Sequence record: NC_061451.1 | Length of the DNA stretch: 64,000 bases | Reading direction: 5' to 3' (one strand) | Shown here: piece by piece, positions 1 through 64,000 of the stretch | How the letters are laid out: every line of letters begins with the position of its first letter | Numbering within the stretch: position 1 is the first letter of the stretch | The notes under the pieces: generated by a model | Told to the model about the DNA's origin: nothing | Seen by the model: the letters and a program-made list of their open reading frames with translations, nothing else | Database searches by the model: none | Translations under genes and position numbers: made by a program

Positions 1-11
1 AAAACGAAAGA

Positions 12-37
12 GGGCAGACACCTTTCGATGCCCACCC
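12..37 (-). terminator. Intrinsic terminator downstream of the 44..625 gene
   Basis: Minus strand GGGTGGGCATC-GAAA-GGTGTCTGCCC (stem with G.U pairs, GNRA loop) followed by TCTTTCGTTTT. Confidence 0.75.
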
Positions 38-43
38 TTTAGA

Positions 44-625
44 TCACACGAGCAGGCGTCCTGCGATAGTGATCGCCACACCGTTAAGCGTAGTATCAGC
101 AGTATCAGGCGCAACGATGCGAAGCTGATCACCAGATACGAGAATGATTTCCTGATCTTGGTAAGCAGCAAGCGGAGCAAATACGCCAGATTTTGAACCA
201 GCACCGAATGAGACGGTACCAAGCTGGATAACAGCCGCAGTTGCAGAGTCATACGCGCTGATCTTAAAAGCAGAAGCAGCGGTAGCAGCAACGTCGGCAG
301 TAGCCAGAGAACCTGCAAAGTTTTTAGTGATAGCTGTTGTGCGCACAGAGAGGAAACGAGAAATCTCCTGGCCACCAGCGTAACGCTTGAGCACGTTCAT
401 GCCCAAGTCGTATGGGTTGTATGATTGTAGTTGATTAACCCACTTTGCTCGCACTTGGCTATACACGTATAAGCCAGGCTGGTTAGCACCAGACACAGCA
501 GTCAGGTTCCACACGCGGCCGTTAGTCGGGCTAGCAGGGAAAGTTGGGCCAGAAGAATTGGGATCACCTGGGGCGCGAACAATCTGAGAGTTCACACCTG
601 CAAGCTGTAGACCGTAAGATAACAT
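44..625 (-). CDS. Virion fibre/appendage-associated protein
   Basis: 193-aa ORF with AGGAG RBS, last gene of the fibre cluster; small-residue-rich beta-type C-terminal domain like those of phage fibre proteins. Confidence 0.6.
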   Translation of the reverse strand: MLSYGLQLAGVNSQIVRAPGDPNSSGPTFPASPTNGRVWNLTAVSGANQPGLYVYSQVRAKWVNQLQSYNPYDLGMNVLKRYAGGQEISRFLSVRTTAITKNFAGSLATADVAATAASAFKISAYDSATAAVIQLGTVSFGAGSKSGVFAPLAAYQDQEIILVSGDQLRIVAPDTADTTLNGVAITIAGRLLV

Positions 626-636
626 CAGTATTCTCC

Positions 637-858
637 TTAGGCGATTCGCACTTCACCAGTCACCGCGTACGGGAAGGTAATCTTAACAGTGTCCGAGTCA
701 ACGATGACTACATCCAGCGGCAGCACTTGATGTAGCTTACCATCAGGTTGCATAGTGCATGTAGTCACGGCGACAGGACGCCCGAAGTTGTGCAGAATCG
801 TCCATTCAGAAGCAGGCGTGTCTTGCTTGAAGCTACGCCCCATCGAATAGTTGAGCAT
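637..858 (-). CDS. Small virion protein made of one 'W-x-I-x-H-N-x-G' beta-domain
   Basis: WTILHNFGRPVAV...VKITFPYAVTGEVRI matches repeats in 880..1476, 1540..3159 and 5687..6511. Confidence 0.65.
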   Translation of the reverse strand: MLNYSMGRSFKQDTPASEWTILHNFGRPVAVTTCTMQPDGKLHQVLPLDVVIVDSDTVKITFPYAVTGEVRIA

Positions 859-879
859 AAGAGCCTCGCGATTGTGGCG

Positions 880-1476
880 TTAGTACAGGATTACAGTGCC
901 AGACTCAGGATTGTCGAAGGTAATCGTCAACTGGCTGGTGCTGTCATGCACGATAGACTTAGGCTGCACTTCATTCGCACCTTGATAGATACGCACCGCA
1001 GGGTTATAACCGAGATTATGCACAACAACCCACGTAGCCAGATTCTCGTAAGATGCAGTGAATGCAACGGTAGGAGTAGGCAGACCTGACTCAACGCCAG
1101 ACAACAGTACCGCAGTACCGGCCACAGCAGAAGGGAAGAGGACAACGATGTTGTTAGCATCATCAGCGTGAATTGAAGATGGCTGCACCACGTCACCATT
1201 CTCATCGTAGCACTGTACGATAGGCGTAGCGGTATTCATCTTGTGGTTAATCTCCCAACGAGACGAGGCAGTAGGTTGCGAGTAGCGAACCATAGTCATC
1301 TGTTGAGTTAATGGAACCCAGACAGGAACATCTTCGATAGACACGCAGAACATCAGACGCTTGTCCATGAAGATAGCCATACCAGGCTTAGGGTTAAGAG
1401 GCCAGTCAGTCGCTACGTCAAACGCGAAGTTAGCAAGTGAGCCAAACTCTAAATCAAGAGTCCCTAGGACTTTCAT
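880..1476 (-). CDS. Virion protein with two 'H-x-L/M-G/N' beta-domains
   Basis: WEINHKMNTATPIVQCYDENG and WVVVHNLGYNPAVRIYQGAN repeats; RBS AGGAG. Confidence 0.7.
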   Translation of the reverse strand: MKVLGTLDLEFGSLANFAFDVATDWPLNPKPGMAIFMDKRLMFCVSIEDVPVWVPLTQQMTMVRYSQPTASSRWEINHKMNTATPIVQCYDENGDVVQPSSIHADDANNIVVLFPSAVAGTAVLLSGVESGLPTPTVAFTASYENLATWVVVHNLGYNPAVRIYQGANEVQPKSIVHDSTSQLTITFDNPESGTVILY

Positions 1477-1496
1477 AAATCTTTCTCCTGAGAGGT

Positions 1497-1526
1497 AAAA
1501 GGGGCAGGCAGAAGCCCACCCCTTTT
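1497..1526 (-). terminator. Intrinsic terminator after 1540..3159 (possibly bidirectional)
   Basis: AAAA-GGGGCAGGC-AGAA-GCCCACCCC-TTTT on the + strand, T-tract on both strands. Confidence 0.75.
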
Positions 1527-1539
1527 GTATGTGTCGTTA

Positions 1540-3159
1540 TTACTCAGCCGGAGTGTAAGCGTTCGCACCAGTAACGAATGCGATTGCAACTTTCTTCTCG
1601 GTGGTCAGTTCAACACGCAGCGTGTTAGCGTCAACAAACACGACCTCATCAGGGATGATCTGATAGCCGGTATCATCAACGACGGTAACGGTACCGTATT
1701 TGACGCCTGCATTGTGTGCGAAGGTGTGAGTAGTGTTAGCCACGTCACCGCTTGCAGTTTTGTCGTACTGGTACAGCTTAGCAGCAGAACCGCTTGAGCC
1801 AGCAGCAATCGCATCGTCAACATATTTCTTGCTGACAACAGACTCATCAACCAGCGCTTCGGTGCCGGTCAGAGTAAGGGCTTCGACAGCGCCGCCTTCA
1901 CCAGCGATGAAACCAGCGCTTTTTAAGGCGTCTTGGTCCACGATGATTTTGCTGTTGGTAGTGTCCTGTTTCAGGCCAGTACCCAGAGCAGCGCCTGCAA
2001 TCTGCGCATAACCAACGCCACCATCAGTGATTGCCAGACCATCAGCAGTACGTGACAGAGTAGCGCCGTCCAGTTTAACGCGAGTAGCACCAGCGTTATC
2101 TTCCAGGCCACCAGCAGCGTCCAGCTTAGCAGTAACAGCGTTGCTAGTGATTTCGATACCAGCGCCAGTAACCACGTTAACGACGTTCGAAACTTTCTCC
2201 AAACCATTGCCTGGGTTGAAGTCAGAAGCGCCGCCGAAGGTAGTCCACTGAGTAGCGTCGAAGCGACGGTATTCTTTGATGCTCTTAACCCACGTTACAG
2301 CGCCACCAGCTTCGCTATCAGCAGGGTTGAAGACAACAACGAACGCAGTGCCATTGTAACGCACGATAGCGTTATCAACCAGGCCGCTGATAGTACCGAA
2401 GTTCGGGTTAACAGTGTCTGCATCGAGGATGATGTACTGCTTGCCGTTTTCCAGCACAGGGTCAAGGGTGCCGTCAGTCTGAATGTCATCAGAATCGTGC
2501 AGCCAATCGATACCAGCGATAGCGTTGTCAATGTCGATCTTACGAGCGGCATCGTTCGCGTTTGCAGGCGCGGCCAGGTTGGTGATGGTGTTACCGTCAG
2601 CGTTCAGGTCACCAGTCAGAACACCAGCGCCTGCGTCCAGCTTACCTGCCAGAGCAGTTTCGTTGGCGTCAGATTTGTTCTTGACTGCGGTGATCTGAGT
2701 CTGGATAGAAGAGGTAGCACCCTTCAAATAACCCAGTTCAGTTGCAGTAACATCGCTGGTTTCCAGAGTGCTGTCAGCGCCTGCAAACACAACGGCGTTT
2801 TCAGTCAGGCCAGACAGTTTATCCTGCTTGCCGCTGATAACTGTTTCAACGTGCTTCTTACTGACAGCAGCGTTATCTTCTGACGCGCTCTGGTCTGGAC
2901 CAGACAGCAGCAGATCGGCAGTCATGGCTACGGTACCGTCAGCGAGGATAACACCCTCTACAGAACCACCGCCTTCACCCAGCTCTTTGATTGCCGTACC
3001 GTCGAAGTATTTATACTTCTTGTCTGTGGTGTTATACCACATGCGCCCTTCCTGTGCGGCAACCAAGTCACCTACAGCAGGGTCAGCGGCAAGTTGTTCC
3101 GGGCGGAAGTTCTTGAGCTGGGCACCTAACATCAGTTCAATATTACCAGTACGCATCAT
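1540..3159 (-). CDS. Tail fibre/whisker-like structural protein
   Basis: 539 aa, Ala/Gly/Asp-rich fibre-type repeats (ANANDAARKIDID, GLEK...VVTGAGIEIT), coiled-coil segment, C-terminal HTFAHNAG domain. Confidence 0.7.
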   Translation of the reverse strand: MMRTGNIELMLGAQLKNFRPEQLAADPAVGDLVAAQEGRMWYNTTDKKYKYFDGTAIKELGEGGGSVEGVILADGTVAMTADLLLSGPDQSASEDNAAVSKKHVETVISGKQDKLSGLTENAVVFAGADSTLETSDVTATELGYLKGATSSIQTQITAVKNKSDANETALAGKLDAGAGVLTGDLNADGNTITNLAAPANANDAARKIDIDNAIAGIDWLHDSDDIQTDGTLDPVLENGKQYIILDADTVNPNFGTISGLVDNAIVRYNGTAFVVVFNPADSEAGGAVTWVKSIKEYRRFDATQWTTFGGASDFNPGNGLEKVSNVVNVVTGAGIEITSNAVTAKLDAAGGLEDNAGATRVKLDGATLSRTADGLAITDGGVGYAQIAGAALGTGLKQDTTNSKIIVDQDALKSAGFIAGEGGAVEALTLTGTEALVDESVVSKKYVDDAIAAGSSGSAAKLYQYDKTASGDVANTTHTFAHNAGVKYGTVTVVDDTGYQIIPDEVVFVDANTLRVELTTEKKVAIAFVTGANAYTPAE

Positions 3160-3180
3160 GTTCTCCTAGTGCGTGGGGGA

Positions 3181-3924
3181 TTAGAAAAACTGACCGTCAC
3201 ATTCACCAAGACTGCAACGCAGTTCCTGGTATGCAGCGATCCGTTGTTCAATTACATTAATAAACTTGTCATCAATATCATACTTCACACGAAGCGGAGC
3301 ATCATATCCTTCTAAGAGGCCGTGACGTCGATACGCATCTGCACGGAGCAGCGGTGCGCTAACGTGAGCACGTTCCATAATGCTTAAATCTATCTTATCG
3401 GCATAGATGAACGGCCGCTCTCGTTTACACAGAAGGTAATCGATCTCGTGTAAATTAAAGAGTGTGAAATTCATATAGCCAATAATGAACTCCGCAATCA
3501 AACGAAAACTATCTGCCATATCTGCACTCAGATTGTGAGCGAGTATGGGTTCTATGTGTGGTTGCAGTTCAGTACGCATGTCGTACCAAGCTTCACACAG
3601 AACAGCAGGGAAGTCTTCAGGGTGAGCGGCCATAAGACCCATCACCCCTTTCTCCATATCTGCGAATGAGCTTAAAAGATTAGCGGTATCTTCAGGTGTT
3701 TCAATACCGCGACCCGTTGAAATGAACTGGCATTCAATTTCTCTCAACCAAGACTCGGACGCAGATAGGTATTGGAGAAGTGTCTCCCGCGCGCCAGCCG
3801 AAAACTCATGTCGGTCAGACTCAAGAGCCTGGTCCAACAAGAAGGCTTTAGCTTTGTAGAAGTCACTATAGCGTTCAGCGGTAAAGCGGCGGAACGCTAT
3901 ATTATTTCTCAAATAGCCTATCAT
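3181..3924 (-). CDS. Hypothetical alpha-helical soluble protein
   Basis: 247-aa ORF coupled to the upstream gene by an ATGA overlap; no motif recognised. Confidence 0.6.
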   Translation of the reverse strand: MIGYLRNNIAFRRFTAERYSDFYKAKAFLLDQALESDRHEFSAGARETLLQYLSASESWLREIECQFISTGRGIETPEDTANLLSSFADMEKGVMGLMAAHPEDFPAVLCEAWYDMRTELQPHIEPILAHNLSADMADSFRLIAEFIIGYMNFTLFNLHEIDYLLCKRERPFIYADKIDLSIMERAHVSAPLLRADAYRRHGLLEGYDAPLRVKYDIDDKFINVIEQRIAAYQELRCSLGECDGQFF

Positions 3925-4424
3925 CGCAATTTCCTCAGATCATTCGACTCCGAAGCGCCTAAGCCGGGCGGAGCCGTATACAACGAACTGGAGAGGCTCT
4001 GCAATCTTAGCCCTAGCTTCTCTAGCTCATGTTGATTACCATCAAGACGGCCTAACACTTCACGCATTAGGTCAACTGACTCCTGATGGTCACGGGACTG
4101 CTGTGATATAATCCGCTCAAACCGCTGAACTGCTCGAAGAACTGAGTTCAATCCCTCTTTAAGATCTATATTGTCGACCTGCGTGGTTTCCGAAAACTCA
4201 TTAAGGGCTTTGAGGACCTGCGCTAGTTCTGCTTCTAGTGACTCACCATCGAGCACTACGGGATTTGCTTCTAACTCGGCTAACTTCTCTTTGACCCGTT
4301 CATAGTCCTGCATGTCGGGAATGACTTTCCACCAGTAAAAGCCAGCTCCTGCAATGAGAAGAACTACTGACAGGACAGTTGCGAAGTTGGACGCAAGCAC
4401 TTGTCCTAGTATTTCAGCCCACAT
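3921..4424 (-). CDS. Membrane-anchored coiled-coil protein
   Basis: N-terminal hydrophobic helix (FATVLSVVLLIAGAGFYWW) followed by a heptad-rich region. Confidence 0.65.
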   Translation of the reverse strand: MWAEILGQVLASNFATVLSVVLLIAGAGFYWWKVIPDMQDYERVKEKLAELEANPVVLDGESLEAELAQVLKALNEFSETTQVDNIDLKEGLNSVLRAVQRFERIISQQSRDHQESVDLMREVLGRLDGNQHELEKLGLRLQSLSSSLYTAPPGLGASESNDLRKLR

Positions 4425-4429
4425 TTCTT

Positions 4430-4714
4430 CTAACCCTTACAGGCTCGGTCATTGAGTTCGATAATAACTCGCTGTGCGCCTGGTTCGTTTACATCAGTGG
4501 TTTTATACGTGTGCGCCATCTTTGGCTTGAACTCTAAGCAGCTCTGTCCATATCGTCCGTCAACGACGCAGATAGCAGACAGGCAGCTCACATCTTCCTT
4601 GAGGATTCTCGATTCAGGATCTGGGTTGACACTTCTAACGGCCGTGACAATAAGCGACACAAAGGCCAAGGCAATGCCAACCAAAATCACAATCTTGATT
4701 TTCCCGGCGTTCAT
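4430..4714 (-). CDS. Small single-pass membrane protein with Cys-containing C-terminal domain
   Basis: KIKIVILVGIALAFVSLIVTAV transmembrane segment, then CLSAIC...C and a further Cys; candidate late promoter 31 nt upstream. Confidence 0.65.
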   Translation of the reverse strand: MNAGKIKIVILVGIALAFVSLIVTAVRSVNPDPESRILKEDVSCLSAICVVDGRYGQSCLEFKPKMAHTYKTTDVNEPGAQRVIIELNDRACKG

Positions 4715-4745
4715 TTCGCTCTATCCAGTTGAATTTTGATAGGAG

Positions 4746-4753
4746 AAATTAGC
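4746..4753 (-). promoter_or_regulatory. Candidate late promoter GCTAATTT
   Basis: Exact motif 31 nt upstream of the 4714 start; recurs upstream of other structural genes. Confidence 0.55.
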
Positions 4754-4775
4754 GACCGCGCAGATCCTAAACGGG

Positions 4776-5813
4776 TTATTCATCCAATACTCCACTTATA
4801 TCTTGGAACATGTTTTTATACACGAGGCTACCTCCAAGTTTGTCCAGTCGTTCAATCGAAACATACATGTGCGGTTCTGTATTCACCTGTGCCCACTTGT
4901 TGTCTGTACTCAGGTTTTCCAAAGAAGGAATAAGAACGATGCTCAAGTTATCAGAAGCCCTAACGAAAGCCACATCGATATGATTCTTATTGATTCGAAT
5001 GATGTATCGGTTGATTGCGTCCAAACCAACCGTGCGATTGAACTCTACATCACTGACTGTATTCACCAAACTAATAAGGAAGCCTTTCGAGCGACTGTTT
5101 ATGTCGAACAGCGAACTCTTCAACTCAGAGAGGGTAGTAGCCGAGAAGTGTTGAACATCATGGCCCTTGCCTCTTAGACACTCACCCAAGATGCGACTCG
5201 ATTCAATGTGCGCGGTGTTGTCATCACGCATGATATAAATCGGTGCACCTCTGTTGTATGTGCGCTCGGTAATCTGCTGTATCAGGTCGCATGTAGGCTC
5301 CGTAACAGTAGACAGGCCTTTATACGCAATAACAAACTTGTCCTTGTACAGGTCGTAAATCTCAGGCGGCATGTACTTCATGTAATCATCATCAAGGCTC
5401 AAAATCAATCGAGGCTTAACGAGAGGAATCACAAGCTGCACAGACCGCAGAGCGTCCTTGTACTCCGTGTCCGATAGCACACGGTTTATAGGTAGGTACT
5501 GCACAGTCACATACGGGTCAGAGCCTGTATCGACGATAGAGCGAACGGCTGTGCTGCCTACATTAGGACCTGCGGAGAACTGAGTGATAATCATCAAACT
5601 GTTTTGGCCTAAGCCACCGCCACCAGCAACTGTAGTAGCACTACCATCTGCATTCTGGACTGTCTTAGAGCGCGTCAGCGTTGGCGCTACTCGGTCGTCT
5701 CGTCCGTTATCGGCATATACATTAACTGCGCAACACCAGAGACAGCTTCCAAGAACGTAAGCAGCAATACGTTGTCGGGATCTGCGTCTGCCGGGTTGAC
5801 GGTGTCCGGCCAT
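4776..5813 (-). CDS. Putative exported (periplasmic) protein, possibly alpha/beta binding-protein-like fold
   Basis: AAGGAG RBS 7 nt before the ATG at 5813; signal-peptide-like N-terminus (RRRSRQR-IAAYVLGSCLWCCAV-NVYA/D); alternating strand/helix pattern; fold call is tentative. Confidence 0.55.
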   Translation of the reverse strand: MAGHRQPGRRRSRQRIAAYVLGSCLWCCAVNVYADNGRDDRVAPTLTRSKTVQNADGSATTVAGGGGLGQNSLMIITQFSAGPNVGSTAVRSIVDTGSDPYVTVQYLPINRVLSDTEYKDALRSVQLVIPLVKPRLILSLDDDYMKYMPPEIYDLYKDKFVIAYKGLSTVTEPTCDLIQQITERTYNRGAPIYIMRDDNTAHIESSRILGECLRGKGHDVQHFSATTLSELKSSLFDINSRSKGFLISLVNTVSDVEFNRTVGLDAINRYIIRINKNHIDVAFVRASDNLSIVLIPSLENLSTDNKWAQVNTEPHMYVSIERLDKLGGSLVYKNMFQDISGVLDE

Positions 5814-6511
5814 AATACTTCTCCTTTCTCGTCAGTGACATAAGGAATACCGGCGCCTTTACCCAATCCATGACGTAAGGCCCATACGGTGTCGGCATTC
5901 TCTTGAACGAACACAAGACCATGCACCTGTGCTTTATCCCCTGTCTGCTCAAGCGCTGTCACACGACTATCGAGTAACTGCGTTTGCGATTGGAGAGCAC
6001 GAATCGATGCAAGGTTGGAGTTAACACGCGTGTTCATATTGTTGAACATGGTGAAGAAGCTGTTGTTCATCGCAGTACGGACGCTGTCCGTGTACGACTT
6101 AGGAATCAGCTCATTGCTGTCAAACGTTGTTGCGCCCGGTCGAACGAATACCTTACCTTGAAGTGTACCGCCGCTCGCACTGATAATCTGAGGTGCAGGC
6201 AGATCAGCTGCATCCCAAGTCTGAACAGTGTTCATCACAGTAGCGTAGTCCGTTTCCTCCTGCCACGTATTCTTGTACGGGCTGGTGGCTGTTTTAGACT
6301 TGCGGCGTAACACTTTCTTGTAGCTGGCGTTGGCACCATCAGCAATGATCCAGAGACCGTTCAGAGGGAATGTATGCGTAACAGGTTCAGCAAACGCCAG
6401 TATGATAATGACGTCCGCTCCTACCTTATACACAATATCATTCGACGCCGAAAGTCCCTGCTGTTGCGCAAGGCTTACGAGCGTGTCCACATAGTTAGTC
6501 AACTGGCTCAT
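5687..6511 (-). CDS. Virion protein with coiled coil and C-terminal 'WALRHGLG' beta-domain
   Basis: 274 aa; NMNTRVNSNLASIRALQSQTQLLDSRVTALE coiled coil; C-terminal domain paralogous to 637..858. Confidence 0.7.
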   Translation of the reverse strand: MSQLTNYVDTLVSLAQQQGLSASNDIVYKVGADVIIILAFAEPVTHTFPLNGLWIIADGANASYKKVLRRKSKTATSPYKNTWQEETDYATVMNTVQTWDAADLPAPQIISASGGTLQGKVFVRPGATTFDSNELIPKSYTDSVRTAMNNSFFTMFNNMNTRVNSNLASIRALQSQTQLLDSRVTALEQTGDKAQVHGLVFVQENADTVWALRHGLGKGAGIPYVTDEKGEVLWPDTVNPADADPDNVLLLTFLEAVSGVAQLMYMPITDETTE

Positions 6512-6971
6512 CCGAAACTCCTAAGGTTTTTAGAATTGAAGAACTTCTATCGGAGAAGGCTTTTGCAATTGACAGAGCAGCAGCCTTATCGATAACGATT
6601 GTGCTGATAACGCCTTTGGTGTTGCATACGATTGTTTGAGGAGCGTAGTCAACACAAGCTAAGGCGAATAGCAGATGATTACCGAGTTCACCGCTGATAC
6701 AAACGTCTACGTCGAGGTCAGGCACGTAAACGTTCTGGTTAATCTCAGAAATAAACTGCGCCAGCGCAACGGGATCAAACTTAGGAGGCGCTGTATCGTA
6801 TTCCGCAATCAAGTCAATCTGTTTGGTTGCGGGATCGTATTCAAATGCGTTAATGTCCGAGATGATACGACCAAAGAGTTCGTTGCTTACTTCAATGCAA
6901 TACTCATCAGACTTCTCACGGACGCGACCAACTACCTTGTTAGTCGCTGGGTTGATACGAATGATTGGCAT
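6495..6971 (-). CDS. Hypothetical protein, possible fibre assembly chaperone
   Basis: 158-aa ORF directly downstream of a collagen fibre gene; function inferred from position only. Confidence 0.5.
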   Translation of the reverse strand: MPIIRINPATNKVVGRVREKSDEYCIEVSNELFGRIISDINAFEYDPATKQIDLIAEYDTAPPKFDPVALAQFISEINQNVYVPDLDVDVCISGELGNHLLFALACVDYAPQTIVCNTKGVISTIVIDKAAALSIAKAFSDRSSSILKTLGVSDEPVD

Positions 6972-6973
6972 AA

Positions 6974-7795
6974 TTAGTCGCCCTCTGCACTATACCAGAA
7001 GTCCCAGCCGACAACGTTTGTGCCAGTAGACTTAATGGTGAAGCCACCCAACAGGGCGTTCTCGTTCATCGCACTTGTACCATCCAGATTATATAGCTGG
7101 AAGGTCCGAGATTGATTGGTTGCAGTATTGACGAACGTGATTTGCACAGACACACAGCGGTTGATGAACGGGCTGTTGAAGATAACGTTAATCGTATCAG
7201 TAGTGGATGTATTCACCACACGACCAAAGTTCTTCGTGTAACCAGTGTTCAGATCGCGGTCGCTACCAATCCATGCGTTAGGAATAGGCTGACCTGTGAT
7301 AGGGTCAAGCGCTTGTGCTACGAGATACTCATTGATAGCAGCATCACGTCCTGCATTACCAGTAGGACCAGTTGGGCCTGTAGGACCCACACCACCTGTG
7401 TTACCTGTAGCGCCGACAGGCCCTGTGTTACCAGTAGGACCTTGACGGCCACGCTGACCACGAGGGCCAGGACAACCGTCTTCACCATCAGCACCATCAC
7501 GACCATCAGCACCAGGCAGGCCACGTAGACCGTCTTTACCCTGCTTACCTTCCTTGCCTGACTTCAACTGGTCAGCAGTAGGCAGGCCAGGCACTGTGCT
7601 CTGACTACCGTCTGGCCATACAATAGTAAGCGTACCACTCACTGGGTCGAACTGTACGCCTTGTGATCCCGGAATGTTAGCTGCCTCTGTCGGGTCAATA
7701 AACGCAACAGAGTTCAGCGTTTGTTTGCCGAGAACTTTACCGACAGGAAATGCACCGCCATCGATTAGTCCCGGACTTATTTTCTGCAAAGACAT
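6974..7795 (-). CDS. Collagen-like fibre protein
   Basis: Gly-X-Y run (GKEGKQGKDG...GPTGPTGNAG) after an 'FDPVSGTLTIVWPDG...GLPT' domain; C-terminal beta domain. Confidence 0.85.
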   Translation of the reverse strand: MSLQKISPGLIDGGAFPVGKVLGKQTLNSVAFIDPTEAANIPGSQGVQFDPVSGTLTIVWPDGSQSTVPGLPTADQLKSGKEGKQGKDGLRGLPGADGRDGADGEDGCPGPRGQRGRQGPTGNTGPVGATGNTGGVGPTGPTGPTGNAGRDAAINEYLVAQALDPITGQPIPNAWIGSDRDLNTGYTKNFGRVVNTSTTDTINVIFNSPFINRCVSVQITFVNTATNQSRTFQLYNLDGTSAMNENALLGGFTIKSTGTNVVGWDFWYSAEGD

Positions 7796-7805
7796 GGGCT
7801 AGCTC

Positions 7806-8009
7806 CTAACCAGTCAGTGTTGTCCAATCAGGTTGGCCTGATTGACCCGCTTCGGGATTCTTAACTTTCGTGTTGTTGATTGTCATACGAATCCAACGCA
7901 CAGTACCGTCAGAATCCTGCCAGCGAATCTTCGTTCCACCGTATGCTAAATTAGCTACCCATCTGTCTCTGCTAGGGTCTTTGAAAGCAAGACGTGCATA
8001 AGCAGGCAT
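7806..8009 (-). CDS. Small fibre adaptor-like protein
   Basis: 67 aa, resembles the N-terminus of 10936..12957 (R.R/K.....W.....T.+.+...DG...W). Confidence 0.55.
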   Translation of the reverse strand: MPAYARLAFKDPSRDRWVANLAYGGTKIRWQDSDGTVRWIRMTINNTKVKNPEAGQSGQPDWTTLTG

Positions 8010-8018
8010 AAGTTCTCC

Positions 8019-10892
8019 TTAGATTTCGTCAGGTTCCCAACACAGAATAGGACGGCGATACACTTGGAATACGCCAGTAGGCGCGTAGCTTGAGCTAAGG
8101 TATTCTTTAGCGTTCGTACTGAGGCTACGTTCTGACGTAAGCAACTGTTGCCTGTTGTGCGTCCACTGACAACGACCACAAGACTCTGCTTCGATACCCG
8201 CATCTGAATCCCAACCAGGCACGTCGAATGTTTTGTTCCATCCGTTGAAGTGGTGAGTAGACACCGCTCCGTTGCCTGTTGCACACAGCACCATGTACTG
8301 GTAGTCAGACTCGAAGTAGATAGGTACGTTACGGCCTGTAGGGATAGAAGGACCGTTAGCGTTATACGTCAACTGCCAACCAGTACGGTCTGCTGAGCCT
8401 GTAGACATGAACAACGGTCTACGGATAATCATCATGATACCGTTCTGCGTTCCGTTGTCGCTAGTCTTAGTGCAGTACGCATTACAGCGTAGCGCACGGT
8501 CAACAGTGAACAACGTACTGTTGGAGAAGTCAGCATTGTACAGGTTAGCAGCCCACTGAGGTAAGTTAGCAGCTTCTGGTACAATGAAGTGGCGCTCTGC
8601 CAGTTCCAGATCACCGTAGCGGTCATAAGCAAACACGATATACTCATAGCCTGCATCGATCTGAATGTTGTGACCTTGAGAACCCACACCAGTCCACTTC
8701 CAAACAATCTGCCAGTCGTTAGTATCACGTCCAGGCGTATCGTTTATCAGGCCGTACTTGCGTTCGTATATCTGCCATACTCGGGAGCCACCAGTTGCAG
8801 CAAAGTACAAGCTGCCTGGATTAGAGCGGTCACCACCACAACGAGTAAGATGGTCAGGGCCTGCTTCGTTGTAAGCACTGGCTCCGCCTACACCGTCAAA
8901 CATTTCCCAGTTCATCATCAAGTGAGAGGTGCACAACTCATTTGGTCCGCTATCATCCGTTGTCGTAACAAGATATTCGTACTGGTCAGCAAACGGATAG
9001 TAGACAGTCTCTGTTCCTGCCATAGCAACACGACGAACCCAATCGTGTGACTGCACTTTAGGTACAGGGAAGCAAGGGTTAGTCACAGACACGACGAAAC
9101 TTTTAGTCTCGTACATCGGCAGCTTTTTGAAGCGGTTATCACGAATCGTCACCGTGTGCTTCATGCCGTAAGTCTGTGCACCGTCCATACCGCCTAGCAC
9201 TTTGTAGTAGCTGAGATGCGCACTCTTGGTGCTCTCATACAGACCAGTGATACCTAAAGACATTGCGCTGTTGCGGTCAGTACCACAGCAATACTGATTG
9301 CCGTAGCTGTCATACGCGAAGCCCACAGAGAAGTAGCTATCAGGGTCAGACGACTGAGGTCCGTAGTACATCTCAGTAGGCGCATTGCCCTCACCAACAC
9401 CAGGCAGGCCAAAGCAGCAATAGCAACCGCGATACTGATACTGTCCGCCTTCGTACACGCGACGAGAAGCACCGATGCGATACATAGCACCAGCAAGCCC
9501 GCCTTGAGTACGGTTAACGTTCGCCGTGTCATAGGAAACGACATAGACAAAGTGGTCGGCGCCAATCGAGTTCAGGAACGCAGCCATATTAGCAGCATTC
9601 GTCGTGCCTGGCGCAGTACCTTCGGCAGAAACGTGAATGTCATACGCTCTGCGATCTACGAGCACTTGGTCGGACTTGCGAATCTTGTACACGTTGAAGC
9701 CGCGAGAATCTCGGTAGTACACGCCATTCACATACGTGTAACCAACATCGCCTGTGTCAAGCGTGCGCTGATAACCTACGATGTGGCTGAACACGCTACT
9801 ACGCGCTTGCAGACTCGCACCGTTATCGTTCGACCAGTTGACAGATACATCACCCGCAGCCATACGCGCAGCCCAATCATCAGGCTTGTATGGGTAAGTG
9901 GTCACGTCAAAGTTAACGCCATACGCACTGCCTATTTCTACGCAGCACGGGTCACGATAGATGATCTCTGGGTCAAGAATAACATCGTCAGGAATATCGA
10001 CTTGACCACAGTACATCTGACGCCACACACCAGCTTGACCGCCGATAGAACCCGGGCCAGCAGCACCTGCTCCAGAGTTAAACTGGTAAGCAGCAGACGC
10101 ACGATAGTTCTTTTGGTTGCTTAACTGTGGAACGTTCAGCCAGCCTACGTGGTCACCAAAAGCATTGATGGACTTAGAACGCGCAGCCTGAGTAGCTACA
10201 ACGTTAGCAGCACCATTGCTTGTGATACCAAGCGGACTAAAGATAGCGTTGAAGTTAACGTTACCCTCGTACGGTCCTTTCTGGAGTACAATCAGGCTAA
10301 CGCCGTTACGATGCGCTTCACGCAAGGCATTGAGCATTGCAGTAGGCATCGACTGTCCGCTAGAAGATAGCAGCAGCATAACGCAGGACCATTGCTGGAA
10401 ATACTTATAGGTTCCGTCGTAACCGTAAGCACCAGCATTGATTTCATCCCACGTATGAGACAGCATGTCCAGAGGCATACGCTCAAGATAATGAACAAGC
10501 TGTCCCCATGACTCCATTGCAGACTCATCATCCACAGAAGCACCATCACTAATGACCAGCATCGTCGAGCCAGCAGTGATGTTAGAGTTATAGGCACGCT
10601 CGGTCAGGAACTGGCGCAGCGCACCCATGTTGTTAATTGTGGTATTGCGATAGTTACCCATCCAGCCGTAGCCGTCAGTAACCATTGGACTATCACTGCG
10701 AATGAAGCTACCGTTCATATACACAGAACCGTAACCGCAAACATACGCGAGAGCATGACCATCAACAACAAAGGATGTGTAGCGATTGCTATCAACGCCC
10801 ATCGCATCAACAGCAGCTACGGAGCCATCACCTACACCGCCAGTAAAGACAGGAGTAATGCCTCGTGCATACAAGCAACTTTGTTGCAGCAT
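8019..10892 (-). CDS. Large fibre/receptor-binding protein with an ILEI/GG-type (T4 gp35-like) domain and three C-terminal repeats
   Basis: RGFNVYKI...RAYD...MAAFLNSI...VVSYD...RIGAS...YRGCYCCFG resembles the ILEI domain; three 'W.........Y.Y.V' repeats at the C-terminus. Confidence 0.7.
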   Translation of the reverse strand: MLQQSCLYARGITPVFTGGVGDGSVAAVDAMGVDSNRYTSFVVDGHALAYVCGYGSVYMNGSFIRSDSPMVTDGYGWMGNYRNTTINNMGALRQFLTERAYNSNITAGSTMLVISDGASVDDESAMESWGQLVHYLERMPLDMLSHTWDEINAGAYGYDGTYKYFQQWSCVMLLLSSSGQSMPTAMLNALREAHRNGVSLIVLQKGPYEGNVNFNAIFSPLGITSNGAANVVATQAARSKSINAFGDHVGWLNVPQLSNQKNYRASAAYQFNSGAGAAGPGSIGGQAGVWRQMYCGQVDIPDDVILDPEIIYRDPCCVEIGSAYGVNFDVTTYPYKPDDWAARMAAGDVSVNWSNDNGASLQARSSVFSHIVGYQRTLDTGDVGYTYVNGVYYRDSRGFNVYKIRKSDQVLVDRRAYDIHVSAEGTAPGTTNAANMAAFLNSIGADHFVYVVSYDTANVNRTQGGLAGAMYRIGASRRVYEGGQYQYRGCYCCFGLPGVGEGNAPTEMYYGPQSSDPDSYFSVGFAYDSYGNQYCCGTDRNSAMSLGITGLYESTKSAHLSYYKVLGGMDGAQTYGMKHTVTIRDNRFKKLPMYETKSFVVSVTNPCFPVPKVQSHDWVRRVAMAGTETVYYPFADQYEYLVTTTDDSGPNELCTSHLMMNWEMFDGVGGASAYNEAGPDHLTRCGGDRSNPGSLYFAATGGSRVWQIYERKYGLINDTPGRDTNDWQIVWKWTGVGSQGHNIQIDAGYEYIVFAYDRYGDLELAERHFIVPEAANLPQWAANLYNADFSNSTLFTVDRALRCNAYCTKTSDNGTQNGIMMIIRRPLFMSTGSADRTGWQLTYNANGPSIPTGRNVPIYFESDYQYMVLCATGNGAVSTHHFNGWNKTFDVPGWDSDAGIEAESCGRCQWTHNRQQLLTSERSLSTNAKEYLSSSYAPTGVFQVYRRPILCWEPDEI

Positions 10893-10914
10893 ATTATGTC
10901 CTTAGATCGGCAAG

Positions 10915-10930
10915 AGGGGCCGAAGCCCCT
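10915..10930 (-). terminator. UUCG hairpin between 10936..12957 and 8019..10892 (weak terminator or RNA stabiliser)
   Basis: AGGGGC-TTCG-GCCCCT on the minus strand, no long T-tract. Confidence 0.45.
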
Positions 10931-10935
10931 TCCTG

Positions 10936-12957
10936 TTAGCCAAATACAATCTCAGTGATTGCAAGATACGTCACATCGTTTGAGTCACCACGGTCACCAG
11001 AACCGTAGGCCATCAACCAAATCTCTTCACCTGCAGGGATGTTAGTGTCGAATGTGATACGTTGCAGAACGTTAGCGCTTGAGTAAACACGCTGCGCTGC
11101 ACCAGCACCCGCATAACGTTCGTAGATGGACATGTCGTGCCAGCTACCGTTATTGCCATCAAACACCCAATCAAATGTGATTCGCTTGATAGGTCGAGTG
11201 AAGAAGTTATTCCACTTGAACCAACCATTCGAGCCACCCCAGAAGTTCATATAGCTGCCGTCCCAAACCTTCAGGTTCTCAATGCCGCCACTGACTGTAC
11301 GACCGCCAGTCTGTGTGAATGCATAGCAGTACCATGGGAATGGATCTGAATCAGGTGGCTGTGAGTTACCACCAGCAACTGTGATGCAGCGATACGGAAC
11401 TGTGAAGTCTCTGACGTTAATGTGCGGAGGCTGAATCGGACAGTACACATAGTAAGACCAGTCACACCCAATAGGGCCTGTAACGCGCACTGTGATTTCA
11501 GAACGCAGGACATGCTCAGGGTATTTCCAGAACTCAAGTGTACCGACAGCGCCTGCTACGACAATCGACGTATCAAGCAGATTCATATCACGGTCAAACA
11601 CCTCGAACTTGGTATCGAATGAGTTAGCAACGCATACGACCAGCTCTGCTCGGATATCTGTCTGTGTGCCTAACGCAAAATTATCTTCTGTGGTTGGATG
11701 ACCGGCAGAGTAAACGCTGTAGCTTTGGCACGGATGCATGAACTCACGCGCACCACGCTCCGAAGGACAATAAAGGCTGTAGAAGAAGCTGTCGAGTGAC
11801 TCAGCATTTCCAAAGTCTTTAGATACCACGCGCACCATAATGTCACACGCGATGTTCTTAGGGTCAAAGTAGAAATACAGATAACCCTCAAGTGTCTTCG
11901 CATCAAGCGTTGTTGCAATACGTCTACCGTTTTGATACACCTCAATGAAGTCGAGCGTTTCCCAAGAGGTGTAATCAAGGTACATCCAGCCTGCTGTCCA
12001 GCCAACAAAGTGATAATACTCGAACGCGTTAGCATTCTGAATACGCTCTGCAATAGGCCACACTGAGGCATGACACGGAGCTGGGAAGACTGGCGTGCCG
12101 ATATAGTCAGGATTGATAACGTCAGGATAGTTGATAACGTCATACGCAGCTTGACTATCAAGCGCTAACCCACCACGGTCAGAAGGCGCAGAAAGCAGAG
12201 GAGGATAAACCATCATGCTCCAGCCGTAACCTTGAGTTGTGCGCACACGTATCATGATACGCATATCGGCAGCGTCAGGGTCAAACTGGAACTTGATGCG
12301 AGAACGTCCTGTTACTTTGCCGCAAGATGAAGCTACGCGCACGCCCATGTGATAGACGTCAATGCTCGCACCAGCTGGCGCATACGAAGCAAAGTTAACC
12401 TCGACGTAACCTTCAGTTGCAGGCAGCGCATAGATCGTTTCAGTGATAACAGCACCACGACCGTGAGTAGATGCGTAAGGCACGTTGGGGTTAGCATACG
12501 TGCCCAGACCTGCTCTCGATGCTACGCCGACAGGGTCATAAGACTCAAGCGTCTTGATGCCTGGGCGATTGATACTGCGACCAGTTGGAGGTGCTGACGA
12601 GTTGACGACACCGAAGCCTGTACGACCCGCATCAGGCAAGTCGAAGCCTATTGGATAGCCCCCAAGAATCGTGTAGCTCTCACGACCACCACTGCCTATA
12701 CCGTTACCGGAGCCTTTGGTTGTTGACGTAGGGCCGCCGCCACATGCACCTGTTTCAAGATTCGAACAGGGATCATCATACGTAGGGTCAAACGTGTCAT
12801 CGATTAAATGCCAGCGCTTGCCCCACTGATTACGCACGCTGAACTTCTCAGGTGTTAGAGGAGTCCAGTCACCTTCCTTGGTGCGAACGTACATGGGCGT
12901 ATCGACACAATCAAGCCAACCGTTATTCGCAGCATTACGAACGCGAAAACGTGACAT
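10936..12957 (-). CDS. Fibre-tip/receptor-binding protein with three tandem beta-sandwich repeats
   Basis: Three ~90-aa repeats ending in W/F-x-x-x-x-Y-C/P-P (…GWSMMVYPP, …FFYSLYCP, …DWSYYVYCP). Confidence 0.7.
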   Translation of the reverse strand: MSRFRVRNAANNGWLDCVDTPMYVRTKEGDWTPLTPEKFSVRNQWGKRWHLIDDTFDPTYDDPCSNLETGACGGGPTSTTKGSGNGIGSGGRESYTILGGYPIGFDLPDAGRTGFGVVNSSAPPTGRSINRPGIKTLESYDPVGVASRAGLGTYANPNVPYASTHGRGAVITETIYALPATEGYVEVNFASYAPAGASIDVYHMGVRVASSCGKVTGRSRIKFQFDPDAADMRIMIRVRTTQGYGWSMMVYPPLLSAPSDRGGLALDSQAAYDVINYPDVINPDYIGTPVFPAPCHASVWPIAERIQNANAFEYYHFVGWTAGWMYLDYTSWETLDFIEVYQNGRRIATTLDAKTLEGYLYFYFDPKNIACDIMVRVVSKDFGNAESLDSFFYSLYCPSERGAREFMHPCQSYSVYSAGHPTTEDNFALGTQTDIRAELVVCVANSFDTKFEVFDRDMNLLDTSIVVAGAVGTLEFWKYPEHVLRSEITVRVTGPIGCDWSYYVYCPIQPPHINVRDFTVPYRCITVAGGNSQPPDSDPFPWYCYAFTQTGGRTVSGGIENLKVWDGSYMNFWGGSNGWFKWNNFFTRPIKRITFDWVFDGNNGSWHDMSIYERYAGAGAAQRVYSSANVLQRITFDTNIPAGEEIWLMAYGSGDRGDSNDVTYLAITEIVFG

Positions 12958-12968
12958 GTACTATCTCC

Positions 12969-13460
12969 TTACGGTCTGACCCAGATAGCGCCTGCTGGAA
13001 CTTCTTGATCTTGAGCGGGGTCCGTATCTTGTACGAAGACAGCTACCACACCTGGGTTTCCAGGAGCACCAGTCGGGCCTGTAGCGCCAGTAGGACCTGC
13101 TGGACCACGAATACCCACATAGCCTTGCTTGCCTGGCAGACCATCGATACCACGAGGACCAACACAGCCGTCAGTACCGCGTTTACCGTCAGAACCCATC
13201 AGGCCGTCGATACCATCACGACCAGAAGCACCAACGCCACCTTCAGGACCGTAGCCGATGCTGTAGATGGTAGGTAGGCCAGAGATAGCGAGCTTTCCGA
13301 TACTCGGAATATTGATAGACAGCACACCTGTAAGTTGATCGAAGGCGCCTTGTAGCGTTGTTTCGTCTTCGGCAACATCAACAGACACACCGCCTTGAGT
13401 TGCTACTACCTTACCAGACGCATTCGTCTTGAGTAGCGATATATCAACCTTTTCTACCAC
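12969..13460 (-). CDS. Short collagen-like fibre protein
   Basis: FDQLTGVLSI...GLPT domain, Gly-X-Y run containing DGCVGP, ends GAIWVRP. Confidence 0.85.
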   Translation of the reverse strand: MVEKVDISLLKTNASGKVVATQGGVSVDVAEDETTLQGAFDQLTGVLSINIPSIGKLAISGLPTIYSIGYGPEGGVGASGRDGIDGLMGSDGKRGTDGCVGPRGIDGLPGKQGYVGIRGPAGPTGATGPTGAPGNPGVVAVFVQDTDPAQDQEVPAGAIWVRP

Positions 13461-13469
13461 GAGAACTCC

Positions 13470-14102
13470 TTATGGCCATGTGGTGCCTTGATCTTTAGTA
13501 GGGTCCACCCACAGCGTCCCGGCAGCTACTGCTCCAGGCTGAGTGGCGCTAACGATAATTGCAAGACGACCGGAAGGACCTGCAGGACCAGTTGGGCCAG
13601 TAGGACCAGTACCACCAGTAGAGCCAGTAGGACCAGTACCACCGCGAGGACCAGTAGGTCCAGTCGGCCCCATAGGTCCTTCACGACCTTCTCTGCCCGT
13701 AGGGCCAACATTACCGTCACGGCCATCACGACCATCCGGGCCTGGTATGCCTTGCTCGCCATCTGGACCAACAGGGCCTGTACAGCCTGGACCGCCCGTT
13801 GCACCATCACGACCATCACGACCATCTTTTCCGTCTGCACCTGTTTCACCTTTCTGACCTGTACGACCCGCTGGAATATCAGACGCAGTTGGGAAACCTG
13901 AGACTTTGAGACTACTGCCGTTAGCAAAGCGCAGAGTTAACACGCCCGCAGTAGCGTCATACGAGGAATCTGACGTGACCTCTGATGGAGCTTCGGACTC
14001 AGCGCTGTTAACGACAAGTGTGCCGCCAGATGCTCGGACAGGTGTTGCAACAGAACTTATGCCCGCAGCGATTAAACTTGTTTTTACCTTTATCAAACTC
14101 AT
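13470..14102 (-). CDS. Collagen-like fibre protein
   Basis: [15 protein letters not shown]...GFPT domain, long Gly-X-Y run containing PGCTGP, ends GTLWVDP. Confidence 0.85.
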
Positions 14103-15538
14103 TACGTCTTCTCCGCCTGAGCAGTCATATCCGTGTTATGAGCCAGAACATCACCAACGAAATAGCAGTCGAAAGGTTCAACGTCTATGTCTACGGTATT
14201 AACGAGTTGGTCTATACGACGACATTCGTATACAGACACAGGACCTTTACGTCCTCTGACTTGCATTCCTTGCTTAACTTCACGAGCAGGAACATAGCGC
14301 CATTGCTTATCATCGTAGATCAGCACAGGATGTTCGTGCGTAAACTTCTGTCCGTTAATGACGAAGTAGTGATCTTCCTGACCGTACTTGAGTGCTCGAA
14401 CAGCAGCATAGACATTCTTACCTTTCAGGCTCGGCGAGGACCATTTACGGAACTCTTTAGGCTGATTGGAGAACGCAGCAAGCATATCGCCTACAGACAA
14501 ACGCTCAACAGGCACAGAGCCTGCGATTGTATGCACGGTAGAGCCGAACACGATACAACCAGATGTTTTACTCACAGGGTTACGTGCAACTACAGTCAGA
14601 GCAGACTTCACAGTGACTGTAGGACGAGATGGTTGCCCCATGTCTGTTACTAAACAACTGATGGTGCCTTTGATTGTACGATCAGCACCGAGACCAAGAC
14701 GCAGATAGAAGTTAACTATGCAAGTGTTAGTCTCTATGGCGTCAAGATTAACGCCCTCAGTTGTTGTGATTGTCCACTTGTACTTGTATGGACCCACACC
14801 GCCACGCGCATTGACAGGCAGATAAGCAAGCGAGGTAAATACGTCAGACCCTTGTACTGTGCGCGTGCCTACCATGTACAGACTAGACACAGAAGCAACA
14901 AGTGGGCTGATAGTAGGAAGAGGAGGTGCTGGCGATACGTTAGCAGTCGGGTACAGCCACACGAACACGTTAGATGCAGTGGGCTGCACATTAGATAGCA
15001 CAGCAGTTTCGATAGGCGCAGGACCCGTAGGACCCGTTGCGCCCGCGATACAGCTTGGACCGTCATTACCTCGTGGGCCGAGTATGCCAGTAGGACCTGT
15101 TGGACCGATAGGACCTGTTGGACCGTCTTTGCCATCAGGACCCGTGTCACCATCAGGGCCAGTAGCACCATCACGGCCAGGCTCACCCGCAGTACCGTTC
15201 AGACCTCTAGCACCCGGGAGACCACCACAACCGTCAGCGCCAGTAGAGCCATCACGACCGTCACGGCCATCACGACCCGCAGCGCCTGGTGCACCTCTCT
15301 TACCTTGCTTACCTGAACCAAACATTGCACTCGTAGGCAGGCCGGGGATATTAACTAAATCCCCATTCTGTTTGATGAGTACGAGCACGCCGTTCTTACT
15401 GTCAAACTTTACGCTTGCGATCTGTGTCGTTGTCAACACATCGGAGGATTCGAATTGAATACCACCAGCAACAGCAACAACGGATTTACCTTCATCGTTG
15501 CCTGTTGTCTCGATTTGCGAAAGTTTTAAGTCTGTCAT
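14102..15538 (-). CDS. Collagen-like fibre protein with a C-terminal Hint (intein-like) domain
   Basis: [10 protein letters not shown]...GLPT domain, Gly-X-Y run, Ig-like middle domain, then C...THEH...[12 protein letters not shown]. Confidence 0.85.
14135..14557 (-). other. Hint / mini-intein-like domain (141 aa)
   Basis: Block A Cys (G|CIVFGSTV), block B TxxH (THEH), block [19 protein letters not shown] followed by Thr; no endonuclease insertion. Confidence 0.8.
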
Positions 15539-17874
15539 TTAGGCTCGACCTTAATGCACAAGTTACCAATCAGCTTCGAACCGTAGCTCGTGATCTGAGC
15601 GTTACTGATACGCACCTTAGCGACAATATCAATAAAGCCTTGAGGTTGGTTCTCGGCTAACACAACAAGCATCTGAGTGATACTGACATTCGAATACGCG
15701 ATGATCTCGGTCAGGTTTTCTGTAGAATCAACAACGTTGAAACCACTGCTACCCGTACCTTTTAGACCACGACCGTATTCAGCCTCAGCAAGGCCCGGCG
15801 TCTTGTACGATAGAACGTACTCGATATGCTCTTTGCCGCTGGTGGCTTTGAAGCCAGGACCCAATTGACACTGGAAGTCTGCAACACAGGTAAGCATGAC
15901 ACCTTTCTTGAACTCGATACGCTGCGTAATCGTCAGCTCCTCTGAGTCCTCAACATCTTGGTGGATGTTGTACATGTTCTTAGGGTCAGCTTCTTCTGCG
16001 AGCGCTTGCGTGTTGCTGATGGTGATGTTCGGCCACTCACCACTGATCTTGATGCCTTCACCCTGAATGATTTCAGGAACGAACATAGGCACATCAATAG
16101 GCGAGAGTCCCTGACGCTTGAACATAAAGCCTGTTGGCGTAGGGATAACATCGATGATAACGCCATCAACAGAACTGTCTTTCGAGCCTACAGCCATCAC
16201 GTTTTCGAAGATGGTGATTTCCACCAGCGTGTCTGCTGGGATAGGCGATACAGTCTGCAACGAGTTACCAACAACGGTGAAGTCAGAAGGATGAATCGTC
16301 AGACCACCCATCGTTGCAACAACGTGCGCTTTGTTTAGTGGGCTAGTCGGAAGAATGTATGTATCAGCATCATAAGGAAGACGATACTGAGAAACACGCA
16401 TACGAGTAGACCAGTTGGCGCGTTCTTCATAGCGGGCAACATAGAAAGAATATTTCTGGCCAGAAGGAATTGCCTGCGTTAGCGTAATCTTATTGCCGTT
16501 GTTGATCTTGTAGACTGTGGAGGGCTGCCACGTTGAGCCTACAACACAGAAGACCATATCGGCGCTTTCGATTACTTGGCTACCCAGAGAGAACTGAGTT
16601 GTCTGACCGTCACCTACACCTTCGTACAGCTCAAACAGAACGACATGGCCTTGAGATGGTTCGATACGGAACTGTCTCAGGTCAAGCAGCATCTGCTGTT
16701 CAGGGTAGGATGAAAGCAGCAACTGATCTTCCTGAACGGAGTATGCAGTACGCGGCTGGAGAACGCCTGACGTGCCTACAAACAAATCAGTAGAGCTATC
16801 AAGAATCTCGGTCAGTTGGTAACGCAGAGCATCAGGAGTAGCTGTGGTCACAACAGAACTAAACAGCATCTTGCCTGGGGGTACAAACAGGCTTGCGGTC
16901 GTCTGACGTGAGCCACCAACAGGACCCCAATAAGGTTCGTTGTCTGCGCCACGCATCAATCCCCAAGTGCTTGGCACATCGTTGTTAGCAGGCCACGGGA
17001 TGCCAGCGCTCGGCGTAGTTGGGTTAGTGATTCGACGCCACACAGCGATAGACGTTTGCGCAGACACGAATGGGATAGCGCTGTCCAAGTTGACAAGCTG
17101 CTGGTTGGTGTATTTGAAGTGACGACAAGCGCCTGCACCAGTACCTGCAATAGTCTGCACGAGGACGGTCTCACCTTCTTTGAGAGAAGTAAGACTTGGA
17201 ATCTTAAACGTGTTAGCGTTAATGAAACCAGTAGAGGTAATCTGACCGCTGAACACACGGTCGTGCTCGCTGAAAGCCCAATAGTAAGAGCCTGCACCGT
17301 AGCGCGAAGCCTGACCAGGAGACTTAGAGCCATCGCTGTTGATATGCATGTCCAGCACAGACACAACGTTGAACACGTTATCGTTCAGGCTAGGCAGATT
17401 CTCCAGAGTTGCTACACTCGGGATGGACGTATAATCTGCCATCTCAACAGCAAGAATCTTCTGGACGTCCTGCGTCAAATGGATGAGCAAGCTAACGCGA
17501 GACACAGAGTTTGGAACTGCAATGATAGGCTCTTGCAGAACAACGTGACCGAAAGGACGGTTGTCTTTGAGCATGATCATCAACTCACCCACACGCTTCA
17601 ATTGCTCACCAGCAGCGTAGGTCAGTTTTATATCAAAGATAAAGCGTGCGCTATTCTCAGAGAGAACCTGTACATAGGACAGAGCACCGGAAGCAAGCTC
17701 GTTGCCAAGTAACTGCTCTGGAACCTCAGATGGGTTAGAGCCGATATAGTCACCTGCTTTGAACGAAACTGGCTGCACAGCAATGCCGCCTGCGTTAGCG
17801 TTCGCAACGGCCTGTTCTCCCTGAGGCGTTAAACGCAGAGCGTCAACGTAGATAGATTCATCAGCGGCCATCAA
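15535..17874 (-). CDS. Baseplate-to-fibre attachment protein (tail-collar-fibre-like N-terminus)
   Basis: N-terminal [12 protein letters not shown]...FKAGD resembles P2 gpH-type fibre anchors; four repeated 'GV/T.Q....Y.V....L.L' modules. Confidence 0.65.
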
Positions 17875-17901
17875 AAGAACTCCTTGAATATTTACGTTCT
17901 T

Positions 17902-17909
17902 AAATTAGC
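17902..17909 (-). promoter_or_regulatory. Candidate late promoter GCTAATTT
   Basis: Exact motif 27 nt upstream of the 17874 start, just after a terminator. Confidence 0.6.
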
Positions 17910-17915
17910 AATAAA

Positions 17916-17960
17916 CAAAAAGGGAGCCAGGAACACGCAGCTCCAAGCTCCCTTTATTTT
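17916..17960 (-). terminator. Intrinsic terminator after 17961..22487
   Basis: Minus strand AAAGGGAGCT...GGCTCCCTTT followed by TTTGTTT. Confidence 0.65.
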
Positions 17961-20900
17961 CTACTGGTATCTGACGGTTAGCACAGAACTGCCGAAAGCA
18001 CGCGCATTGGTACGATAGATACAGACAATATCTGTCAGGTTATCGTAGACTCTGCGCCCAACAATCGGTCCTGTTTTACCATCTGATCCCGTTACTGGCC
18101 ACTGAGCACCATCAAAGCCTAACCACGCACGATTCACGTTGCCTGTAGCATCAGCAGCAGCGCTGAACACAGGCGTACCGTAATCTTGACGCACAACAAA
18201 GTAACCATATTCCTCTGTCTTAGTTGACAGTACGAACTGACCACCAGTGTTAGAGCGCAAGCGCGTAGGCAATTGATCGAGTGCAATGCTTATCGTTGTC
18301 AAACCAAATGGCGCAACACCGAAACGAGGATAGGATGAATACGCTGTCATGAAGTGGGTCTGCGTCAAACGCTGTTGCCCTTCAATGTACAGTGCTTTCA
18401 CACCAAACTTGGTATCGTTAAGCAACGTACCGATAACCAGCTTACCTGTCTGAGCGTTAATGCTGATACCTTGCACGTCTACAACGTCACCCTTCTCGTT
18501 TGTTATCTGCCACAAACATTTGGCGCTAACATCTTCCTTGTCAAACGTACCAGTACGGCCGAGCAATGCGCTGATCTGCATCGCGCTATCATCGCGCACG
18601 TTAGTGTAACCACCCACAGATAAATCTTGAGGGAAGCCAACGCCCGGACAAACGATTGTCTGTGTCAGGCTTATCGTGGTGCGTTGTTCCGTAATGATAC
18701 ATTCCACTTGAACAGTCTGTGGGTCCTTCGAAGCAGCAAAACTAAACGTACCATCTTGCGCTAAGGTGAATCCAGTAGACGACTTAACAACGTTCCATTG
18801 GAATGACACAGAGTTAGCATCAGGCAGAACAGACGAGCCTGTCGCACCAGAACGGCGTTCATAGTATGCGATAAACTTGTAGTCTTTGTTCGGCTCAATG
18901 TTTGAAGCAGGGTTCTCGATGGCACCACTAAGGATAGTGTTCAACGTTTGCAGATTAACAGTACGACTGCTGGTAATCGTTTCATCCACCAGCGAATACG
19001 GGTTCTGCTTGGTGAACGTGGCGTTGATTGTAATCAGACCATCAGACAACTGAGACTGACCGATATACAGATGACCGTTAAGCTGATCAATCGATACGCC
19101 ATCAACGTTGGTGCTTTCCCCAATAGACCACAGTGCGTCTGTTGTTGTCAGCTCATCATCAGGGTCGATAATGATACGCAGCGAGAACGGAACGAACCAG
19201 CGGCCATTCTCGTACCCAACATCAGGGTTACGATCAGACACATCCCACACAATATCAGGACCAACGATACCCATCTGACGCAGGTACGTGTTAGCCTGTA
19301 CGAGGAATACAGTCAGCGTCTTCTCAATCTGATATTGGTCACATGTATAACGCGCACGCAACGTCACAGCACCATTAACGTTCTGGTTAGGTGTGATGTT
19401 ACCTTCATCGTCAATCACTGCGATTATATCGTCGGTCGGCACAAGCACTGTCGTATTATTCGGACCCGCCTGTGTGTAATACTGACCAATGATAGCCCAC
19501 TCGGCATACTGCTCAAGTTCGAATGTGGTAGGCTTCTCTTCCAGATATGAACCATCAATCGTCCGCGCTACGCCACCTGTTTGATACGTGAGTACAAGCG
19601 CATAAGACTCAGACAACACGCCAGCAGAAATCTGAGTAGCACCTTCAATGCGACTGTTGATCACATTGTTGATACTCTCTTTAGGCTTAGGCGAAACGAT
19701 CAAATCAATCTTGTTGCTCACACGGAAGAACGAGGCAATCACCTGAGTATACGTCGGATAGAGGCACTTGCCCGCTTGCAGTATCGCACCATCGTAGAAC
19801 GTATTCTCCAAATCAGTCAGACTCGCAATGGAGTTGAACATAGGCAGCTTGGAGACTTTCATCGCACGGAAGTCTTTGTACGATGCAGGCGTTGAGCCTT
19901 CTACGATTTCAACAACAGCCATACCACTATAACGACCAGGCGAGAACTGTAGGACCTTGTAATCGTCTGTGTCTTTATCAGGCCAGTTGCCAGACCACTG
20001 TGCGGCAGTAACGTATTCCTGAGTACCATCTGCATAGGTCGCAAGCAAACGCACAAAGGTACGCGTGTTCGAATACAGGGTATCAGGACATTCGATAGTG
20101 ATTGAATCCACCAGCGCACGTAACGGGATAAGCTGAATGTCTCGGTAGTTTACCAGCTCAGTGCCTTCGTACTCATAGTGCATCGTAATGCGTGCAGCAC
20201 CATGCAAGTCACCTTGGAAGTAAAGCGAGTATTCATCCGACTGACGTTCCATAATCGGGTCATACACACTGTTGGACGAGGCAGATACGTTCAGCGTTAC
20301 CCAGCGAGCATAATCAGGATTGTCGGGGTCATACTGCGTTGGGTCCTGACCTTGCTCGACAGCTTCCTGTTGCAGCTTGATGGTACGCTCACGCGCTTCT
20401 TCCTTGGCGCTCGCACTCGGCACGTACTCTACGCTAACTGATGCAGCCGCAGCATACACTTGGCCATCGTTCCACAAACAAACAGTCGGCAGCATCAACG
20501 TATTACCGTTACCGATAGACGATGAGCTACGCAGATCCACCTGCTTAGGAATCATGATAGTATCATTGATCAAGAACAGGTTCTGGTATGTCTGTGTTGT
20601 GCCTTCTGTGTAAGCAAAGCACAGAGCATAGCGCACAGCATCACCATCAACCAGAGGCGCAGTGAACTCACCGCTCTTCGGGTCAACATACGTTAGGGCA
20701 TGTGTATCGGTCGCTGTGTCTGCACGACTGAACCAGACGCCTTGAACCTCTGTGTAAGCTACCACGATCGAGGGGTCACGCGCAGCAATCTGCTCAGGCG
20801 TTGCAGCGGCAAGAACATACAGCGCCATGGCTTTAGGACGAATGATTGTGCGCTCGACGATGGTGTCAGGAATAACGAGGTCAACAGTCGCAAGCGCAAT

Positions 20901-22487
20901 CTCAGGCGCCTTCATCTTGATCTGACGCACAGCCTGAATAGGAGTGACGTCACCAAACTCGGCATACAGCGAGGTCATGTAATCCTGACGCATCACCTTA
21001 GACTTGAGTGTGGACTCTACAATGTCAGTCCATTCAGATGTAGAGCGGCACTGTGCAGAGGAGACCTTAGACGTACCATCGTTGTATGTAACGACATACT
21101 TGATAGCTTGGTCCTGCCCTTGAGCAATCTCGTCATCAACAAGAATCTCCAGATTAACAGGCACAAGGTCCTTGACGCTGCGGTTGACAGCAAACTCTTT
21201 CGTCTGCGTCATATCAAACTGACCCTGGAAGTCTACCGTGATATCCAGAGTGGTGTCAGCATCAACACTAGGCAGCACCAACGTCGAACCGTTGAACGTA
21301 CCCAGAGTAGAACTCAGTTTGACCATGCCGCTATCAGTCAGGTCTTTTGTCTGGCCAGTAGTTTTATACAGACCGTACACTTTGACCTTAGCACTTGAGT
21401 TACCATACAGGCTAGACGTTTCGATTGTCAGCTCATCAGGGTCAGGCTCAACGCCGATAGGATAGATGCGACTCTCCAGCACTTGGCTGGTGGTGTTGTA
21501 GCGCAAAGTAAGGCTGATCGATGTGATAGCAAGAGGCTCATTGAAACGCACAGCATTACCATCACGCTCTGCAATCCATGAACTGTCTTCTACCCACACT
21601 TCGACTGTTTGTTCTGTGTTGTCGCTGTAACTGATAACAGCACCGAACGTCATCCACTCACCGCCACGAATGAACTCAGGCTGAATGAATGAGATAGCAG
21701 ACTGCAAAGGACTGCCTACAGTGAAGCGGCGAATAGGCTCTACCACTGTGTGCGCACCGATATAAATCTGCGCTGTCATGTTGATTGCAGCGTACACGCC
21801 TTCAAGAACTTCCTCGATAGGCGCCCACTGGTAGAATAGCTCGGAGATGCGACGATAGAACATCGCACTACGCGCCGTGTACTGCTCAACATCGTTGTTC
21901 ACAGGGTCAAAGCCAATGTGGTTGTTGAACCAGTCTTCGGCTTCTGTTTGCGTCAACCCTACTTGCTGTAGCGCATTCACAACATCGGTCTGCGCGTCTT
22001 TTGTGATCGTCAGGTCAAGTCCACCGTCAATCAGATGCGCATCGACTTCCAGATTAACCTTGTTCGTCTTATACCACTGGCCACCATCTTGAATTAGAGC
22101 ACCAAGAGGTGTAGGCAGGAATGTCTGATAGTCCGCAGTGTACAGACGGTTAGTATCAAACTGGCCACCCAGCAACAGACCAACAAACTTGTTCCACTGT
22201 GTTGTTCCACTGACTTGCTGCCAATCAGGCAAGCAATCGATAACACGCTTTAACGTAGGCAGACGCGCGCTCATCAGGTCACGCGTCAAGTTGATGCCTA
22301 ACTGGCGAATGGATGCAGCCGCCAGTTCATCGTTAGAGTCAGCATTGATGCGACGAAGGTCTAACAGTTGTTGAATCGCTGTCAGGTTTTGTTCGTCGTT
22401 GTGATCATCAAAGATTTGGAACAACTCAGCCCATGCTTCATTCGACTCAACAAAGTCGATGTTAAAGGCTATTGAGTTAGTCTTCAC
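17961..22487 (-). CDS. Large baseplate wedge protein with multiple Ig-like repeats
   Basis: 1508 aa; directly follows the gp6/J-like gene; repeated 'I.GP......A..Y.DG......V...W' Ig-like modules. Confidence 0.7.
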   Translation of the reverse strand: MKTNSIAFNIDFVESNEAWAELFQIFDDHNDEQNLTAIQQLLDLRRINADSNDELAAASIRQLGINLTRDLMSARLPTLKRVIDCLPDWQQVSGTTQWNKFVGLLLGGQFDTNRLYTADYQTFLPTPLGALIQDGGQWYKTNKVNLEVDAHLIDGGLDLTITKDAQTDVVNALQQVGLTQTEAEDWFNNHIGFDPVNNDVEQYTARSAMFYRRISELFYQWAPIEEVLEGVYAAINMTAQIYIGAHTVVEPIRRFTVGSPLQSAISFIQPEFIRGGEWMTFGAVISYSDNTEQTVEVWVEDSSWIAERDGNAVRFNEPLAITSISLTLRYNTTSQVLESRIYPIGVEPDPDELTIETSSLYGNSSAKVKVYGLYKTTGQTKDLTDSGMVKLSSTLGTFNGSTLVLPSVDADTTLDITVDFQGQFDMTQTKEFAVNRSVKDLVPVNLEILVDDEIAQGQDQAIKYVVTYNDGTSKVSSAQCRSTSEWTDIVESTLKSKVMRQDYMTSLYAEFGDVTPIQAVRQIKMKAPEIALATVDLVIPDTIVERTIIRPKAMALYVLAAATPEQIAARDPSIVVAYTEVQGVWFSRADTATDTHALTYVDPKSGEFTAPLVDGDAVRYALCFAYTEGTTQTYQNLFLINDTIMIPKQVDLRSSSSIGNGNTLMLPTVCLWNDGQVYAAAASVSVEYVPSASAKEEARERTIKLQQEAVEQGQDPTQYDPDNPDYARWVTLNVSASSNSVYDPIMERQSDEYSLYFQGDLHGAARITMHYEYEGTELVNYRDIQLIPLRALVDSITIECPDTLYSNTRTFVRLLATYADGTQEYVTAAQWSGNWPDKDTDDYKVLQFSPGRYSGMAVVEIVEGSTPASYKDFRAMKVSKLPMFNSIASLTDLENTFYDGAILQAGKCLYPTYTQVIASFFRVSNKIDLIVSPKPKESINNVINSRIEGATQISAGVLSESYALVLTYQTGGVARTIDGSYLEEKPTTFELEQYAEWAIIGQYYTQAGPNNTTVLVPTDDIIAVIDDEGNITPNQNVNGAVTLRARYTCDQYQIEKTLTVFLVQANTYLRQMGIVGPDIVWDVSDRNPDVGYENGRWFVPFSLRIIIDPDDELTTTDALWSIGESTNVDGVSIDQLNGHLYIGQSQLSDGLITINATFTKQNPYSLVDETITSSRTVNLQTLNTILSGAIENPASNIEPNKDYKFIAYYERRSGATGSSVLPDANSVSFQWNVVKSSTGFTLAQDGTFSFAASKDPQTVQVECIITEQRTTISLTQTIVCPGVGFPQDLSVGGYTNVRDDSAMQISALLGRTGTFDKEDVSAKCLWQITNEKGDVVDVQGISINAQTGKLVIGTLLNDTKFGVKALYIEGQQRLTQTHFMTAYSSYPRFGVAPFGLTTISIALDQLPTRLRSNTGGQFVLSTKTEEYGYFVVRQDYGTPVFSAAADATGNVNRAWLGFDGAQWPVTGSDGKTGPIVGRRVYDNLTDIVCIYRTNARAFGSSVLTVRYQ

Positions 22488-23947
22488 TGATTCATCTTCC
22501 TTTCGCTATAAAGGATATTGACTCGCAGGTTACGCAGCGCAACATACTCAAGCACAGTGTTAGGAATGATATCCTGAACAGGGCTTGGGATATTGCAGTA
22601 GTCCACTTCTGGGCGGCGCACTGGCTTGTCTGGGTCTGTCCAGTCGTACAGCACACGGTCAGTAATGTCAGACAGCGCAAGACGTTTACCTAACATACCA
22701 GGGCGACGCTCAAACAACTTGAGGACAGACGCTTCCAGCACAGACTGATTCGACTCACGCGTGCCTGGTGCATCAGCATAGAGCGACACGTCCAGCACAC
22801 AGTCAATCTGCAACTTGTCAGGGTTCCATGATTGAATATCGAGTGGACTGCTGTACTGTGAAAGCCAGTTGAGGAACTTAGTCCACTGTGCAGATGAAGG
22901 GTTCGGGTTGATGCCACCCCACGAGCTGGTGTTACGGGGCAACACACAGATACGCACAACGCCTTGCCACTCTTTGTCGTTAGGTGCTATCTCTGCTTGT
23001 CCCTGAACAACAACATCAGCAACGTCAGGATAGAGCGCACACGCTGCTTTCCATTCATCACGACGAATCAGTTTCTTGCGGCTACGACCAACAATCGGGC
23101 TGTAGTTGCGATAATACTCAGGAGGAGTTTCATCAGAACCACCAAGCGCGGCAGTAGTAGTCTTGCCTTGAAGCTGAGGGTTATCTAAGCACTGCACTTT
23201 CAGGCCCATGCTGTCAGTATTACCAGCAGCGCCTACAGCCTTGATGCCCTGAACTTTCATCGTATAGCCAGCGGGTGGTTTGATTCCCCACTGCTCGCCA
23301 CCGAACTGAATCTCAACGTCACCGCTATCTGTAGTTACATCGAGGAAGATCTGTTGTCCAGCATACGCTTCAAACAAACACTTCTCATAGCGCTGATACT
23401 CAGTTTTGGTACCAGTAGGATGCTCGAACCAGACACGCAAGTCAGAGGTAAGCTCAAAGTTCTCGGTGCCTAAAGCAACAGTCATGTAATCATACGGGTT
23501 AGTGATCACTTGGCTGAACGTGAACATGCTACCGATAATCAAATCAACTGTCTTGACTTCGCCTGGCGCCCATTGAGTTACTTCGGACAGGAGAGCATTG
23601 CTATCACCTACAGTGAATGCCGTGTACTTGTCATAACTGACTTTCACAGCACTCAGGTTAGCGATAGTGGCACTGACTGTAGATGTTGACTTGCGTCCAA
23701 TATCCACACCCAGATAGCGGGCGTTAGCAAGTAGGCTTGTATTACGACGAGCAAGACGGCTGAACGCTTCACGCGCTGCAATCAGTGTAGCCCACGAGTT
23801 AGATACACCGATATCGCCAAGAGCATCAGCAAGGAGTGCAGTCAATGAACTGACTTGACTATCAGTCCAGTAAGAAGATTCGTTGATACGCTTAAGGAAG
23901 TCTTGTGCAAACTCCTCGTGCGTAGTGTACGTGTTAAGCATGGACAT
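22484..23947 (-). CDS. Baseplate wedge protein (T4 gp6 / P2 gpJ-like)
   Basis: SRLARRNTSLLANARYLG, FGGEQWGIKP, GAAGN, ALGGSDET...RDEWKA motifs typical of the baseplate J family. Confidence 0.8.
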   Translation of the reverse strand: MSMLNTYTTHEEFAQDFLKRINESSYWTDSQVSSLTALLADALGDIGVSNSWATLIAAREAFSRLARRNTSLLANARYLGVDIGRKSTSTVSATIANLSAVKVSYDKYTAFTVGDSNALLSEVTQWAPGEVKTVDLIIGSMFTFSQVITNPYDYMTVALGTENFELTSDLRVWFEHPTGTKTEYQRYEKCLFEAYAGQQIFLDVTTDSGDVEIQFGGEQWGIKPPAGYTMKVQGIKAVGAAGNTDSMGLKVQCLDNPQLQGKTTTAALGGSDETPPEYYRNYSPIVGRSRKKLIRRDEWKAACALYPDVADVVVQGQAEIAPNDKEWQGVVRICVLPRNTSSWGGINPNPSSAQWTKFLNWLSQYSSPLDIQSWNPDKLQIDCVLDVSLYADAPGTRESNQSVLEASVLKLFERRPGMLGKRLALSDITDRVLYDWTDPDKPVRRPEVDYCNIPSPVQDIIPNTVLEYVALRNLRVNILYSERKMNQ

Positions 23948-24366
23948 TATTGGGCCCTCATGGCAAACGTAACTGACTGCGTGTTTTCCAGTTTAGGACA
24001 ACGCCAGTTGATGGTACACACATAGGTCTGATCGTACTGAGCGCTCATACCACACGTTGTCCGTACATCGGTAACGTCATCAGTCAACCCGTTCGCTGGG
24101 TCTTCTAGTGCGATACGCATGTAGGTTGCAATCCACTGCGCGGTCTTATCATCAAACGGTTCGAACAGGTATTGATAGACGTCAGCACCAAACGCTTCAC
24201 GCCATTTACGTGAACGCTTTCTCGTACCAACAACCATCAGAATCTTTTGGACGATGCTATCCATGTTCTGGACGTTATCACGAGGCTCAAGATGAATCCA
24301 TACGTTAACGTCACAGTAAACACGCTCGGAGACAGGCACGTCAATCAAACGAATAGCGATAGCCAT
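23947..24366 (-). CDS. Baseplate wedge subunit / sheath initiator (gp25-like)
   Basis: SIVQKILMVVGTRKRSR...FGADVYQYLFEP motif; position between PAAR and gp6-like genes. Confidence 0.8.
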   Translation of the reverse strand: MAIAIRLIDVPVSERVYCDVNVWIHLEPRDNVQNMDSIVQKILMVVGTRKRSRKWREAFGADVYQYLFEPFDDKTAQWIATYMRIALEDPANGLTDDVTDVRTTCGMSAQYDQTYVCTINWRCPKLENTQSVTFAMRAQ

Positions 24367-24656
24367 TAGCCAAATCTCACGTTGTTGCTGCCATTGGATG
24401 CGGTGTCATTGCACGTATTAGGGTCACCATTGCGTTGAGCAGGCTTACCGTTAACACGCACAGTCGAACTGGAGATAGCGTAGCCCACATGTGGTGGTTT
24501 CTTAGGTGCTGAGTGGGGTTGATACGCATCACCCTGACGCACGCTTCCCTTACCATTGATCATGACATTGGCTGAGGCTTGTACTGCGACAACAGGATAA
24601 AACCCATTGTGTCCTGTGGACAGGTCTGCGCCTAACCGAATTGCTTTCTGGCCCAT
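24366..24656 (-). CDS. PAAR-type spike tip protein (T4 gp5.4-like)
   Basis: AIRLGADLSTGH, VMINGKGSVRQGD...H, VRVNGKPAQRNGD..TC; His/Cys metal ligands. Confidence 0.85.
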   Translation of the reverse strand: MGQKAIRLGADLSTGHNGFYPVVAVQASANVMINGKGSVRQGDAYQPHSAPKKPPHVGYAISSSTVRVNGKPAQRNGDPNTCNDTASNGSNNVRFG

Positions 24657-24679
24657 TGTTATTCTCCTCTGTTAGGCAC

Positions 24680-24687
24680 AAATTAGC
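24680..24687 (-). promoter_or_regulatory. Candidate late promoter GCTAATTT
   Basis: Exact motif 23 nt upstream of the PAAR start, right after a terminator. Confidence 0.6.
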
Positions 24688-24701
24688 TTTATACGCGACA
24701 G

Positions 24702-24731
24702 AAACAAAAACGGGCAGCCTAATGGCCACCC
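24702..24731 (-). terminator. Intrinsic terminator closing the 24.7-26.0 kb unit
   Basis: Minus strand GGGTGGCC-ATTA-GGCTGCCC-GTTTTTGTTT. Confidence 0.8.
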
Positions 24732-24755
24732 GGTTCTTGCGCTTGGATTTTGTCG

Positions 24756-24917
24756 CTATTCCCACATCCCTCGAACGTGTGCCACTGTGCCCTCAAGCAC
24801 GTAGCCGGAATGAATAGAGGAAGGATAGACTACCTGAGGTCCTTCCTGTAACGATAACAACCGACCAAGCATTGCGATTGCTATCAGCGACAATATGAGC
24901 AGTACAATCGTCATCAT
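24756..24917 (-). CDS. Possible 53-aa small membrane protein (not in the ORF track)
   Basis: MMTIVLLILSLIAIAMLGRLLSLQEGPQVVYPSSIHSGYVLEGTVAHVRGMWE*; ATGA overlap with a 13-codon upstream ORF; no strong RBS. Confidence 0.4.
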   Translation of the reverse strand: MMTIVLLILSLIAIAMLGRLLSLQEGPQVVYPSSIHSGYVLEGTVAHVRGMWE

Positions 24918-25014
24918 ATCGTCGTTACTCTTCTTTTGGCCGAACGGTACTGCATGGTTTGATCAGATTACTCCGCTGCCTATCGTCCACGATCACTTAG
25001 GTTTCAGTTTCTTC

Positions 25015-25930
25015 ATCTCTTTACCGCCTGCGCTGCGGTCAAGCCGCACACCCTGCACACGGGTCTAACACAAAGGGGCGGAAGAACCTTTATGCTCGAA
25101 ACATGCACATGGCGAAGGAGGCCACGCATCGGTGATCTGCTGGTGTTAACACACTTTTAAGGCCTTTCGTTTGTGCACCATTCAAGAGACAGGGCCACCA
25201 GCTAGTGATCTCTTTAAGGTATCGCACTGACTTGTGAACAAGTCACGGGTTGAAAACTATACACTTCCATATGCGCATCGGGAGAAACGCATAAGGCTGA
25301 TGCACAGCTTTGACTAAGAAGGATTGCGCCCGTCGCCCGACTTCACTTGGGTATCGACAATCGCTCTCTCTTACTCCCTTGAGTACAGCGCAAGGAACAC
25401 TGAGTCAATGAGTAGTCTGCGGGTGTTTCTCACTAGAGGGTGAAAGCCTCTTAGATTCTTTATTCTGTACAGCACCTTAGTGGACTGAATCGCCCGCTGG
25501 AGCATCCAATAAGGCCCTCTCGGTTAGGCACCTTACTGTACAGAAAACCCGGGGAGTACGTTACCATATAAAACGACTCTCCCCAATGCATACCAGAGCG
25601 ACTTGATATGCATCAGGCAGTGAACGTTTGCAGAAGTTCAACTGCTTTGCTTCCCGCTGAACTAGAGCCACACCGTTGAGTCTACGGTCCACAGTAGTTA
25701 CATGCCTAGAGGATATTGCCTTGGAGTTTATGTCCTATGGAATAACCGGGCTCGTCGCGTCGGTGCCACAGCAATATTCTATCATGTGGTGCTGGGGTTG
25801 TTCCCCACATTATGCGATTGCTCGCAACCAGCTGGAGGTCTGCGTCCGATGAAAAGAATAACTAAGACGCAGATGAGCTTTTCAGAAAAAACGGCACACC
25901 AAGAAAATTGGCTAAACTTAGTGTGCGTAT
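25015..25930 (-). ncRNA. Candidate large structured non-coding RNA of unknown class
   Basis: ~0.9 kb with no credible ORF in an otherwise gene-dense genome; roughly 15 or more hairpins and nested stems; strand is tentative (minus-strand GCAA, GAGA and GTAA loops, but some G.U pairs favour +). Confidence 0.55.
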
Positions 25931-25973
25931 AGATATTACTATCTACAATTTTTATTTACAGATTTTTCTGAGA

Positions 25974-27737
25974 TTAGAATGCCTTACGTTCAACATTCGA
26001 ATAGTACGTTTCGTACGGCTCAGAATACAACTCAGGACCGCGCTGCGCACGCACAGTAACATAGCCTGTATGGCGATTCACTGCGGTGATTTCGATAGTA
26101 GGCTGTTTAGGCTTAATCGTGCCGTAGATAGGCGCGTTCATCGTTGGTGGGTCTGTCTGAATCTTGTTTACAGATTGCAGTGCAGCACCAGACAGCGTAG
26201 GGAACTTAAAGCGCAATTCAGCACGCGTGCGGCCTGTAGCGATCTTGATGCTACCAGCAGGCAGTTCAACGCCGCTTTGTTTCAGGTAAGCAGCGATGCG
26301 ACGACCAATACCCGCTAATTGGTTCTTAGCGACAGGGTCCATCAGACCATCGAAGCTAATGGCTGATTGCGGTTGATTCACTGACAGATGCATACCCGTG
26401 TTGAAGTAGCCTTCTGCGAGAAAGCGATACAACTGACGAACAATCTCAGGAGTGTTCTGTGCAATCACAGGCGTCAACAACTCAGGTGGATTGGTCTTCA
26501 TCGGGTCGCGGTATTCAACCTGACCTTGTGAGTAACCCATACTGATATGCTTAACACGAGGATAAGCAGACTGCAACGAACCAGTAGAGCGAATCAGGAT
26601 AGAGCCAGACTTCGCTTGATCATACAGTTCATCGCTGGTGGTTGTTGAGAACAGGAAGTAGTCGGTAGGCACAGCCATACGACCGATAGCTTCGATTGCT
26701 TTCGTCTGCACTTCTTTGATCGTCGAACCAAACACTACGCGGCTACGATTCGGCTGAGCAGTAGACACAGCGAAGAATGCGCCGTACACTACCTTCTGGT
26801 CTTTGACGATAGGCGAAGCAGACTTAACCTTTTGACCGCCTGGCAGTGGAGGTAGCTTAACGCCCACCAGCTTGCCTTTAGTGATTGCTTTGTTCGCAAC
26901 AACAGGCTTCAAGGAGGACAGCAGCTTGTTCAACTCAGACCCGTCAAGAATCTTCTCCAGCGGAACAACGAGGTTCTGCGGCAGATAGTGTTTCTTGCGC
27001 AACGTATAGATAACGGTGTCTTTCTTGATCTGTAGAGGAGTAGCCATGTTACGACCAGCTTGACCAACAGGCTGGAACGTATTCGCTTTGTCCTGACCAA
27101 CAGAGCCGAACTCTTTGTCAAACACAGACTGACCGATGATGTTCGCTGCACGCAGATGGCCACGCACGTTGAACACAATCTTAGGTTCATCTTTCATGCG
27201 CAACTCATAGCGGTCACGCGTCAGATAGACCATGCTGAACTTGTCGCCTTTCTCCAGCTCAAGGTCATACTCATCGTTAGCGTCATCGATAACAACTTTC
27301 TTACCCTGATAGGTAGCGTACACGCGAGCGGCAGCAGACTCCGAAGCAATCTTCAACGCTACGCCACAGTTAGACAGCGCAGTAGCATAGTTGGTTGCGT
27401 GGAACAGCGCGTCGTTCGATTCCGTGATAGCGACTTCTTTACCGCGTACGCCCAGCGCAAGGTGGATAGCGCTAGAGCTGGACATGAACACAGTGTGACC
27501 TGTATCTTCATGCTTACCAGCAAAGGACATACCACTAACACGCGAAATAGACAGCGCATTTAGGTGTGGAGTAGTGAACGTATCACCCGCAGCAAAGTCA
27601 AAGATTTCACCTTGACGCCACGCGTAACCGATGTTGTTTGAACTCAAGCCAACAAACGCATCACCCACCTGTCGAATCGTAGTAGGGATAATGCTGAGAT
27701 CGCGAACGATCTGATTTTGTTTCTGAATGATGGTCAT
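25974..27737 (-). CDS. Hypothetical protein, putative internal head protein
   Basis: 587 aa; ASESAA motif followed by the ~65-aa domain shared with 40431..41108, 49036..50148 and 56251..58197. Confidence 0.6.
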   Translation of the reverse strand: MTIIQKQNQIVRDLSIIPTTIRQVGDAFVGLSSNNIGYAWRQGEIFDFAAGDTFTTPHLNALSISRVSGMSFAGKHEDTGHTVFMSSSSAIHLALGVRGKEVAITESNDALFHATNYATALSNCGVALKIASESAAARVYATYQGKKVVIDDANDEYDLELEKGDKFSMVYLTRDRYELRMKDEPKIVFNVRGHLRAANIIGQSVFDKEFGSVGQDKANTFQPVGQAGRNMATPLQIKKDTVIYTLRKKHYLPQNLVVPLEKILDGSELNKLLSSLKPVVANKAITKGKLVGVKLPPLPGGQKVKSASPIVKDQKVVYGAFFAVSTAQPNRSRVVFGSTIKEVQTKAIEAIGRMAVPTDYFLFSTTTSDELYDQAKSGSILIRSTGSLQSAYPRVKHISMGYSQGQVEYRDPMKTNPPELLTPVIAQNTPEIVRQLYRFLAEGYFNTGMHLSVNQPQSAISFDGLMDPVAKNQLAGIGRRIAAYLKQSGVELPAGSIKIATGRTRAELRFKFPTLSGAALQSVNKIQTDPPTMNAPIYGTIKPKQPTIEITAVNRHTGYVTVRAQRGPELYSEPYETYYSNVERKAF

Positions 27738-27745
27738 ATTGATCC

Positions 27746-28180
27746 CTAATACGAAACAAGGCGGAAGGCATTCTTCTTGAGAAGATTCAAATTGCCTAAC
27801 ATGAGACTGTAGGCCATTGTGCCGTGCTCTTTAATAAGCTCGTCAGGCACAAGTGAACCGAAATAAATTGAGCGGTCTGGACGTGAGTTAATCTCAACGC
27901 CACTGGACTTCATTGCATTCGGTACGATGAAGCACCAAGGCTCTGCAACGTACTTACCTTTCACATACTGAACTCTATAGCCAACGGCAACGCGCTGGCC
28001 TTTCGGCGGGCTGTATGAAAAGACATCCGTCTGCAATTCGAGGGCTTTCGACACGGAGAAAAGCGCCATAGTCAGAAAGCGTTGCTCGAATTGTGGAATG
28101 AATGCGTTGTCTTCGCATATCTTTTTCAGTACAGCCTCTTGCCGTGCTCGTGGGAACGAAGCGAAGAGGCTCAGGTTCAT
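27746..28180 (-). CDS. Hypothetical protein
   Basis: 144-aa ORF, ATGA overlap with tmk. Confidence 0.6.
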   Translation of the reverse strand: MNLSLFASFPRARQEAVLKKICEDNAFIPQFEQRFLTMALFSVSKALELQTDVFSYSPPKGQRVAVGYRVQYVKGKYVAEPWCFIVPNAMKSSGVEINSRPDRSIYFGSLVPDELIKEHGTMAYSLMLGNLNLLKKNAFRLVSY

Positions 28181-28791
28181 CCGAGACGCGCCAGAATCTG
28201 TCGAACCACCTCAGACACAGATGCCGTTTCAGTATCGATAACAAGATCGAAACCACCTGGCACTTGCTTGTAGCGTTCGCTGTATTGCTCGAACACTTCT
28301 TTGGTCTGACGTTGTTCTATGCGGTCTTCACCACCAACGCGATGTTTACGGCGCTCTACCGAAGTCTCATAAGAAACATTCAGCAGCACAGTAAGGCGCT
28401 TCTCAGGTGCGAGCACTTCCCACGTATGACGATAGATGCGATCATTGATATCCGAATCACCCGCTTGATAAACGAAGGTGGACGGGTAACCACGGTCAGC
28501 AATAATCATCGTGTTAGGTTCGTTGGCGAGAATACGCTCGTAGGAATTCATGGTCGATGAACGCGCGGCCAAGAACAGTAGCATTTCGGTGCGACTGTCC
28601 ATATCTGTTGCGAGGCCGCCTCTGTCGTTAAGCAGAATATCACGCAGATGTTCTGACAAAGGAGTACCACCAGGCTCGCGCAGTCTCAGGACCTGAGAAC
28701 CACGTTGTTGCAAAATTTCGGAGATTGCTGTGCAAACGGTAGATTTGCCAGAACCTTCGGGACCTTCTACTAAAAGATAAACAGAGTTCAT
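28177..28791 (-). CDS. tmk: Thymidylate (dTMP) kinase
   Basis: P-loop EGPEGSGKST, REPGGT, LLFLAAR, DRGYPSTFVYQ. Confidence 0.92.
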   Translation of the reverse strand: MNSVYLLVEGPEGSGKSTVCTAISEILQQRGSQVLRLREPGGTPLSEHLRDILLNDRGGLATDMDSRTEMLLFLAARSSTMNSYERILANEPNTMIIADRGYPSTFVYQAGDSDINDRIYRHTWEVLAPEKRLTVLLNVSYETSVERRKHRVGGEDRIEQRQTKEVFEQYSERYKQVPGGFDLVIDTETASVSEVVRQILARLG

Positions 28792-28800
28792 AGGGATTCC

Positions 28801-29292
28801 TTAGGCAAATCGCCCACCACGCCATGCGGCCTTGATGAGCAACTTAGCCACGATTTCGTTCTTCATTGTCTTTCGCTTTGCATTGCTACGGACAAATGCA
28901 GAGCCGAACTTATTCACGACAATCAAACCAACACCGCTCACGCGTATGCGTTCAATTATTCTATCGCCGTGAGATTCAAACAGGGCTTCGTCTATGGCAA
29001 AGTACATACGCATACAAAACGGTAGATACTTGTGCCACTTCTTATCAGTATTGAAATCGGCCCAGCAACTCTTAACCTCAGTGATAATCATATCGCATTT
29101 GGTATTAAGGCAGAACACGTCTGCTCTTAGGTTGCCTTGCTTAATCAAACCCAGCTCAACATGACAGGAATAACGTTTGTCAATCCAATAACGCTGAGCT
29201 GCCTCAGTGATAAACATAGTCCTATCAGGACGACTCATTGAGGTAAAGACTGCCTGTGTTTGACGTTCAGCTTTGCGGCGCTTAAAGGCCAT
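28801..29292 (-). CDS. mmcB: MmcB-family PD-(D/E)xK DNA repair nuclease
   Basis: RADVFCL...IITEVKSCWADFNTDKKWHKYLPFCMRMYFA. Confidence 0.8.
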   Translation of the reverse strand: MAFKRRKAERQTQAVFTSMSRPDRTMFITEAAQRYWIDKRYSCHVELGLIKQGNLRADVFCLNTKCDMIITEVKSCWADFNTDKKWHKYLPFCMRMYFAIDEALFESHGDRIIERIRVSGVGLIVVNKFGSAFVRSNAKRKTMKNEIVAKLLIKAAWRGGRFA

Positions 29293-29737
29293 ACGAGTCG
29301 ATAATGTCCAGCGCCTGAGCTAAAATTGGGCGGAGTTTCTTGTCCACCTTCTTTAGAGCTTTATCAGCACTGAACCACTTACGCTCACGCATGCCTGCTT
29401 CATCGTATTCAGTCAGTTCCTGCTTGACCTTCATGATGAACCATTCAACGTTCTGGGCGCGGCCGGTCTTGCCTTTAACATACTTCATAATGTCGATGAA
29501 GTCTTTAGGCTTACCGAGAATGCCGCCTTCTTCCATGGCTTCTTTAAGCGCGGAATCCAGTGGCGTCATACCTTTCTCAACGCCACCTTTAGGGAATCCC
29601 CAATTGTTTCCGTGTGTGGTGCGAATCAACAAGATCTGCACTTCACCTTTTTTCTTTTTGTATGGGACAACGCCTGACTGCTTACGCGCTTTCTTTTCAG
29701 AAGGCAGCTTAGCAGAGAGTGACACATTCAGCATCAT
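29282..29737 (-). CDS. Nudix hydrolase
   Basis: QSGVVPY...ILLI...WGFPKGGVEKGMTPLDSALKEAMEEGG (Nudix box with R to K), EAGMRERKWF. Confidence 0.9.
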   Translation of the reverse strand: MMLNVSLSAKLPSEKKARKQSGVVPYKKKKGEVQILLIRTTHGNNWGFPKGGVEKGMTPLDSALKEAMEEGGILGKPKDFIDIMKYVKGKTGRAQNVEWFIMKVKQELTEYDEAGMRERKWFSADKALKKVDKKLRPILAQALDIIDSYGL

Positions 29738-30234
29738 AGATAATCACTTCCACGAGGCATGTTCACTTCCCAGCGTCCAGAGTTGTCTACCCACAGACCG
29801 TTATCCTGCAGGCGCTTGTACGCATCATACAGAGAGCATGAGGCGAGCACTTGCAGTTCGGTGCCGAAGTCCGACATTGAATAGCTATAGATAGATTCAG
29901 GCAAATATGACAGGCGTTGGCCTTCATAAGAGTCGTGAACAATACAACCATCAGCATCAGTTACAACGGCGTGAGATGCAACAATGGTAGGCCCCAGAAC
30001 AACGATACGATAGTCTGGGTGCTTGTTGTAGTTGCGCTGAATGAACAACGCAGCTTCTGCAAACGGACGTGCGACTTGCGCAGCGCGTGTGCAGTTTTGT
30101 TCAAACGCAGATTCAGACAAAGAGCGTGCACCAGTCAGATTCATGGCCGATGCAAAAATCATTGTTGTCAGATCGTTTGGTGCGATAGCTGTGGGGAAGA
30201 ACTTCGTGCCCCACGCTTGATCTAAAGAAAGCAT
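29734..30234 (-). CDS. Hypothetical protein
   Basis: 166 aa, RBS AAGGAG, preceded by GCTAATTT; contains SLSESA. Confidence 0.65.
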   Translation of the reverse strand: MLSLDQAWGTKFFPTAIAPNDLTTMIFASAMNLTGARSLSESAFEQNCTRAAQVARPFAEAALFIQRNYNKHPDYRIVVLGPTIVASHAVVTDADGCIVHDSYEGQRLSYLPESIYSYSMSDFGTELQVLASCSLYDAYKRLQDNGLWVDNSGRWEVNMPRGSDYL

Positions 30235-30264
30235 GGACCGTCTCCTTATTCGATAGTCTAAACT

Positions 30265-30272
30265 AAATTAGC
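30265..30272 (-). promoter_or_regulatory. Candidate late promoter GCTAATTT
   Basis: Exact motif 30 nt upstream of the 30234 start. Confidence 0.55.
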
Positions 30273-30273
30273 G

Positions 30274-30564
30274 TTAATCAGCAGGACAGATAAGGACTTG
30301 TCTGCGATTCTGCATAAAAGACTTTGGAGCAGGGCCACCTATCACGATAGCGTATTTTAACAGGAAGCCAGGCTTCTTTGTCGCTACGTTACAGCCACCG
30401 TGTGAAAGAGCTGCCAGAGCTTGACTGCGAAAAGGACCGGTCAAGCACAGCGTATGAGCGAAGAAGGGTTTGCTCACCTTCTTCATTGTTCTGCTCATTA
30501 GAGCGCGGATAGCTTCGCATTGTTCCGCAGTAGGTTCAGCACCGCAATAAACATCGAAATGCAT
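30274..30564 (-). CDS. Small protein, possibly a stand-alone BRCT-like domain
   Basis: LCLTGPFRSQALAALSHGGCNVAT...YAIVIG resembles the BRCT beta1/alpha1/GG pattern. Confidence 0.45.
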   Translation of the reverse strand: MHFDVYCGAEPTAEQCEAIRALMSRTMKKVSKPFFAHTLCLTGPFRSQALAALSHGGCNVATKKPGFLLKYAIVIGGPAPKSFMQNRRQVLICPAD

Positions 30565-31265
30565 TATGCGCCCTTAATAGTCATCAGGCTCTTGTACAGG
30601 CCGAACTTCTTCGAGAAGTCAGCAAGCGCATAGCCAGCCATATCTGCGGAATCAATCTGCTTAGTAATCAGCTTGCAGTTGGACGCGCTCAGGTTGTTTG
30701 CATTGTCTTCGTACAGGACAAGGGTATGACCATCATAGCGCTTATCGTCTGTGAAGAACACACCAAACTCTTTCCACGAGCGCGTGCCATACTCAAGGAC
30801 AAACACCGACGTTTCATAGAAGCCTGTGCCCATCTCCTGACTGTTGTCATTGAGGAAGTGCTGGTCAACGTGGTCAGCAGCAACAACGTCAATCGTAATG
30901 AACTCACACACCTCAGGACAGTTGCGCAACCACGCACGCATACTGCGCTCAAAATACGCAGCCAGTGCGCAGCAGATGCAGCTACGATTGTTCGGGTCTT
31001 TATCGACACGCGGGATAGCTGTCAGCAGACGGTCCTGCACAGCCCACGAGATGAAATCTGTGTCCAGACGTCCATCCGAGTACTCGTATTCTTCGTCGTT
31101 GATAACAAACAGATTGTGGCGCTGCATGTTGATGTTGCCTAACACATGCTTAACGCGGTTCATCTGCCCGTAAGGGAATTGGAATAGAACCTCGGTATTG
31201 ATAACACGAGGTACGCCATTTTCTAAGTAGGCAAACTCCATAGGGTGCCGTAATACAGAACGCAT
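30564..31265 (-). CDS. Hypothetical protein
   Basis: 233 aa, RBS AAGGA, TAATG coupling to the downstream gene. Confidence 0.6.
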   Translation of the reverse strand: MRSVLRHPMEFAYLENGVPRVINTEVLFQFPYGQMNRVKHVLGNINMQRHNLFVINDEEYEYSDGRLDTDFISWAVQDRLLTAIPRVDKDPNNRSCICCALAAYFERSMRAWLRNCPEVCEFITIDVVAADHVDQHFLNDNSQEMGTGFYETSVFVLEYGTRSWKEFGVFFTDDKRYDGHTLVLYEDNANNLSASNCKLITKQIDSADMAGYALADFSKKFGLYKSLMTIKGA

Positions 31266-31275
31266 TGTCTTTCCT

Positions 31276-32064
31276 TTAGTTCAGGTGGATTATCTGGCCA
31301 TTAGCTGTAATGTCTTGACCTGCTTCAATTCCGACGCGGCCTTTGACGTCCAGAGTATCATCGCCCTTTATTGTGGTCTTGCGATTACCTTCAATCACAA
31401 CTGTCTGATTGCCTGTAATCTTCGTGTACTGATTACCGCCATCACCTTTCGCAACACCAGCAAACTTGATGCGCTTCTTAGGGTCAGGCTTGAGAGCTTT
31501 AGGCGTCATTGTCGGGTCATTCAAGATATAATCAGGAATGTCGTTCTTGCTGCCTGTGACGATAAGCTGTTGGTTGCCTACGATTGTCTGATTCACGTCA
31601 CCCATGATCGTCATATTGAAATCACCAGACGTCACAAGGAAATGTTCGTTAGTCAGACGGTCAATAATCAACTGCGTGCCTGTAGACAGACGAACGCCCA
31701 CGCGATGCGGATAGTTGATCAAGAACTCGGGCAGCTTATCGGCCTCTGTCATGCGCACGTTGGTGCTGTATACACCTTCATGCAACTGACCAGTAGGGAA
31801 TCTGACTGATACCTTAGCGCCCATCATAGGAACAAACTGTGCGCCGAACACAGTTCCAGTAGAGCCACCTTTGAGTCCTTCAAGATGACCGATGCCTGGA
31901 CGAATCCACGGAATCATCTCATCAGGAATATCATCGGTAAGCCCCATGATGCGTGCGCGTATCATCTGAATCTTCTTGGGGTCTGAGCTATCAATAACAA
32001 TAGCCTCGTACTCCATTTGCGGGTCAATCCCTTTCTTTGAGTTTACAGCATTTAGAGGAATCAT
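31276..32064 (-). CDS. Baseplate central spike (gp5/VgrG-like OB-fold plus beta-helix, no lysozyme domain)
   Basis: AIVIDSSDPKKIQMIRARI...PWIRP...VPMMGAKVSVRF OB-fold; GDVNQTIVGNQ / GNQTVVIEGNRKTTIKGDDT beta-helix repeats. Confidence 0.85.
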   Translation of the reverse strand: MIPLNAVNSKKGIDPQMEYEAIVIDSSDPKKIQMIRARIMGLTDDIPDEMIPWIRPGIGHLEGLKGGSTGTVFGAQFVPMMGAKVSVRFPTGQLHEGVYSTNVRMTEADKLPEFLINYPHRVGVRLSTGTQLIIDRLTNEHFLVTSGDFNMTIMGDVNQTIVGNQQLIVTGSKNDIPDYILNDPTMTPKALKPDPKKRIKFAGVAKGDGGNQYTKITGNQTVVIEGNRKTTIKGDDTLDVKGRVGIEAGQDITANGQIIHLN

Positions 32065-33959
32065 TGTTTTACTCGCGGTAGGTACATCTCAAGTTTCTCA
32101 CCGTCTGGCGTGCCTGTTTTATTAGAGCCGTCAACAGTGCCGTCACCGAGAGAGCACAGGAAGTTACGCAGGTCTTCTTCTGCTTGTCTGATCAACTGGC
32201 TCAAGTTAGTGCTCGGACCCATCAGCTTACTAATAGAGGAAGCATCGAGACACTTGTCAGGCAGAGAGTTGTCCAGCATCTTCTGCATATCATCAAGTTT
32301 GTTTGAGACGCAGCGCTGGTTGATCTGAGGACCATCAAGATACTCAGCAGGGATATCACCGTTAGCGATAAGACCGTTAATGTCACCAGTCATGCCGCCG
32401 AGCATATTCTCCATGCTGTCTAAGCGACCTGCAAGTCCATCGAGTATGCCTGTCTTATAGTTGATGGACAGGTCAACGCTCATCTTCTGGAGTTTGTTGA
32501 GCGCAGCACACATACCCGTAAGCAGCTTGGCTAGGCTGAACTCCTGCATAAGACTGTTCAGGTAGTCAGCGCCTTCGCCATACTTAGCGGCCAGCTCTGG
32601 GAACTTGAACGCTTCGCTGTCTACTTGGAACTGGTTGAGCATCACATCGAGTTTAAGGCTGTGTTGCTGTGCAATCCAATCGAGCGGGCTAGCACCATCA
32701 AGCGCCTGTTTGATGTTCGCGTTAATCTGCATAGGGCGCAGAATGTTAGCGACTGTATCGAGTGGAGTAAGGATGATGTTCTTACCGCCACCGATATTCG
32801 ACGTGCCTTCAACAGGAGTGAAGTTACGCGCCAGCAAAAATGCTTCACTGTACATGTGACCAGAGTAAACGCGTGTGCGACCGATGATAATCCACTTGCC
32901 TGACAGCTTCTCATCGAGAATCAGTTCACGGTTAGAAGACACCATACCAGCTGTCACTTCGACAATATCAAACAGGTCAACCTCAGGACAGCCGCCCATG
33001 ATTAGTGCGCGTGCAGTCTCGGTATACGTCATTGCCTGACGCTTGTTTGAATAGAACGCCTGCATGTATTTATCGTGCAGGTTAATGTCATTCGAAGGTC
33101 TGGCGTAGGCTTTGCGTGCACCAACAATATCACCACGCGTATCACTGTTGATATTGAGAGGGTCACGGCCTTTAACAGTCACTGTGGACATTTCATTGAC
33201 AGCGCCTTTGCTATCAGCCCACAGCAGCTTGTCACCATAGTTCGACATACCGTTGAAGATACCGCTAAGTGATTTCGGTCGGAACTCATGCACGTTATAT
33301 TCAGGACTACGACCTGTTGGCGTGTGGTTGAACGTCCAGTAAGCTACAGGGTCTTTGTCGAACTGCGCATTGAGGTCACGCACTATCATGCGCTTGTCTG
33401 CGCTGATAATCATCTTAGGTGCAGCTTCTTCCGATATCCAGATGTGCTGCTCAATCTCCGACGCAAACTTCTTAGGCGAACACGCAGCAGACACCCAACT
33501 CATAATGTCTTTGGTCTGCATATCACCTGCATCAAGCGTAAGCCCACACGACTGTGCGACTGTGCGTAGCGCTTCAAGGCTGGTGGATCGCATTGCATAC
33601 GAGCGAGAGTCAAAGAGGAACTTGGGTGCATCGATAGCACACAGCACGTTCATCATATGGAAGCCACCCTCGTCGTACTCACGCACGGCAAACACACTAA
33701 ACGTCAGTGTCGTAGACCTGTCAACTGAGGGACCAGTGGTTATCGTGATCTTTGTACCATCAACGATAGCGTGGGAGCTACGCAGGATATTCGTGCGATC
33801 AGCTAATACGAGAAGACAGGCAGGAACAGCGAAGGTGTTTTCATACGTGTGAACGTTGCGAACAAGATTCGGTGCATCCGGAGGAGCTTTACCGTCAAGC
33901 AACAGACCAAAGTAGCCCTGATTCTTGACGCCACCAGCGGAAGGATTTTCCATCGCCAT
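32061..33959 (-). CDS. Baseplate hub protein (gp27/VgrG N-terminal-like) with a helical C-terminal extension
   Basis: 632 aa next to the spike; ends of hub domain SGKWIIIGRTRVY...EAFLLAR. Confidence 0.65.
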   Translation of the reverse strand: MAMENPSAGGVKNQGYFGLLLDGKAPPDAPNLVRNVHTYENTFAVPACLLVLADRTNILRSSHAIVDGTKITITTGPSVDRSTTLTFSVFAVREYDEGGFHMMNVLCAIDAPKFLFDSRSYAMRSTSLEALRTVAQSCGLTLDAGDMQTKDIMSWVSAACSPKKFASEIEQHIWISEEAAPKMIISADKRMIVRDLNAQFDKDPVAYWTFNHTPTGRSPEYNVHEFRPKSLSGIFNGMSNYGDKLLWADSKGAVNEMSTVTVKGRDPLNINSDTRGDIVGARKAYARPSNDINLHDKYMQAFYSNKRQAMTYTETARALIMGGCPEVDLFDIVEVTAGMVSSNRELILDEKLSGKWIIIGRTRVYSGHMYSEAFLLARNFTPVEGTSNIGGGKNIILTPLDTVANILRPMQINANIKQALDGASPLDWIAQQHSLKLDVMLNQFQVDSEAFKFPELAAKYGEGADYLNSLMQEFSLAKLLTGMCAALNKLQKMSVDLSINYKTGILDGLAGRLDSMENMLGGMTGDINGLIANGDIPAEYLDGPQINQRCVSNKLDDMQKMLDNSLPDKCLDASSISKLMGPSTNLSQLIRQAEEDLRNFLCSLGDGTVDGSNKTGTPDGEKLEMYLPRVKQ

Positions 33960-33962
33960 ATT

Positions 33963-34175
33963 TTACTCCAGAATGCGAAAAGGCCCGCTAACAAAGCGGA
34001 TAGCTATGTTACTCAGGCCATGTTGTTTCAACAGTTTTGCACAGCAGTTGCAGCAAAGTCTTTTGTCAGTTGGATTGATTACGGACGAGGCGTATTCGCT
34101 TATCACGTAATTGTCGTACGGTTCATCGCAGAACTGACACAGCTCCTGCTTTTCGAGTGATACTCGGATGCGCAT
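33963..34175 (-). CDS. Small zinc-finger protein
   Basis: CQFC...CCNCC. Confidence 0.55.
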   Translation of the reverse strand: MRIRVSLEKQELCQFCDEPYDNYVISEYASSVINPTDKRLCCNCCAKLLKQHGLSNIAIRFVSGPFRILE

Positions 34176-34177
34176 GG

Positions 34178-34600
34178 TTAGCCCTCGGCGTCAAGCTCCA
34201 GCGCAATGGCTTTCAGTTTCGCAGCAAGCAACTTAATCTCAGAAGACTTGGCTTGCATGTTAAAGCCACCACGCCCTGGTTTTATTTCGGAGTCTTTCTT
34301 CGTGTTGTACCACTTGCGCACTTCTACGACACGGTTACCGGCATCATCGTTAGCGAGATCAACAGACAGGAAGGTGTTAGGGCCGATAGCGATGCGAAAC
34401 AGCTCTGGCGCAGAAGTCTCTTTGCGAGTCTTCTTTGCTTTCTCTTTCACAGGCTCAGACTTTTTAGACTTCTTAGCAGGCTTCGCTAACTCTCCCTTAG
34501 CAGGCTTCTCTGCCTCACGTTCAACAGGCTTAACCTTGCTCAGGGTCTTCTTGATCTTCTTCGCTTTCGCGCCAACGATTTTGCCGTTAACCATTGCCAT
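34178..34600 (-). CDS. Lys-rich protein with a PC4/YdbC-like ssDNA-binding domain
   Basis: Basic tail, then IAIGPNTFLSV...VEVRKWY...KPGRGGFNM resembling the PC4 'DIRxW/Y...PGKKGISL' motif. Confidence 0.65.
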   Translation of the reverse strand: MAMVNGKIVGAKAKKIKKTLSKVKPVEREAEKPAKGELAKPAKKSKKSEPVKEKAKKTRKETSAPELFRIAIGPNTFLSVDLANDDAGNRVVEVRKWYNTKKDSEIKPGRGGFNMQAKSSEIKLLAAKLKAIALELDAEG

Positions 34601-34890
34601 TAGATTTGCGTCCTCTTAACTTGCTTTATTGCAGCACTAGGACGAGGCTGGGGAATAGCAACGAGTGCGCCTGCCAGCATCTCGGATGAGTGAACCCATC
34701 CGTTAGCTATCAGAATATTCCGCCAGTATGCGTTAGTGCTGAGTTCTTTGTACGACAGCAACTGAGGATTTCCCTCCATAGATGCGTCGATACGTTTGGT
34801 CGTGAACAACGATCTGTCCACGTCATCGAATACAGAAACAGACAGCGGGTCAATTCCCCACTTGTCTATGTTAGCGATAGTTTCAGCCAT
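34600..34890 (-). CDS. Baseplate wedge protein, T4 gp53 / LysM-like
   Basis: PQLLSYKELSTNAYWRNILIANG...GALVAIP. Confidence 0.7.
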   Translation of the reverse strand: MAETIANIDKWGIDPLSVSVFDDVDRSLFTTKRIDASMEGNPQLLSYKELSTNAYWRNILIANGWVHSSEMLAGALVAIPQPRPSAAIKQVKRTQI

Positions 34891-35609
34891 TTTTTCAGAT
34901 CCTCACGAGTCACGGCAAAGTAACTGCTTACCTGCAGGACGAAGTCAACGGAGATTGGATTTCCTGTACCATCTTCCCACACGTTGTCGAAGTTAGCACT
35001 GACGCTATCAACAACGCAAGGTGTCATAGAGAAGAAATTACCAATATCAACTGAAAACGCCTCGTCATCAGAAAACTCTATGTTCTGTCCCGCTTGAGCA
35101 GCAGCCGCATTAGCGATTGCTTTAGCAGGGCTTGGGCCTGGCGCAACAAGTATACCGCCTACCTCAGACGGAGCACACAGGCTCAACAGATTATAGGTTG
35201 TCTCGACGACTTCACTGCGCGTGTCATCGTAAGCATCAACGAAGATAGGGAGGTCAAGCGTAAAGTAACTTGGTCCTCCCCACATCTTGAAGCTGGCCAA
35301 CTTGTGAATGGAGCTGGCACCACCGAGCTTTAACGCAGAGTCAGCAGTGCCTGCGAGTCTACCCAACATACCGCCAGACCTATCAGAGATCCCCTGACCG
35401 ATTGAAGTGTCCCCGAAAGGAGCACTCCAACCGCTTGACAGAGAGAACGTAAAGTCGGGTGGCACGAATCCGGTAAACTTGATGGTACCGCTTTTGTTGT
35501 AGATCTGAACACGGTACATGTTATCGACGCTTATCACGTCACCACGTTGTCGTGCAGTACCCACAGCAGTGGCGGTATTACCATCAGCAGGAATCAGATA
35601 GTTAGCCAC
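34866..35609 (-). CDS. Tail tube initiator / baseplate-tube junction protein (gp48/gp54-like)
   Basis: Tube-fold-like C-terminus (IGNFFSMTPCVVDSVSANFD...PISVDFVLQ); sits between tape measure and gp53-like genes. Confidence 0.55.
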   Translation of the reverse strand: MANYLIPADGNTATAVGTARQRGDVISVDNMYRVQIYNKSGTIKFTGFVPPDFTFSLSSGWSAPFGDTSIGQGISDRSGGMLGRLAGTADSALKLGGASSIHKLASFKMWGGPSYFTLDLPIFVDAYDDTRSEVVETTYNLLSLCAPSEVGGILVAPGPSPAKAIANAAAAQAGQNIEFSDDEAFSVDIGNFFSMTPCVVDSVSANFDNVWEDGTGNPISVDFVLQVSSYFAVTREDLKKWLKLSLT

Positions 35610-35620
35610 AGATAGTCCTC

Positions 35621-38386
35621 TTACATATAATCCATAGTAATCATGTTCGTCATAGGGTCGTTCATGAATACTGGGATACCATCCAATGAATGTGCATTGC
35701 CTGGGCGACCTTGAGCAGGAACAGGACCTTGCTGAGGAGTAGCAGCACCTGTAACTTTAGCCGTATCTGTCGGAGCAGGAGGCGGCGCTACAGGCTCAGG
35801 TACTTCGGTACGAGCAACATCCCCTACAGACACTAGAGGCTGGTGATCGACTTCGGGCTGAGGTTGCTGTTTAGGCTCAATGCGTGATACTTGGTCCTGT
35901 ACTTCTTTAGGCTGTAGTCCACCAGCTTGCTCATCGTTGACACGCTTACGCGCAGCAGGCAGCTCTTTGCCTTGACCAGAAGCAACGAGGTCTTGCATCT
36001 TACGGTCGTAGTCTGCTTGAGACTGCTTAGGCGTGACAGCACCTTTACCAGTCAAGTCTGGGACGTTTTTGTTTGCATCCACTTGCGTGTTCGCATAGTC
36101 CTCAGGCTTACCAGTGCCTTTCTTCAACTCAGGGAACTTCTCTGCAATGCGGCGATCTTCATCGGACATATCTGTCAGCTTAGGCATCTTTACAGACTTA
36201 TTTAGGTCTGCCTCAGATACTTTGAGCAACACGTCCTTTTCGTTTTGAGCACGGTTCGCTACTGATTGTTGCGTCTGTGCTGAACTTGATTTGAAGTAAC
36301 GATCGGTTGTCGCGGCTTTGTAGTCCTGAATGGTCTTAATCATATCCGCATCGGACATGGAGTTAACGTCTTTGCCTTTGAGAGCATTGGCAATAACGCT
36401 AGTACCAGCACCATACTGAACTGCCGTACTGTACATTAGTTCCTTAACACCAGCACCACGCTTCGTCAAGTCCACACCAACATCGTTCTGCACTTTAGCA
36501 GCAAGCGGTGCGTAGTGAGTACGCGTAATGTAATCACCCTGTGCTTTATCGAACTCTTCTCCTTGAGTGTTAGCAACGTCCTTGTACACAGAGTTGAACT
36601 GTGCTGTGCCTGGAGCAAGGCCACCGAAACGAGCGAGGAATGGTTTGCCTTCAGGACTGTTCAGGAAGTTAGTCATACTGCCTGTGTTGGTAGCAAGCTG
36701 GTGCTTACCGTAGCTTACACCACCAGCATCACCTGCGCCCGTAGACACAGTACCAACACCACGACCGCCTGATTCGAATTGCTCTGACACTGAACCAAGA
36801 CCGCCCTCAGCAATAGCCTTGTTAGCGATATCGGTTACTTGCTTGCTGTCCATACGACGAGAAGGCTGTGCACGGAACGGGCCTTGATACTGACCAGCAC
36901 CAGAGCCAGGCATACCACCAGCAAGAGCGCCTAAGTTAAACGGTACAACAACAGGTGCAGGAGTCTTAGACTTGTCCAAGTTCTCAAGCGTTGTGTCGTT
37001 GTATTCATCCATCTTCTCTTGGCGATCTTTCTCACCATCAGCAATCATCTTGTCAGAGGTGTCGGTAATCTTGTCAGACACGTACTCACCAACAGAGCTA
37101 CCGAAGTAGTCACCTAGGATGCCGCCAATAGTAGCACCAAGAGCAGCGCCAGCAGCAGTCCCCGCTACAGGTACGACAGACCCCAATATGCCACCAATCC
37201 AACCGCCAGCCACTGCGCCGATAGAGCCACCAGCAGTGCCACCAATGGCCGAGCCAGCAGCCTTCTTTTTAGCTCCAGCTTTCTCAGCATCTGTCATGTC
37301 CTGATCAGCATCGATGTGTTGAACATCGTTTGCGTATGAAAGGCCATTACCTAACGCTGGACCGATTACAGGGATGCGCTTAGAAGCACCCATAAGCAGT
37401 GCGCTGGTTCCCGCAACTGCAACGTCCTGAACAGCTGAAGGTGCAGTTGGTGTCTTAGCAGCGATAGTCTGTGCAGCACTATCGTCAGCTTGTGTTGTGT
37501 CTTGTTGTGCAACGGATGGATTAACCGCAGCAGGAACAATGTCAGGCTTACCTGCACCTTCGTTGCTTGCGTTGTCATCAACAGAATCCGTGTCAGTCTT
37601 ATCCTTGAGCCAGTTACCTACACCCAGACCAGCAGCGGCAGTAAGAGCAACAGCAGCAAACGATCCCCACTTACCGAGCTTACCCAGACGAGGGAAGCGT
37701 TCACGTAGAGGTCTACGACGATTAGGCAAGTCACGACCTGGACCACGACGTTCACCACGATTGCGTCCATAGCGTCTACCACGTCTGCGACCTCTTCTGC
37801 GATCTGGCCCATCAAGGTCTATGCCTGGGCCGTCATCCGCTGGTGGTGGTCCATCGTCATTAGCAGACTTACCGCCTTCACCATTCTGTTGACCATACGG
37901 GTCAGACTTGGCTTTGTTCTTAGCGCGGAATGCTTCTGACTTCTCCCACGCTAACCATTCTTCCAGTGCTTTCTGCGTCTTCTGATTGACCAACGTACCG
38001 TCACGAATAGCATCAACGATTTCATCACTGGAGCGCTCGCCTGAGATGAACAGGTCTTCAAGCGCAGACTCAACCTGTTTAGGATTCGGCACGGTAGCAC
38101 GCGGCGATGGGTCCTGACTCAGGTTGATATTGATTGCACGTTCTTTCTCACGGGCAGCTTTACGCTCACGCACAGCACGGTTCTTAGCACGCGAACCTGG
38201 GCCAACATAATACTCGTCTTCATCATCCACGAGATCATCGTCGTGCATGTTAAACGAGAAGTCAGGACCTTTCTTTCGCGCTTTGCGTCCTTTAGGCATA
38301 CCCGCTACAAAGGAGCCTAAGCCATCAGCGTGCTCGATCATTAGTTCGAGTGCAGATAGCTCTTTCTCTTGAGGCTTAGCCATCAT
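35621..38386 (-). CDS. Tape-measure-like protein with a peptidoglycan hydrolase domain
   Basis: 921 aa; Gly/Ala-zipper hydrophobic helices; SEQFESGG...DAGGVSYGKHQL...MYSTAVQYG resembles VgrG3-type muramidase domains. Confidence 0.7.
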   Translation of the reverse strand: MMAKPQEKELSALELMIEHADGLGSFVAGMPKGRKARKKGPDFSFNMHDDDLVDDEDEYYVGPGSRAKNRAVRERKAAREKERAININLSQDPSPRATVPNPKQVESALEDLFISGERSSDEIVDAIRDGTLVNQKTQKALEEWLAWEKSEAFRAKNKAKSDPYGQQNGEGGKSANDDGPPPADDGPGIDLDGPDRRRGRRRGRRYGRNRGERRGPGRDLPNRRRPLRERFPRLGKLGKWGSFAAVALTAAAGLGVGNWLKDKTDTDSVDDNASNEGAGKPDIVPAAVNPSVAQQDTTQADDSAAQTIAAKTPTAPSAVQDVAVAGTSALLMGASKRIPVIGPALGNGLSYANDVQHIDADQDMTDAEKAGAKKKAAGSAIGGTAGGSIGAVAGGWIGGILGSVVPVAGTAAGAALGATIGGILGDYFGSSVGEYVSDKITDTSDKMIADGEKDRQEKMDEYNDTTLENLDKSKTPAPVVVPFNLGALAGGMPGSGAGQYQGPFRAQPSRRMDSKQVTDIANKAIAEGGLGSVSEQFESGGRGVGTVSTGAGDAGGVSYGKHQLATNTGSMTNFLNSPEGKPFLARFGGLAPGTAQFNSVYKDVANTQGEEFDKAQGDYITRTHYAPLAAKVQNDVGVDLTKRGAGVKELMYSTAVQYGAGTSVIANALKGKDVNSMSDADMIKTIQDYKAATTDRYFKSSSAQTQQSVANRAQNEKDVLLKVSEADLNKSVKMPKLTDMSDEDRRIAEKFPELKKGTGKPEDYANTQVDANKNVPDLTGKGAVTPKQSQADYDRKMQDLVASGQGKELPAARKRVNDEQAGGLQPKEVQDQVSRIEPKQQPQPEVDHQPLVSVGDVARTEVPEPVAPPPAPTDTAKVTGAATPQQGPVPAQGRPGNAHSLDGIPVFMNDPMTNMITMDYM

Positions 38387-39222
38387 TTACTCCTATTGCG
38401 CTTCGATTTCTCCAGCGCTCGGGCTTCTTCTGCTTTGTTCTTATCGTGAACGTAAGCACTATGCCAGTAGAGCAGTTTGTTTATATTGATGTTGTCTGGC
38501 ACGTAAATGTTCTTGGCCGAGGCAAGGTCCAACGTCATGTTGTTCATTGACGTATCGGAGTACACACGCAAGTAACCCAAGATATTGATAGGGCTTTTGT
38601 GCTTGTACGTGCGGAAGCAGCGGTTACACTTGTGGGTTGTTTCCAACTCGCAGCTAATGTACTCGTAGCTTCCTGCATTAAGCAGCTCGGCAGGGTCCGT
38701 GTACAGGATGGTATCTTCCAGTGACAAGTCGCTGTCCACGTAAAGCGCATTCATTACCTGTGTGCGTTCATACGTCTCTGCCAACAACTCGGCTTCAATC
38801 CAACGCTGCACTGTAGGGTGACGAACACCAGCAGGTACATCATACCACTTGTGCTCGATGATGCGTTGCTTACTCACTTCCTCTGTGTTAAGCATATCAC
38901 AAGGCACTTCAACAAACTTGCGACCACGCGGTCTGTCGTAATGACGTTCACCACGCATATCAACAAAGAACGACTGCACACAGCGCCACTCATACAGACG
39001 GTGAGACTGAGGCCAACTGTTTCTGTCGAACATCGCAAGCATATATCTAAAGTCTTCCAGATACATATCGCGGACACGCACGTTGGTAAAACGTTGCAGC
39101 GTATCAACAAAGAGGTCAGGCAGTTTATACTTCTGCGCGTTGTACAGGCTAGACATAGCATCAGCCGTCACCTGTTGAATACGCACATCGGTCCTGCCTG
39201 AGGGCAGATATATCTCTAACAT
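38383..39222 (-). CDS. Baseplate hub/tail assembly chaperone (T4 gp26-like), paralogue 2
   Basis: Probable start MLEIYLPSG at 39222 (TAATG coupling; track start 39288 is likely too early); C...C and HKCNRC motifs. Confidence 0.6.
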   Translation of the reverse strand: MLEIYLPSGRTDVRIQQVTADAMSSLYNAQKYKLPDLFVDTLQRFTNVRVRDMYLEDFRYMLAMFDRNSWPQSHRLYEWRCVQSFFVDMRGERHYDRPRGRKFVEVPCDMLNTEEVSKQRIIEHKWYDVPAGVRHPTVQRWIEAELLAETYERTQVMNALYVDSDLSLEDTILYTDPAELLNAGSYEYISCELETTHKCNRCFRTYKHKSPINILGYLRVYSDTSMNNMTLDLASAKNIYVPDNININKLLYWHSAYVHDKNKAEEARALEKSKRNRSK

Positions 39223-39905
39223 TAGCTGATAAAGATCTGAGGTGTCATTTCCCAGCGACGAGTCGAGTGACGGCCGCAGGAAGGACACAGGAGTTCAATA
39301 TCATTGAGCACACCATGACGAGAAGCAAGCACCCACTCGGATAATTCAGTCCACAGCTTGAGGTCTTGCTGATCTTCTAAGCGTGCCATGTTGCGATCAA
39401 AGTTAGGACCAAGATGCGCTACGTGCCAGTTGAAAATATCTTCTGACGCACGTTCGTAATCACGCATACGAGGCAGGTCGAAATGTTCATGCTCAGCAGT
39501 TAGCACCGCGATTGTCATAGACGAATCATCGATGATACCAACGTTACGGCTGGCGCACGGGAAGGTGTTGATAACGCCTGCATCCGTACGTAATTCGTTG
39601 ACGATACCATCAGAATATTCAAACAGAGGTTTCTTACACTGCCAGTATGTGCGCAGCGGCACAACAGGCGACATGAACATGCGTTGCTGGAATACAAGTG
39701 CATGCGCATCAGGTATTGTCAGCTCATCCAGACTAACGTTCAGGCAAGGAGCCAGAGCATCAAGCAAGATGTAGCGCATATCTTTTGTTTCAACTGCTTT
39801 GGCGATAGCACGGTTCTGTCTGCCGCTAAAGTGTGTCATCTCAAACGACTCAGGCAGGTTAGCCTTGTAGCCGTGTGACGGTAAGCTCGCTGTTTGAATT
39901 TCCAT
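39222..39905 (-). CDS. Baseplate hub/tail assembly chaperone (T4 gp26-like), paralogue 1
   Basis: Probable start MEIQTASLPSHG at 39905; ELTIPDAHALVFQQR, C...C, LLCPSCG. Confidence 0.6.
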   Translation of the reverse strand: MEIQTASLPSHGYKANLPESFEMTHFSGRQNRAIAKAVETKDMRYILLDALAPCLNVSLDELTIPDAHALVFQQRMFMSPVVPLRTYWQCKKPLFEYSDGIVNELRTDAGVINTFPCASRNVGIIDDSSMTIAVLTAEHEHFDLPRMRDYERASEDIFNWHVAHLGPNFDRNMARLEDQQDLKLWTELSEWVLASRHGVLNDIELLCPSCGRHSTRRWEMTPQIFIS

Positions 39906-39912
39906 AATGATC

Positions 39913-40428
39913 TCAACTAAATTCAGGGATTTGGGCATCAAGTTGCATTTGCACTGACCATACACCACGGCCGCCTGTGCCGTTAAGTTGTATGCCTTGC
40001 CCACCCACTGGCCAACAGTTACGAAGCTGCATAGCGGCAACCATTTTTCCTTGGTTGTCGTACAGTTCAATGAACATATTCTTTTTATAAGCTGACGGTA
40101 AACGCATACCGCCTGTGTACGGATTCTGAATCAGGTTCTGCCACGCTGTGAAATATTTCATTACAGCAAGACGTTGGTCGACACCGAACATCAGATTGAA
40201 TCCGTCAATGCTGGAACCATGTGGCCAGTTAATTGCTACAGAGGCCACTTCTTTTGATTTAGACTGAAAGACAGAGAACGGCAAATCGACTTCTTCACAC
40301 GCAAAAGGACTGAGTGACACACCGCCCATTGTAGGAAACTCACGGATGCGCCACTTGTCCAGCATGAAGGGATCGTCTAAGCCAGGTGCAGATGTGTCTT
40401 GCAGGTCAGCAAGCGTCGGCAGCGGCAT
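39913..40428 (-). CDS. Tail tube-like protein (gp19-family paralogue)
   Basis: VMKYFTAWQNLIQNPYTG...YKKNMFIELYDNQG...LRNCWP pattern. Confidence 0.75.
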   Translation of the reverse strand: MPLPTLADLQDTSAPGLDDPFMLDKWRIREFPTMGGVSLSPFACEEVDLPFSVFQSKSKEVASVAINWPHGSSIDGFNLMFGVDQRLAVMKYFTAWQNLIQNPYTGGMRLPSAYKKNMFIELYDNQGKMVAAMQLRNCWPVGGQGIQLNGTGGRGVWSVQMQLDAQIPEFS

Positions 40429-40430
40429 GA

Positions 40431-41108
40431 TCAGTCCTCTACAATAATAAGCACAGGTCTAACAGCATCATCGAACTTGATGAACGCAGCGCCAACAAGA
40501 TAGCCACCCTTCTCTACTTGTTTCACGACAGCCTTTTCAAGATCTGTTTCCCACTTATCGCGCTGTGCGGGTTTGTAAGAAGCAAACGTCTCAGAAGCAT
40601 CGTAGTAGTTATAGGTACCACCAGTAGGCATTGGGATACGTGCAAGGAACTCTAAGCGACTACAGTTCTTGAACGGGGTCTTGCGTAGCTCTTGCGTCAG
40701 CTTGGTGTTCTCTGATTTAGAGCCAGGCACAGCGGTGAATACTTTCTTAGGCTGAGGCTCACGAGGAGCAGCAGGCATCTTCTCACGCGCTGGCGTATTC
40801 TTGTCGCTGGCTTTCTTAACACGAATACCAGAAACAGTCCCTGTGAATGGGCGACTGCGACCAAGCAACGAACGTGCGGCCGTAGCGTCAACAACAAACA
40901 CAACAGACGGGTCATCACGGTGCAGCACATAGAACTTGTTACGTGCAGCGGCCTTGATACCGAATACGTCTTTGTCCTCAATATCCGCTTCGTGTTCTTT
41001 GTTCTCGATACTGACCTTGCGCTTACCTTCAAAGCGATACCAGTCGCAGTCATTGATAGACACGATAGGTGTTTTGCGTGAAGCACTCTCGCTCAGAAAA
41101 ATAAGCAT
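40431..41108 (-). CDS. Hypothetical protein, putative internal head protein
   Basis: Starts MLIFLSESAS, followed by the shared ~65-aa domain. Confidence 0.6.
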   Translation of the reverse strand: MLIFLSESASRKTPIVSINDCDWYRFEGKRKVSIENKEHEADIEDKDVFGIKAAARNKFYVLHRDDPSVVFVVDATAARSLLGRSRPFTGTVSGIRVKKASDKNTPAREKMPAAPREPQPKKVFTAVPGSKSENTKLTQELRKTPFKNCSRLEFLARIPMPTGGTYNYYDASETFASYKPAQRDKWETDLEKAVVKQVEKGGYLVGAAFIKFDDAVRPVLIIVED

Positions 41109-41128
41109 GGTATCTCCAGGAAACGAGA

Positions 41129-41151
41129 AAGGGCCAAAACATCTGGCCCTT
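41129..41151 (-). terminator. Hairpin/terminator after the tail tube gene
   Basis: AAGGGCCA-GATGTTT-TGGCCCTT-TCTCGTTT on the minus strand. Confidence 0.55.
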
Positions 41152-41156
41152 AGTTA

Positions 41157-41669
41157 TTACGATGCGAGTTCAACGTAGTCGAAGGACCATTCGATTGAGA
41201 TCGGTACAGCCTGTGCAGCGCCAGAGAAGCTCAGGTCAGGAACCTGCTTCGGCCACACACCGAACACGTTGTATTCTGCAACCACAGAACCATCCATATC
41301 AAAGATACGGAAGATAGCTTTGGTTGAGTAGTCCGCTTTCTTCGCACCCAACTGAGTCTGCGTAGCACGAACGAGTTCATGCCATGCTTCCAGTTGTTTG
41401 TACACAGCCATCTCTGAGTTTTCATTGTACTCAGTGGAGATTGTGTGCGAGAAGGTTTTACGACCCGCGTAGTTAAGCTGGTGGCCGAACGCTTCTTTCA
41501 ATACTTCTTCCAGCGTTGAACCAGGCTTAACGCCAGTCTTACAGAAGATACGCAGAGTACGCGCATAGTCTGTACCACCAACTGGCGGGTTCGGAATCAG
41601 GAACTCGAAGTTGTCATCGAGTAACGGATCGAGCGTAGACGAAAATTCGTCAAGAGTTACCTTTGGCAT
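41157..41669 (-). CDS. Major tail tube protein (T4 gp19-like)
   Basis: YAGRKTFSHTISTEYNE...LEAWHE...IFRIFDMDG...YNVFGVWPKQV; directly downstream of the sheath gene. Confidence 0.85.
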   Translation of the reverse strand: MPKVTLDEFSSTLDPLLDDNFEFLIPNPPVGGTDYARTLRIFCKTGVKPGSTLEEVLKEAFGHQLNYAGRKTFSHTISTEYNENSEMAVYKQLEAWHELVRATQTQLGAKKADYSTKAIFRIFDMDGSVVAEYNVFGVWPKQVPDLSFSGAAQAVPISIEWSFDYVELAS

Positions 41670-41679
41670 CTAAAGCTCC

Positions 41680-43365
41680 TTAGATTGCGCCAGACTGGAT
41701 GAGTTGCAGCGCGTACTGGATATCGCCAACAGGTGGCACGATAGCAGTTACGTGAATGCGTTTAGTGTAGCGAGTCGGGTCAAGGAAAATATCGATGATC
41801 AGATCGCCACGCGCTTCGTCTTCTGCGGTGTTGTTGGTATAGTCACAAGTAACTGCATACCAACGTAAACCACGACCGGTCTTAATCGGTTCGAGGATTG
41901 CTTCCATCGCAGACTTCTGGCGCTGCTTCAGGATGTCATCGTTCGGCTCAAACACGGCGCTAAGGTTGTTAGCACGCGCAGATGCATGAAGCATCGCAAG
42001 CAGACGACGTACACCGATATCCTGAAGAGGAGACTTCGTGGTGTAAGTGGTATCAGCACCCCACATGAAGATGCCTTCACCTTCGAAGATAGCAATCGGG
42101 TTGATTTGGTTCTCAACCAGAATATCGCGATCACCGAGTTTGAAGCGATAGCGCACGTCAGTAGCGAAGTCCAGTTTACCACGTTGCAGACCGCCAGGAG
42201 CAAGCCATGAAGCAACTTGGTCAGCAGTCAACATGCAGTAAGCAGAACACACAGACGCAGGCACATAGAAGTCGCGTGCGTTGTCGTTGTCGCGTGCTTT
42301 AACATCGGAGTTAGCCAGAGAAGACCAAGAACCCGTGATAGAGAACTCAGCGTTCTGGTACTCTTTGTTACCACGACGATAGGCAACAGCGTTGTCACGA
42401 CCCTGCAGCAGCACAGGGATACCGTGCGTTGCAATACAGTCCATGCGAGACTCGGCCAGGGTGTCAATCTTGTTGGCAATCACGGGATGCTCAAGACCAC
42501 CAGAGCACAGGATGCCAGCTTGAATGTCTTCCCAATCGCGGTAGTTATCCCACGCACTGACAACAGCGCTCAGACTCTGGTTAGCTATAGTTGCATCGGA
42601 GTGATCGACGTCAATAACAGCACCATCAGAACCGCCAGTAAACTGACCGTTAACTGCATCAGGGTCCGTAGGATCAGCTGGCCCACCACCGATAGCATTG
42701 ATGACCACATAGTTTGGGTCCTCCAGCAATTTGTAGTGATCGGTATTCAGCTTGACACGGATATACTTGGACGCTGTGTTGATAACGTCTTCAATATAGA
42801 ACTGATTGCCAGCTTCGTCTTTGTAGTAACGAGTAGTCACCACGTGGGTTTCGAGTGCTGTCAGGTAACCTGTCTGATACACTTTGATGATGGACTTAAT
42901 GCCCAGTGCATCAGTCACGTCAGGCTCAAACGTGATGTACAGGTTGTTCGCCGCTGCATACTGAGACAAGGAATAAATCAGGCAAATGTCGCGGGTAGAG
43001 AAAGCGACTTGCTCTGGGTCATCTAATCCAGCATCACCCAGAGGGCGGCAGGTGGCGAAGTTGTTATAAGTTGTGAGGAACACACCTGCGTACTTGACAG
43101 AGAGAGCGACACGCGTAATGTTCAGCTTGGTCGCCTTCGTCATCAGAATCTTAGCGATCTGAACGTTGTTGGCATACTGACCGGTCGCTGGACCAAACAG
43201 GGCATCAATCTCGTCTTTGCTTGTCACAGTTGTGTTAACGCCAACAGGACCTCGTGGGAACGGCAGCACAAGAGTACACATGCCAAAAGTGACAAGTGAC
43301 GCTTGGTTACTGCGGTCGTTCTCCATCGAGTAAACCCCAGGAGAGGGGTGATTCGGAATTAACAT
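41680..43365 (-). CDS. Contractile tail sheath protein (T4 gp18-like)
   Basis: SPGVYSME N-terminus, FPRGPVG, WLAPGG..RG, NQINPI, MWGADT, VRRLL. Confidence 0.92.
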   Translation of the reverse strand: MLIPNHPSPGVYSMENDRSNQASLVTFGMCTLVLPFPRGPVGVNTTVTSKDEIDALFGPATGQYANNVQIAKILMTKATKLNITRVALSVKYAGVFLTTYNNFATCRPLGDAGLDDPEQVAFSTRDICLIYSLSQYAAANNLYITFEPDVTDALGIKSIIKVYQTGYLTALETHVVTTRYYKDEAGNQFYIEDVINTASKYIRVKLNTDHYKLLEDPNYVVINAIGGGPADPTDPDAVNGQFTGGSDGAVIDVDHSDATIANQSLSAVVSAWDNYRDWEDIQAGILCSGGLEHPVIANKIDTLAESRMDCIATHGIPVLLQGRDNAVAYRRGNKEYQNAEFSITGSWSSLANSDVKARDNDNARDFYVPASVCSAYCMLTADQVASWLAPGGLQRGKLDFATDVRYRFKLGDRDILVENQINPIAIFEGEGIFMWGADTTYTTKSPLQDIGVRRLLAMLHASARANNLSAVFEPNDDILKQRQKSAMEAILEPIKTGRGLRWYAVTCDYTNNTAEDEARGDLIIDIFLDPTRYTKRIHVTAIVPPVGDIQYALQLIQSGAI

Positions 43366-43407
43366 CGTGAATCTCCATAAGAGAGGGTATCGTGCAACGA
43401 CTGGTGT

Positions 43408-43415
43408 AAATTAGC
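43408..43415 (-). promoter_or_regulatory. Candidate late promoter GCTAATTT
   Basis: Exact motif 42 nt upstream of the sheath start. Confidence 0.6.
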
Positions 43416-43421
43416 GTGTTG

Positions 43422-43766
43422 TCAGTAGCAAATCACATTAACACGCTGATCAACGTCACTTACCAGAACACTTTTATCCATAGAGCCAGTAAGAGTAAAC
43501 TGACCTTCGATAATCATCTGGCCACCAGCGAATTGCAGAATAATAGGCTCGGCAGTATCGATATACAACAGGCCTACGATAGCAGGCAGTTGATAACCAG
43601 TAGGCCCTACGATAACAGACTGCATCTGATACAGGCCATCAAGAGGTACGCCCACGGCATGAGACTGACGCTTGAGCACTTCGTTCTGATTAGAAGTAAC
43701 TGAACGCACACGGCTGTCAACGACTAGCGTACGGTCGAGCTTACGATACTTTTGGCGCGTATACAT
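43422..43766 (-). CDS. Hypothetical virion protein
   Basis: 114 aa, TAATG coupling to the upstream gene. Confidence 0.55.
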   Translation of the reverse strand: MYTRQKYRKLDRTLVVDSRVRSVTSNQNEVLKRQSHAVGVPLDGLYQMQSVIVGPTGYQLPAIVGLLYIDTAEPIILQFAGGQMIIEGQFTLTGSMDKSVLVSDVDQRVNVICY

Positions 43767-44437
43767 TACTCTTCCTCTTCGTCGTCAGGCAATCCCAAGT
43801 CCATATCGATCTCAACGTTCTCGGAGACTTCACCGTAGTTGTTGATTTTCGCTTGTTCGAGGTTAAAGCCAATCTTTGTTTTAATCGAGAACGGGATCTC
43901 AAGTTCAAAGCTGCCCGGCGTCGAGCCTTCATCGAGGTTATCGATGGTGGGCATTGGGATGCTGTCACCGTCAAGCAACACACGCACAGTCCAAGTGGAC
44001 GTAGGCATCTCAATCTTAAAGCTGAGCAGTTCGGTGATGTATGCGATCAACAGTTGCTGCGTGAACAACAGCGCTTGGTCGATATCCATGAACTTGACAT
44101 AGAAGCTACCACTAAGAGTAACAGGGAAGTAGTAGTTAGTGACGACGATAGCATTGGTATCGTCTTGACCCATTGCCCAGCCAGAACCAAAGCGAGCAAC
44201 AGTCTTAGGGTTGGCCATCAGTTCACGGTCGAATGTGATGTTGGACAACTTGAACCAACCGTAAGGATATTCTGTGCTCTGATTGTTATTGGCACGAATA
44301 CCTTGCTTAGGGTTGTTGTGTACAGACCACACAAAGCGCTTTAGACCAAAGCCTCGGCATAGTTGTCGTTGTACTCCGAAAATCGAGGTGCGCAATGAAG
44401 TAGAGTTCTTCATCAGACCTGTAATGTTTACCGTCAT
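43766..44437 (-). CDS. Putative tail terminator / neck protein
   Basis: Position between head and sheath genes; beta-rich 223 aa; function inferred from synteny. Confidence 0.5.
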   Translation of the reverse strand: MTVNITGLMKNSTSLRTSIFGVQRQLCRGFGLKRFVWSVHNNPKQGIRANNNQSTEYPYGWFKLSNITFDRELMANPKTVARFGSGWAMGQDDTNAIVVTNYYFPVTLSGSFYVKFMDIDQALLFTQQLLIAYITELLSFKIEMPTSTWTVRVLLDGDSIPMPTIDNLDEGSTPGSFELEIPFSIKTKIGFNLEQAKINNYGEVSENVEIDMDLGLPDDEEEE

Positions 44438-44456
44438 TTGTGGTACCCCAGATACG

Positions 44457-44483
44457 AAAAAGGGCAGCCGAAGCCACCCTTTT
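44457..44483 (-). terminator. Intrinsic terminator ending the head unit
   Basis: AAAAGGGTGGC-TTCG-GCTGCCCTTTTT. Confidence 0.85.
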
Positions 44484-44502
44484 GGTTACCCGTAATCGGG
44501 TG

Positions 44503-44907
44503 CTAGTCGAGACGCAAGCGAATCAGCGAGCTAGACTCAGAATCAACAACGGTAACGTCATCTTCATCGTCCAGGTCTTCTTCGTCTTCAACATCATCCG
44601 CAGAATCATCTTCGGAGGTATTGAGACTAACTACTTCATCGTCATACAACGACTCGGCTCTTTCTTCCTCGGCAGTAAGCGCTAAGGCCGCAGACAGAGC
44701 AGTAACCGAATCAGCCATGCTTGATGCGCTACTCACGGAGTTAACGAGGCAATTAGCTTCGAAGTTATCAGTGAGTTCGCATTCAAGGAACTGATCAGCA
44801 TCTGGCGCAACAGCAGCTTGAGTTAACAAGCGAGCTACGTCCAACCACTGCCCGTCACGCGCGGCGACAATTGCCAGTGCAGCTAAGGAACCAGATAAGG
44901 TCTTCAT
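44503..44907 (-). CDS. Small acidic head-associated (scaffold-like) protein
   Basis: 134 aa after the capsid gene; acidic tract ending VDSESSS. Confidence 0.6.
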   Translation of the reverse strand: MKTLSGSLAALAIVAARDGQWLDVARLLTQAAVAPDADQFLECELTDNFEANCLVNSVSSASSMADSVTALSAALALTAEEERAESLYDDEVVSLNTSEDDSADDVEDEEDLDDEDDVTVVDSESSSLIRLRLD

Positions 44908-44924
44908 GTTTGGTCCTCAGTGAA

Positions 44925-44946
44925 GAGGGCAGCTTATGCCACCCTC
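44925..44946 (-). terminator. Hairpin immediately after the major capsid gene (weak terminator or stabiliser)
   Basis: GAGGGTGGC-ATAA-GCTGCCCTC with only a short TTC tail. Confidence 0.55.
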
Positions 44947-44962
44947 AGATTGCACAACAATG

Positions 44963-46063
44963 TTAGCCGCGAACTGCTTTGGCAACGGAACGCACGTTCG
45001 CCAGAGTGAAGGAGAAGGTGCTTGACAGCAACCAGCCGCGGTCAGTGTTACCCTGGTTAGCACCAGAGGTAGGAGTAGACTGCGTACCGCCACGAGTGGT
45101 GTACACTGCATGGTAGTCCTGATCAGCCAGAACATACAGCTCGCCCTGTTTCAGAACGATGTGCTCTGGAGCACGCATACCATCGGTAACCAGCTCCATA
45201 CCCAGCAGGGTACCCAGACGACCGGTGATCAGCAAATCATACTTAGACACTGGGTCCAGAGCAGAAGAGAACTGATCGTTACCGATAATGTCGTTCCAGT
45301 AGTCCCACGCCATCACGGCGGTAGAGGTCGGCAGCGGCCATGAAGCAACGCTGTTTTTCAGGGTAGACAGCAGACGCGGAGTCAGGTCACCGTGAACGTA
45401 GGTGATCGGGTTAGCGATACCAACAGCTTCGTCACACGCTTGTTTCCACAGACGGTCTTCTGCAACCATGATAGAAGACAGGCCATCTTGCTGCGCACGG
45501 TCCAGCAGGTCGCCGTTGATCTGGTCCAGATCCATTTTGCTTACGCGGATGTTGGATTTCAGTTCAAACTCAGCCGGCTGGTAGGTACGGCCACGGAACT
45601 GGCGGTAACCGAAATCGGTAGGACCAGTTGCGATGATTGCTTCTGCCTGGTGAATTTTCAGTTCGATACGAGCAATGTCGCCCTGACGAACGGTAGCACC
45701 CTTACAGACTTTGCGCAGCAGACCAGCACGCTCAGCACGGTCTTCGATAGATGCAACGATAGAAGCACCCAGCGAGTCCCACTTAGCGCCAGAGGTATCA
45801 GCAGCAGCTTCGGCGAACAGTTCAATCTTCTCAGCTTCTGACAGACCGTTAGAAGCGTTAGACTGTGAATGAACCAGCTCACCATTTTGGAACGCGTTAG
45901 CCAGACGGCTGATCTGAGAGATCAGGTCTTTCTGGCTTGATGCGTTAATCTCACCAGTGCTTTGGCTCAGAGCTAATTCATTGCTCTTGCCGAAACGCAG
46001 GTCTTCAATCGGGGCGCCATTACGCAGAGTTACTTTCGCGCCGCGCATTAAGGAATTAGTCAT
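44963..46063 (-). CDS. Major capsid protein (HK97 fold, inferred)
   Basis: 366 aa downstream of protease, scaffold and decoration genes; highly biased codon use; strong RBS behind a hairpin; AEFELKSNIRVSKMDL...DGLSSIMVAEDR and GRLGTLLGMELVTD. Confidence 0.8.
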   Translation of the reverse strand: MTNSLMRGAKVTLRNGAPIEDLRFGKSNELALSQSTGEINASSQKDLISQISRLANAFQNGELVHSQSNASNGLSEAEKIELFAEAAADTSGAKWDSLGASIVASIEDRAERAGLLRKVCKGATVRQGDIARIELKIHQAEAIIATGPTDFGYRQFRGRTYQPAEFELKSNIRVSKMDLDQINGDLLDRAQQDGLSSIMVAEDRLWKQACDEAVGIANPITYVHGDLTPRLLSTLKNSVASWPLPTSTAVMAWDYWNDIIGNDQFSSALDPVSKYDLLITGRLGTLLGMELVTDGMRAPEHIVLKQGELYVLADQDYHAVYTTRGGTQSTPTSGANQGNTDRGWLLSSTFSFTLANVRSVAKAVRG

Positions 46064-46126
46064 TGCTTTGCTCCTGAGATTTTAATCTCGTAGTTTCAGT
46101 TTCTAACAGTTACGGTGCGCGACGAA

Positions 46127-46834
46127 TTAGGCGCCGTAAGAGGAAGACATTTCGATGATCAGGTAACCTTTATCAGAGGTCGGCGAGTGCTTGATGATGC
46201 AGCCAGTCAGCTCAGTGCCGGTACCGCCGATAGTCAGCATACCGTTCGGGCCCAGGGTAGGATGCAGCACATTGTCAGCAGACCAGTCAACAGACGGGTC
46301 GAACATTGACGTTGCGATGTTACCCAGCTTGATGTAGCCGATACGGCCAACAACGTTTGATGCCAGACCACCGATAGGAGCATCAGCAGTGTAAGAACGC
46401 GCTTCGGTAACGGTCAGCTCGTATGCGTACTGAACGTATACGGTTTTGCCAACGTCATCAGCGTGGAAGTACAGGTCAGCGCCATCAACGCCAACGATAC
46501 CTTTAGCAGACGCTTCGGTATCAGCTTCCTGGTCAGCTTTTTTGCCGTCGATTTTAACGAACAGCTTACCAGCATCAGGTACGCGAGAAGCGGTGAACTT
46601 TTTGGTAGCGTCGATAGTGAAGGTTTCAACGCGGTTCATGTGCGCAGGCGGCATGTTACGAGCCAGAGCGAAACCAGCGAACACTTCGTTAGCAGCACCA
46701 GTAGACAGACGCAGGAATGATTGACCGTTTTCACGGGCCCATACCAGCGCAACGCCTTCTTCGTGGATTACTTCGCCCGGCAGCAGGTCAGCTTCCTGGG
46801 TCTGTACAATGTCAGTAGCATTCTGATACAACAT
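46127..46834 (-). CDS. Head decoration / minor capsid protein
   Basis: ATG at 46834 with GGAG RBS (track start 46849 is TTG); biased codons; lies between scaffold and capsid genes. Confidence 0.6.
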   Translation of the reverse strand: MLYQNATDIVQTQEADLLPGEVIHEEGVALVWARENGQSFLRLSTGAANEVFAGFALARNMPPAHMNRVETFTIDATKKFTASRVPDAGKLFVKIDGKKADQEADTEASAKGIVGVDGADLYFHADDVGKTVYVQYAYELTVTEARSYTADAPIGGLASNVVGRIGYIKLGNIATSMFDPSVDWSADNVLHPTLGPNGMLTIGGTGTELTGCIIKHSPTSDKGYLIIEMSSSYGA

Positions 46835-46884
46835 AATTGGAATCTCCAATAAGAGAGTAAAGTTTAACTAGCGTAAGGCCGCTC

Positions 46885-48957
46885 TTATGAGCAGCGCAGA
46901 CGGGCCAGTTTATCTTCGAACGAGTCAGTGGAAGCTGAACTCTGTGATTGAATAGGTGCACTATCTTCGTCACCCAGAAGCTGCGCTGCAACGCTTGGTT
47001 GCTGCGGCTTAACAGGTGCGGTGACCTGCTGTTGAACTACAGGCTGAGCCTGCTGCACGGTACCGGCTGCGGCTTCGATTGACTGTGCAACTTCGTTCTG
47101 TGCAGTTTCAGACATAGACATAAGAGCCTGTGCTTTTGCCAGAGAAGTTGTCAGGAAATCTTTACCATGCGCGATAAACGCGTTTTGAATCAGCGCGTTC
47201 GGGTCTTTGATGCCTGCGGCAGACAGAGAGCGAACGAGAGAATCAACGATCGGGTTACGCACTTCACCCCAGTAGTTTTTGGTGATACCCAGCTGAGCAG
47301 AAGACAGGGCAGCAATCAAACGTTCCTGATGGGAAGCAACAGTGTCGTTGATAGTAGACGATACGCTGGTGGTAGCTTCGTTGATGCGAGCATCAGATTC
47401 AGCAACCAGCAATTTGTCTACAGGCATTTCGATTTGATACGGCATAAAGCCATACGCTTCGACTGTACCTACAACACCGCTTTGAACCAGGCTGTGTGAA
47501 ACGGCACGGATGAAATTATCAGTTGCGAAAGATTTACGCGCAACTTCTTCACCAACAACGTTAGACACAGAGTTGAACGTGGCGCGAGCAACTGGCTGGC
47601 CGTCGTAGTACATGTGTACCGATTCGACTTTACCGCCGTTAGAACGGCTGAGGCTTACCAGGGTCGGGTCCAGTTCGCCGTACTGAGCTTGTACGGTAGA
47701 CAGGCTGTCGAAGGTGCGATTAACGACTTTAGATTCAGAATCGAAGTCTTCATCGTCGAGGTCGAGATCATCTTCTTCCAGATCTTCGTCATCGTCGAGG
47801 TCTTCGTCGTCTTCATCGTCAGCGCCAGACTCAGAATCGAAATCTTCGTCTTCGTCGTCTTCGCCATCCAGATCGTCTTCATCCAGATCTTCGTCATCAT
47901 CGCCTGCACCAGATTCGGAGTCGAAATCTTCGTCTTCCAAATCTTCGTCATCTTCGAGGTCTTCCTCGTCTTCGTCGTCCAGATCATCTTCATCCAGATC
48001 TTCGTCGTCGAGGTCATCCTCTTCGTCTTCGTCGAAGTCATCTTCATCGAAGTCGTCTTCATCTTCATCACCATCAGATGATTCAGAATCAAAGTCGTCG
48101 TCAGAATCTTCGTCTTCGTCGTCGAGGTCCAGATCGTCTTCGTCCAGGATATCAATGTCGCTGTCGCTATCATCGTCACCGGAGTTAGATTCAATCGGCT
48201 CGTCGACCAGCGCCGCAGAGCAATGCGCACAGAAGACAGGCTCTTCATCGGAGCTTACAGTAAACGGCTGTTCGCATTTAGCGGAGCAGCTATAGATGTG
48301 AGCTTCGACGGTACCGTCAGCGGCAGCAGAAGACAGAGCAGTAACAGCTTCAGGAGCGTCCTGAGCGTCACAGCTATCAACAGCCTGGCCGGTGTACGGG
48401 TCGAATTTGGCAACAGTAGCAGCGTTGAAGCTACCAGTGTTGGACAGCGCTGTGAACGTTTGAGCACCAGACAGGGCCTGCGCGAAGTTGCGTTGAGCTT
48501 CTTCGGCAGTCTCGCCAGTAGCGATCAGGCTCGCGTGTTCAATCTGTTCATCAGCGTTTGCGCTCTCAGCAAGGAACTGTGATACGCGTTCATCAGTGAT
48601 TTCTGACAGGTCAGCAGAGCACGACGGGCAGCAGCCCTGAACGAGCGAAGCACTGTCGCTGATAACGTGGCTACCACAACCATCCAGACAGATAGTGTAA
48701 TGCGCCTTCACGTCACCAGCAGAAGACTGAGACTGAACTTCGGCTTTCTCAACCAAATCAGGATGCTCATCCAGCAGTTCGTTACCGCCGGTTGGGTTGT
48801 AGAGGTCAGCGCCACTTTGCGAAGCAAAGCCCACACCGTCAGAAGAACCATAAATCATTAAGTTCTGGCCTAACGCAGTGCGACGAAAGTTCTCTACTGC
48901 CTGATTATGGTTTTTACCGACACACAGGATACCCGCGAGTTGGGTAATCTTTGGCAT
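46885..48957 (-). CDS. Prohead core / scaffolding protein with long Asp/Glu tract
   Basis: ATG at 48957 with GAGG RBS; two Cys-rich knuckles, a ~150-aa acidic tract punctuated by FDSES, helical C-terminus. Confidence 0.7.
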   Translation of the reverse strand: MPKITQLAGILCVGKNHNQAVENFRRTALGQNLMIYGSSDGVGFASQSGADLYNPTGGNELLDEHPDLVEKAEVQSQSSAGDVKAHYTICLDGCGSHVISDSASLVQGCCPSCSADLSEITDERVSQFLAESANADEQIEHASLIATGETAEEAQRNFAQALSGAQTFTALSNTGSFNAATVAKFDPYTGQAVDSCDAQDAPEAVTALSSAAADGTVEAHIYSCSAKCEQPFTVSSDEEPVFCAHCSAALVDEPIESNSGDDDSDSDIDILDEDDLDLDDEDEDSDDDFDSESSDGDEDEDDFDEDDFDEDEEDDLDDEDLDEDDLDDEDEEDLEDDEDLEDEDFDSESGAGDDDEDLDEDDLDGEDDEDEDFDSESGADDEDDEDLDDDEDLEEDDLDLDDEDFDSESKVVNRTFDSLSTVQAQYGELDPTLVSLSRSNGGKVESVHMYYDGQPVARATFNSVSNVVGEEVARKSFATDNFIRAVSHSLVQSGVVGTVEAYGFMPYQIEMPVDKLLVAESDARINEATTSVSSTINDTVASHQERLIAALSSAQLGITKNYWGEVRNPIVDSLVRSLSAAGIKDPNALIQNAFIAHGKDFLTTSLAKAQALMSMSETAQNEVAQSIEAAAGTVQQAQPVVQQQVTAPVKPQQPSVAAQLLGDEDSAPIQSQSSASTDSFEDKLARLRCS
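47710..48190 (-). repeat. Asp/Glu low-complexity coding repeat with recurring FDSES units
   Basis: Degenerate (tcttcgtc/tcatc)n periodicity; encodes DEDFDSESGA...DLDEDDLD near-tandem units. Confidence 0.85.
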
Positions 48958-49002
48958 GGTTAAAACCCTCATAAGGAATGAAGTCGTTGAATCGACAGGT
49001 TG

Positions 49003-49010
49003 AAATTAAC
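49003..49010 (-). promoter_or_regulatory. Variant candidate late promoter GTTAATTT
   Basis: One mismatch to GCTAATTT, 45 nt upstream of the scaffold start. Confidence 0.45.
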
Positions 49011-49035
49011 GAAAGCAGAAAAATTTAAGGTATTT

Positions 49036-50148
49036 TTAGACTTTTCTGCTATCAATATCTGACTGAGGAATATAGCGATTTTCGAAGTATTTATTCACTA
49101 CTTCGACACCGTTTAGCGTATAAACGTTACGCAAACTATCTCCCCATACCATTAGTTCTGCCAGCGTTGCAAAGTGCTCCGTAGGCACGGATTTAATGGT
49201 CAGTGCATTGTTCGAATCAGGATGGATTCGCTTACCACGAATGGCCTGATCAAACTTCATACGGTCTACGTTACGCAGCATAGTATGGTCCACAAAGTGA
49301 GCCAATTCATGCGTCATAACATGGGCCATACTTTTGCTGTTATATCCACCCAGCAAACGAACAAGCTGTTGTGGACTAATAGCGATAACACCGTACATAA
49401 AACCACGAATCATGTACGTGCTAATGTGAGAACCGCCTACATCGTTACCTTCCTGCCCGCCCAGAATAGAAACGTACAGACGCTTAAACGGCAGATTAAC
49501 GTTCAGCCCTACAGCAGGCATTACGTTGTCCTGGATATCCTTTAGCACGAATGCTGGTGGACTAACACCGTTGACTGAGATGTTTAGGCCAGGGATATTC
49601 AGTTCATCTGCGCCACGCACTTCAAGATGTACCGTACCACATTTAGGCAGCGGTTGAATTGCGTAGTTGTTTGGCGTACCACCAGCATAAGCAATATCAG
49701 AGTATTGCAGAGGCGTAAATTTACCGAACTGAGGCCTGTCAAGTTCTCGACGTTGACGCGCTTCTTTGGACGCACGATCATCATCGATAGGAGTATCAAC
49801 AGGAGGTTTTGGCTCGGGTTCAGGCGGTGGGATTGGCACTTCGGCAGCGGCAGGCTTAGGCACTTTGACAGGCTTAGGCTTAGCAGACTTCTCCTCGAGT
49901 GGAGTAAAGTCAAAGCTATCAAACAACGCATCAGGCTGAGCAGCAAAAGGTCTGCTATTAGCCAGTATCATTCCAGCGCTCTCCCCGCTGATTGCAACAG
50001 CTTGAGGGTACTTAGGGTGAGCGATGTAATAGAGGTCATCGTTAACTTGATGGAGACCTACGACCTCGCGGGGCTGCATACGCACACCATTTGAAATCAT
50101 AGTATCTCCACCTAAGTAACGGACGAATTTGTAGTCCGTTATATCCAT
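49036..50148 (-). CDS. Zinc metallopeptidase-like protein (HExxH) with the shared N-terminal domain
   Basis: Start MDITDY at 50148 (TAATG coupling); Pro-rich linker; HVMTHELAHFVDH and downstream EHFATLAE. Confidence 0.7.
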   Translation of the reverse strand: MDITDYKFVRYLGGDTMISNGVRMQPREVVGLHQVNDDLYYIAHPKYPQAVAISGESAGMILANSRPFAAQPDALFDSFDFTPLEEKSAKPKPVKVPKPAAAEVPIPPPEPEPKPPVDTPIDDDRASKEARQRRELDRPQFGKFTPLQYSDIAYAGGTPNNYAIQPLPKCGTVHLEVRGADELNIPGLNISVNGVSPPAFVLKDIQDNVMPAVGLNVNLPFKRLYVSILGGQEGNDVGGSHISTYMIRGFMYGVIAISPQQLVRLLGGYNSKSMAHVMTHELAHFVDHTMLRNVDRMKFDQAIRGKRIHPDSNNALTIKSVPTEHFATLAELMVWGDSLRNVYTLNGVEVVNKYFENRYIPQSDIDSRKV

Positions 50149-50927
50149 TAACGCATCCGCAGCAGGTGTTCTTTGTACGTTGCAGCACAAGCAAACGCTG
50201 GGTCATCCACAGAGCTACACTCGAAACCAGTGAGGCCCTTACAATCACGATACACCAGGCGGCCTGTACGTGCATCCAAATACGTAGGCTTGTTGAACGC
50301 TGTATGCGAGCAGAAGTTACGATTCTTCGGTGTCACCATCTGACCACAGATACTGCATTTATAAGCACGGTAGGTTGTGCCCTTGCTGTACGTGTTCAGT
50401 TCACCGCTGAGAATACGGTCACAACGTTCCTTGCAGCGCGTGCGGTCAAACGCCAGCAACAGAGTCAGACGCGCATGATTGCCACGGAAGTTTTTCAGCT
50501 TAGACAGGTTCGAGTCAAAGATCATGCCCATTGCTTGGCGATAGTCTTTGTTGTTGTGCTCGATAAACGTCGGCTTACCAATGAACGTCTGATACGCAAG
50601 GCGTCCTTGATCAGGGTTAAACGTCAACCATTCCTGCAAGCTGAATGCATCACCGTTAGTGTTCGGCAGCTCCGTGATGTTTACCACAACAGGCGCAATG
50701 ATATAGTCACGGATATCACGCGAGGTGTTGTACATCTCAGCAGCTTTAGGCAGCCACACGTTAACGTCGAGGTTAAAAGATCCCGTCTCAATACCGAAAC
50801 GCGAAGCATCAACACGAATAGACTTAGCGTTTCGGCTAACATCTTCTTTGTGCATATCAATCGCGTTCAGTCCGACGAGGCCCATGTCTGAGGTATCAAA
50901 CGACTCAGACTTGATGAGCTGGGTCAT
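50148..50927 (-). CDS. Putative prohead (head maturation) protease
   Basis: FIGKPTFIEHN (His), YSKG (candidate catalytic Ser), CSICG...CSH zinc motif; upstream of scaffold and capsid genes. Confidence 0.7.
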   Translation of the reverse strand: MTQLIKSESFDTSDMGLVGLNAIDMHKEDVSRNAKSIRVDASRFGIETGSFNLDVNVWLPKAAEMYNTSRDIRDYIIAPVVVNITELPNTNGDAFSLQEWLTFNPDQGRLAYQTFIGKPTFIEHNNKDYRQAMGMIFDSNLSKLKNFRGNHARLTLLLAFDRTRCKERCDRILSGELNTYSKGTTYRAYKCSICGQMVTPKNRNFCSHTAFNKPTYLDARTGRLVYRDCKGLTGFECSSVDDPAFACAATYKEHLLRMR

Positions 50928-50937
50928 CGTGTTCTCC

Positions 50938-51354
50938 CTATTGGAAATTGTTTATGTTATCAAGGCCGCAATTGGCTAGACGCACATGCGACTCAGGCAC
51001 CTCGAAGATTTGAGAGCAACCCAAGTCGGTCAGTTGATATATCAATCGTCCATTAGAAATTATTGCGTTTTCAACATAGGCAGCAACTTCTGTACCATCT
51101 TCTTGCTTGACCATAACTTCAACGCCAGGATAGAATACGTCGAAACTCTTGGAGCTAAAGATAGGTCGAACAATGTCGGTCTCTGCAACAGGATGCTGGG
51201 CATAGCGCGTTTGAATCATATACAACGCACAGTCACCGCTGATCAGGATAGTATTGATTGTGCCACGCAGATTGTACGGAGCACCCTGAGCAGTAGTGCC
51301 AGCAACGAACGTGACAATATCACCGATGTTATACGCAAACGAGAACTGAGCCAT
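50938..51354 (-). CDS. Hypothetical protein with two SH3/KOW-like repeats
   Basis: ATG at 51354 with GAGG RBS; YNIGDIVTF...GTINTILI and FYPGVEVMV...AYVENAII. Confidence 0.55.
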   Translation of the reverse strand: MAQFSFAYNIGDIVTFVAGTTAQGAPYNLRGTINTILISGDCALYMIQTRYAQHPVAETDIVRPIFSSKSFDVFYPGVEVMVKQEDGTEVAAYVENAIISNGRLIYQLTDLGCSQIFEVPESHVRLANCGLDNINNFQ

Positions 51355-51355
51355 G

Positions 51356-52210
51356 TTAACCTCGAAGTGCACCACGCGCCCAAGACTTAGCGAGAGCCAG
51401 AGTCATGCGGCTAGGGTTCTGGAGTTTGACTTCACCCCGATGAACAGCAGTAAACGGTTCATTAGGGTTCTCGCTGCGTCCAGAACGATACGCAGATTCA
51501 TTGAAGCCGTCAAACAAAGTAACCAACCAGCCAGTTGACTTGTCAGAGCATTCGCCGCACTTGTTGTCCCAGCTAATCTTACCGCATGTACGACCACCAG
51601 CATTGATAGCGTATGACACACGGTCTTTGTCAGAGTAAACGTCCTTAGCACGAATGGTCTTGAACGTCACGCGAGACGAGGACTCGGAGCGCGGCATCAT
51701 GCGTGCTTTAATCGCTTCTGCATCAATCGATGACCAGAACGATTCAAACAGCATACCCAGCTTCTGATCGATAGGCAGCTTGAGTCCATTGATTTGGGCA
51801 ATGGTACTGGAGCTATCATTGATAACGCGATTCAGGAAGTAGCCACCAATGATTATCGGCAGCTGTGTTCCCTGTGAGCCTACAGTGATACCAGATTGCT
51901 TGCAGTAGATCTCAGACAGACCGATAGCGAGACGCGCAAGAACCTTGAACGTCTCTTTTTCTGTCGTGTTTGAGATTTCAGTATACAGACGCGCTGCAAT
52001 GTTCGGCACGACTGTACGCTTGGCAACGCTGGCAATATCTTCGGCTGTGATAGTCTGACCAAGTTTCTTCTTGGCCGCTAACGCAAAGGCGTTATACAGG
52101 CTGGCTTTGTTCTCCGCCGTCAGGGCTTCGTTTAGCTTGCTGATCGTCGTCTCCGCGCTGCTTTTCAGACTCGGAGTTTGAACTGTTTTGAGTCTCGCAA
52201 CTTTCGGCAT
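51356..52210 (-). CDS. Hypothetical two-domain protein
   Basis: AGGAG RBS; helical N-domain and beta C-domain separated by RSESSS. Confidence 0.65.
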   Translation of the reverse strand: MPKVARLKTVQTPSLKSSAETTISKLNEALTAENKASLYNAFALAAKKKLGQTITAEDIASVAKRTVVPNIAARLYTEISNTTEKETFKVLARLAIGLSEIYCKQSGITVGSQGTQLPIIIGGYFLNRVINDSSSTIAQINGLKLPIDQKLGMLFESFWSSIDAEAIKARMMPRSESSSRVTFKTIRAKDVYSDKDRVSYAINAGGRTCGKISWDNKCGECSDKSTGWLVTLFDGFNESAYRSGRSENPNEPFTAVHRGEVKLQNPSRMTLALAKSWARGALRG

Positions 52211-53324
52211 TGGAGTTTTTCTCCTGGTTGAGGGCTTGCTTCGCTAAAATCCCAAGCAGGCCAGAGGCTTTAATTTCTGTCTCAACGTCAAGCCCACGAT
52301 GCAGACTGAGTTGAGCTAAATAGTTCAATGCGGGTTCGACCATATTAAGATTACGACAACCCCAATAGGCACATTCGTAACATAGGTCTAAATTAACAGA
52401 GGTCTGGTCAAACAAGAAACTTTTTGGATTCTGTTGCGCAACAGACAGTCCCTGGATAGCCATGCCCACAGAGTTGATCATATCGTCACGGCGATAGAAA
52501 ATATCAGACAGCATCGCGTAGCATTCAATACGATCAGAGCGGGCTGCAATAGCACGGTAGCAGCAGTTAACGGCCTCCTGAATAAAGCCCTGCTTGAACG
52601 TTGCTTTTGACAGTTCCAGATTAGCCACAGCAACATAGTCAGACCAAGTTGCTAGTTTGGTCAGACGTGCCACTTCGGCGCGTGCATCATCGAGCAGGTC
52701 AGCACGGTCGTAGTAAGCAACCGAGTAGCACAGCTCACGCGCATAATAGAACGAGCAACGCTGGTCACGAGGCCAATCGCCCGCATCACGCGCAAGCTCC
52801 ATGAGATAACCACGAGGCTTAGTGTGATCGGGGAAATGGTCAGTAGCGAACTCAGCACGCACAGTATGCGGTGGGTTACCTTCACGAATACGCATCAACA
52901 CTTCATGCGCACGGTAACGCCACGTATACGCTCGGCTCTTGTATGCTTTCATCTGGTCATACTGGCTATCGCCGTTACGCATCAGAATCCAAACACCATC
53001 AGCCTGTTCAATGTCAGGCATCTGACGTAACTTCTCAACCCAATCTGGGTCGTCGAAGCGTTCATCAATGTCCAGCCAAACGATTAAATCATCTTCATGG
53101 AATGGCGCAGCGGCCAGGTCGCGACTTGCACCCAGATTGCGTTCTTCGGAGATGTCCGTAGAGTGATACAACGCTGGGTGCGCGAACTCGGAAACAATCT
53201 GAGTCGTTGCATCAATGCTGCCTGTGTCCACGATACTGATAGCGTCAGCAGCAGACACATGCTTCAACCACTCGGCCATATTCTTTTCTTCATCACGGCA
53301 GATAGCCGCTACGCAAATTCTCAT
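52092..53324 (-). CDS. Family 2 glycosyltransferase with TPR-like C-terminal helices
   Basis: ICRDEEKN...IVDTGSIDAT...NLGASRD...WLDIDE (DxD); TPR-like FYYARE / EAVNCCYRAI / ECYAMLS. Confidence 0.85.
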   Translation of the reverse strand: MRICVAAICRDEEKNMAEWLKHVSAADAISIVDTGSIDATTQIVSEFAHPALYHSTDISEERNLGASRDLAAAPFHEDDLIVWLDIDERFDDPDWVEKLRQMPDIEQADGVWILMRNGDSQYDQMKAYKSRAYTWRYRAHEVLMRIREGNPPHTVRAEFATDHFPDHTKPRGYLMELARDAGDWPRDQRCSFYYARELCYSVAYYDRADLLDDARAEVARLTKLATWSDYVAVANLELSKATFKQGFIQEAVNCCYRAIAARSDRIECYAMLSDIFYRRDDMINSVGMAIQGLSVAQQNPKSFLFDQTSVNLDLCYECAYWGCRNLNMVEPALNYLAQLSLHRGLDVETEIKASGLLGILAKQALNQEKNSNAESCETQNSSNSESEKQRGDDDQQAKRSPDGGEQSQPV

Positions 53325-53335
53325 GAGTGCCTCTT

Positions 53336-54244
53336 TTATACAAGAACGTTACCGCTATCCCACCACTTCTTGCCATAGATTTCGGACAGGCGGTAGTCAA
53401 GCACGATTGGTTGGTCAAGATCGACCTGAAGGATATCGCGACCTAGTGCAGCGCTATAAACTGTTTTCTCCTCAGTGTATACGCGTATCTCTAGTTCCAT
53501 GTCGCCTTGCGAATACTTGGGAACGAACGGCACATTCAGATCGCCATTGAACCCCTGACCGAGCGTATCGTCAAAGTAAGTAGACATACGAATCTCGGTG
53601 CCCTGATTGATAACTGTAGGTGCGTACACCGTGCGATTGTTATACGCCGTGTAGTCAGCTACCGTGGACTGTTGAATCAGGCGGCGCTTATAGATGCGCG
53701 TTACGCCTTTGTCGTCCACTACCGTACGATACTGATTGTAGAACCAGTTGATCTCATAGAACTTAACAGGCTTGAGGCCCGCAGATGAAACCAATGTCGC
53801 AGTCATACGGTGATAGGTCTTCTCCGTATTCAGACGGTAGAGCAGAATCTTAAACGCGTACCATTGGTAAACGTCTAACGTGATTGAGCCTGCATCTGAT
53901 TGCTGAGTACCGTTAGTGAGGATATACGAGAAGCAATCGCCACCAACGTAACCGCTACGGGGATCGTAAATGAACGCATCACTAAAGCTATTCAGTTCGA
54001 CAGTACCCAACAGTGGGTCGCTCACTTTGATTGCAGCAAGGCGCCAACCACGCTGGGCTGGAACCTTGTCGAGAACGCCTTCTGTGGGACTGTGACCTGT
54101 TAGCTCGTCGCGTGCGCCTTGCAGAATCTGATCGATAGTGATTTCAGTTTTACCTGAGTTCTTCACACGTATCGTTCTGTTTGGTGCTATTGGCTTATAG
54201 TTGCGCCAGTAGTCAAACGTACAAGGCAAAGAGAGCATAGTCAC
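53336..54244 (-). CDS. Virion protein with an Ig/cadherin-like domain
   Basis: P..GTVELNS..AFIYDPRSGYVGGDCFSYILTNG...GSITLDV. Confidence 0.6.
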   Translation of the reverse strand: MTMLSLPCTFDYWRNYKPIAPNRTIRVKNSGKTEITIDQILQGARDELTGHSPTEGVLDKVPAQRGWRLAAIKVSDPLLGTVELNSFSDAFIYDPRSGYVGGDCFSYILTNGTQQSDAGSITLDVYQWYAFKILLYRLNTEKTYHRMTATLVSSAGLKPVKFYEINWFYNQYRTVVDDKGVTRIYKRRLIQQSTVADYTAYNNRTVYAPTVINQGTEIRMSTYFDDTLGQGFNGDLNVPFVPKYSQGDMELEIRVYTEEKTVYSAALGRDILQVDLDQPIVLDYRLSEIYGKKWWDSGNVLV

Positions 54245-56211
54245 TCCAACTTATATTTACGTCGGAACTCTGCTAGACCCATGACAGGAATGCCTTTGTC
54301 CATGGCCTTCTGGAGTTTCGCAGAACCCGAGCCTGGGTCTTTGGCGATAAGAATGGTTGTATCTGCTTTCATGCTATCTGAGGCAGTACCACCAAGCTCA
54401 ACGATACGCTGCATCAGTTCACGATCACGAATGCCAGTGAATGCAACGTTAACGCCTTTCAGCTTAGAACTCTTCACCTGAACGCGCTTCGGTGCCACCA
54501 GCTTAACACCGATTTCATTCGCAAGCTGATACGCAGAGACACACGCAAGAGCAATGTCAGGTGATTTCGTTTTGATGCCGTGAATATCCGAGATAGCTTT
54601 AGCGAGCGCCAGAGGATTCTGTTTGCGCACTAGCTTGTCAAGGTCAGGCACGCTATCGACCACTTTATCAAACGTAGTGTTAGCGCCTCGCATGAAGTAC
54701 GGCGAGCACGCTTTAAGCCACGTATTGACAGCAACGCTTGAGCGTAATGCTTTGAGGTCTTTCGCAAGCTGAGCGCCACGCGAGTCACCAACCACTTCAC
54801 GCAGCACACTGATAGATGCAGCAAACAAACGGGCAGGCGTATCAATGCCAGACTCTACGAGCAGCTTCGACGTACTCGGTCCTGTGTTAGCAACATCCAA
54901 TCCTTTGAGGAATGAACTGAGCAGTCGAGTAGTGCCTACCTCAGTCTTGGTATTGATAACGAACTCAACGCCATTGACTTTGTATGGCACATCAGGCAGC
55001 TTTGGCTTCTTCGCAGGCTTGAGAATCTCCATGATGTATGGGATTACCTTACCGCTACGAATCAGCTTAACGGTAGCACCTGGGCCAAGAGGTTTCTTAG
55101 CGTGAGGTGCAGTCGCTTTGCCTTTAGGCTTGAGATAGCCGTGCTCAACATAGAATCCATTGTGACCATTAGCACGCTGCACAGTGACGCCGCCCGTCAT
55201 CAACGTCGGTGGGAAGATGATAACAGGCTGCAAGATACCGTACTTGGTTTCTTGGTAGATAACATCCTCTACCTTAACTATCACTGTGTCAGCTTCTGCA
55301 TTCATTTTAAACTTGAATGCGTGCTTTGGATTGGATGCAGTCGCTTTAGGGCTTGGTACATCTTCCGTGAGTACAACACCATCCAGCTCGTAGATAGCTT
55401 TAGACAGACGGCGCTCCAAGAACGCGATCAACTCATCTTCTGAATTGAAGCGCTTTGGTGGCGTATGCCTAACAACTTCGAATCCCCAGCGCTCCAGCAG
55501 GGCGAACTGCTTAGACTGTTTGAGTGTAGCACCATCACCGCCGATGATAGAAAAGCACACCATGCGGACGTACTTGAACTCGGATGCTGTTTCGAAGTTA
55601 CGCACAAGTCCCGACGCAGCGTTACGCGCAGCCTTGAAGCGACCACCAGCAGACTCATGCATCTTAGCCATGAATGTCTTTTGAGGAATGAGTGCCTCAA
55701 AGCGCAACACCGTCTGACCTCTGACTGGAATCTTTTTAGGGATTTTCATCGCAGGGATATGATGGGATACGTCTTTACCGTGAGTAGCATCACCACGAGT
55801 GTACGCCTTTACAGGGACACCGTCTTGATACACAATCTCAAGGCTCAAGCCATCGAGCTTGTCGGTTGCAACGTAGTCCACATCTTTCGACAGTGCTTTG
55901 GCAATCTGCTTCGAGCCAGCCTGAAACTGATTGAGACTTGCCATAGGTACAGGCAGCTTAACATCAGCATCATCACGCTGGCCAATCTTACGAGCCAGCT
56001 TCGACTTAGGCCATTTAGCGTCGATGTAGTTACGAATTGAATCGTACACTGCATCGCTCACCAGACCTTCATCATCCGTATGATATGCGTTGTCCAGAGC
56101 GGTTATTAAGTTACGCACTTGCGTCTGGTTCAAGGTGTCCAAGACCTTTTGAGGGTTCTTGGACAGTTGCTTGAGACTAACAGAGGCAGAAATAGAAAGC
56201 CTTACTTTCAT
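54241..56211 (-). CDS. ligA: NAD+-dependent DNA ligase
   Basis: Domain Ia YH...SDAVYD, KxDG motif TDKLDG, YTRGD, ELDGVV, AFKF, RANGHN, IRSGKVIP, HhH and C-terminal BRCT (AFTG.RD); no four-Cys zinc finger seen. Confidence 0.93.
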   Translation of the reverse strand: MKVRLSISASVSLKQLSKNPQKVLDTLNQTQVRNLITALDNAYHTDDEGLVSDAVYDSIRNYIDAKWPKSKLARKIGQRDDADVKLPVPMASLNQFQAGSKQIAKALSKDVDYVATDKLDGLSLEIVYQDGVPVKAYTRGDATHGKDVSHHIPAMKIPKKIPVRGQTVLRFEALIPQKTFMAKMHESAGGRFKAARNAASGLVRNFETASEFKYVRMVCFSIIGGDGATLKQSKQFALLERWGFEVVRHTPPKRFNSEDELIAFLERRLSKAIYELDGVVLTEDVPSPKATASNPKHAFKFKMNAEADTVIVKVEDVIYQETKYGILQPVIIFPPTLMTGGVTVQRANGHNGFYVEHGYLKPKGKATAPHAKKPLGPGATVKLIRSGKVIPYIMEILKPAKKPKLPDVPYKVNGVEFVINTKTEVGTTRLLSSFLKGLDVANTGPSTSKLLVESGIDTPARLFAASISVLREVVGDSRGAQLAKDLKALRSSVAVNTWLKACSPYFMRGANTTFDKVVDSVPDLDKLVRKQNPLALAKAISDIHGIKTKSPDIALACVSAYQLANEIGVKLVAPKRVQVKSSKLKGVNVAFTGIRDRELMQRIVELGGTASDSMKADTTILIAKDPGSGSAKLQKAMDKGIPVMGLAEFRRKYKLE

Positions 56212-56250
56212 GCTTTTCTCCGATCGACATTAACACTCTTGTTTACAGTG

Positions 56251-58197
56251 TTATGATGCGATAGGGTCCTTGTTGACCTCGTAATCTTCCGCCATGTCGT
56301 ACACGCGATTGAACAGCTTAGGCGCCATATCTTTCACATGCTCGGCATAGTCAAACAGGTTCTGCTTACGCGCACGATTGACACGTACCTGACGTACTTC
56401 GTCTGGGCTATTCGTAATGTCGTACAGCGTATACACAACGATGTTATCGGAGGAATTATGGGTGCTTACTTTGAGGACTACCCAATCGCGTTGCAGCTTA
56501 GCATCAGCCTTGAAGCGGAGGACGTCGCCCTCTTCGGCTTCATCTGCACGCGCATCAGGAGTAGACTTGTTAGTTGCGGCAATCTTCTTCGCAGTTTCAG
56601 CAGCTTCTTTCTCTGCCTCAGCCACATCAGAATCTTGGTCTTCATCCGCTTCTGTTTCGTCTACGGCGTCAGAGGTATCGTCAGCGGAGTCGTCGGCTTC
56701 TTCGTCGTCATCTCCAGACGTATCTTCCTCGTCATCTCCTCCGTCGTCGGCATCATCAGATTCCACATCGGAGTCGTCATCTGAATCGTCGGAGCTATCA
56801 TCCCCATCCTCATCATCAGACTCTGAATCGCTATCGTCAGCATCTTCTTCTGCATCTGAATCGTCCTCTTCCGTTTCGTCGTCTGGGTCAACGTCACCGC
56901 CTTCAGGGTCATCCTCTTCCAGCTCGGAGTCATCGTCGAGGTTAGCCTCTTCTGAGTCGTCTGGCTCATCATCCTTGGTTGAGTTCTTAGCAGAGCCGCC
57001 TTTCTTGCGAACCTTAGACTTAGGAGCAACTTCCTCTTCGTCATCATCTGGCTCATCAATGTCAGACAGGTCAAGCTCGGAATCGACTTCGTTGTCCGCG
57101 CTATCGTCACCACCGAACATAGAGCTAACGGTGTCTTCCAGACTGAACACATCACCTGCAAACGGGCTACGTTGAAGAATGTCTTCAAGGCGTTGCTCAT
57201 CGAGGTCCTGCTCAAGGTCCAGATGTTCTTCGATAGCATCATCGAGGTTTTCATGCTCAATGACTTTAGGCAGACGACGACGATCATTCAGGCCAGGGTC
57301 ATCAGAGTAGATGGTACGCTGAGGTCCTGTAGGCGCTTCAATCTCACCGTCACGCACTTTGCGTCTGAGGTCACGCATCTCTGCGCTACGCTCACGAGCT
57401 TTCTTACGTGCTTCCTGTGCGAGTTCCTTGCGCTGTTGTTTGCGCTCAAGGGCAGATGCCTCACGACCTAAACGTTCAGCTTCCTCAAGTTCACGGCCTT
57501 CGCGATGGCGAGCGCGACGAACCATACGACGATACTGTTTGATAGTATCAACATCAACACTACCAACAGGCCAGTCATTAAGAGGCAGAATGTTTGTGTC
57601 ATGCACAATCAGATCGTACTGGGCGTCATCGACTTTCAGGAACAGGCCTTCTGTGTTGATAACGATACCGCCTTTACCTTGACGCAAGAAACGCACGCCA
57701 ATCATATCGTTGCGGTACATCTTATAAATACCCTTTGTGGTCTTCACAGGATATTCATTGCCCGGCACCATGCGCCATTGATAGTTGGCAAAGTCAACGC
57801 CATACACAGCTTCTGACTTAACCGATTTCGGCATAAAGCGAGGAGCATCAAACAGGGTACGATTGATCTTACGCTCAAGGCTCTTAGCGCCCGCAACGCG
57901 TGCAGTAGTACCAGCCTCACGTTTAACCACAGCTGGTGGCTTACGCAACTTAGAGCTACGTTCAATGAGGAACAGACCTGTCGTTTTGTCGAGAGGGAAA
58001 TCGACGTGCGGCATATCTGGGAAAATCAGTGTATAACGACCACCATTCCTGAGTGGCAGAATACCAAAAGTGTCGCCATTACGAATCATACGTTTGTGTG
58101 ATCGCTGCGTCACCTCTCGTCCACGTGAACCAGTAAACTGCATCCACGCGTACTTCGATACGGCATCTTCATATGATGCGGATTCGGAGAGTACCAT
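56251..58197 (-). CDS. Large hypothetical protein with acidic tract, putative internal head protein
   Basis: Starts MVLSESAS, two copies of the shared domain, charged coiled coil, ~170-aa Asp/Glu tract. Confidence 0.65.
   Translation of the reverse strand: MVLSESASYEDAVSKYAWMQFTGSRGREVTQRSHKRMIRNGDTFGILPLRNGGRYTLIFPDMPHVDFPLDKTTGLFLIERSSKLRKPPAVVKREAGTTARVAGAKSLERKINRTLFDAPRFMPKSVKSEAVYGVDFANYQWRMVPGNEYPVKTTKGIYKMYRNDMIGVRFLRQGKGGIVINTEGLFLKVDDAQYDLIVHDTNILPLNDWPVGSVDVDTIKQYRRMVRRARHREGRELEEAERLGREASALERKQQRKELAQEARKKARERSAEMRDLRRKVRDGEIEAPTGPQRTIYSDDPGLNDRRRLPKVIEHENLDDAIEEHLDLEQDLDEQRLEDILQRSPFAGDVFSLEDTVSSMFGGDDSADNEVDSELDLSDIDEPDDDEEEVAPKSKVRKKGGSAKNSTKDDEPDDSEEANLDDDSELEEDDPEGGDVDPDDETEEDDSDAEEDADDSDSESDDEDGDDSSDDSDDDSDVESDDADDGGDDEEDTSGDDDEEADDSADDTSDAVDETEADEDQDSDVAEAEKEAAETAKKIAATNKSTPDARADEAEEGDVLRFKADAKLQRDWVVLKVSTHNSSDNIVVYTLYDITNSPDEVRQVRVNRARKQNLFDYAEHVKDMAPKLFNRVYDMAEDYEVNKDPIAS
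56600..57110 (-). repeat. Asp/Glu/Ser low-complexity coding tract
   Basis: Degenerate triplet periodicity (tcatc/tcgtc) encoding DDSDSESDDEDGDDSSDD... Confidence 0.8.
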
Positions 58198-58230
58198 GTT
58201 ATTGTCTCTTTGTTATACGAACGCTCATTG

Positions 58231-58238
58231 AAATTAGC
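58231..58238 (-). promoter_or_regulatory. Candidate late promoter GCTAATTT
   Basis: Exact motif 33 nt upstream of the 58197 start, right after a hairpin. Confidence 0.6.
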
Positions 58239-58250
58239 TTTTTGAGGGAA

Positions 58251-58270
58251 AGCGGGGATTATCCCCCGCT
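58251..58270 (-). terminator. Hairpin overlapping the stop codon of 58259..62452
   Basis: AGCGGGG-GATAAT-CCCCGCT followed by TTCCC; the TAA stop lies in the loop. Confidence 0.55.
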
Positions 58271-61200
58271 CATATAACCTCGTGCGGAACAAGACATAGA
58301 ACCACATGCAGAATCACACACGGTTACCTGTGCCCACGTCCATGCACCATTAGGCTGCTCGATAGCGTACACAGCAGACGCATCGAATCCCCAAACCTGA
58401 GTAGCATTTTGCAGCGCCTCCAGCTCAGTAGCGAAGTAACCCTCTTTGAGCGGTTCATCTCGCGTACCGTGATTAGGAGTTGCAGTCCACGTTTCAAACA
58501 CAGGACCTTTGACACGCACAGCACTGTTGGACGTAGCTTTACGCGCAGTAGGCACTTTAGCACGAACAACAGGACGAGCTGTAGTCTTAGGCGCACTTAC
58601 CTTAGCACGAACAGCATTAGCACTCACGACCTTGATAGGCGGGGCTGCCTCTGGATGTCCGATAGCCGCAGTAGGAACGTGTTTGATTCCCTCGTTTGAA
58701 GCCAGATACGCAGGCGCGGTAGCTTTGAACGCAATGCTATGCGGAACTACTGAATCAGCCACCAGCTTCAATTGATAGAACTGAGGACGTGATGGGTCAA
58801 TCAGATATTTCTGCGGAGCTTTCTGCCAGTCAGACGCAGCAGGACCTACGTGGTAGTAGACAGGGTTCGTATGGAAACGAACGAACGGTATCTCAGGCAT
58901 AAAGATTACTGCCGGATGATATACCGGGTCCACATACTTACCGACGATAGCCTTGACCTGATACGTCACTACCGAAGGCATCCACTGAGGACGTGCTGGG
59001 TCGATGTGATACGTTGTCGATGTAGACACATACACAGGCAGTGCAGTATCAGCAGCGTACAGGCCTGGCTGTTTGACGTACTGAGGTCGTGCACCTTCAA
59101 CGACGACATAAGAGTGATCGACTTTACGGCCAGGCGCAGCAGGAACATGATGCAGGCCAGGCTCAGGACGATACTTACCTTCTGTCTTAGGTGCTACAGC
59201 CAGAGTCTGCTTAACGTAACGCGGAGCAGCAATCTCGAATGAATCCCATGCAGCTTCCAAACTAAAGTGCGCATCGAACTCAGGGACAAACGCATCAGCT
59301 ACTGCCTTACTGCCTTGCGTCATCTCAAACAATGGGAACTCTGCAACAGAGTCCTTTTGTCCGAGTGTTGCTTCGAACAGAGGCATGTCTGTGACTGTGT
59401 GCTCTGTGCCTTGAGTCATTTCGAATAGCGGCATGTCCGTGACTGCGTGCTCGGTGCCCTGAGTCATTTCAAACAGATCAAACTCAGTTACACCATTAGA
59501 GCCTGCAACTGCTTCCGGTTTCATCAAAGGAGTTGTTTCGACAACATCCTTCTTACCTTCCACCAGCTCAAACAGAGGCATGTCCGTTACTGCTTTCTCT
59601 GTGCCTTCCACAAGTTCGAACAGGTCGAAATCGGTAACAACAATATCCGAACGAGCAATAAGATCTGCCATTCGGAAGTTATCAACGAAGTCTTTCTGAC
59701 CTGTATCAAACGCAGGACCTGCAACAGTTTCCGCATTGAACTCAGGTGCTACGAAGTTTCTGACAAGAGGCTCTGCGAGAACAACAGACGCGTCTTCGAA
59801 CTCAAACAGGTCAATGTAGTTAGCACTGTCTGTCTTAGTCGCGTACTCAACCTCGATCGAGGTAACGTTCTCCGTATGTGCTGCGACAAAGTGCTGGTCA
59901 ACGAACTGTGCTGTTTGCTCTCCCCACTCGTAGGTAGGGTCAACCGTCATGTCGTACAGCCAAGGCAGTGGTGCATTGCCCAGCATCAACGTATGCGGCT
60001 GATCGTGCGACGGCAGGCCGTAGATTTTCAGCATCGTGTCTGCGCATTCGAATGGACCTACAACGAGTCCTTGATTCTTATACACACCACGTACGTCCAG
60101 CTCTTGGACAACACGATTGCCGTCAACATCAAGCAGCAGACCTGCAGGCACTGTGATATACGTCCAAAAGTTATCTGGGATGTTATCAAAGAAAATGTCG
60201 CCGCTATCTGTCATGACGTAACGTTCGGCACGTTTTGTCTGTGGCACATCACCCAGCCACACCTTGTCAGCCCACACGTACCATTCGTAGTTGTGCTGCT
60301 CTGTGCTGAACTTGACAGTGTACTGAATGTTCTCTGTAGGCGTGAACTCAATCTGAGCCGTACCATTAGCAGGAACAGTTACTGTTTTACCGCCTGACAC
60401 AAACTTAGCATCGGTGTCAGTGATTGTCAGAACAAGAGCACTGGTGCCTGTATTGCGAATAACATCAGAACGTACAGGCTTACCGATAGGCGCGTATGCC
60501 CAGTGACGTCCTACATCCAGCACAGGCTCAACGATGGTATACACACCAAACGAGGAGCTTGTCTTGCCTACTTCAACGCTAATCTTTGTCGTGTTGTTTT
60601 GTTGCAGCACTTCGAAGCCAAGCGTCTGACCGTTACGAATAACAGCAGGCTGGGCAGTCTCTACGCCATCAACAAAGATCTTAACACGTTCATCAGTTGC
60701 TTCTTCACCATCCACCAGCACTGTGATAGGAACGGTAACGTTGATGCCGCTGATTGTCACATCTTCGGTGCGTGTCCACGTATCGTTCTCAACACCGACA
60801 ATGTTCTCCCACTTGAAAGCGTTAGGAGTATCATCGATTTTAGTTTCGAACTGATATACGGTGCGACCAATCGCTACAGGGAAAGATGTTCCTGTGATGT
60901 AAGCATGAGACAGCGTGACAGTAACTTCATCACCGTTGAACACATGCGTTACAGGCTTATCGCCGACAGTTGCAGATACAGACACACCAGCAGGAGCTGA
61001 GATAGCGAGAGGTAAGTCTGGATCTTCTGCCTGAACGGTCAACGTGAAACTAACAGTCGGACCTAGCTCAACACCATCCAGGTTTGGCCAGACAGTGTTG
61101 TAGTTGCGATAGTCGATGTGCTTCAGGTTGTTCGTAGGACGCGCTGCGTAATAGAACAGGCGGTCATACTGGTCAGCATCTGTATAAGGCGCATTGAACA

Positions 61201-62452
61201 GCGACAGCACAGGCCAGCCGTTACGCGTAGACGTAGCAACATCAGAACCACGAAGCGAACTGACAAGAGCATCCGTACCGTTAGTACACATACCCTTAGA
61301 CATATAGCCTGCATCAGTCCAAGCACCATCTGACCAATAGAACAGTCGATCACCGTTATCATTAGTACGACTACCGTGTCCAGCAAAGGACCAGCGCATC
61401 TCTATTGAATTAGGACGGTCTGGGTATGTTTCCGAGCGTGCAACATCATAGCCCACAGCAACAGTCGAACCAGTAGGAAACTGGAACCATAAGACGTCGG
61501 CTGGTGGGACATAGCTACCGTTATCAGACACGAAACCTACAAGCTCACCAGATGCAGTGGCGAGCATGTCTGTACCATCAGAGGCGTTGACGTAGAACTT
61601 ATCCGTCAGTACCTTAGTCTGATTGAAAGACGCATCGAGGTAATGTGCAGCACCGTCGCGGTCAAACACCACATAGCTGTCCGCAGTACCGTTAAGCGCG
61701 AAGTTAGCGCGACGATACACAACACGGTTGACCTTATACCCGAGTTCGATAGGGTCTGCCGTAGACGTCAGGGCTTCATCGAGAATATCGATATGACCAT
61801 CACGGTGGATCAGCACCAGACCTGTACGCTTGCCCGTAGAGTCAAACGTCACATGGTAGTGTGCGAGGTCAACGTCAGTCAGTGCGCTAAAGATCTTCGT
61901 GTTAGCCACAGCACCGTTGGTATACAAACAGTACAGAGTTTTGGCTTGGCGATCATACACGAACGACACACGCTTGGTAAGGTCAAACGGTGCGTATGCG
62001 AGATCACTGATTTTAACTACAGGCGATTGTTGCAATTCAGCCTGAGTAGGATTGCGTACACCACCACCAATAACAAGACCGTTGTACGTCGGGTTTAGGG
62101 ACGCACCAAGCGGCATTGCATCAACGCCTTGCGTGAAGAAGCGATAGTCCAGCGTCTTCTTGCGAGGTACGGTGAAGATACGAGAAGCTGAATGAACCAG
62201 CATCCAGTTGTCACCGTCTTTGTAATAGACGACTACAGGCTGGGTTGTTGTCTCATCAACAGTGATAGTTGCCTTGAGCGATACTGCATACACAGAACCA
62301 GTAGGCGTAATGTCAATCTGAGATGTGTTGTTGCTAAACGTACCACCAGCAACACGAAACGTCAGGACGTCGGTATGACCAGAAATCGTTACGCTATCTG
62401 ACCACGTAACTGGACCGCTGGCTTGCTCGACTACAGGAATCAATTCAGCCAT
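58259..62452 (-). CDS. Very large virion/fibre protein with Ig-like modules and short tandem peptide repeats
   Basis: 1397 aa; DTPNAFKW...VTISGIN modules; ~14-aa repeats (VTDMPLFEMTQGTEH; IDPARPQ; AVRAKV); Cys-rich C-terminus. Confidence 0.75.
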   Translation of the reverse strand: MAELIPVVEQASGPVTWSDSVTISGHTDVLTFRVAGGTFSNNTSQIDITPTGSVYAVSLKATITVDETTTQPVVVYYKDGDNWMLVHSASRIFTVPRKKTLDYRFFTQGVDAMPLGASLNPTYNGLVIGGGVRNPTQAELQQSPVVKISDLAYAPFDLTKRVSFVYDRQAKTLYCLYTNGAVANTKIFSALTDVDLAHYHVTFDSTGKRTGLVLIHRDGHIDILDEALTSTADPIELGYKVNRVVYRRANFALNGTADSYVVFDRDGAAHYLDASFNQTKVLTDKFYVNASDGTDMLATASGELVGFVSDNGSYVPPADVLWFQFPTGSTVAVGYDVARSETYPDRPNSIEMRWSFAGHGSRTNDNGDRLFYWSDGAWTDAGYMSKGMCTNGTDALVSSLRGSDVATSTRNGWPVLSLFNAPYTDADQYDRLFYYAARPTNNLKHIDYRNYNTVWPNLDGVELGPTVSFTLTVQAEDPDLPLAISAPAGVSVSATVGDKPVTHVFNGDEVTVTLSHAYITGTSFPVAIGRTVYQFETKIDDTPNAFKWENIVGVENDTWTRTEDVTISGINVTVPITVLVDGEEATDERVKIFVDGVETAQPAVIRNGQTLGFEVLQQNNTTKISVEVGKTSSSFGVYTIVEPVLDVGRHWAYAPIGKPVRSDVIRNTGTSALVLTITDTDAKFVSGGKTVTVPANGTAQIEFTPTENIQYTVKFSTEQHNYEWYVWADKVWLGDVPQTKRAERYVMTDSGDIFFDNIPDNFWTYITVPAGLLLDVDGNRVVQELDVRGVYKNQGLVVGPFECADTMLKIYGLPSHDQPHTLMLGNAPLPWLYDMTVDPTYEWGEQTAQFVDQHFVAAHTENVTSIEVEYATKTDSANYIDLFEFEDASVVLAEPLVRNFVAPEFNAETVAGPAFDTGQKDFVDNFRMADLIARSDIVVTDFDLFELVEGTEKAVTDMPLFELVEGKKDVVETTPLMKPEAVAGSNGVTEFDLFEMTQGTEHAVTDMPLFEMTQGTEHTVTDMPLFEATLGQKDSVAEFPLFEMTQGSKAVADAFVPEFDAHFSLEAAWDSFEIAAPRYVKQTLAVAPKTEGKYRPEPGLHHVPAAPGRKVDHSYVVVEGARPQYVKQPGLYAADTALPVYVSTSTTYHIDPARPQWMPSVVTYQVKAIVGKYVDPVYHPAVIFMPEIPFVRFHTNPVYYHVGPAASDWQKAPQKYLIDPSRPQFYQLKLVADSVVPHSIAFKATAPAYLASNEGIKHVPTAAIGHPEAAPPIKVVSANAVRAKVSAPKTTARPVVRAKVPTARKATSNSAVRVKGPVFETWTATPNHGTRDEPLKEGYFATELEALQNATQVWGFDASAVYAIEQPNGAWTWAQVTVCDSACGSMSCSARGYMSGG
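59270..59640 (-). repeat. Tandem ~42-nt coding repeat (V-T-D-M-P-L-F-E-x-x-x-G-x-x)
   Basis: About seven units; DNA-level similarity such as ggcatgtccgtgactgcgtgctc / ggcatgtctgtgactgtgtgctc. Confidence 0.85.
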
Positions 62453-62477
62453 TGCTTTTCCTCACGATGTAGAAACT

Positions 62478-62501
62478 AAAAAGGGCGGCCGAAGCCACCC
62501 T
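62478..62501 (-). terminator. Intrinsic terminator after 62515..63687
   Basis: AGGGTGGC-TTCG-GCCGCCCT-TTTT. Confidence 0.85.
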
Positions 62502-62514
62502 GTGAGGAATAGGC

Positions 62515-63687
62515 TTAGGCGCCTGAAGTTGGAGCTGGGTCTGCCGCTTTGTAGCCACGCAGGAAGAAGACACGCATACCGGTGTTGTTCGGACTGTTAG
62601 CAGTCAGAGCTTTATAGGTACGCTTCTTCGGCGTAGTGCCATCGCTTTCCATCTCGTTGTACACCTGCACGTCGAGGTCGGTACCGTTCGATACAACGTC
62701 AGCAGACGCGTAACCAACAATATCCATCTCGTACGGGTAGCTGTAGCGCTGCGTGTTGAAGCCTGCAGGCAGACGGAAGTCGAAGTGGTTATCCTCAGAG
62801 AATGGAACCATCTGATACGGGTTGATAACCGCAGAGCAGTCAGCACTGTGCAGATGCGCAGGAGCTGGAGCAGTCGGCGCATTCACGTCAGACTCACGCA
62901 CGGTAAAGCGCATAAGCTGGTACGAACCTGGGCTGTACGTGATAGGACGCACTTCGGTGTTGTTGTCCGCAGCGCCGCCACCGTTAACGGTGAACATACA
63001 GAACAGAGGAGCTTTACCATCGACAACCACAGTACCATCACTGTTGATAGCACGCTGAACAACGAACCATGCAGCACGGCAGCCATCAGAGTCATGGCCT
63101 TCTGCCTGAATGTGAACAGCGAAGCCGTGCTCAGTCAGAGAGATGTGGTAAGTGAACGGCGTAGCTTCCGGGTCAGCGAAGATCAGACTGTCTGGGTTAG
63201 TCTGAGTTGGCGTGGTAACGTTCTGTGGGAACGCCATAGTGCCGCTGTAGTAAACGCTGTTTTGGTTAGCGCCAGCAATGCCGCGATGCCAGAAGCATAC
63301 TTCGGTATCACCAGTTGCACCCTGAGTACCAGTGAAGCGAGCACCAATCTGACCTGAATACTCAGGCATAGAGTTGGAGGTGGTGCCAGTAGTGCCAGTC
63401 TTAGACACAGTGCCAGTGTCAGAGATCTGAGTAGGCGAAGCAACATAAAGCTGCGTGCGCTTATCAGTTCCCTTCATGGCAACACGCCATTTCTGCGTAG
63501 CAGCCAGCGGGTCAATGGTATCAGTCGCTTCAATTACGAAGGACGACAGGTCGGTAGAAGGCACAGTGGCCGCTGCCGTACCGTTGAAGCTAATCAGCTT
63601 AAAGCCATTGGCCAACAAATCATTCAGAATGTCTTTCCACATCTTCAGGTTGTTGGTGTAGCCTGATTTAACAATCAGTTTGTTCAT
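62515..63687 (-). CDS. Abundant virion structural protein (fibre/hair subunit candidate)
   Basis: 390 aa, highly biased codons, followed by a strong terminator; paralogous to the upstream ORF. Confidence 0.65.
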   Translation of the reverse strand: MNKLIVKSGYTNNLKMWKDILNDLLANGFKLISFNGTAAATVPSTDLSSFVIEATDTIDPLAATQKWRVAMKGTDKRTQLYVASPTQISDTGTVSKTGTTGTTSNSMPEYSGQIGARFTGTQGATGDTEVCFWHRGIAGANQNSVYYSGTMAFPQNVTTPTQTNPDSLIFADPEATPFTYHISLTEHGFAVHIQAEGHDSDGCRAAWFVVQRAINSDGTVVVDGKAPLFCMFTVNGGGAADNNTEVRPITYSPGSYQLMRFTVRESDVNAPTAPAPAHLHSADCSAVINPYQMVPFSEDNHFDFRLPAGFNTQRYSYPYEMDIVGYASADVVSNGTDLDVQVYNEMESDGTTPKKRTYKALTANSPNNTGMRVFFLRGYKAADPAPTSGA

Positions 63688-63705
63688 GTTTCAAATCCCC
63701 TAAGA

Positions 63706-63999
63706 TTAAGCTGAATCGCCGGCAGCAACAGGAAGCATCAGACGCATACCACGGTTGTCTTTACCGTTAGCGTTCATACCCTGATACACGGTCTTATCAG
63801 CAGCTTTCAGCGGGTTCAGTTGTACCTGAGAGCCAGAAGACAGCACGTCGGCAGAGGTGTAGCCCAGCATGTCCAGTGTAGCGAAGTACACGTAACGCTG
63901 AGTGTTGATCATCTGCGGGAACAGCACGATAGCGCGGTTACCTTCGGCAATCATAACCTGTTGCATTGGGTTGATGATTGGGCCGCAGTCAGCGCTTGC
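63706..63999 (-). CDS. 3' end of a paralogue of 62515..63687 (5' end outside the window)
   Basis: Frame is open to the window edge; ASADCGPIINPMQ...NTQRYVY...LGYTSADV...NRGMRL aligns with HSADCSAVINPYQ...NTQRYSY...VGYASADV...NTGMRV. Confidence 0.75.
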   Translation of the reverse strand, partial: ASADCGPIINPMQQVMIAEGNRAIVLFPQMINTQRYVYFATLDMLGYTSADVLSSGSQVQLNPLKAADKTVYQGMNANGKDNRGMRLMLPVAAGDSA

Positions 64000-64000
64000 C

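Follow-up and report, generated by a model that had tools for sequence, protein, structure and literature searches.

A terminal BIL-type Hint domain as a candidate self-removing pro-domain of a collagen-like phage tail fiber protein

Why should a phage fiber protein end in a domain that carries the residues of a protein-splicing element, with only 10 residues left beyond it? The question is raised by one gene in a window of 64,000 nucleotides (record NC_061451.1), the whole stretch of DNA analyzed here. The region is 100% identical to the Erwinia amylovora jumbo phages pEa_SNUABM_7 and pEa_SNUABM_14 (Snuvirus), which belong to the "hairy Myoviridae," a group that also includes Y3, AD1, and Alexandra (PMC6143709). 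The gene product is gp117 of pEa_SNUABM_7 (YP_010303258), annotated "virion structural protein." A full-text literature search found nothing on the function of a Hint, intein, or BIL domain on phage tail fibers and no published data on processing of gp117 or any related fiber. The papers that were retrieved on phiCbK, CBB, and Staphylococcus phages deal with ordinary inteins in terminase or enzymes, not fibers, and those on AD1/JA and PaBG make no mention of a fiber Hint domain. Presence of the domain had been spotted earlier, as phages Y3 and NCTB both have GenBank entries noting "contains intein domain." A BIL-type Hint domain at the extreme C terminus of phage fibers is an unusual, recurrent, and uncharacterized setting.

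The product of the gene matches phrog_38766 from end to end and consists of an N-terminal domain, a collagen repeat, a beta-sandwich, a six-residue linker, the Hint domain, and a short tail (Table 1). By alignment, the small N-terminal beta domain is common to gp117 and both collagen-like paralogs encoded downstream, and it is presumed to be the virion-attachment end of the fiber. Cys104, which occupies an X position of the collagen repeat, is invariant. For the beta-sandwich, Foldseek with the full-length model gave no named fold, returning Hint matches only. The gene forms part of a tail and baseplate module. Upstream of gp117 this module encodes a PAAR protein, two hypothetical proteins (139 and 487 aa), a tail protein of 1508 aa, and a protein of 779 aa; on the downstream side it encodes the two paralogs, both short, collagen-like, and named "tail fiber," together with two large proteins of unknown type. 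The stop codon of gp117 overlaps the start of the next gene as TAATG. No second Hint domain was found in the 64-kb window, and gp114, considered as a carrier because its homologs are annotated "large intein domain protein," proved to have none.

Table 1. Positions in the 64,000-nucleotide window of the gp117 gene, its parts, and its two downstream paralogs
Feature	Coordinates	Strand	Basis or detail
Whole gene, collagen-like fiber protein with C-terminal Hint domain	14102..15538	-	478 aa + stop
N-terminal small beta domain, residues 1-75	15314..15538	-	Alignment; AF2 strands at residues 20-64
Collagen repeat, 29 G-X-Y triplets, residues 76-162	15053..15313	-	Pfam Collagen E=1e-13
Post-collagen segment and beta-sandwich domain, residues 175-321	14576..15016	-	AF2 pLDDT about 90
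Linker VSKTSG ending in Gly-1, residues 322-327	14558..14575	-	Translation, alignment
G327-C328 boundary	14555..14557	-	Translation
C328 to stop	14102..14557	-	
Hint domain, BIL type, residues 328-468 (141 aa)	14135..14557	-	Sequence, profile, AF2, Foldseek
N468 codon	14135..14137	-	Translation
10-residue tail, residues 469-478, T469 at +1	14105..14134	-	Translation, alignment
GGAG in tail codons 475-476, 8 nt before the ATG that starts the following gene	14111..14114	-	RBS
Stop codon	14102..14104	-	
Paralogous collagen-like fiber protein, 210 aa, without beta-sandwich or Hint	13470..14102	-	
Second paralogous collagen-like fiber protein, 163 aa, without beta-sandwich or Hint	12969..13460	-	

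An earlier note on this DNA had recognized a Cys after Gly, the motif THEH, a terminal His-Asn, and a Thr at +1, and translation of 14102..15538 on the minus strand agrees with it on every one. Cys1 is C328, THEH spans residues 400 to 403 and supplies T400 and H403 of block B, D450 and D452 form block F, and H467-N468 form block G. Placement of the domain among Hint and intein models, which the note had looked to, succeeded in part. Pfam Hint_2 matched the N-terminal third of the domain (E=3e-4) and PT-HINT (PF07591) the whole of it (E=7.6e-3; 16.9 bits versus a gathering threshold of 27.7), but both lie below the gathering score, and no NCBIfam intein or Hint model matched the full protein or the isolated domain at up to E<=10. 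As the Pfam matches of gp117 itself are all subthreshold, membership in the family rests on its relatives, a profile, and the predicted structure.

These place the domain closest to BIL domains. The best match among PDB sequences was the Clostridium thermocellum BIL domain 2lwy (E=0.008), which aligned end to end and finished on a shared His-Asn. A search of 1.84 billion cluster representatives at E<=0.001 gave 270 relatives, and a family profile built from 43 of them scored 3.8e-23 for 2lwy and about 1e-18 for Tetrahymena BIL2, whereas inteins of known function reached 8.5e-12 at best; 8w20, a 1368-residue chain named for an intein C-terminal splicing domain, scored 6.5e-17. An AlphaFold2 (AF2) model of the domain, built with the family alignment, reached a pLDDT of 92.8. 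Foldseek matched it with probability 1.00 to 50+ Hint structures of BIL, intein, and Hog type (TMt <= 0.80), led in the PDB by 2lwy (TMt 0.80) and Tetrahymena BIL2, with inteins and Hedgehog 1at0 following. Among predicted viral structures, the closest belonged to the tail protein of NCTB and to uncultured Caudovirales proteins with Hint, fn3, or PASTA annotations (TMq 0.84-0.88). Judged by the predicted structure, the Hint fold at the end of gp117 is real, and in both sequence and structure BIL domains resemble it more closely than inteins or Hog do. Translation, AF2, Foldseek, and the profile all support the earlier description of an intact Hint domain, C-terminal on a collagen-like fiber, with a 10-residue C-extein. 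The note had also excluded a homing endonuclease, rightly, since a domain of 141 residues leaves no room for one.

The domain is under purifying selection. In a close alignment of gp117 and 21 close homologs, 45-100% identical over their full length and 57-99% over the Hint region, C328, T400, H403, D450, D452, H467, and N468 are invariant (22/22), as are D470, E476, and K477 of the tail; at +1, 21 of the 22 proteins have Thr and one has Ser. Codon analysis of six orthologs gave a pN of 0.17-0.31 for the Hint domain with pS saturated, and a dN/dS of about 0.06-0.14 where calculable, as tight as in the rest of the protein. The catalytic residues that the earlier note had expected orthologs to keep are also near-invariant at greater depth, among 141 well-covered Hint domains taken from 50%-identity cluster representatives: Cys1 occurs in 99 of the 100 domains in which the position aligned, block-B Thr in 135/141, block-B His in 133/141, block-G His in 136/141, and the terminal Asn in 137/141. 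Gly at -1 occurs in 62 of the 92 diverged relatives aligned there.

Conservation of the +1 Thr, a second matter that the note had raised, does not extend to the relatives, where T/S at this position is confined to the nearest clade of gp117. Yersinia phage fHe-Yen9-02, with a Hint domain 54% identical to that of gp117, has Val there; phage NCTB and the representatives P0022 and P0023 have Ala, and Afa-NA1 and P0024 have Met. We scored the best 150 of the 270 relatives for a terminal Hint domain, meaning one whose His-Asn lies <=15 residues from the protein C terminus, and found it in 97, on fiber or adhesin-type proteins. At +1 these 97 most often carry Lys (20) or Ala (19), followed by Ser (11), Val (10), and Leu (9), with Thr in only 2, so that S/T is found in 13 and a non-nucleophile in 84. 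Their tails after His-Asn run from 1 to 15 residues, with a median of about 7 and a single residue in five proteins, and at least one residue follows His-Asn in every case. Given so variable a +1 residue, whatever function the domain has kept across the family cannot be splicing onto a tip peptide.

An ortholog lacking the domain altogether is found in Dickeya phage JA11, where gp096 (324 aa) is syntenic with gp117 and shares 49% identity with it over residues 4-321 by BLASTP. It ends one Lys past the equivalent of residue 321, six residues short of the N-junction, and the gene after it begins a mere 10 nt away; no Hint remnant was found downstream of it. To judge from this ortholog, the Hint domain would be dispensable in the mature fiber, and since it can be lost, any benefit that it brings must be conditional.

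The variable +1 residue and a Hint-less ortholog that ends near the N-junction rule out a classical (class-1) intein. Although gp117 itself has H467-N468-T469, its family lacks the conserved C/S/T after His-Asn that marks this class. Class-1 mini-inteins such as gp41-1 and Npu DnaB share the fold and the four catalytic positions with gp117, but they match its Hint domain less well in structure and sequence than BIL domains do, and they are inserted within conserved host proteins; the gp117 domain is not so placed, has a C-flank of 10 residues, and lacks a continuous intein-less allele that covers both flanks.

A-type BIL domains, as defined in the literature, are a better fit, given the variable +1 residue, the minimal tail, the Hint-less ortholog, the lack of an endonuclease, and the varied partners. 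Like these domains (Amitai et al. 2003; 2lwy), the gp117 family combines Cys1, TxxH, and a conserved terminal His-Asn with no endonuclease and no conserved +1 nucleophile, and the proteins that carry it are not conserved enzymes but variable ones of surface type, its N-terminal partners including collagen, Ig, fn3, PKD, Calx-beta, and tail-tip proteins. It differs in that A-type BIL domains have two substantial flanks, while the gp117 family consists of phage fibers with 1-15 residues after the Hint domain, often with Lys near the end, and gp117 itself has a +1 Thr. Residues 328-468 thus probably form a catalytically competent Hint domain, A-type BIL or pretoxin-HINT-like, the competence being read from the residues present. 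A-type BIL domains are reported to yield mostly N- and C-cleavage products (PMC7765530, PMC7664689).

The layout is not an isolated case. A Pfam scan covering 83 of the 97 terminal-Hint relatives returned Hint-type matches to PT-HINT (45 proteins at E<=0.001), Intein_splicing (29), Hint_2 (15), and Hint (12), and PT-HINT also matched 12/22 proteins of the close alignment at E<=0.01. Collagen was the N-terminal partner in 16 of the 83, and Ig, fn3, PKD, and Calx-beta in 1-3 each; by PHROGs, 77 of the 83 share the family of gp117. Two genomic contexts were examined and both are tail modules, one (P0031) syntenic with that of gp117 and the other (P0048) a siphovirus-like tail-tip module in which the gene comes after one for an NlpC/P60 protein. 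Across at least 97 clusters at 50% identity, then, phage fiber, adhesin, and tail-tip proteins recur with a Hint domain at the end. A phage tail-collar domain is also the N-terminal partner in a few of the scanned relatives.

We put at roughly 0.6 the probability that the Hint domain is a self-removing C-terminal pro-domain of the collagen-like tail fiber protein, cleaving at G327|C328. After translation, Cys328 would attack the G327-C328 bond in an N-S acyl shift aided by T400 and H403, and the thioester so formed would be resolved by water or thiol in the reducing cytoplasm, the site of virion assembly, releasing a fiber that ends at Gly327. Cyclization of Asn468, aided by H467, would shed the 10-residue tail and leave a free Hint domain of 16.1 kDa, and the mature fiber would lack the domain. 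Computed masses are 50.0 kDa for the unprocessed protein, 32.9 kDa for the cleaved fiber, and 33.9 kDa for a spliced product in which G327 is joined to T469. While still attached, the domain probably helps the fiber to fold or assemble, or masks the distal beta-sandwich. In the gp117 clade, a share of the molecules could be channeled into true splicing by the +1 Thr.

That the domain does something positive is suggested by its persistence: one stop codon could delete a useless C-terminal domain, yet it has been kept across distant phages and partners. Most plausibly, it would aid the fiber in folding or assembling, or mask its distal end. A role in fiber maturation, as the earlier note had proposed in general terms, therefore survives as the best reading on the strength of catalytic conservation, selection, and the JA11 ortholog, whereas splicing onto a short tip peptide, one of the forms suggested there, falls away as the conserved function.

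Known systems offer partial parallels to such removal. The PT-HINT domains of polymorphic toxins release a C-terminal toxin, but gp117 has no toxin and only its short tail after the Hint domain; with no domain there to be freed, the released product would be the N-terminal part. In this respect gp117 resembles Hedgehog Hog (1at0; TMt 0.74), a C-terminal Hint domain that frees the N-terminal part through a thioester at Gly-Cys, although the gp117 domain has no sterol-recognition region, possesses the terminal His-Asn that Hog domains lack, and is less similar to Hog in sequence than to BIL domains. Among fibers and tailspikes, the C-terminal intramolecular chaperones of peptidase S74 type (K1F endosialidase, T5 pb1), which are trimeric and use a Ser-Lys dyad, remove themselves after assembly. 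We propose these as a functional analog of the gp117 domain, unrelated to it in sequence and fold; no peptidase S74 Pfam match was found in gp117 at E<=1.

Were the domain removed as proposed, mature fibers would fall about 17 kDa short of their annotated size, with consequences for virion proteomes, cryo-EM maps, and fiber expression. Phage fibers would then have, in Hint/BIL domains, a second and independent self-cleaving C-terminal solution beside peptidase S74, and BIL domains would gain a concrete function.

Some observations sit less easily with removal in its simplest form. Hint domains are monomeric, so how one would contribute to trimer registration is not readily apparent. Cleavage at the N-junction alone would not need the near-universal His-Asn or the residue that always follows it, which hints that the C-terminal reaction or the tail itself matters. 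Real splicing in this clade would fit the conserved tail and the T/S found without exception at +1 in the 22 close proteins.

Cis-splicing within the gp117 clade is accordingly the first alternative to weigh, and we consider it rather unlikely. Here the domain would act as a class-1 mini-intein, passing the thioester to Thr469 and joining residues 1-327 to the tail as Asn468 cyclizes. All the required residues (C1, TxxH, HN, and +1 Thr) are present in gp117 and, within its clade, the +1 position and several tail residues hardly vary; moreover, BIL domains can ligate their flanks without a +1 nucleophile, at least as Aranko et al. (2013) are cited in PMC7664689. The Val, Ala, or Met at +1 in orthologs and the single-residue tails in the wider family argue against it, and the JA11 fiber does without any counterpart of the tail except one Lys. 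Synonymous divergence is lower in the tail (pS 0.12-0.47) than in the other four regions of the same pairs (0.54-0.81), and part of the tail's conservation arises because the GGAG ribosome-binding site of the next gene overlaps tail codons. One distant pair has pS saturated in the tail as well. Finally, a short tail could be encoded directly, so splicing alone gives no reason for keeping a Hint domain.

That the protein is not processed at all, with the Hint domain staying on as a distal structural knob or as a neutral or selfish add-on, perhaps one whose activity is kept only since an uncleaved copy would harm the fiber, appears improbable. The annotation of gp117 is silent on processing, the JA11 ortholog is a working fiber without the domain, and endonuclease-free mini-inteins persist in phage genes, all of which would suit this reading. 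However, a passenger could be removed by a single stop at the junction, and this one has been kept from Erwinia phages to NCTB and in siphovirus-like tail-tip genes, with catalytic residues near-invariant over diverged relatives that have many N-terminal partners and a dN/dS of about 0.1; a structural knob would have no need for Cys1, TxxH, or HN.

Covalent ligation strikes us as similarly improbable, but it addresses a feature of the tails that removal leaves aside. Short tails are strongly enriched in Lys beside the C terminus. Among the 97 terminal-Hint relatives, Lys lies within the last 4 residues in 73, compared with 10 of 50 long open reading frames of the window (Fisher p=1.7e-10); it stands at -1 in 25/97 and at -2 in 37/92, while making up 4.3% of residues overall in these proteins. 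In the 53 relatives whose Hint domain lies more than 15 residues from the C terminus, Lys does not rank in the top four residues by frequency at positions -1 to -4. A Lys-ended tail, together with the residue invariably found past His-Asn, hints at chemistry beyond current understanding.

Under ligation, the G327 thioester would be resolved by an amine to give an isopeptide, the candidates being the conserved tail Lys, a Lys of another virion protein, or an amine of the host surface. Tetrahymena BUBL BIL2 (6y75/6tmm), the second-best match to the gp117 domain in both structure and profile, provides the precedent: as described in PMC8616854 (section 2.4), it joins the epsilon-NH2 of a C-extein Lys to the C terminus as an isopeptide, and that Lys parallels the tail Lys of the gp117 family, of which K477 is invariant. 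The flanks differ, being ubiquitin-like domains in BUBL and a fiber plus a 10-residue peptide in gp117. Joining the end of a fiber to its own tail has no obvious use, the Hint domain lies at the presumed distal end of the fiber and thus remote from other virion proteins, a thioester would probably be unstable through virion storage, and the JA11 fiber manages without the domain. There is accordingly only a slim chance that the terminal Hint domains of phage fibers act as ligases that produce an isopeptide-modified or covalently anchored fiber tip; such activity, if real, would bring a new post-translational chemistry to virion assembly or adsorption and would account for both the Lys-rich tails and the conserved His-Asn.

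In gp117 the Lys codons, too, partly overlap the ribosome-binding site, which weakens the case that they are kept for ligation. The site is ruled out as the full cause of the tail Lys by the enrichment over 97 independent clusters and by Afa-NA1, in which the Shine-Dalgarno sequence lies 3' of the stop codon and yet Lys is present in the tail.

Three successive genes in the fibre module encode collagen-like paralogues. All three have the N-terminal domain in common, as well as a W-x-x-P motif after the collagen part, and a Cys is invariant at one shared G-X-Y position (C104 of gp117, the fibre protein that ends in the Hint domain). A beta-sandwich and the Hint domain, by comparison, are carried only by the 478-residue first chain. 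The three paralogues might assemble into a heterotrimer, or they might form three kinds of fibre ("hairs"). At the 3' end of the Hint gene, where the reading frame runs into the start of the next gene, the 10 tail codons show less synonymous divergence than the rest of the gene.

A natural orthologue of gp117 that lacks the Hint domain, gp096, is found in Dickeya phage JA11, and its C-terminus lies one Lys past the position equivalent to gp117 residue 321. In the Salmondvirus lineage, the domain was apparently either cleanly lost or never present.

In phage NCTB, a 153-residue stand-alone Hint-like ORF has His-Asn followed by 3 residues at its end and is without the TxxH motif, and the predicted structure of a 1304-residue protein matches that of the gp117 Hint domain with a structural-match score (TMq) of 0.85. 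Among solved structures, the profile built from relatives of the gp117 domain matched a 1368-residue protein (PDB 8w20/8w22; 6.5e-17, residues 1071-1224), whose PDB name is "Intein C-terminal splicing domain-containing protein."

The word intein also appears in the annotation of an Alcaligenes phage Afa-NA1 protein, "putative large intein domain protein," which is 56% identical to gp114 over 395 residues, with weak internal repeats visible in the alignment. This label looks like a misnomer, because neither Pfam nor the family HMMs detected a Hint domain in gp114.

For this jumbo-phage-like fibre module, Afa-NA1 (comparison locus L002, PV550095.1) and Salmonella phage Sen-NF (PV359490.1) gave identical tblastn statistics (34.7% identity, E=9e-23). 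The two records are 78 kb and 108 kb long, and the hosts they name differ widely. The same segment may be common to both phages; alternatively, incomplete or mixed assembly may lie behind these records.

Features of the fibre module and of the comparison loci
Feature	Location	Strand	Remarks
gp109, free-standing HNH endonuclease gene	window, about 5687-6511	-	RefSeq annotation; downstream end of fibre module
gp114	window 10936-12957	-	673 aa
Three successive collagen-like paralogue genes	window 12969-15538	-	chains of 478, 210 and 163 aa
Hint-gene stop/next-gene start overlap	window 14100-14114	-	TAATG; GGAG ribosome-binding site within tail codons 475-476
Two more Hint-like genes beside the fibre-Hint gene	L003 4483-4944 and 6308-8477		phage NCTB, LT598654.1
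gp096, orthologue without Hint	L004 2979-3953		324 aa; Dickeya phage JA11, NC_048077.1; same gene order

The HNH endonuclease gp109 is separate from the gp117 Hint domain, and in Yoloswag an HNH endonuclease likewise lies directly after the collagen-like fibre genes.

Follow-up and report, generated by a model that had tools for sequence, protein, structure and literature searches.

The window analysed here is a stretch of 64,000 nt from sequence record NC_061451.1, and it is 100% identical to the Erwinia phages pEa_SNUABM_14 and pEa_SNUABM_7 (Snuvirus, about 265 kb). Over its first 50 kb the RefSeq annotation lists 50 genes, all 50 of them on the minus strand and tightly packed. Within this array one interval, 24657-25973, is left without annotation for 1317 nt, whereas the next largest gap measures 92 nt; a gap of this kind is unique within the 50 kb of annotated window. 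On the upstream side it is bordered by gp123, a protein that is otherwise unknown apart from a KMPT-N domain, beyond which family and solved-structure searches gave nothing useful. Genes for thymidylate kinase, a nudix hydrolase and proteins of unknown function lie further upstream, and gp123 closes that cluster. The downstream side is bordered by the gene for the spike-tip protein PAAR, and the baseplate operon is located downstream of the gap.

The composition and skew of the gap show no anomaly, and ARAGORN detected no tRNA or tmRNA gene anywhere in the 64-kb window. Between stop codons, no frame in the gap is longer than 88 aa, compared with about 100 aa in shuffled sequences. A preliminary description, made without database searches, had proposed a large structured RNA at 25015-25930, set in a gap without a credible long open reading frame (ORF) in an otherwise packed genome, between baseplate and internal-head genes. 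The claim about the gap held on both counts (1317 nt versus 92 nt; 88 aa versus about 100 aa), but the description overlooked a conserved 53-aa ORF on the minus strand (24756-24917). The extent that it gave is too narrow, the element spanning 25963 to 24700 on the minus strand, and the naming of internal-head genes as neighbours is unsupported; gp123 has not been shown to be one. The features of the locus are collected in Table 1.

Table 1. Features of the structured unit and of its neighbours, in window coordinates.
Feature	Position	Strand	Support or remark
gp123, 587 aa, KMPT-N domain	25974-27737	minus	borders the gap, upstream side
Whole candidate transcription unit (5' element, structured core, small ORF, terminator), 1264 nt	24700..25963	minus	same two landmarks in relatives
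5' boundary element, 32 nt, beginning 10 nt past the gp123 stop codon	25932..25963	minus	nearly invariant, all lineages
First hairpin, sequence lineage-specific	25894..25926	minus	window's own fold and by-eye alignment
Second hairpin (helices 4-5), sequence likewise lineage-specific	25839..25877	minus	both sides changed in 7 of 8 pairs
5' domain (model R2), multi-helix with invariant joining strands	25664..25839	minus	covariation, covariance model
Central hairpins (helices 17-20)	25583..25650	minus	19-sequence consensus; also covariation analyses
Module 1 (model R1), first copy of the repeated module	25321..25504	minus	models R1, R3
Linker stretch between modules	25308-25218	minus	hairpins
Two inter-module hairpins (helices 32-33)	25270..25308	minus	19-sequence consensus
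Short hairpin (helix 36), described earlier as a perfect 7-bp stem	25229..25244	minus	4 of 4 consensus pairs compensatory
Module 2, larger second copy with inserted three-helix arm	24974..25209	minus	model R3 covers 24974-25158
Small ORF, 53 aa, hydrophobic N-terminal helix	24756..24917	minus	open in all lineages; unannotated in RefSeq record
Covarying hairpins in the 3' half of the small ORF (helices 53-56)	24758..24811	minus	consensus structure, RNAalifold
Intrinsic terminator, core stem 24732-24711 followed by a T run	24702..24744	minus	9 pairs, 7 G-C
GCTAATTT motif, outside the unit, 24 nt upstream of the PAAR start codon	24680..24687	minus	motif count
PAAR gene (spike-tip)	24366-24656	minus	RefSeq; borders the gap, downstream side

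The structured core of the unit occupies about 1.0 kb (25931-24918) and is made up of two 5' hairpins, the 5' domain and two modules of about 110-230 nt, with invariant joining strands connecting them. In the first hairpin each lineage has its own complementary arms at the same place, as judged by eye in alignment A2; MAFFT misaligns these arms, and the hairpin is consequently missing from the consensus structure. Several helices of the core carry compensatory changes. For example, five of the 12 base pairs of helix 19 (25616-25605/25594-25583) are compensatory and all remain paired in every sequence (100%), and eight of the 11 pairs of helix 33 are compensatory, the loop of this helix being kept in Alexandravirus and in the metagenomic contigs L051 and L059. 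Module 1 is closed by a helix (25497-25493/25423-25419) that likewise shows compensatory changes. At the downstream end the terminator is kept in relatives, where the only changes are exchanges of G-C and G-U; the strong terminator described earlier at 24702-31 was upheld and belongs to the minus strand.

The unit is kept at the same site in Snuvirus, Sasquatchvirus and Alexandravirus and in three metagenomic lineages. With length and position preserved, it was found in 46 phage records and in extra metagenomic lineages, including IMG/VR contigs, the metagenome contig L051 and L059, a contig that was binned as a Raoultibacter MAG and carries the same phage genes. The gap at the syntenic site in Sasquatchvirus (Y3), Alexandravirus (Alexandra, AD1 and many SNUABM phages) and the Snuvirus isolates measures 1267-1456 nt, and the unit itself, from 5' element to terminator, is 1208-1309 nt long in 17 phages, 1299 nt in L051 and 1041 nt in L059. 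The order p144-p587-unit-PAAR is preserved, the unit sits at the same location in all genomes, and no empty site was seen. Between genera the sequence identity of the unit has fallen to 54-61%, and the alignment displays a characteristic pattern in which invariant strands alternate with stems whose two sides change together. Scans of metagenome and genome collections with degenerate DNA patterns returned 11 candidates, of which two (L051 and L059) were true homologues, one (L055) was a contig already known, and the rest were chance matches. Clade 4 is represented by two overlapping contigs, which were analysed separately and not joined.

Covariation is the evidence that carries the case for a conserved fold. 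RNAalifold applied to 17 sequences predicted 248 pairs, 123 of which are still paired after changes on both sides. In the 19-sequence alignment, 335 consensus pairs are paired in 93.5% of cases and 161 show double changes; when the 3' partners were slid by one to three columns as a control, pairing dropped to 35-43% and double-change pairs to 43-60. The signal is strong in individual domains as well. The 34 pairs of the 5' domain (25664-25839) are paired in 98.4% of cells and 20 of them have changed on both sides, a number that none of 500 shuffles reached and that compares with one to five for slid partners; the corresponding covariance model, R2, recovers 20 homologues at E 1e-38 to 1e-59. 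In module 2 (24974-25158) 37 of 46 pairs have changed on both sides with 94.2% paired (0 of 500 shuffles; slid partners 10-17). Two limits apply to these figures: the covariation alignments hold only about eight independent lineages, so that the shuffle controls overstate significance, although slid partners also fail to reach the observed counts, and alignments fitted to a model are biased towards the model's own structure. A scan for pseudoknots and long-range covariation added nothing except the module-closing helix.

The same alignment also indicates the strand. Among its cells G-U combinations number 835 and A-C combinations 95, and reading the helices on the plus strand lowers their pairing from the 93.5% of the minus strand to 81.5%. 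The excess of G-U and the lower pairing on the plus strand together imply that the RNA corresponds to the minus strand, which is the sense of the surrounding genes. The preliminary description had accepted that its proposal would be refuted by an absence of compensatory base changes in relatives; such changes were found across six lineages, and this test is passed.

Folding energy is far less informative. On the minus strand the z-score is -4.4 for 25015-25930 and -3.5 for the core, against -1.5 and -0.4 on the plus strand and -1.0 and -2.0 for two coding-sequence controls. The homologous cores of Y3, Alexandra and SNUABM_17 have values of -2.4, -0.5 and -1.3, respectively. Folding energy taken alone is weak evidence, as the values overlap those of the coding controls and are unremarkable in some homologues. 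The earlier expectation that the region should fold better than shuffled sequence is met by the minus strand of the window; given the coding controls and the homologues, it is not decisive.

The individual stems described earlier can be compared with the 19-sequence consensus. About nine of the 16 are conserved: 25034-38/25044-48, 25139-44/25197-202, 25228-45, 25293-99/25305-11, 25587-95/25604-12, 25617-25/25636-45, 25813-17/25822-26, 25839-46/25866-73 and, on the basis of the window's own fold and of lineage-specific compensation judged by eye, 25894-99/25921-26. Four others held in part, being confined to the fold of the window or specific to Snuvirus (25435-39/25447-51, 25463-72/25536-45, 25551-56/25579-84 and 25793-97/25803-07). 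The remaining three, 25050-53/25061-64, 25024-28/25077-81 and 25372-76/25381-85, failed and are replaced by helices with other, covarying partners. GNRA loops had also been pointed out on the minus strand; loops of this type are not conserved as such in relatives.

The core has a modular architecture. Modules 1 and 2 can be aligned over their whole length, and the model built from module 2 (R3) matches module 1 in every genome at E 1e-6 to 1e-12 (in the window, 25323-25435 at E=6e-10), while the model of module 1 (R1) matches module 2 at 25116-25209 with E=0.006. These matches imply that the duplication is older than the split of the genera. The number of modules nevertheless varies: there is no module 1 in L059 and only a shortened one in clade 4, and both retain the peptide. 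Furthermore, with the speed filters turned off, the module model detects a single module downstream of the gp123 homologue in distant phages, namely Yersinia phage fHe-Yen9-02 (E 3e-8), Dickeya phage JA11 (E 3e-7), Erwinia phage SNUABM_5 (E 9e-5) and Yoloswag (E 0.005). These phages represent Yoloswagvirus, Rivsvirus and Salmondvirus together with a Yersinia phage, that is, four more genera or lineages. The 5' domain has no match in these distant single-module phages. Based on the module matches, the family spans at least seven genera or lineages, and the window holds an elaborated version of it.

Downstream of module 2, the small ORF is open in every lineage with a length of 47-53 aa. Similar peptides occur in Yoloswag (gp109), SNUABM_5, JA11 and L047, despite the fact that the DNA no longer aligns. 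Hydropathy reaches 2.3-2.5 over the first 19-residue windows. The peptide has no protein-family match, and searches against solved structures gave nothing useful. The ORF is likely to be a real gene that encodes a membrane peptide, a conclusion inferred from its sequence. Its 3' half has an additional property: two hairpins there covary while the reading frame above them differs between genera, so this part of the ORF is conserved at the RNA level. The peptide and the module are separable, as seen in Yoloswag and SNUABM_5. In Yoloswag the peptide ORF has a copy of the 5' motif to itself, about 35 nt ahead of it, and the single module is found about 1 kb upstream, behind other small ORFs. When differences within the small ORF are counted by codon position, 237 fall on second positions versus 498 and 498 on the other two. 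That second positions vary least is as expected for hydrophobic codons.

At the other end of the unit, the 32-nt 5' element occurs only once in the window and once per genome. Its 3' arm is altered without compensation in L051, clade 4 and distant relatives while the 5' core CTGTAAATA is kept, and the element is therefore conserved as sequence rather than as pairing. Possible roles are those of a dedicated promoter, a processing site or a site of protein binding; none of the three is more than a possibility, and the promoter role is a guess. A function as a general promoter was rejected on account of this single occurrence. L051 and L059 seemed to contain further copies, but these lie inside the gp123 homologue and were discounted. 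No sigma-70-type promoter was found for the unit or on the plus strand of 24300-26400, phage-specific promoters lying outside the scope of the scan.

A different motif, GCTAATTT, has seven copies in the window, each of them on the minus strand; by comparison of positions with the gene table, five of the seven lie in short intergenic gaps just upstream of the next start codon. From its position, the copy at 24687, directly past the terminator, is likely to be the promoter of the baseplate operon. The nearest copy upstream of the RNA unit is at 30272, and no convincing or comparable minus-strand terminator was found between 30272 and 25974; read-through from upstream is therefore a real alternative to a dedicated start. 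The preliminary description had seen GCCAATTT at 25905-12 as a near-match to the late promoter. This assignment failed, the site falling in the loop of a lineage-specific hairpin and not being conserved, and the associated claim that the RNA is transcribed late stays an inference without expression data.

Taken together, the interval 25963-24700 on the minus strand is probably the gene for a large, so far undescribed structured RNA, and neither a protein gene nor a DNA-level element; the conserved fold is shown, and the transcript is inferred. Searches with Infernal, which had been suggested earlier as a check, matched no Rfam family. With Rfam 15 there were no matches at the gathering score in the 64-kb window, only two chance-level matches at E up to 10 in 24500-26100, and nine homologous loci gave none at E up to 1. 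The literature searched, including papers on these phages (PMC7412058), yielded no description of this RNA, which is not proof that it is unpublished. The earlier proposal of a large phage RNA of unrecognised class is supported by its placement on the gene strand, its end at a terminator, covariation in six lineages and the lack of an Rfam match. The unit is likely to represent a new class of large functional RNA, for which it is a strong candidate, with function being inferred.

The proposed course of events remains a model. Selection would have preserved the base pairs while the sequence drifted to the identity now seen between genera. The RNA would begin within the invariant 5' element or immediately behind it; alternatively, it would form the 3' end of a transcript of the upstream cluster. 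In both cases it would end at the terminator (24732-24711) and carry the ORF for the 53-aa membrane peptide at its 3' end. The transcript, its ends and its timing are all inferred, and there are no expression data. Granted an RNA gene, we incline, by a narrow margin, to the view that what matters is the fold of the core, which during infection would serve as a stable, autonomous RNA or RNA-protein particle, like other large 'ornate' RNAs associated with phages, and not as a regulator of the peptide. This inference about function is favoured because the peptide and the module are separate in Yoloswag and because module number varies while the peptide is kept. The roles mentioned earlier (scaffold, packaged RNA or ribozyme) remain proposals, and no known ribozyme model matches.

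The main rival reading is that the core is a giant structured 5' leader that controls in cis the translation or stability of the mRNA for the membrane peptide. In its favour, the unit runs without interruption from the core through the ORF to the terminator, no terminator separates the core from the ORF, and in the window the core is physically the leader of the ORF. The peptide is short, hydrophobic and conserved across genera, a conserved local helix contains its ribosome-binding site and start codon, and RNA hairpins covary within the ORF. However, the arrangement in Yoloswag puts the ORF directly behind the 5' motif and leaves the module far upstream behind small ORFs, the loss of a whole module in L059 and the shortening of one in clade 4 left the peptide in place, and the covariation scan brought out no long-range helix that would link the core to the start region. 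To our knowledge, no regulatory leader approaching about 1 kb and built of duplicated domains is known. The leader reading is judged unlikely but cannot be excluded. A self-splicing intron, another known ribozyme or the RNA of a mobile element would also be large, highly structured and intergenic, phages do carry group I and group II introns, and an HNH endonuclease gene is present elsewhere in the window. This explanation is nevertheless very unlikely: Rfam gave no match above chance level at E up to 10 in 24500-26100 and none at E up to 1 in the nine homologues, and gp123 has its own stop codon and is equally long in relatives devoid of the 5' domain. The unit and its immediate neighbours encode no reverse transcriptase, maturase or homing endonuclease, and the occupied site is the same in all genomes.

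The two remaining alternatives do away with the RNA altogether, and both are very improbable. In one, the locus works at the level of DNA, for instance as a replication origin, packaging site or protein-binding array. A long stretch without coding function in a packed genome would fit this, as would a 5' element that is conserved as sequence and not as pairing. Against it, DNA has no need of the strand-specific G-U signal or of dozens of compensatory changes that keep helices relevant only to a single strand, and there are no iterons, long direct repeats or anomalies of composition or skew. The other alternative is a decayed protein gene or a real tiling by small ORFs, as drawn in some GenBank records, in which relatives are annotated here with 'hypothetical protein' CDSs of 40-158 aa on either strand. 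Yet neither the position nor the frame nor the strand of such ORFs is kept from one lineage to another, and none exceeds chance length. Indels in the core between close relatives are mostly of 1 nt, with 13% in multiples of three, and the mismatches show no lag-3 periodicity. Stop-free pieces of the gap yield translated matches in all frames and on both strands, which therefore reflect conservation of DNA and not of coding. Invariant strands alternate with covarying stems, and the sole conserved ORF is the one of 47-53 aa at the 3' end.

Among known systems, the RNA may be set beside GOLLD and ROOL, large 'ornate' RNAs of phages and prophages that cryo-EM has revealed as RNA-only homo-oligomeric complexes (PMC12286853). 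It shares with them a large multi-domain organization in a phage, strong covariation, an unknown function and invariant joining strands amid variable stems. Unlike them, it matches no Rfam model, is longer (a core of about 1.0 kb), contains duplicated modules, is followed by a peptide ORF, and belongs to jumbo phages of the Gram-negative hosts Erwinia, Dickeya and Yersinia. GOLLD and ROOL are often found near tRNA genes in phage or prophage DNA, whereas ARAGORN identified no neighbouring tRNA gene in the 64-kb window. More broadly, no covariance-model match at the gathering threshold was obtained for the Rfam families GOLLD, ROOL, OLE, HEARO or introns. By analogy, the combination of a large structured RNA with a possible link to the membrane, here through the peptide ORF at the 3' end, recalls OLE RNA, which works with membrane proteins and belongs to the chromosomes of extremophilic Firmicutes rather than to phages. 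The present RNA differs from OLE in that the OLE model does not match and the architecture is different.

Two smaller systems offer partial likenesses. Type I toxin mRNAs such as those of the hok family also contain a short hydrophobic ORF in a folded RNA, with hairpins overlapping the coding region and a terminator directly after it, but the present unit has a modular leader of about 1 kb and its peptide matches no toxin family. Neither an antisense RNA gene nor a plus-strand sigma-70-type promoter was found in 24300-26400, a search that does not cover phage-specific promoters. The pRNA of phi29 is likewise a structured RNA encoded by a phage, and a role in virion assembly, which is that of pRNA, was among the earlier proposals. 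phi29 pRNA is small (well under 200 nt), has a family in Rfam and is part of a virion-assembly machine. In contrast, the RNA described here matched no Rfam family, and nothing links it to packaging.

A bolder reading can be formulated, which we regard as falling short of an even chance. The unit would then define a new modular RNA class of more than 1 kb, among the largest non-ribosomal RNAs encoded by phages, in the PaBG-related jumbo phages of Enterobacterales. It would have grown by duplicating and elaborating an ancestral module of about 130-190 nt, and during infection it would work as a stable assembly of RNA alone or of RNA and protein, perhaps linked to the membrane via the 3' peptide. 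Large structured RNA classes beyond rRNA, RNase P and introns are few, and those that are known (OLE, GOLLD, ROOL) are structurally unusual. The candidate comes with cultured phages, a tractable host, dozens of natural variants and a clear modular anatomy, and its relatives provide a natural 'deletion series' with one module or two modules and with or without the 5' domain; structure and expression studies are therefore feasible. As a practical consequence for annotation, several of the small 'hypothetical protein' CDSs drawn at this site in related genomes are probably not genes.

Among distant relatives, the unannotated gaps that follow the homologue of gp123, the gene upstream of the RNA, are 620-740 nt long in three loci (L060, L061 and L062; see table), and each gap carries at least one copy of the CTGTAAATA motif. 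The same motif occurs twice across the Yoloswag interval and four times in JA11. Each of the three gaps also contains a strongly conserved hairpin, which, when aligned with the module covariance model, corresponds to the terminal hairpin in the window's two paralogous modules. Within module 1 of the window, a 17-nt hairpin represents an insertion found in the Snuvirus lineage only; this hairpin was also detected by the plus-strand terminator scan.

In Yersinia phage fHe-Yen9-02 (OR620964.1), the cut of the linear record falls within the RNA locus, leaving one piece in each of two loci (L063 and L065). The gp123 homologue and the PAAR gene are separated there by ~1.66 kb annotated with seven ORFs of 30-63 aa, but module matches are found on either side of the cut despite this annotation. 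A 34.7-kb metagenomic contig, L059 (JAVWLC010000001.1), is titled as a Raoultibacter MAG. It keeps the phage order of p144, p587 (the gp123 homologue), RNA and PAAR, with protein identity of 73-81%, and is most likely a piece of jumbo-phage DNA that was placed in a bacterial genome bin.

Coordinates of sequence features in the window and in related loci
Feature	Locus	Coordinates	Strand
GCTAATTT copies, first base	window	4753, 7955, 17909, 24687, 30272, 43415, 58238	minus
Gap after gp123 homologue	L060	5274-5984	
Gap after gp123 homologue	L061	5277-5900	
Gap after gp123 homologue	L062	5283-6018	
fHe-Yen9-02 RNA locus, piece	L063	5268-5930	
fHe-Yen9-02 RNA locus, piece	L065	2483-3479	
17-nt hairpin	window	25435-25451	
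'Hypothetical protein' CDS	L010	2472-2948	+
'Hypothetical protein' CDS	L004	2370-2519	+
'Hypothetical protein' CDS	L011	2211-2372	+
'Hypothetical protein' CDS	L006	2766-2909	+
53-aa membrane-peptide ORF	window	24756-24917	-
~40-aa basic ORF	L007	1375-1497	
~40-aa basic ORF	L013, L014	terminator-PAAR interval	
~40-aa basic ORF	L060	7286-7414	
~40-aa basic ORF	L061	7589-7714	

Four relatives have a 'hypothetical protein' CDS annotated inside the RNA region. Frame, strand and position are all unconserved among these CDSs, which are likely to be annotation artefacts. A 53-aa membrane-peptide ORF is conserved; it is unannotated in the RefSeq record of the window's phage, and some relatives carry an annotated homologue (e.g., SNUABM_17 gp112 and Yoloswag gp109). 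In some lineages the interval from the RNA terminator to PAAR holds an extra basic ORF of ~40 aa. This ORF is conserved across Alexandravirus members and Yoloswag/SNUABM_5 and is missing from the window.

By pattern count, GCTAATTT is present in seven copies in the window, all on the gene strand. When their positions were compared with the gene table, five of the seven proved to lie just before a start codon, in short gaps between genes. This motif is likely a phage promoter element that serves structural-gene operons.

What the first reader, a model, noticed from the sequence alone, without database searches (positions are those of the whole stretch)
25974..58197. A ~65-aa paralogous domain at the front of four unrelated proteins, three times directly after SESA
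Seen: the pattern 'Y/W-x-x-F/Y-x-G ... i-x-x-gD-x-fgi ... Y-x-l-x-x-x-d-x-P-x-v-x-F-x-v/l ... ll-x-x-S' occurs in 40431..41108 (about 41048-40854: DWYRFEG...KDVFGI...FYVLHRDDPSVVFVVD...LLGRS), in 56251..58197 (about 58152-57955: AWMQFTG...GDTFGI...YTLIFPDMPHVDFPLD...LIERS, plus a weaker second copy), in 25974..27737 (about 27323-27126: YATYQG...GDKFSM...YELRMKDEPKIVFNV...IIGQS) and in 49036..50148 (about 50139-49957: FVRYLGG...REVVGL...YYIAHPKYPQAVAI...ILANS). The C-terminal parts differ (metallopeptidase, acidic tract, unknown domains). Inference: a modular targeting or docking domain fused to different cargoes, for example for head incorporation.
Basis: partly seen in the sequence, partly recalled or inferred. 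Interest (0 to 1): 0.7.

Follow-up and report, generated by a model that had tools for sequence, protein, structure and literature searches.

The report
SH3-like KMPT-N module behind processing leader
Four proteins of an Erwinia jumbo phage do share a real 65-residue domain, but it is already catalogued (Pfam KMPT-N); the 'SESA' in front of it belongs to a wider N-terminal leader that probably marks proteins for trimming by the head protease and packaging into the capsid.

Summary
The window is Erwinia phage pEa_SNUABM_7 (Snuvirus; Lu11/PaBG/Y3 jumbo-phage group). gp123, gp141, gp150 and gp157 each match Pfam PF20294 (KMPT-N) at E 1e-17 to 1e-20, at the stated coordinates. Orthologues support the weak second copy in gp157. 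No other copy exists in the 265-kb genome. An AlphaFold model (pLDDT 89) shows an SH3-like beta-barrel, tethered to unrelated C-terminal parts by disordered linkers that are Pro/Lys-rich in gp141 and gp150.

The new point concerns SESA. Across 83 family representatives, 75% carry [S/A]-x-[S/A]-A a few residues before the domain (control 5%). The same leader heads at least 10 proteins in this genome that lack the domain: Alt-like ADP-ribosyltransferase, NAD ligase, Nudix, giant helicase and others. A similar motif lies in the variable segment at about residues 60-80 of the major capsid protein in six of seven relatives; in PaBG it ends at residue 71, matching the reported ~20% maturation loss. 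It also separates modules in Tad6 (anti-Thoeris)-KMPT-N polyproteins.

SESA is therefore most likely a prohead-protease or capsid-targeting signal. KMPT-N is most likely a docking adaptor that stays on the mature cargo. Virion location and cleavage are inferred, not shown.

The parts
40431..41108 (-). gp141 (225 aa): leader MLIFLSESAS + KMPT-N + Pro/Lys-rich linker + ~95-aa alpha/beta C-terminal domain of unknown family
41082..41093 (-). SESA of the gp141 leader (residues 6-9)
40854..41048 (-). KMPT-N domain of gp141 (Pfam residues 21-85; the modelled SH3-like barrel spans about 20-97)
56251..58197 (-). gp157 (648 aa): leader MVLSESAS + KMPT-N + diverged second KMPT-N + basic helical stretch + ~230-aa acidic tract + C-terminal domain
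58177..58188 (-). SESA of the gp157 leader (residues 4-7)
57955..58152 (-). KMPT-N copy 1 of gp157 (residues 16-81)
57658..57801 (-). Diverged KMPT-N copy 2 of gp157 (residues 133-180)
   Evidence: domain E 0.0055; orthologous second copies are significant
25974..27737 (-). gp123 (587 aa): ~130-aa N-terminal region, internal SESA, KMPT-N, ~380-aa C-terminal part
27333..27344 (-). Internal SESA of gp123 (residues 132-135), four residues before the domain
27126..27323 (-). KMPT-N domain of gp123 (residues 139-204)
49036..50148 (-). gp150 (370 aa from ATG w50148): KMPT-N without leader + Pro-rich linker + zincin-like HExxH metallopeptidase. The annotated start at w50100 truncates the domain.
49954..50139 (-). 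KMPT-N domain of gp150 (residues 4-65)
50148..50927 (-). gp151 head maturation protease (phrog_18299), immediately upstream of gp150; its own N-terminus reads MTQLIKSESF
44963..46063 (-). gp147 major capsid protein. Candidate maturation site S-Q-S-N at residues 66-69 (w45857-45868), in the variable segment before the conserved core.
54241..56211 (-). gp156 NAD-dependent DNA ligase carrying the same leader (MKVRLSISAS, w56182-56211) but no KMPT-N
29282..29737 (-). gp127 Nudix hydrolase with leader MMLNVSLSAK (w29708-29737), no KMPT-N
46885..48972 (-). gp149, an acidic protein annotated 'ATPase' that lies two genes upstream of the major capsid gene, with seven S-[EQ]-S motifs. Candidate scaffold/core protein cleaved at several sites.

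Best explanation
The repeated segment is the Pfam domain KMPT-N (PF20294). It is a ~70-80-residue SH3-like beta-barrel that, among the isolated phages searched, was found only in the Lu11/PaBG/Y3/Alexandra ('Lupandier') group of jumbo phages, plus metagenomic contigs, those examined being syntenic with that group.

It is one half of a two-part N-terminal module.

(1) A linear leader, consensus M-phi-phi-S-x-S-A (locally SESA), is the recognition and cleavage motif of the prohead maturation protease (gp151). It probably doubles as a capsid-targeting signal, in the manner of the T4 CTS. This leader also works on its own, on many proteins that lack the domain.

(2) KMPT-N follows 4-9 residues later and has no second site behind it. 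It therefore becomes the new N-terminus of the mature protein. There it acts as a protein-protein (possibly DNA) docking adaptor. It holds flexibly tethered cargo to an internal head component until the cargo leaves with the DNA. The cargoes here are a zincin peptidase, an acidic-tract protein and unknown domains; elsewhere they include SprT-like peptidases, Tad6, a peroxiredoxin/thioredoxin and a weak SAP match.

Shown: domain identity, fold class, modular architecture, the statistical coupling of leader and domain, and the wider distribution of the leader.

Inferred: cleavage at the leader, presence of the carriers in the head, and the docking role.

Sub-confidences: domain = KMPT-N, 0.97. 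Leader = protease or packaging signal, about 0.6. Domain = docking adaptor retained on internal or ejected head proteins, about 0.35-0.4. The overall confidence given is for the whole mechanism taken together.
For: Domain and fold:
- Pfam hits for all four proteins and for 83/83 representatives.
- AF2 model with an 84-row alignment: pLDDT 89, barrel residues ~20-97 at pLDDT >95, leader residues 1-10 at pLDDT 54, linker residues 100-130 at pLDDT ~60-68.
- SH3 and SH3b are the best structural matches: Foldseek probability 0.97 with TM 0.5 by target; VIA-align Z 6.6 to the SH3b domain of 2evr.

Coupling of leader and domain:
- [S/A]-x-[S/A]-[ASV] occurs within -22 to -6 of the conserved Trp in 59/79 representatives, against 5% of control windows. 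The strict S-x-S form occurs in 51/83 against 1.9%. This holds for internal copies too (gp123 orthologues, P0049, P0063, P0064, P0068).

Leader without the domain in the same genome:
- gp127 Nudix, gp156 ligase, gp183 helicase, gp191, gp208, gp209 Alt-like ADP-ribosyltransferase, gp253, and gp180/198/199.
- 21 N-terminal motif hits against 4.4 +/- 2.1 in shuffles.

Protease-site character:
- S-[EQ]-S is enriched: 59 observed against 37 +/- 5.5. It clusters in the N-terminal parts of the MCP, the portal, the protease and gp149.
- A [S/A]-x-[S/A]-small motif lies in the variable MCP segment (about residues 60-80) in 6 of 7 related phages.
- In PaBG the motif ends at residue 71, which matches the reported ~20% mass loss of its MCP on maturation (PMC7412058).
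- The motifs also separate modules in polyproteins: leader-Tad6-SVS(S/A)-KMPT-N.

Link to virions:
- PaBG virion bands gp202 (helicase-like, N-terminus ...LNSLSAA) and gp83 (MLIKINLLEAVAAKA, like gp198/199/180) carry such leaders (PMC7412058 Table 1).

Other context:
- No conserved second site follows the domain, and disordered linkers follow it, Pro/Lys-rich in gp141 and gp150.
- gp150 sits directly downstream of the protease gene.
Against: - No proteomic or N-terminal sequencing datum shows cleavage at the motif, or shows a KMPT-N carrier in a virion. PaBG's three carriers (gp89, gp107, gp217) are not among its 14 Coomassie-visible bands (PMC7412058).
- gp150 and PaBG gp107 have the domain without any leader.
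- The MCP motif is degenerate and is absent in one of seven relatives, L016.
- The exact scissile bond is unknown.
- gp141 lies between two tail-tube paralogues. Its C-terminal domain gives weak (Z ~5) matches to collar and terminator proteins, so it could be a neck or tail protein.
- SH3-like barrels are generic, and the structural scores are in the range that unrelated models also reach (note).
- The leader sits on enzymes (ligase, Nudix, topoisomerase in PaBG) that are not classical head proteins.
Confidence: 0.4

Rival explanations
1. One reading: the KMPT-N domain itself is the capsid-targeting element. It binds the scaffold/core or the portal during prohead assembly. The SESA leader is only a trimming site, or is incidental.
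For: The domain is fused to many unrelated cargoes. It is N-terminal in nearly all cases. gp150 and PaBG gp107 have the domain but no leader, so the domain can stand alone. The SH3-like fold is a typical protein-binding module. Giant-phage head proteins are known to use long N-terminal targeting regions (PMC5694885).
Against: At least 10 proteins in the same genome carry the leader without the domain, including homologues of proven virion proteins. Something other than the domain must therefore be able to do the targeting. The domain is not removed, since no second site follows it, unlike T4 or SPN3US targeting propeptides. There are no virion data for any carrier.
Confidence: 0.25
2. KMPT-N is a substrate-presentation (exosite) module. 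It binds the maturation protease gp151, or the zincin gp150, and positions the adjacent S-x-S-A site for cleavage.
For: Spacing between motif and domain is constant and short, at N-terminal and internal positions alike. gp150 (KMPT-N + peptidase) is encoded next to gp151.
Against: Leader-only substrates exist in numbers, so no exosite is needed. The MCP and portal motifs have no such domain nearby. The coupling could simply reflect inheritance of leader+domain as one duplicated unit.
Confidence: 0.1
3. KMPT-N acts in the host cell after ejection, or after ordinary intracellular expression. It would be a targeting domain that brings effector cargo to a host protein, the envelope or nucleic acid. 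It would have no role in head assembly.
For: Partners include host-directed functions: the Tad6 Thoeris inhibitor and SprT-like peptidases, which Iyer et al. propose target host proteins (PMC7824862). The domain is on average basic, net +3.6. Bacterial SH3b domains bind cell-wall or protein ligands.
Against: The two largest carrier families (gp141-like, 21 clusters; gp157-like, 22 clusters) are conserved, syntenic core genes in structural neighbourhoods, not variable accessory effectors. In the Tad6 proteins a predicted cleavage site separates Tad6 from KMPT-N, so KMPT-N would not stay with that cargo.
Confidence: 0.15
4. The leader is not a protease or packaging signal at all. It could be a beta-strand-addition motif or another N-terminal tag. 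The carriers would be non-virion or tail/neck proteins, and the motif enrichment would reflect shared ancestry of N-termini.
For: gp141 lies between tail-tube genes, and its C-terminal domain weakly resembles collar/terminator folds. Several leader-bearing proteins are replication or repair enzymes. Cleavage has never been observed.
Against: The motif also occurs internally: at the variable N-terminal segment of the MCP, in gp123, and between polyprotein modules. Two leader-bearing PaBG proteins are in virions (PMC7412058). The leaders sit on otherwise unrelated proteins, so common ancestry of whole N-termini is unlikely.
Confidence: 0.15

Closest known systems
Pfam PF20294 KMPT-N ('KTSC and Metallopeptidase N-terminal fusion domain')
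   Same: All four window proteins match it above threshold. The location is N-terminal. One partner (gp150) is a metallopeptidase, and SprT-like partners occur in relatives.
   Different: The Pfam entry records only the fusion pattern. I found no paper on it in the searched library. Its fold class, its leader and its link to head maturation are not part of the entry's name. gp141's C-terminal domain is not detectably KTSC.
T4 capsid targeting sequence (CTS) of the internal proteins IPI-III and Alt, removed by gp21
   Same: A short conserved N-terminal peptide ending in a protease motif, on several unrelated proteins. These include an Alt-like ADP-ribosyltransferase (gp209) whose leader is nearly identical to that of its neighbour gp208 (MELMVSLSAK / MELLVSLSAR).
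   Different: The motif is built of small residues ([S/A]-x-[S/A]-A) and not L/I-x-E. The peptide before it can be only 3-6 residues. A folded SH3-like domain follows in a subset. Packaging and cleavage are untested here.
Long N-terminal propeptides and paralogue families of phiKZ/SPN3US head ejection proteins (PF12699 family; PMC5694885)
   Same: A giant-phage setting: multiple paralogous N-terminal regions on head proteins, processed by a T4 gp21-type prohead protease.
   Different: No PF12699 match was found. Those propeptides (~125 aa) are cut off at A/S/G-x-E, whereas KMPT-N appears to be retained. This is a different phage lineage, with no virion RNA polymerase or chimallin evidence.
MuF / SPP1 gp7-type head proteins with variable C-terminal toxin or effector domains
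   Same: A conserved N-terminal head-association module, with polymorphic C-terminal cargo delivered with the DNA.
   Different: Unrelated sequence and fold. No Phage_Mu_F match was found in the four carriers or the 83 representatives.
Bacterial SH3b / SH3-like small barrels (e.g. the N-terminal domain of NlpC/P60 endopeptidase 2evr, and FeoA)
   Same: Best structural matches to the modelled domain (Z 6.6, 4.5).
   Different: No sequence relationship, and the scores are within the range of chance fold resemblance.

Membership tests
Pfam PF20294 KMPT-N | Profile match above the gathering score (28.9 bits) | tested here: met
   68.4, 62.9, 71.2 and 73.0 bits for gp141, gp157, gp123 and gp150
Pfam PF20294 KMPT-N | Fusion N-terminal to a metallopeptidase or a KTSC domain | tested here: inconclusive
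   gp150 has HExxH and zincin-like features. SprT-like partners occur in 7 representatives. No KTSC (PF13619) hit in gp141-like C-termini even at E<=5. gp123 and gp157 have other partners.
SH3-like small beta-barrel fold | Five- to six-stranded barrel superposable on SH3 / SH3b | tested here: met
   AF2 pLDDT >95 over the domain. Foldseek SH3 hits: probability 0.97, TM ~0.5 by target. VIA-align Z 6.6 / 5.1 / 4.6 to SH3b / SH3. The scores are modest.
T4-type capsid targeting sequence | N-terminal peptide ending at a prohead-protease cleavage site shared with the capsid protein | tested here: inconclusive
   Motif shared with the variable MCP segment at ~residues 60-80 in 6/7 relatives, and with portal and protease N-termini. 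Cleavage itself was not observed.
T4-type capsid targeting sequence | Cleavage consensus L/I-x-E | tested here: not met
   The motif is [S/A]-x-[S/A]-A. The middle residue is E only in this phage, and I/L/T/Q/H elsewhere.
T4-type capsid targeting sequence | Carriers are in the head, and the peptide suffices to package foreign proteins | not testable with these tools
   Indirect only: leader-bearing PaBG gp202 and gp83 are virion bands (PMC7412058).
phiKZ/SPN3US head paralogue family A (PF12699) | PF12699 match | tested here: not met
   No such hit.
MuF/gp7 polymorphic head proteins | Phage_Mu_F (PF04233) N-terminal domain | tested here: not met
   No such hit.

The most novel reading that the evidence does not exclude
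Lupandier-group jumbo phages may use a capsid-loading code of their own. A minimal leader M-phi-phi-[S/A]-x-[S/A]-A, read by the prohead protease, would mark 15 or more proteins per genome for packaging and co-injection with the DNA. Candidates are an Alt-like ADP-ribosyltransferase, NAD ligase, Nudix, a 215-kDa helicase, zincin and SprT peptidases and, in relatives, Tad6 anti-Thoeris polyproteins. The SH3-like KMPT-N domain would be a dedicated adaptor that tethers a subset of these to an internal head structure. This would be a second, sequence-unrelated, T4-CTS-like system. It would also be a natural example of pre-packaged anti-defence proteins released from a polyprotein inside the capsid.
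Probability: 0.35. Interest if true: 0.7.

Novelty: new variant of a known kind. Interest (0 to 1): 0.5.

Why it matters
The domain itself is not new: it has a Pfam entry, and UniProt already names the Y3, Yoloswag and PaBG proteins after it. It had no fold class, no context and no function that I could find.

Its obligatory link to a short leader suggests how this large, poorly studied jumbo-phage lineage loads its capsid with enzymes and anti-defence proteins. The leader also heads many enzymes, and it resembles the motif in the variable N-terminal segment of the capsid protein.

If confirmed, three things follow:
- A simple sequence rule for predicting the injected proteome of these phages.
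- A small tag for packaging foreign proteins into them, as the CTS provides for T4.
- An explanation of how Tad6-type inhibitors could act before any phage gene is expressed.

These phages are also used as fire-blight biocontrol agents, so knowing what they inject is of practical interest.

Tried and rejected
- A single-sequence AF2 model of gp141 was useless (pLDDT 44). It was replaced by the alignment-based model.
- Foldseek against PDB and AFDB clusters gave no match at E<=0.001. Only generic SH3 hits appeared.
- I tested whether the ~130-aa N-terminal region of gp123 is a further degenerate KMPT-N copy. hhalign gave probability 0.3%, so the idea is rejected.
- I tested whether gp123 is a diverged homologue of the syntenic Tad6-KMPT-N protein P0063. 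BLASTP gave E 0.46, so there is no support.
- I looked for KTSC in the gp141-like C-termini and found no Pfam hit at E<=5.
- I searched for virion proteomics of close relatives. The Y3 paper is not held. The Dickeya AD1/JA paper has no proteome. The PaBG gel proteome lists 14 bands, none of them a KMPT-N carrier.
- Literature searches for 'KMPT-N', 'PF20294' and 'KTSC domain' returned nothing relevant.
- The 281-aa L008 protein with leader MKITLVSTSV is not the protease.
- I looked for strict covariation of the middle residue between the KMPT-N leaders and the MCP site of the same phage. It matches exactly only in L008 (SLSA/SLSA). Elsewhere only the small-residue pattern is shared.
- Read laying and sequencing-run tools were not used, because expression data would not settle cleavage or packaging.

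Full report
**Identity of the window.** The window is bases 62,001-126,000 of Erwinia phage pEa_SNUABM_7 (NC_061451.1, 265,635 bp, genus Snuvirus), matched at 100% identity. Its relatives are the Erwinia phages Y3, Alexandra and Yoloswag, Dickeya AD1/JA11, Yersinia fHe-Yen9-02, phage NCTB and, more distantly, Pseudomonas Lu11 and PaBG. The PaBG authors call this the 'Lupandier' group (PMC7412058). The four ORFs of the finding are gp123, gp141, gp150 and gp157. All lie in the long minus-strand block that holds the structural genes.

**The observation.** The four segments are only about 25% identical to each other. The curated Pfam model PF20294, 'KMPT-N, KTSC and Metallopeptidase N-terminal fusion domain', nevertheless hits all four at E 3e-17 to 2e-20, well above its cut-off. 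The similarity is therefore real, and the family is already catalogued.

A profile scan of all six reading frames of the complete genome finds exactly these four carriers. The 'weaker second copy' in gp157 (residues 133-180) is marginal here (domain E 0.0055). It lies at the position where orthologues have a clearly significant second copy: 1e-6 to 4e-8 in P0013, P0021, P0022 and P0044, and it is also detected in PaBG gp217 and Lu11 gp078. I accept it as a diverged copy.

The RefSeq start of gp150 removes the first 16 residues of the domain. The ATG at w50148 overlaps the stop of the protease gene and restores a full domain.

**Fold.** A single-sequence model failed. With an 84-row alignment of family members, AlphaFold gave pLDDT 89 for gp141:
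- The leader (residues 1-10) is disordered (pLDDT 54).
- Residues ~20-97 form a compact six-stranded barrel with one helix and three short strands (pLDDT >95).
- Residues 100-130 are a low-confidence Pro/Lys-rich linker.
- Residues 132-225 are a separate alpha/beta domain.

The barrel's best structural neighbours are SH3 and bacterial SH3b domains: Foldseek probability 0.97 with TM ~0.5 by target, and VIA-align Z 6.6 to the SH3b domain of 2evr, plus FeoA and other SH3 entries. The scores are modest. I take 'SH3-like small barrel' as a fold class and not as evidence of homology. In the viral structure library the significant hits are KMPT-N proteins of Y3, Yoloswag, PaBG and Lu11.

**Distribution and partners.** A profile search of 1.84 billion representative proteins found 85 clusters. 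83 were scanned against Pfam and all contain PF20294. The domain begins within the first ~30 residues in most of them.

The parts outside the domain fall into 29 sequence clusters:
- gp157-like: 22 clusters.
- gp141-like: 21 clusters.
- SprT-like metallopeptidases: 7 clusters.
- gp123-like: 6 clusters.
- The remainder are small groups and singletons.

Named partners are SprT-like (7 members), the type I Thoeris inhibitor Tad6 (3), a peroxiredoxin/thioredoxin (1) and a weak SAP match (1).

Among isolated phages the domain was found only in the Lupandier group. gp141-like and gp157-like genes are syntenic core genes there. gp141-like genes lie next to tail-tube genes in four metagenomic contigs. 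gp157-like genes lie upstream of the NAD ligase in Lu11 and PaBG.

**What SESA is.** I aligned the 24 residues before the conserved Trp in all representatives. This shows a leader of the form M-phi-phi-S-x-S-A, for example MLISISA, MLLSLSA, MFISISA and MLSESA. A motif [S/A]-x-[S/A]-[ASV] is present at -22 to -6 in 59 of 79 sequences, against 5% of control windows. The strict S-x-S form is present in 51 of 83, against 1.9%. Internal copies have it as well: gp123 and its six orthologue clusters, and P0049, P0063, P0064 and P0068. SESA is therefore the local spelling of a family-wide motif whose middle residue is free.

The motif is not tied to the domain. In this genome the same N-terminal leader heads these proteins:
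- gp127 Nudix hydrolase (MMLNVSLSAK).
- gp156 NAD-dependent DNA ligase (MKVRLSISAS; ligase domains confirmed).
- gp183, the 1,944-residue helicase-like protein (MMNQIISTSA).
- gp191.
- gp208 (MELLVSLSAR).
- gp209 (MELMVSLSAK), an Alt-like RNA-polymerase ADP-ribosyltransferase.
- gp253 (MKIFVSLSAP).
- The paralogues gp180, gp198 and gp199 (MSLIK-I/L-N ... SESA).

There are 21 N-terminal motif hits, against 4.4 +/- 2.1 in shuffled N-termini. SESA itself occurs 9 times against 1.8 +/- 1.3. S-[EQ]-S occurs 59 times against 37 +/- 5.5. It is concentrated in the N-terminal parts of the major capsid protein (two sites), the portal (two sites) and the protease (KSESF at residues 6-10), and in the acidic protein gp149 two genes upstream of the capsid gene (seven sites).

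**Evidence that the motif is a maturation-protease site.**
- Capsid proteins of seven related phages align well, except for a variable stretch at about residues 60-80. That stretch holds a small-residue motif in six of them: S-Q-S-N here, S-L-S-A in contig L008 (whose KMPT-N leader is MLLSLSA), A-T-A-S in Lu11 (leader MIISLAAA), A-P-S-A in PaBG, S-V-S-S in L013 and A-P-A-T in L015. L016 has none.
- In PaBG the motif ends at residue 71 of 368. The authors report that the capsid protein loses about 20% of its mass on maturation (PMC7412058). The two figures agree.
- In the Tad6-KMPT-N proteins, repeated S-V-S-(S/A) motifs bracket the modules: leader, Tad6, KMPT-N, C-terminal part. This is the layout of a polyprotein.
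- Two PaBG proteins identified in purified virions carry such leaders. They are the 221-kDa helicase-like gp202 (...LNSLSAA) and gp83 (MLIKINLLEAVAAKA, the same type as gp198/199/180 here) (PMC7412058 Table 1).

None of this shows cleavage directly. I also cannot say whether the cut falls after the second Ser or after the Ala.

**Consequence for the domain.** No conserved second motif follows KMPT-N in any of the four proteins, and a disordered linker (Pro/Lys-rich in gp141 and gp150) comes next. After trimming, the mature protein would therefore start with the SH3-like barrel and carry its cargo on a flexible tether. That is the anatomy of a docking adaptor and not of a removable targeting propeptide.

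Many proteins have the leader alone, so the leader is the more economical candidate for the processing or packaging signal. The domain would add a second function for a subset. Most likely that function is anchoring to an internal head component. The domain is on average basic (net +3.6, range -5 to +10), so anchoring to DNA is also possible. What it binds is unknown.

gp150 and PaBG gp107 have the domain without a leader.

**Weak points.**
- No KMPT-N carrier has been seen in a virion. PaBG's carriers gp89, gp107 and gp217 are not among its 14 gel bands, although that survey saw only abundant proteins.
- gp141 lies between two tail-tube paralogues, and its C-terminal domain gives weak collar/terminator-like matches (Z ~5, noise range). 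It may be a neck or tail protein.
- Several leader-bearing proteins are replication or repair enzymes. Giant phages do package enzymes, but for these proteins it is an inference.

**Comparison with known systems.** The closest functional analogue is the T4 capsid targeting sequence, carried by the internal proteins and Alt and removed by gp21 (summarised in PMC5694885). The Alt-like gp209 and its neighbour gp208 have near-identical leaders, a striking parallel to the conserved T4 CTSs. The differences are these:
- The motif is built of small residues, not L/I-x-E.
- The peptide ahead of it is very short.
- A folded SH3-like module follows it in a subset of carriers.

The phiKZ/SPN3US head paralogue family (PF12699, ~125-residue propeptides cut at A/S/G-x-E) and the MuF/gp7 polymorphic head proteins are conceptual relatives. 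Their defining domains are absent here. Iyer et al. noted SprT-like and other zincin peptidases in jumbo phages but did not describe this module (PMC7824862). I found no paper mentioning KMPT-N or PF20294.

**Verdict.** The domain is modular, and it is probably associated with head-internal or ejected proteins.

I rate the finding of moderate interest (0.5), as a new variant of the CTS-type capsid-loading theme. The decisive experiments are virion N-terminomics and reporter packaging.

Noticed in passing
window 50100-50148 (gp150 start): The RefSeq CDS for gp150 starts at w50100 and cuts off the first 16 residues of the KMPT-N domain. The ATG at w50148, which overlaps the stop codon of the protease gene gp151, gives a complete domain.
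   Followed up: yes
window 54241-56211 (gp156) and 29282-29737 (gp127); outside the window, record 148774-154608 (gp183), 160292-161581 (gp191), 173925-174930 (gp208, gp209), 207043-207702 (gp253): An NAD-dependent DNA ligase, a Nudix hydrolase, a 1,944-aa helicase-like protein, an Alt-like ADP-ribosyltransferase and others begin with the same M-phi-phi-S-x-S-A leader as the KMPT-N proteins but lack the domain. gp208 and gp209 have almost identical leaders.
   Followed up: partly
window 46885-48972 (gp149): This protein lies two genes upstream of the major capsid gene. It is annotated 'ATPase' here and '60S ribosomal-like protein' in PaBG. It has no Pfam domain, a long acidic region with four DFDSES repeats, and seven S-[EQ]-S motifs. 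It looks like a scaffold/core protein cut at several sites.
   Followed up: partly
record 146664-147911, 166356-167477, 167488-168489 (gp180, gp198, gp199); PaBG L011:14999-15961 (gp83): Three paralogues share the N-terminus MSLIK(I/L)N...SESA. PaBG gp83, a protein identified in PaBG virions, starts MLIKINLLEAVAAKA. This looks like a second, longer leader type.
   Followed up: partly
P0063, P0068, P0008 (metagenomic relatives); L017:2945-4678: These polyprotein-like genes have the layout leader - Tad6 (type I Thoeris inhibitor) - S-V-S-(S/A) motifs - KMPT-N - C-terminal part. P0063 lies just after MmcB-like and thymidylate kinase genes, at about the position (thymidylate kinase is two genes upstream) that gp123 holds in this phage. 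No sequence similarity between gp123 and P0063 was detectable outside the KMPT-N domain.
   Followed up: partly
window 56251-57300 (C-terminal half of gp157): A ~230-residue tract made almost entirely of Asp/Glu/Ser follows a basic helical stretch. It could be DNA-mimicking or charge-balancing. The gene is conserved upstream of the ligase gene in Lu11 and PaBG.
   Followed up: no
window 39913-41669 (gp140-gp142): gp141 sits between two tail-tube-like genes, an arrangement also seen in contigs L008, L015 and L016. Its C-terminal alpha/beta domain gives only noise-level matches to sheath collar and tail terminator proteins.
   Followed up: partly
record 5351-5569 (gp005, between terminase and portal): This 72-aa ORF is annotated 'DNA ligase' and contains K-S-Q-S-S near its N-terminus. 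The annotation looks doubtful. In PaBG the gene between the portal and the terminase is the gp141-like KMPT-N protein gp107.
   Followed up: no
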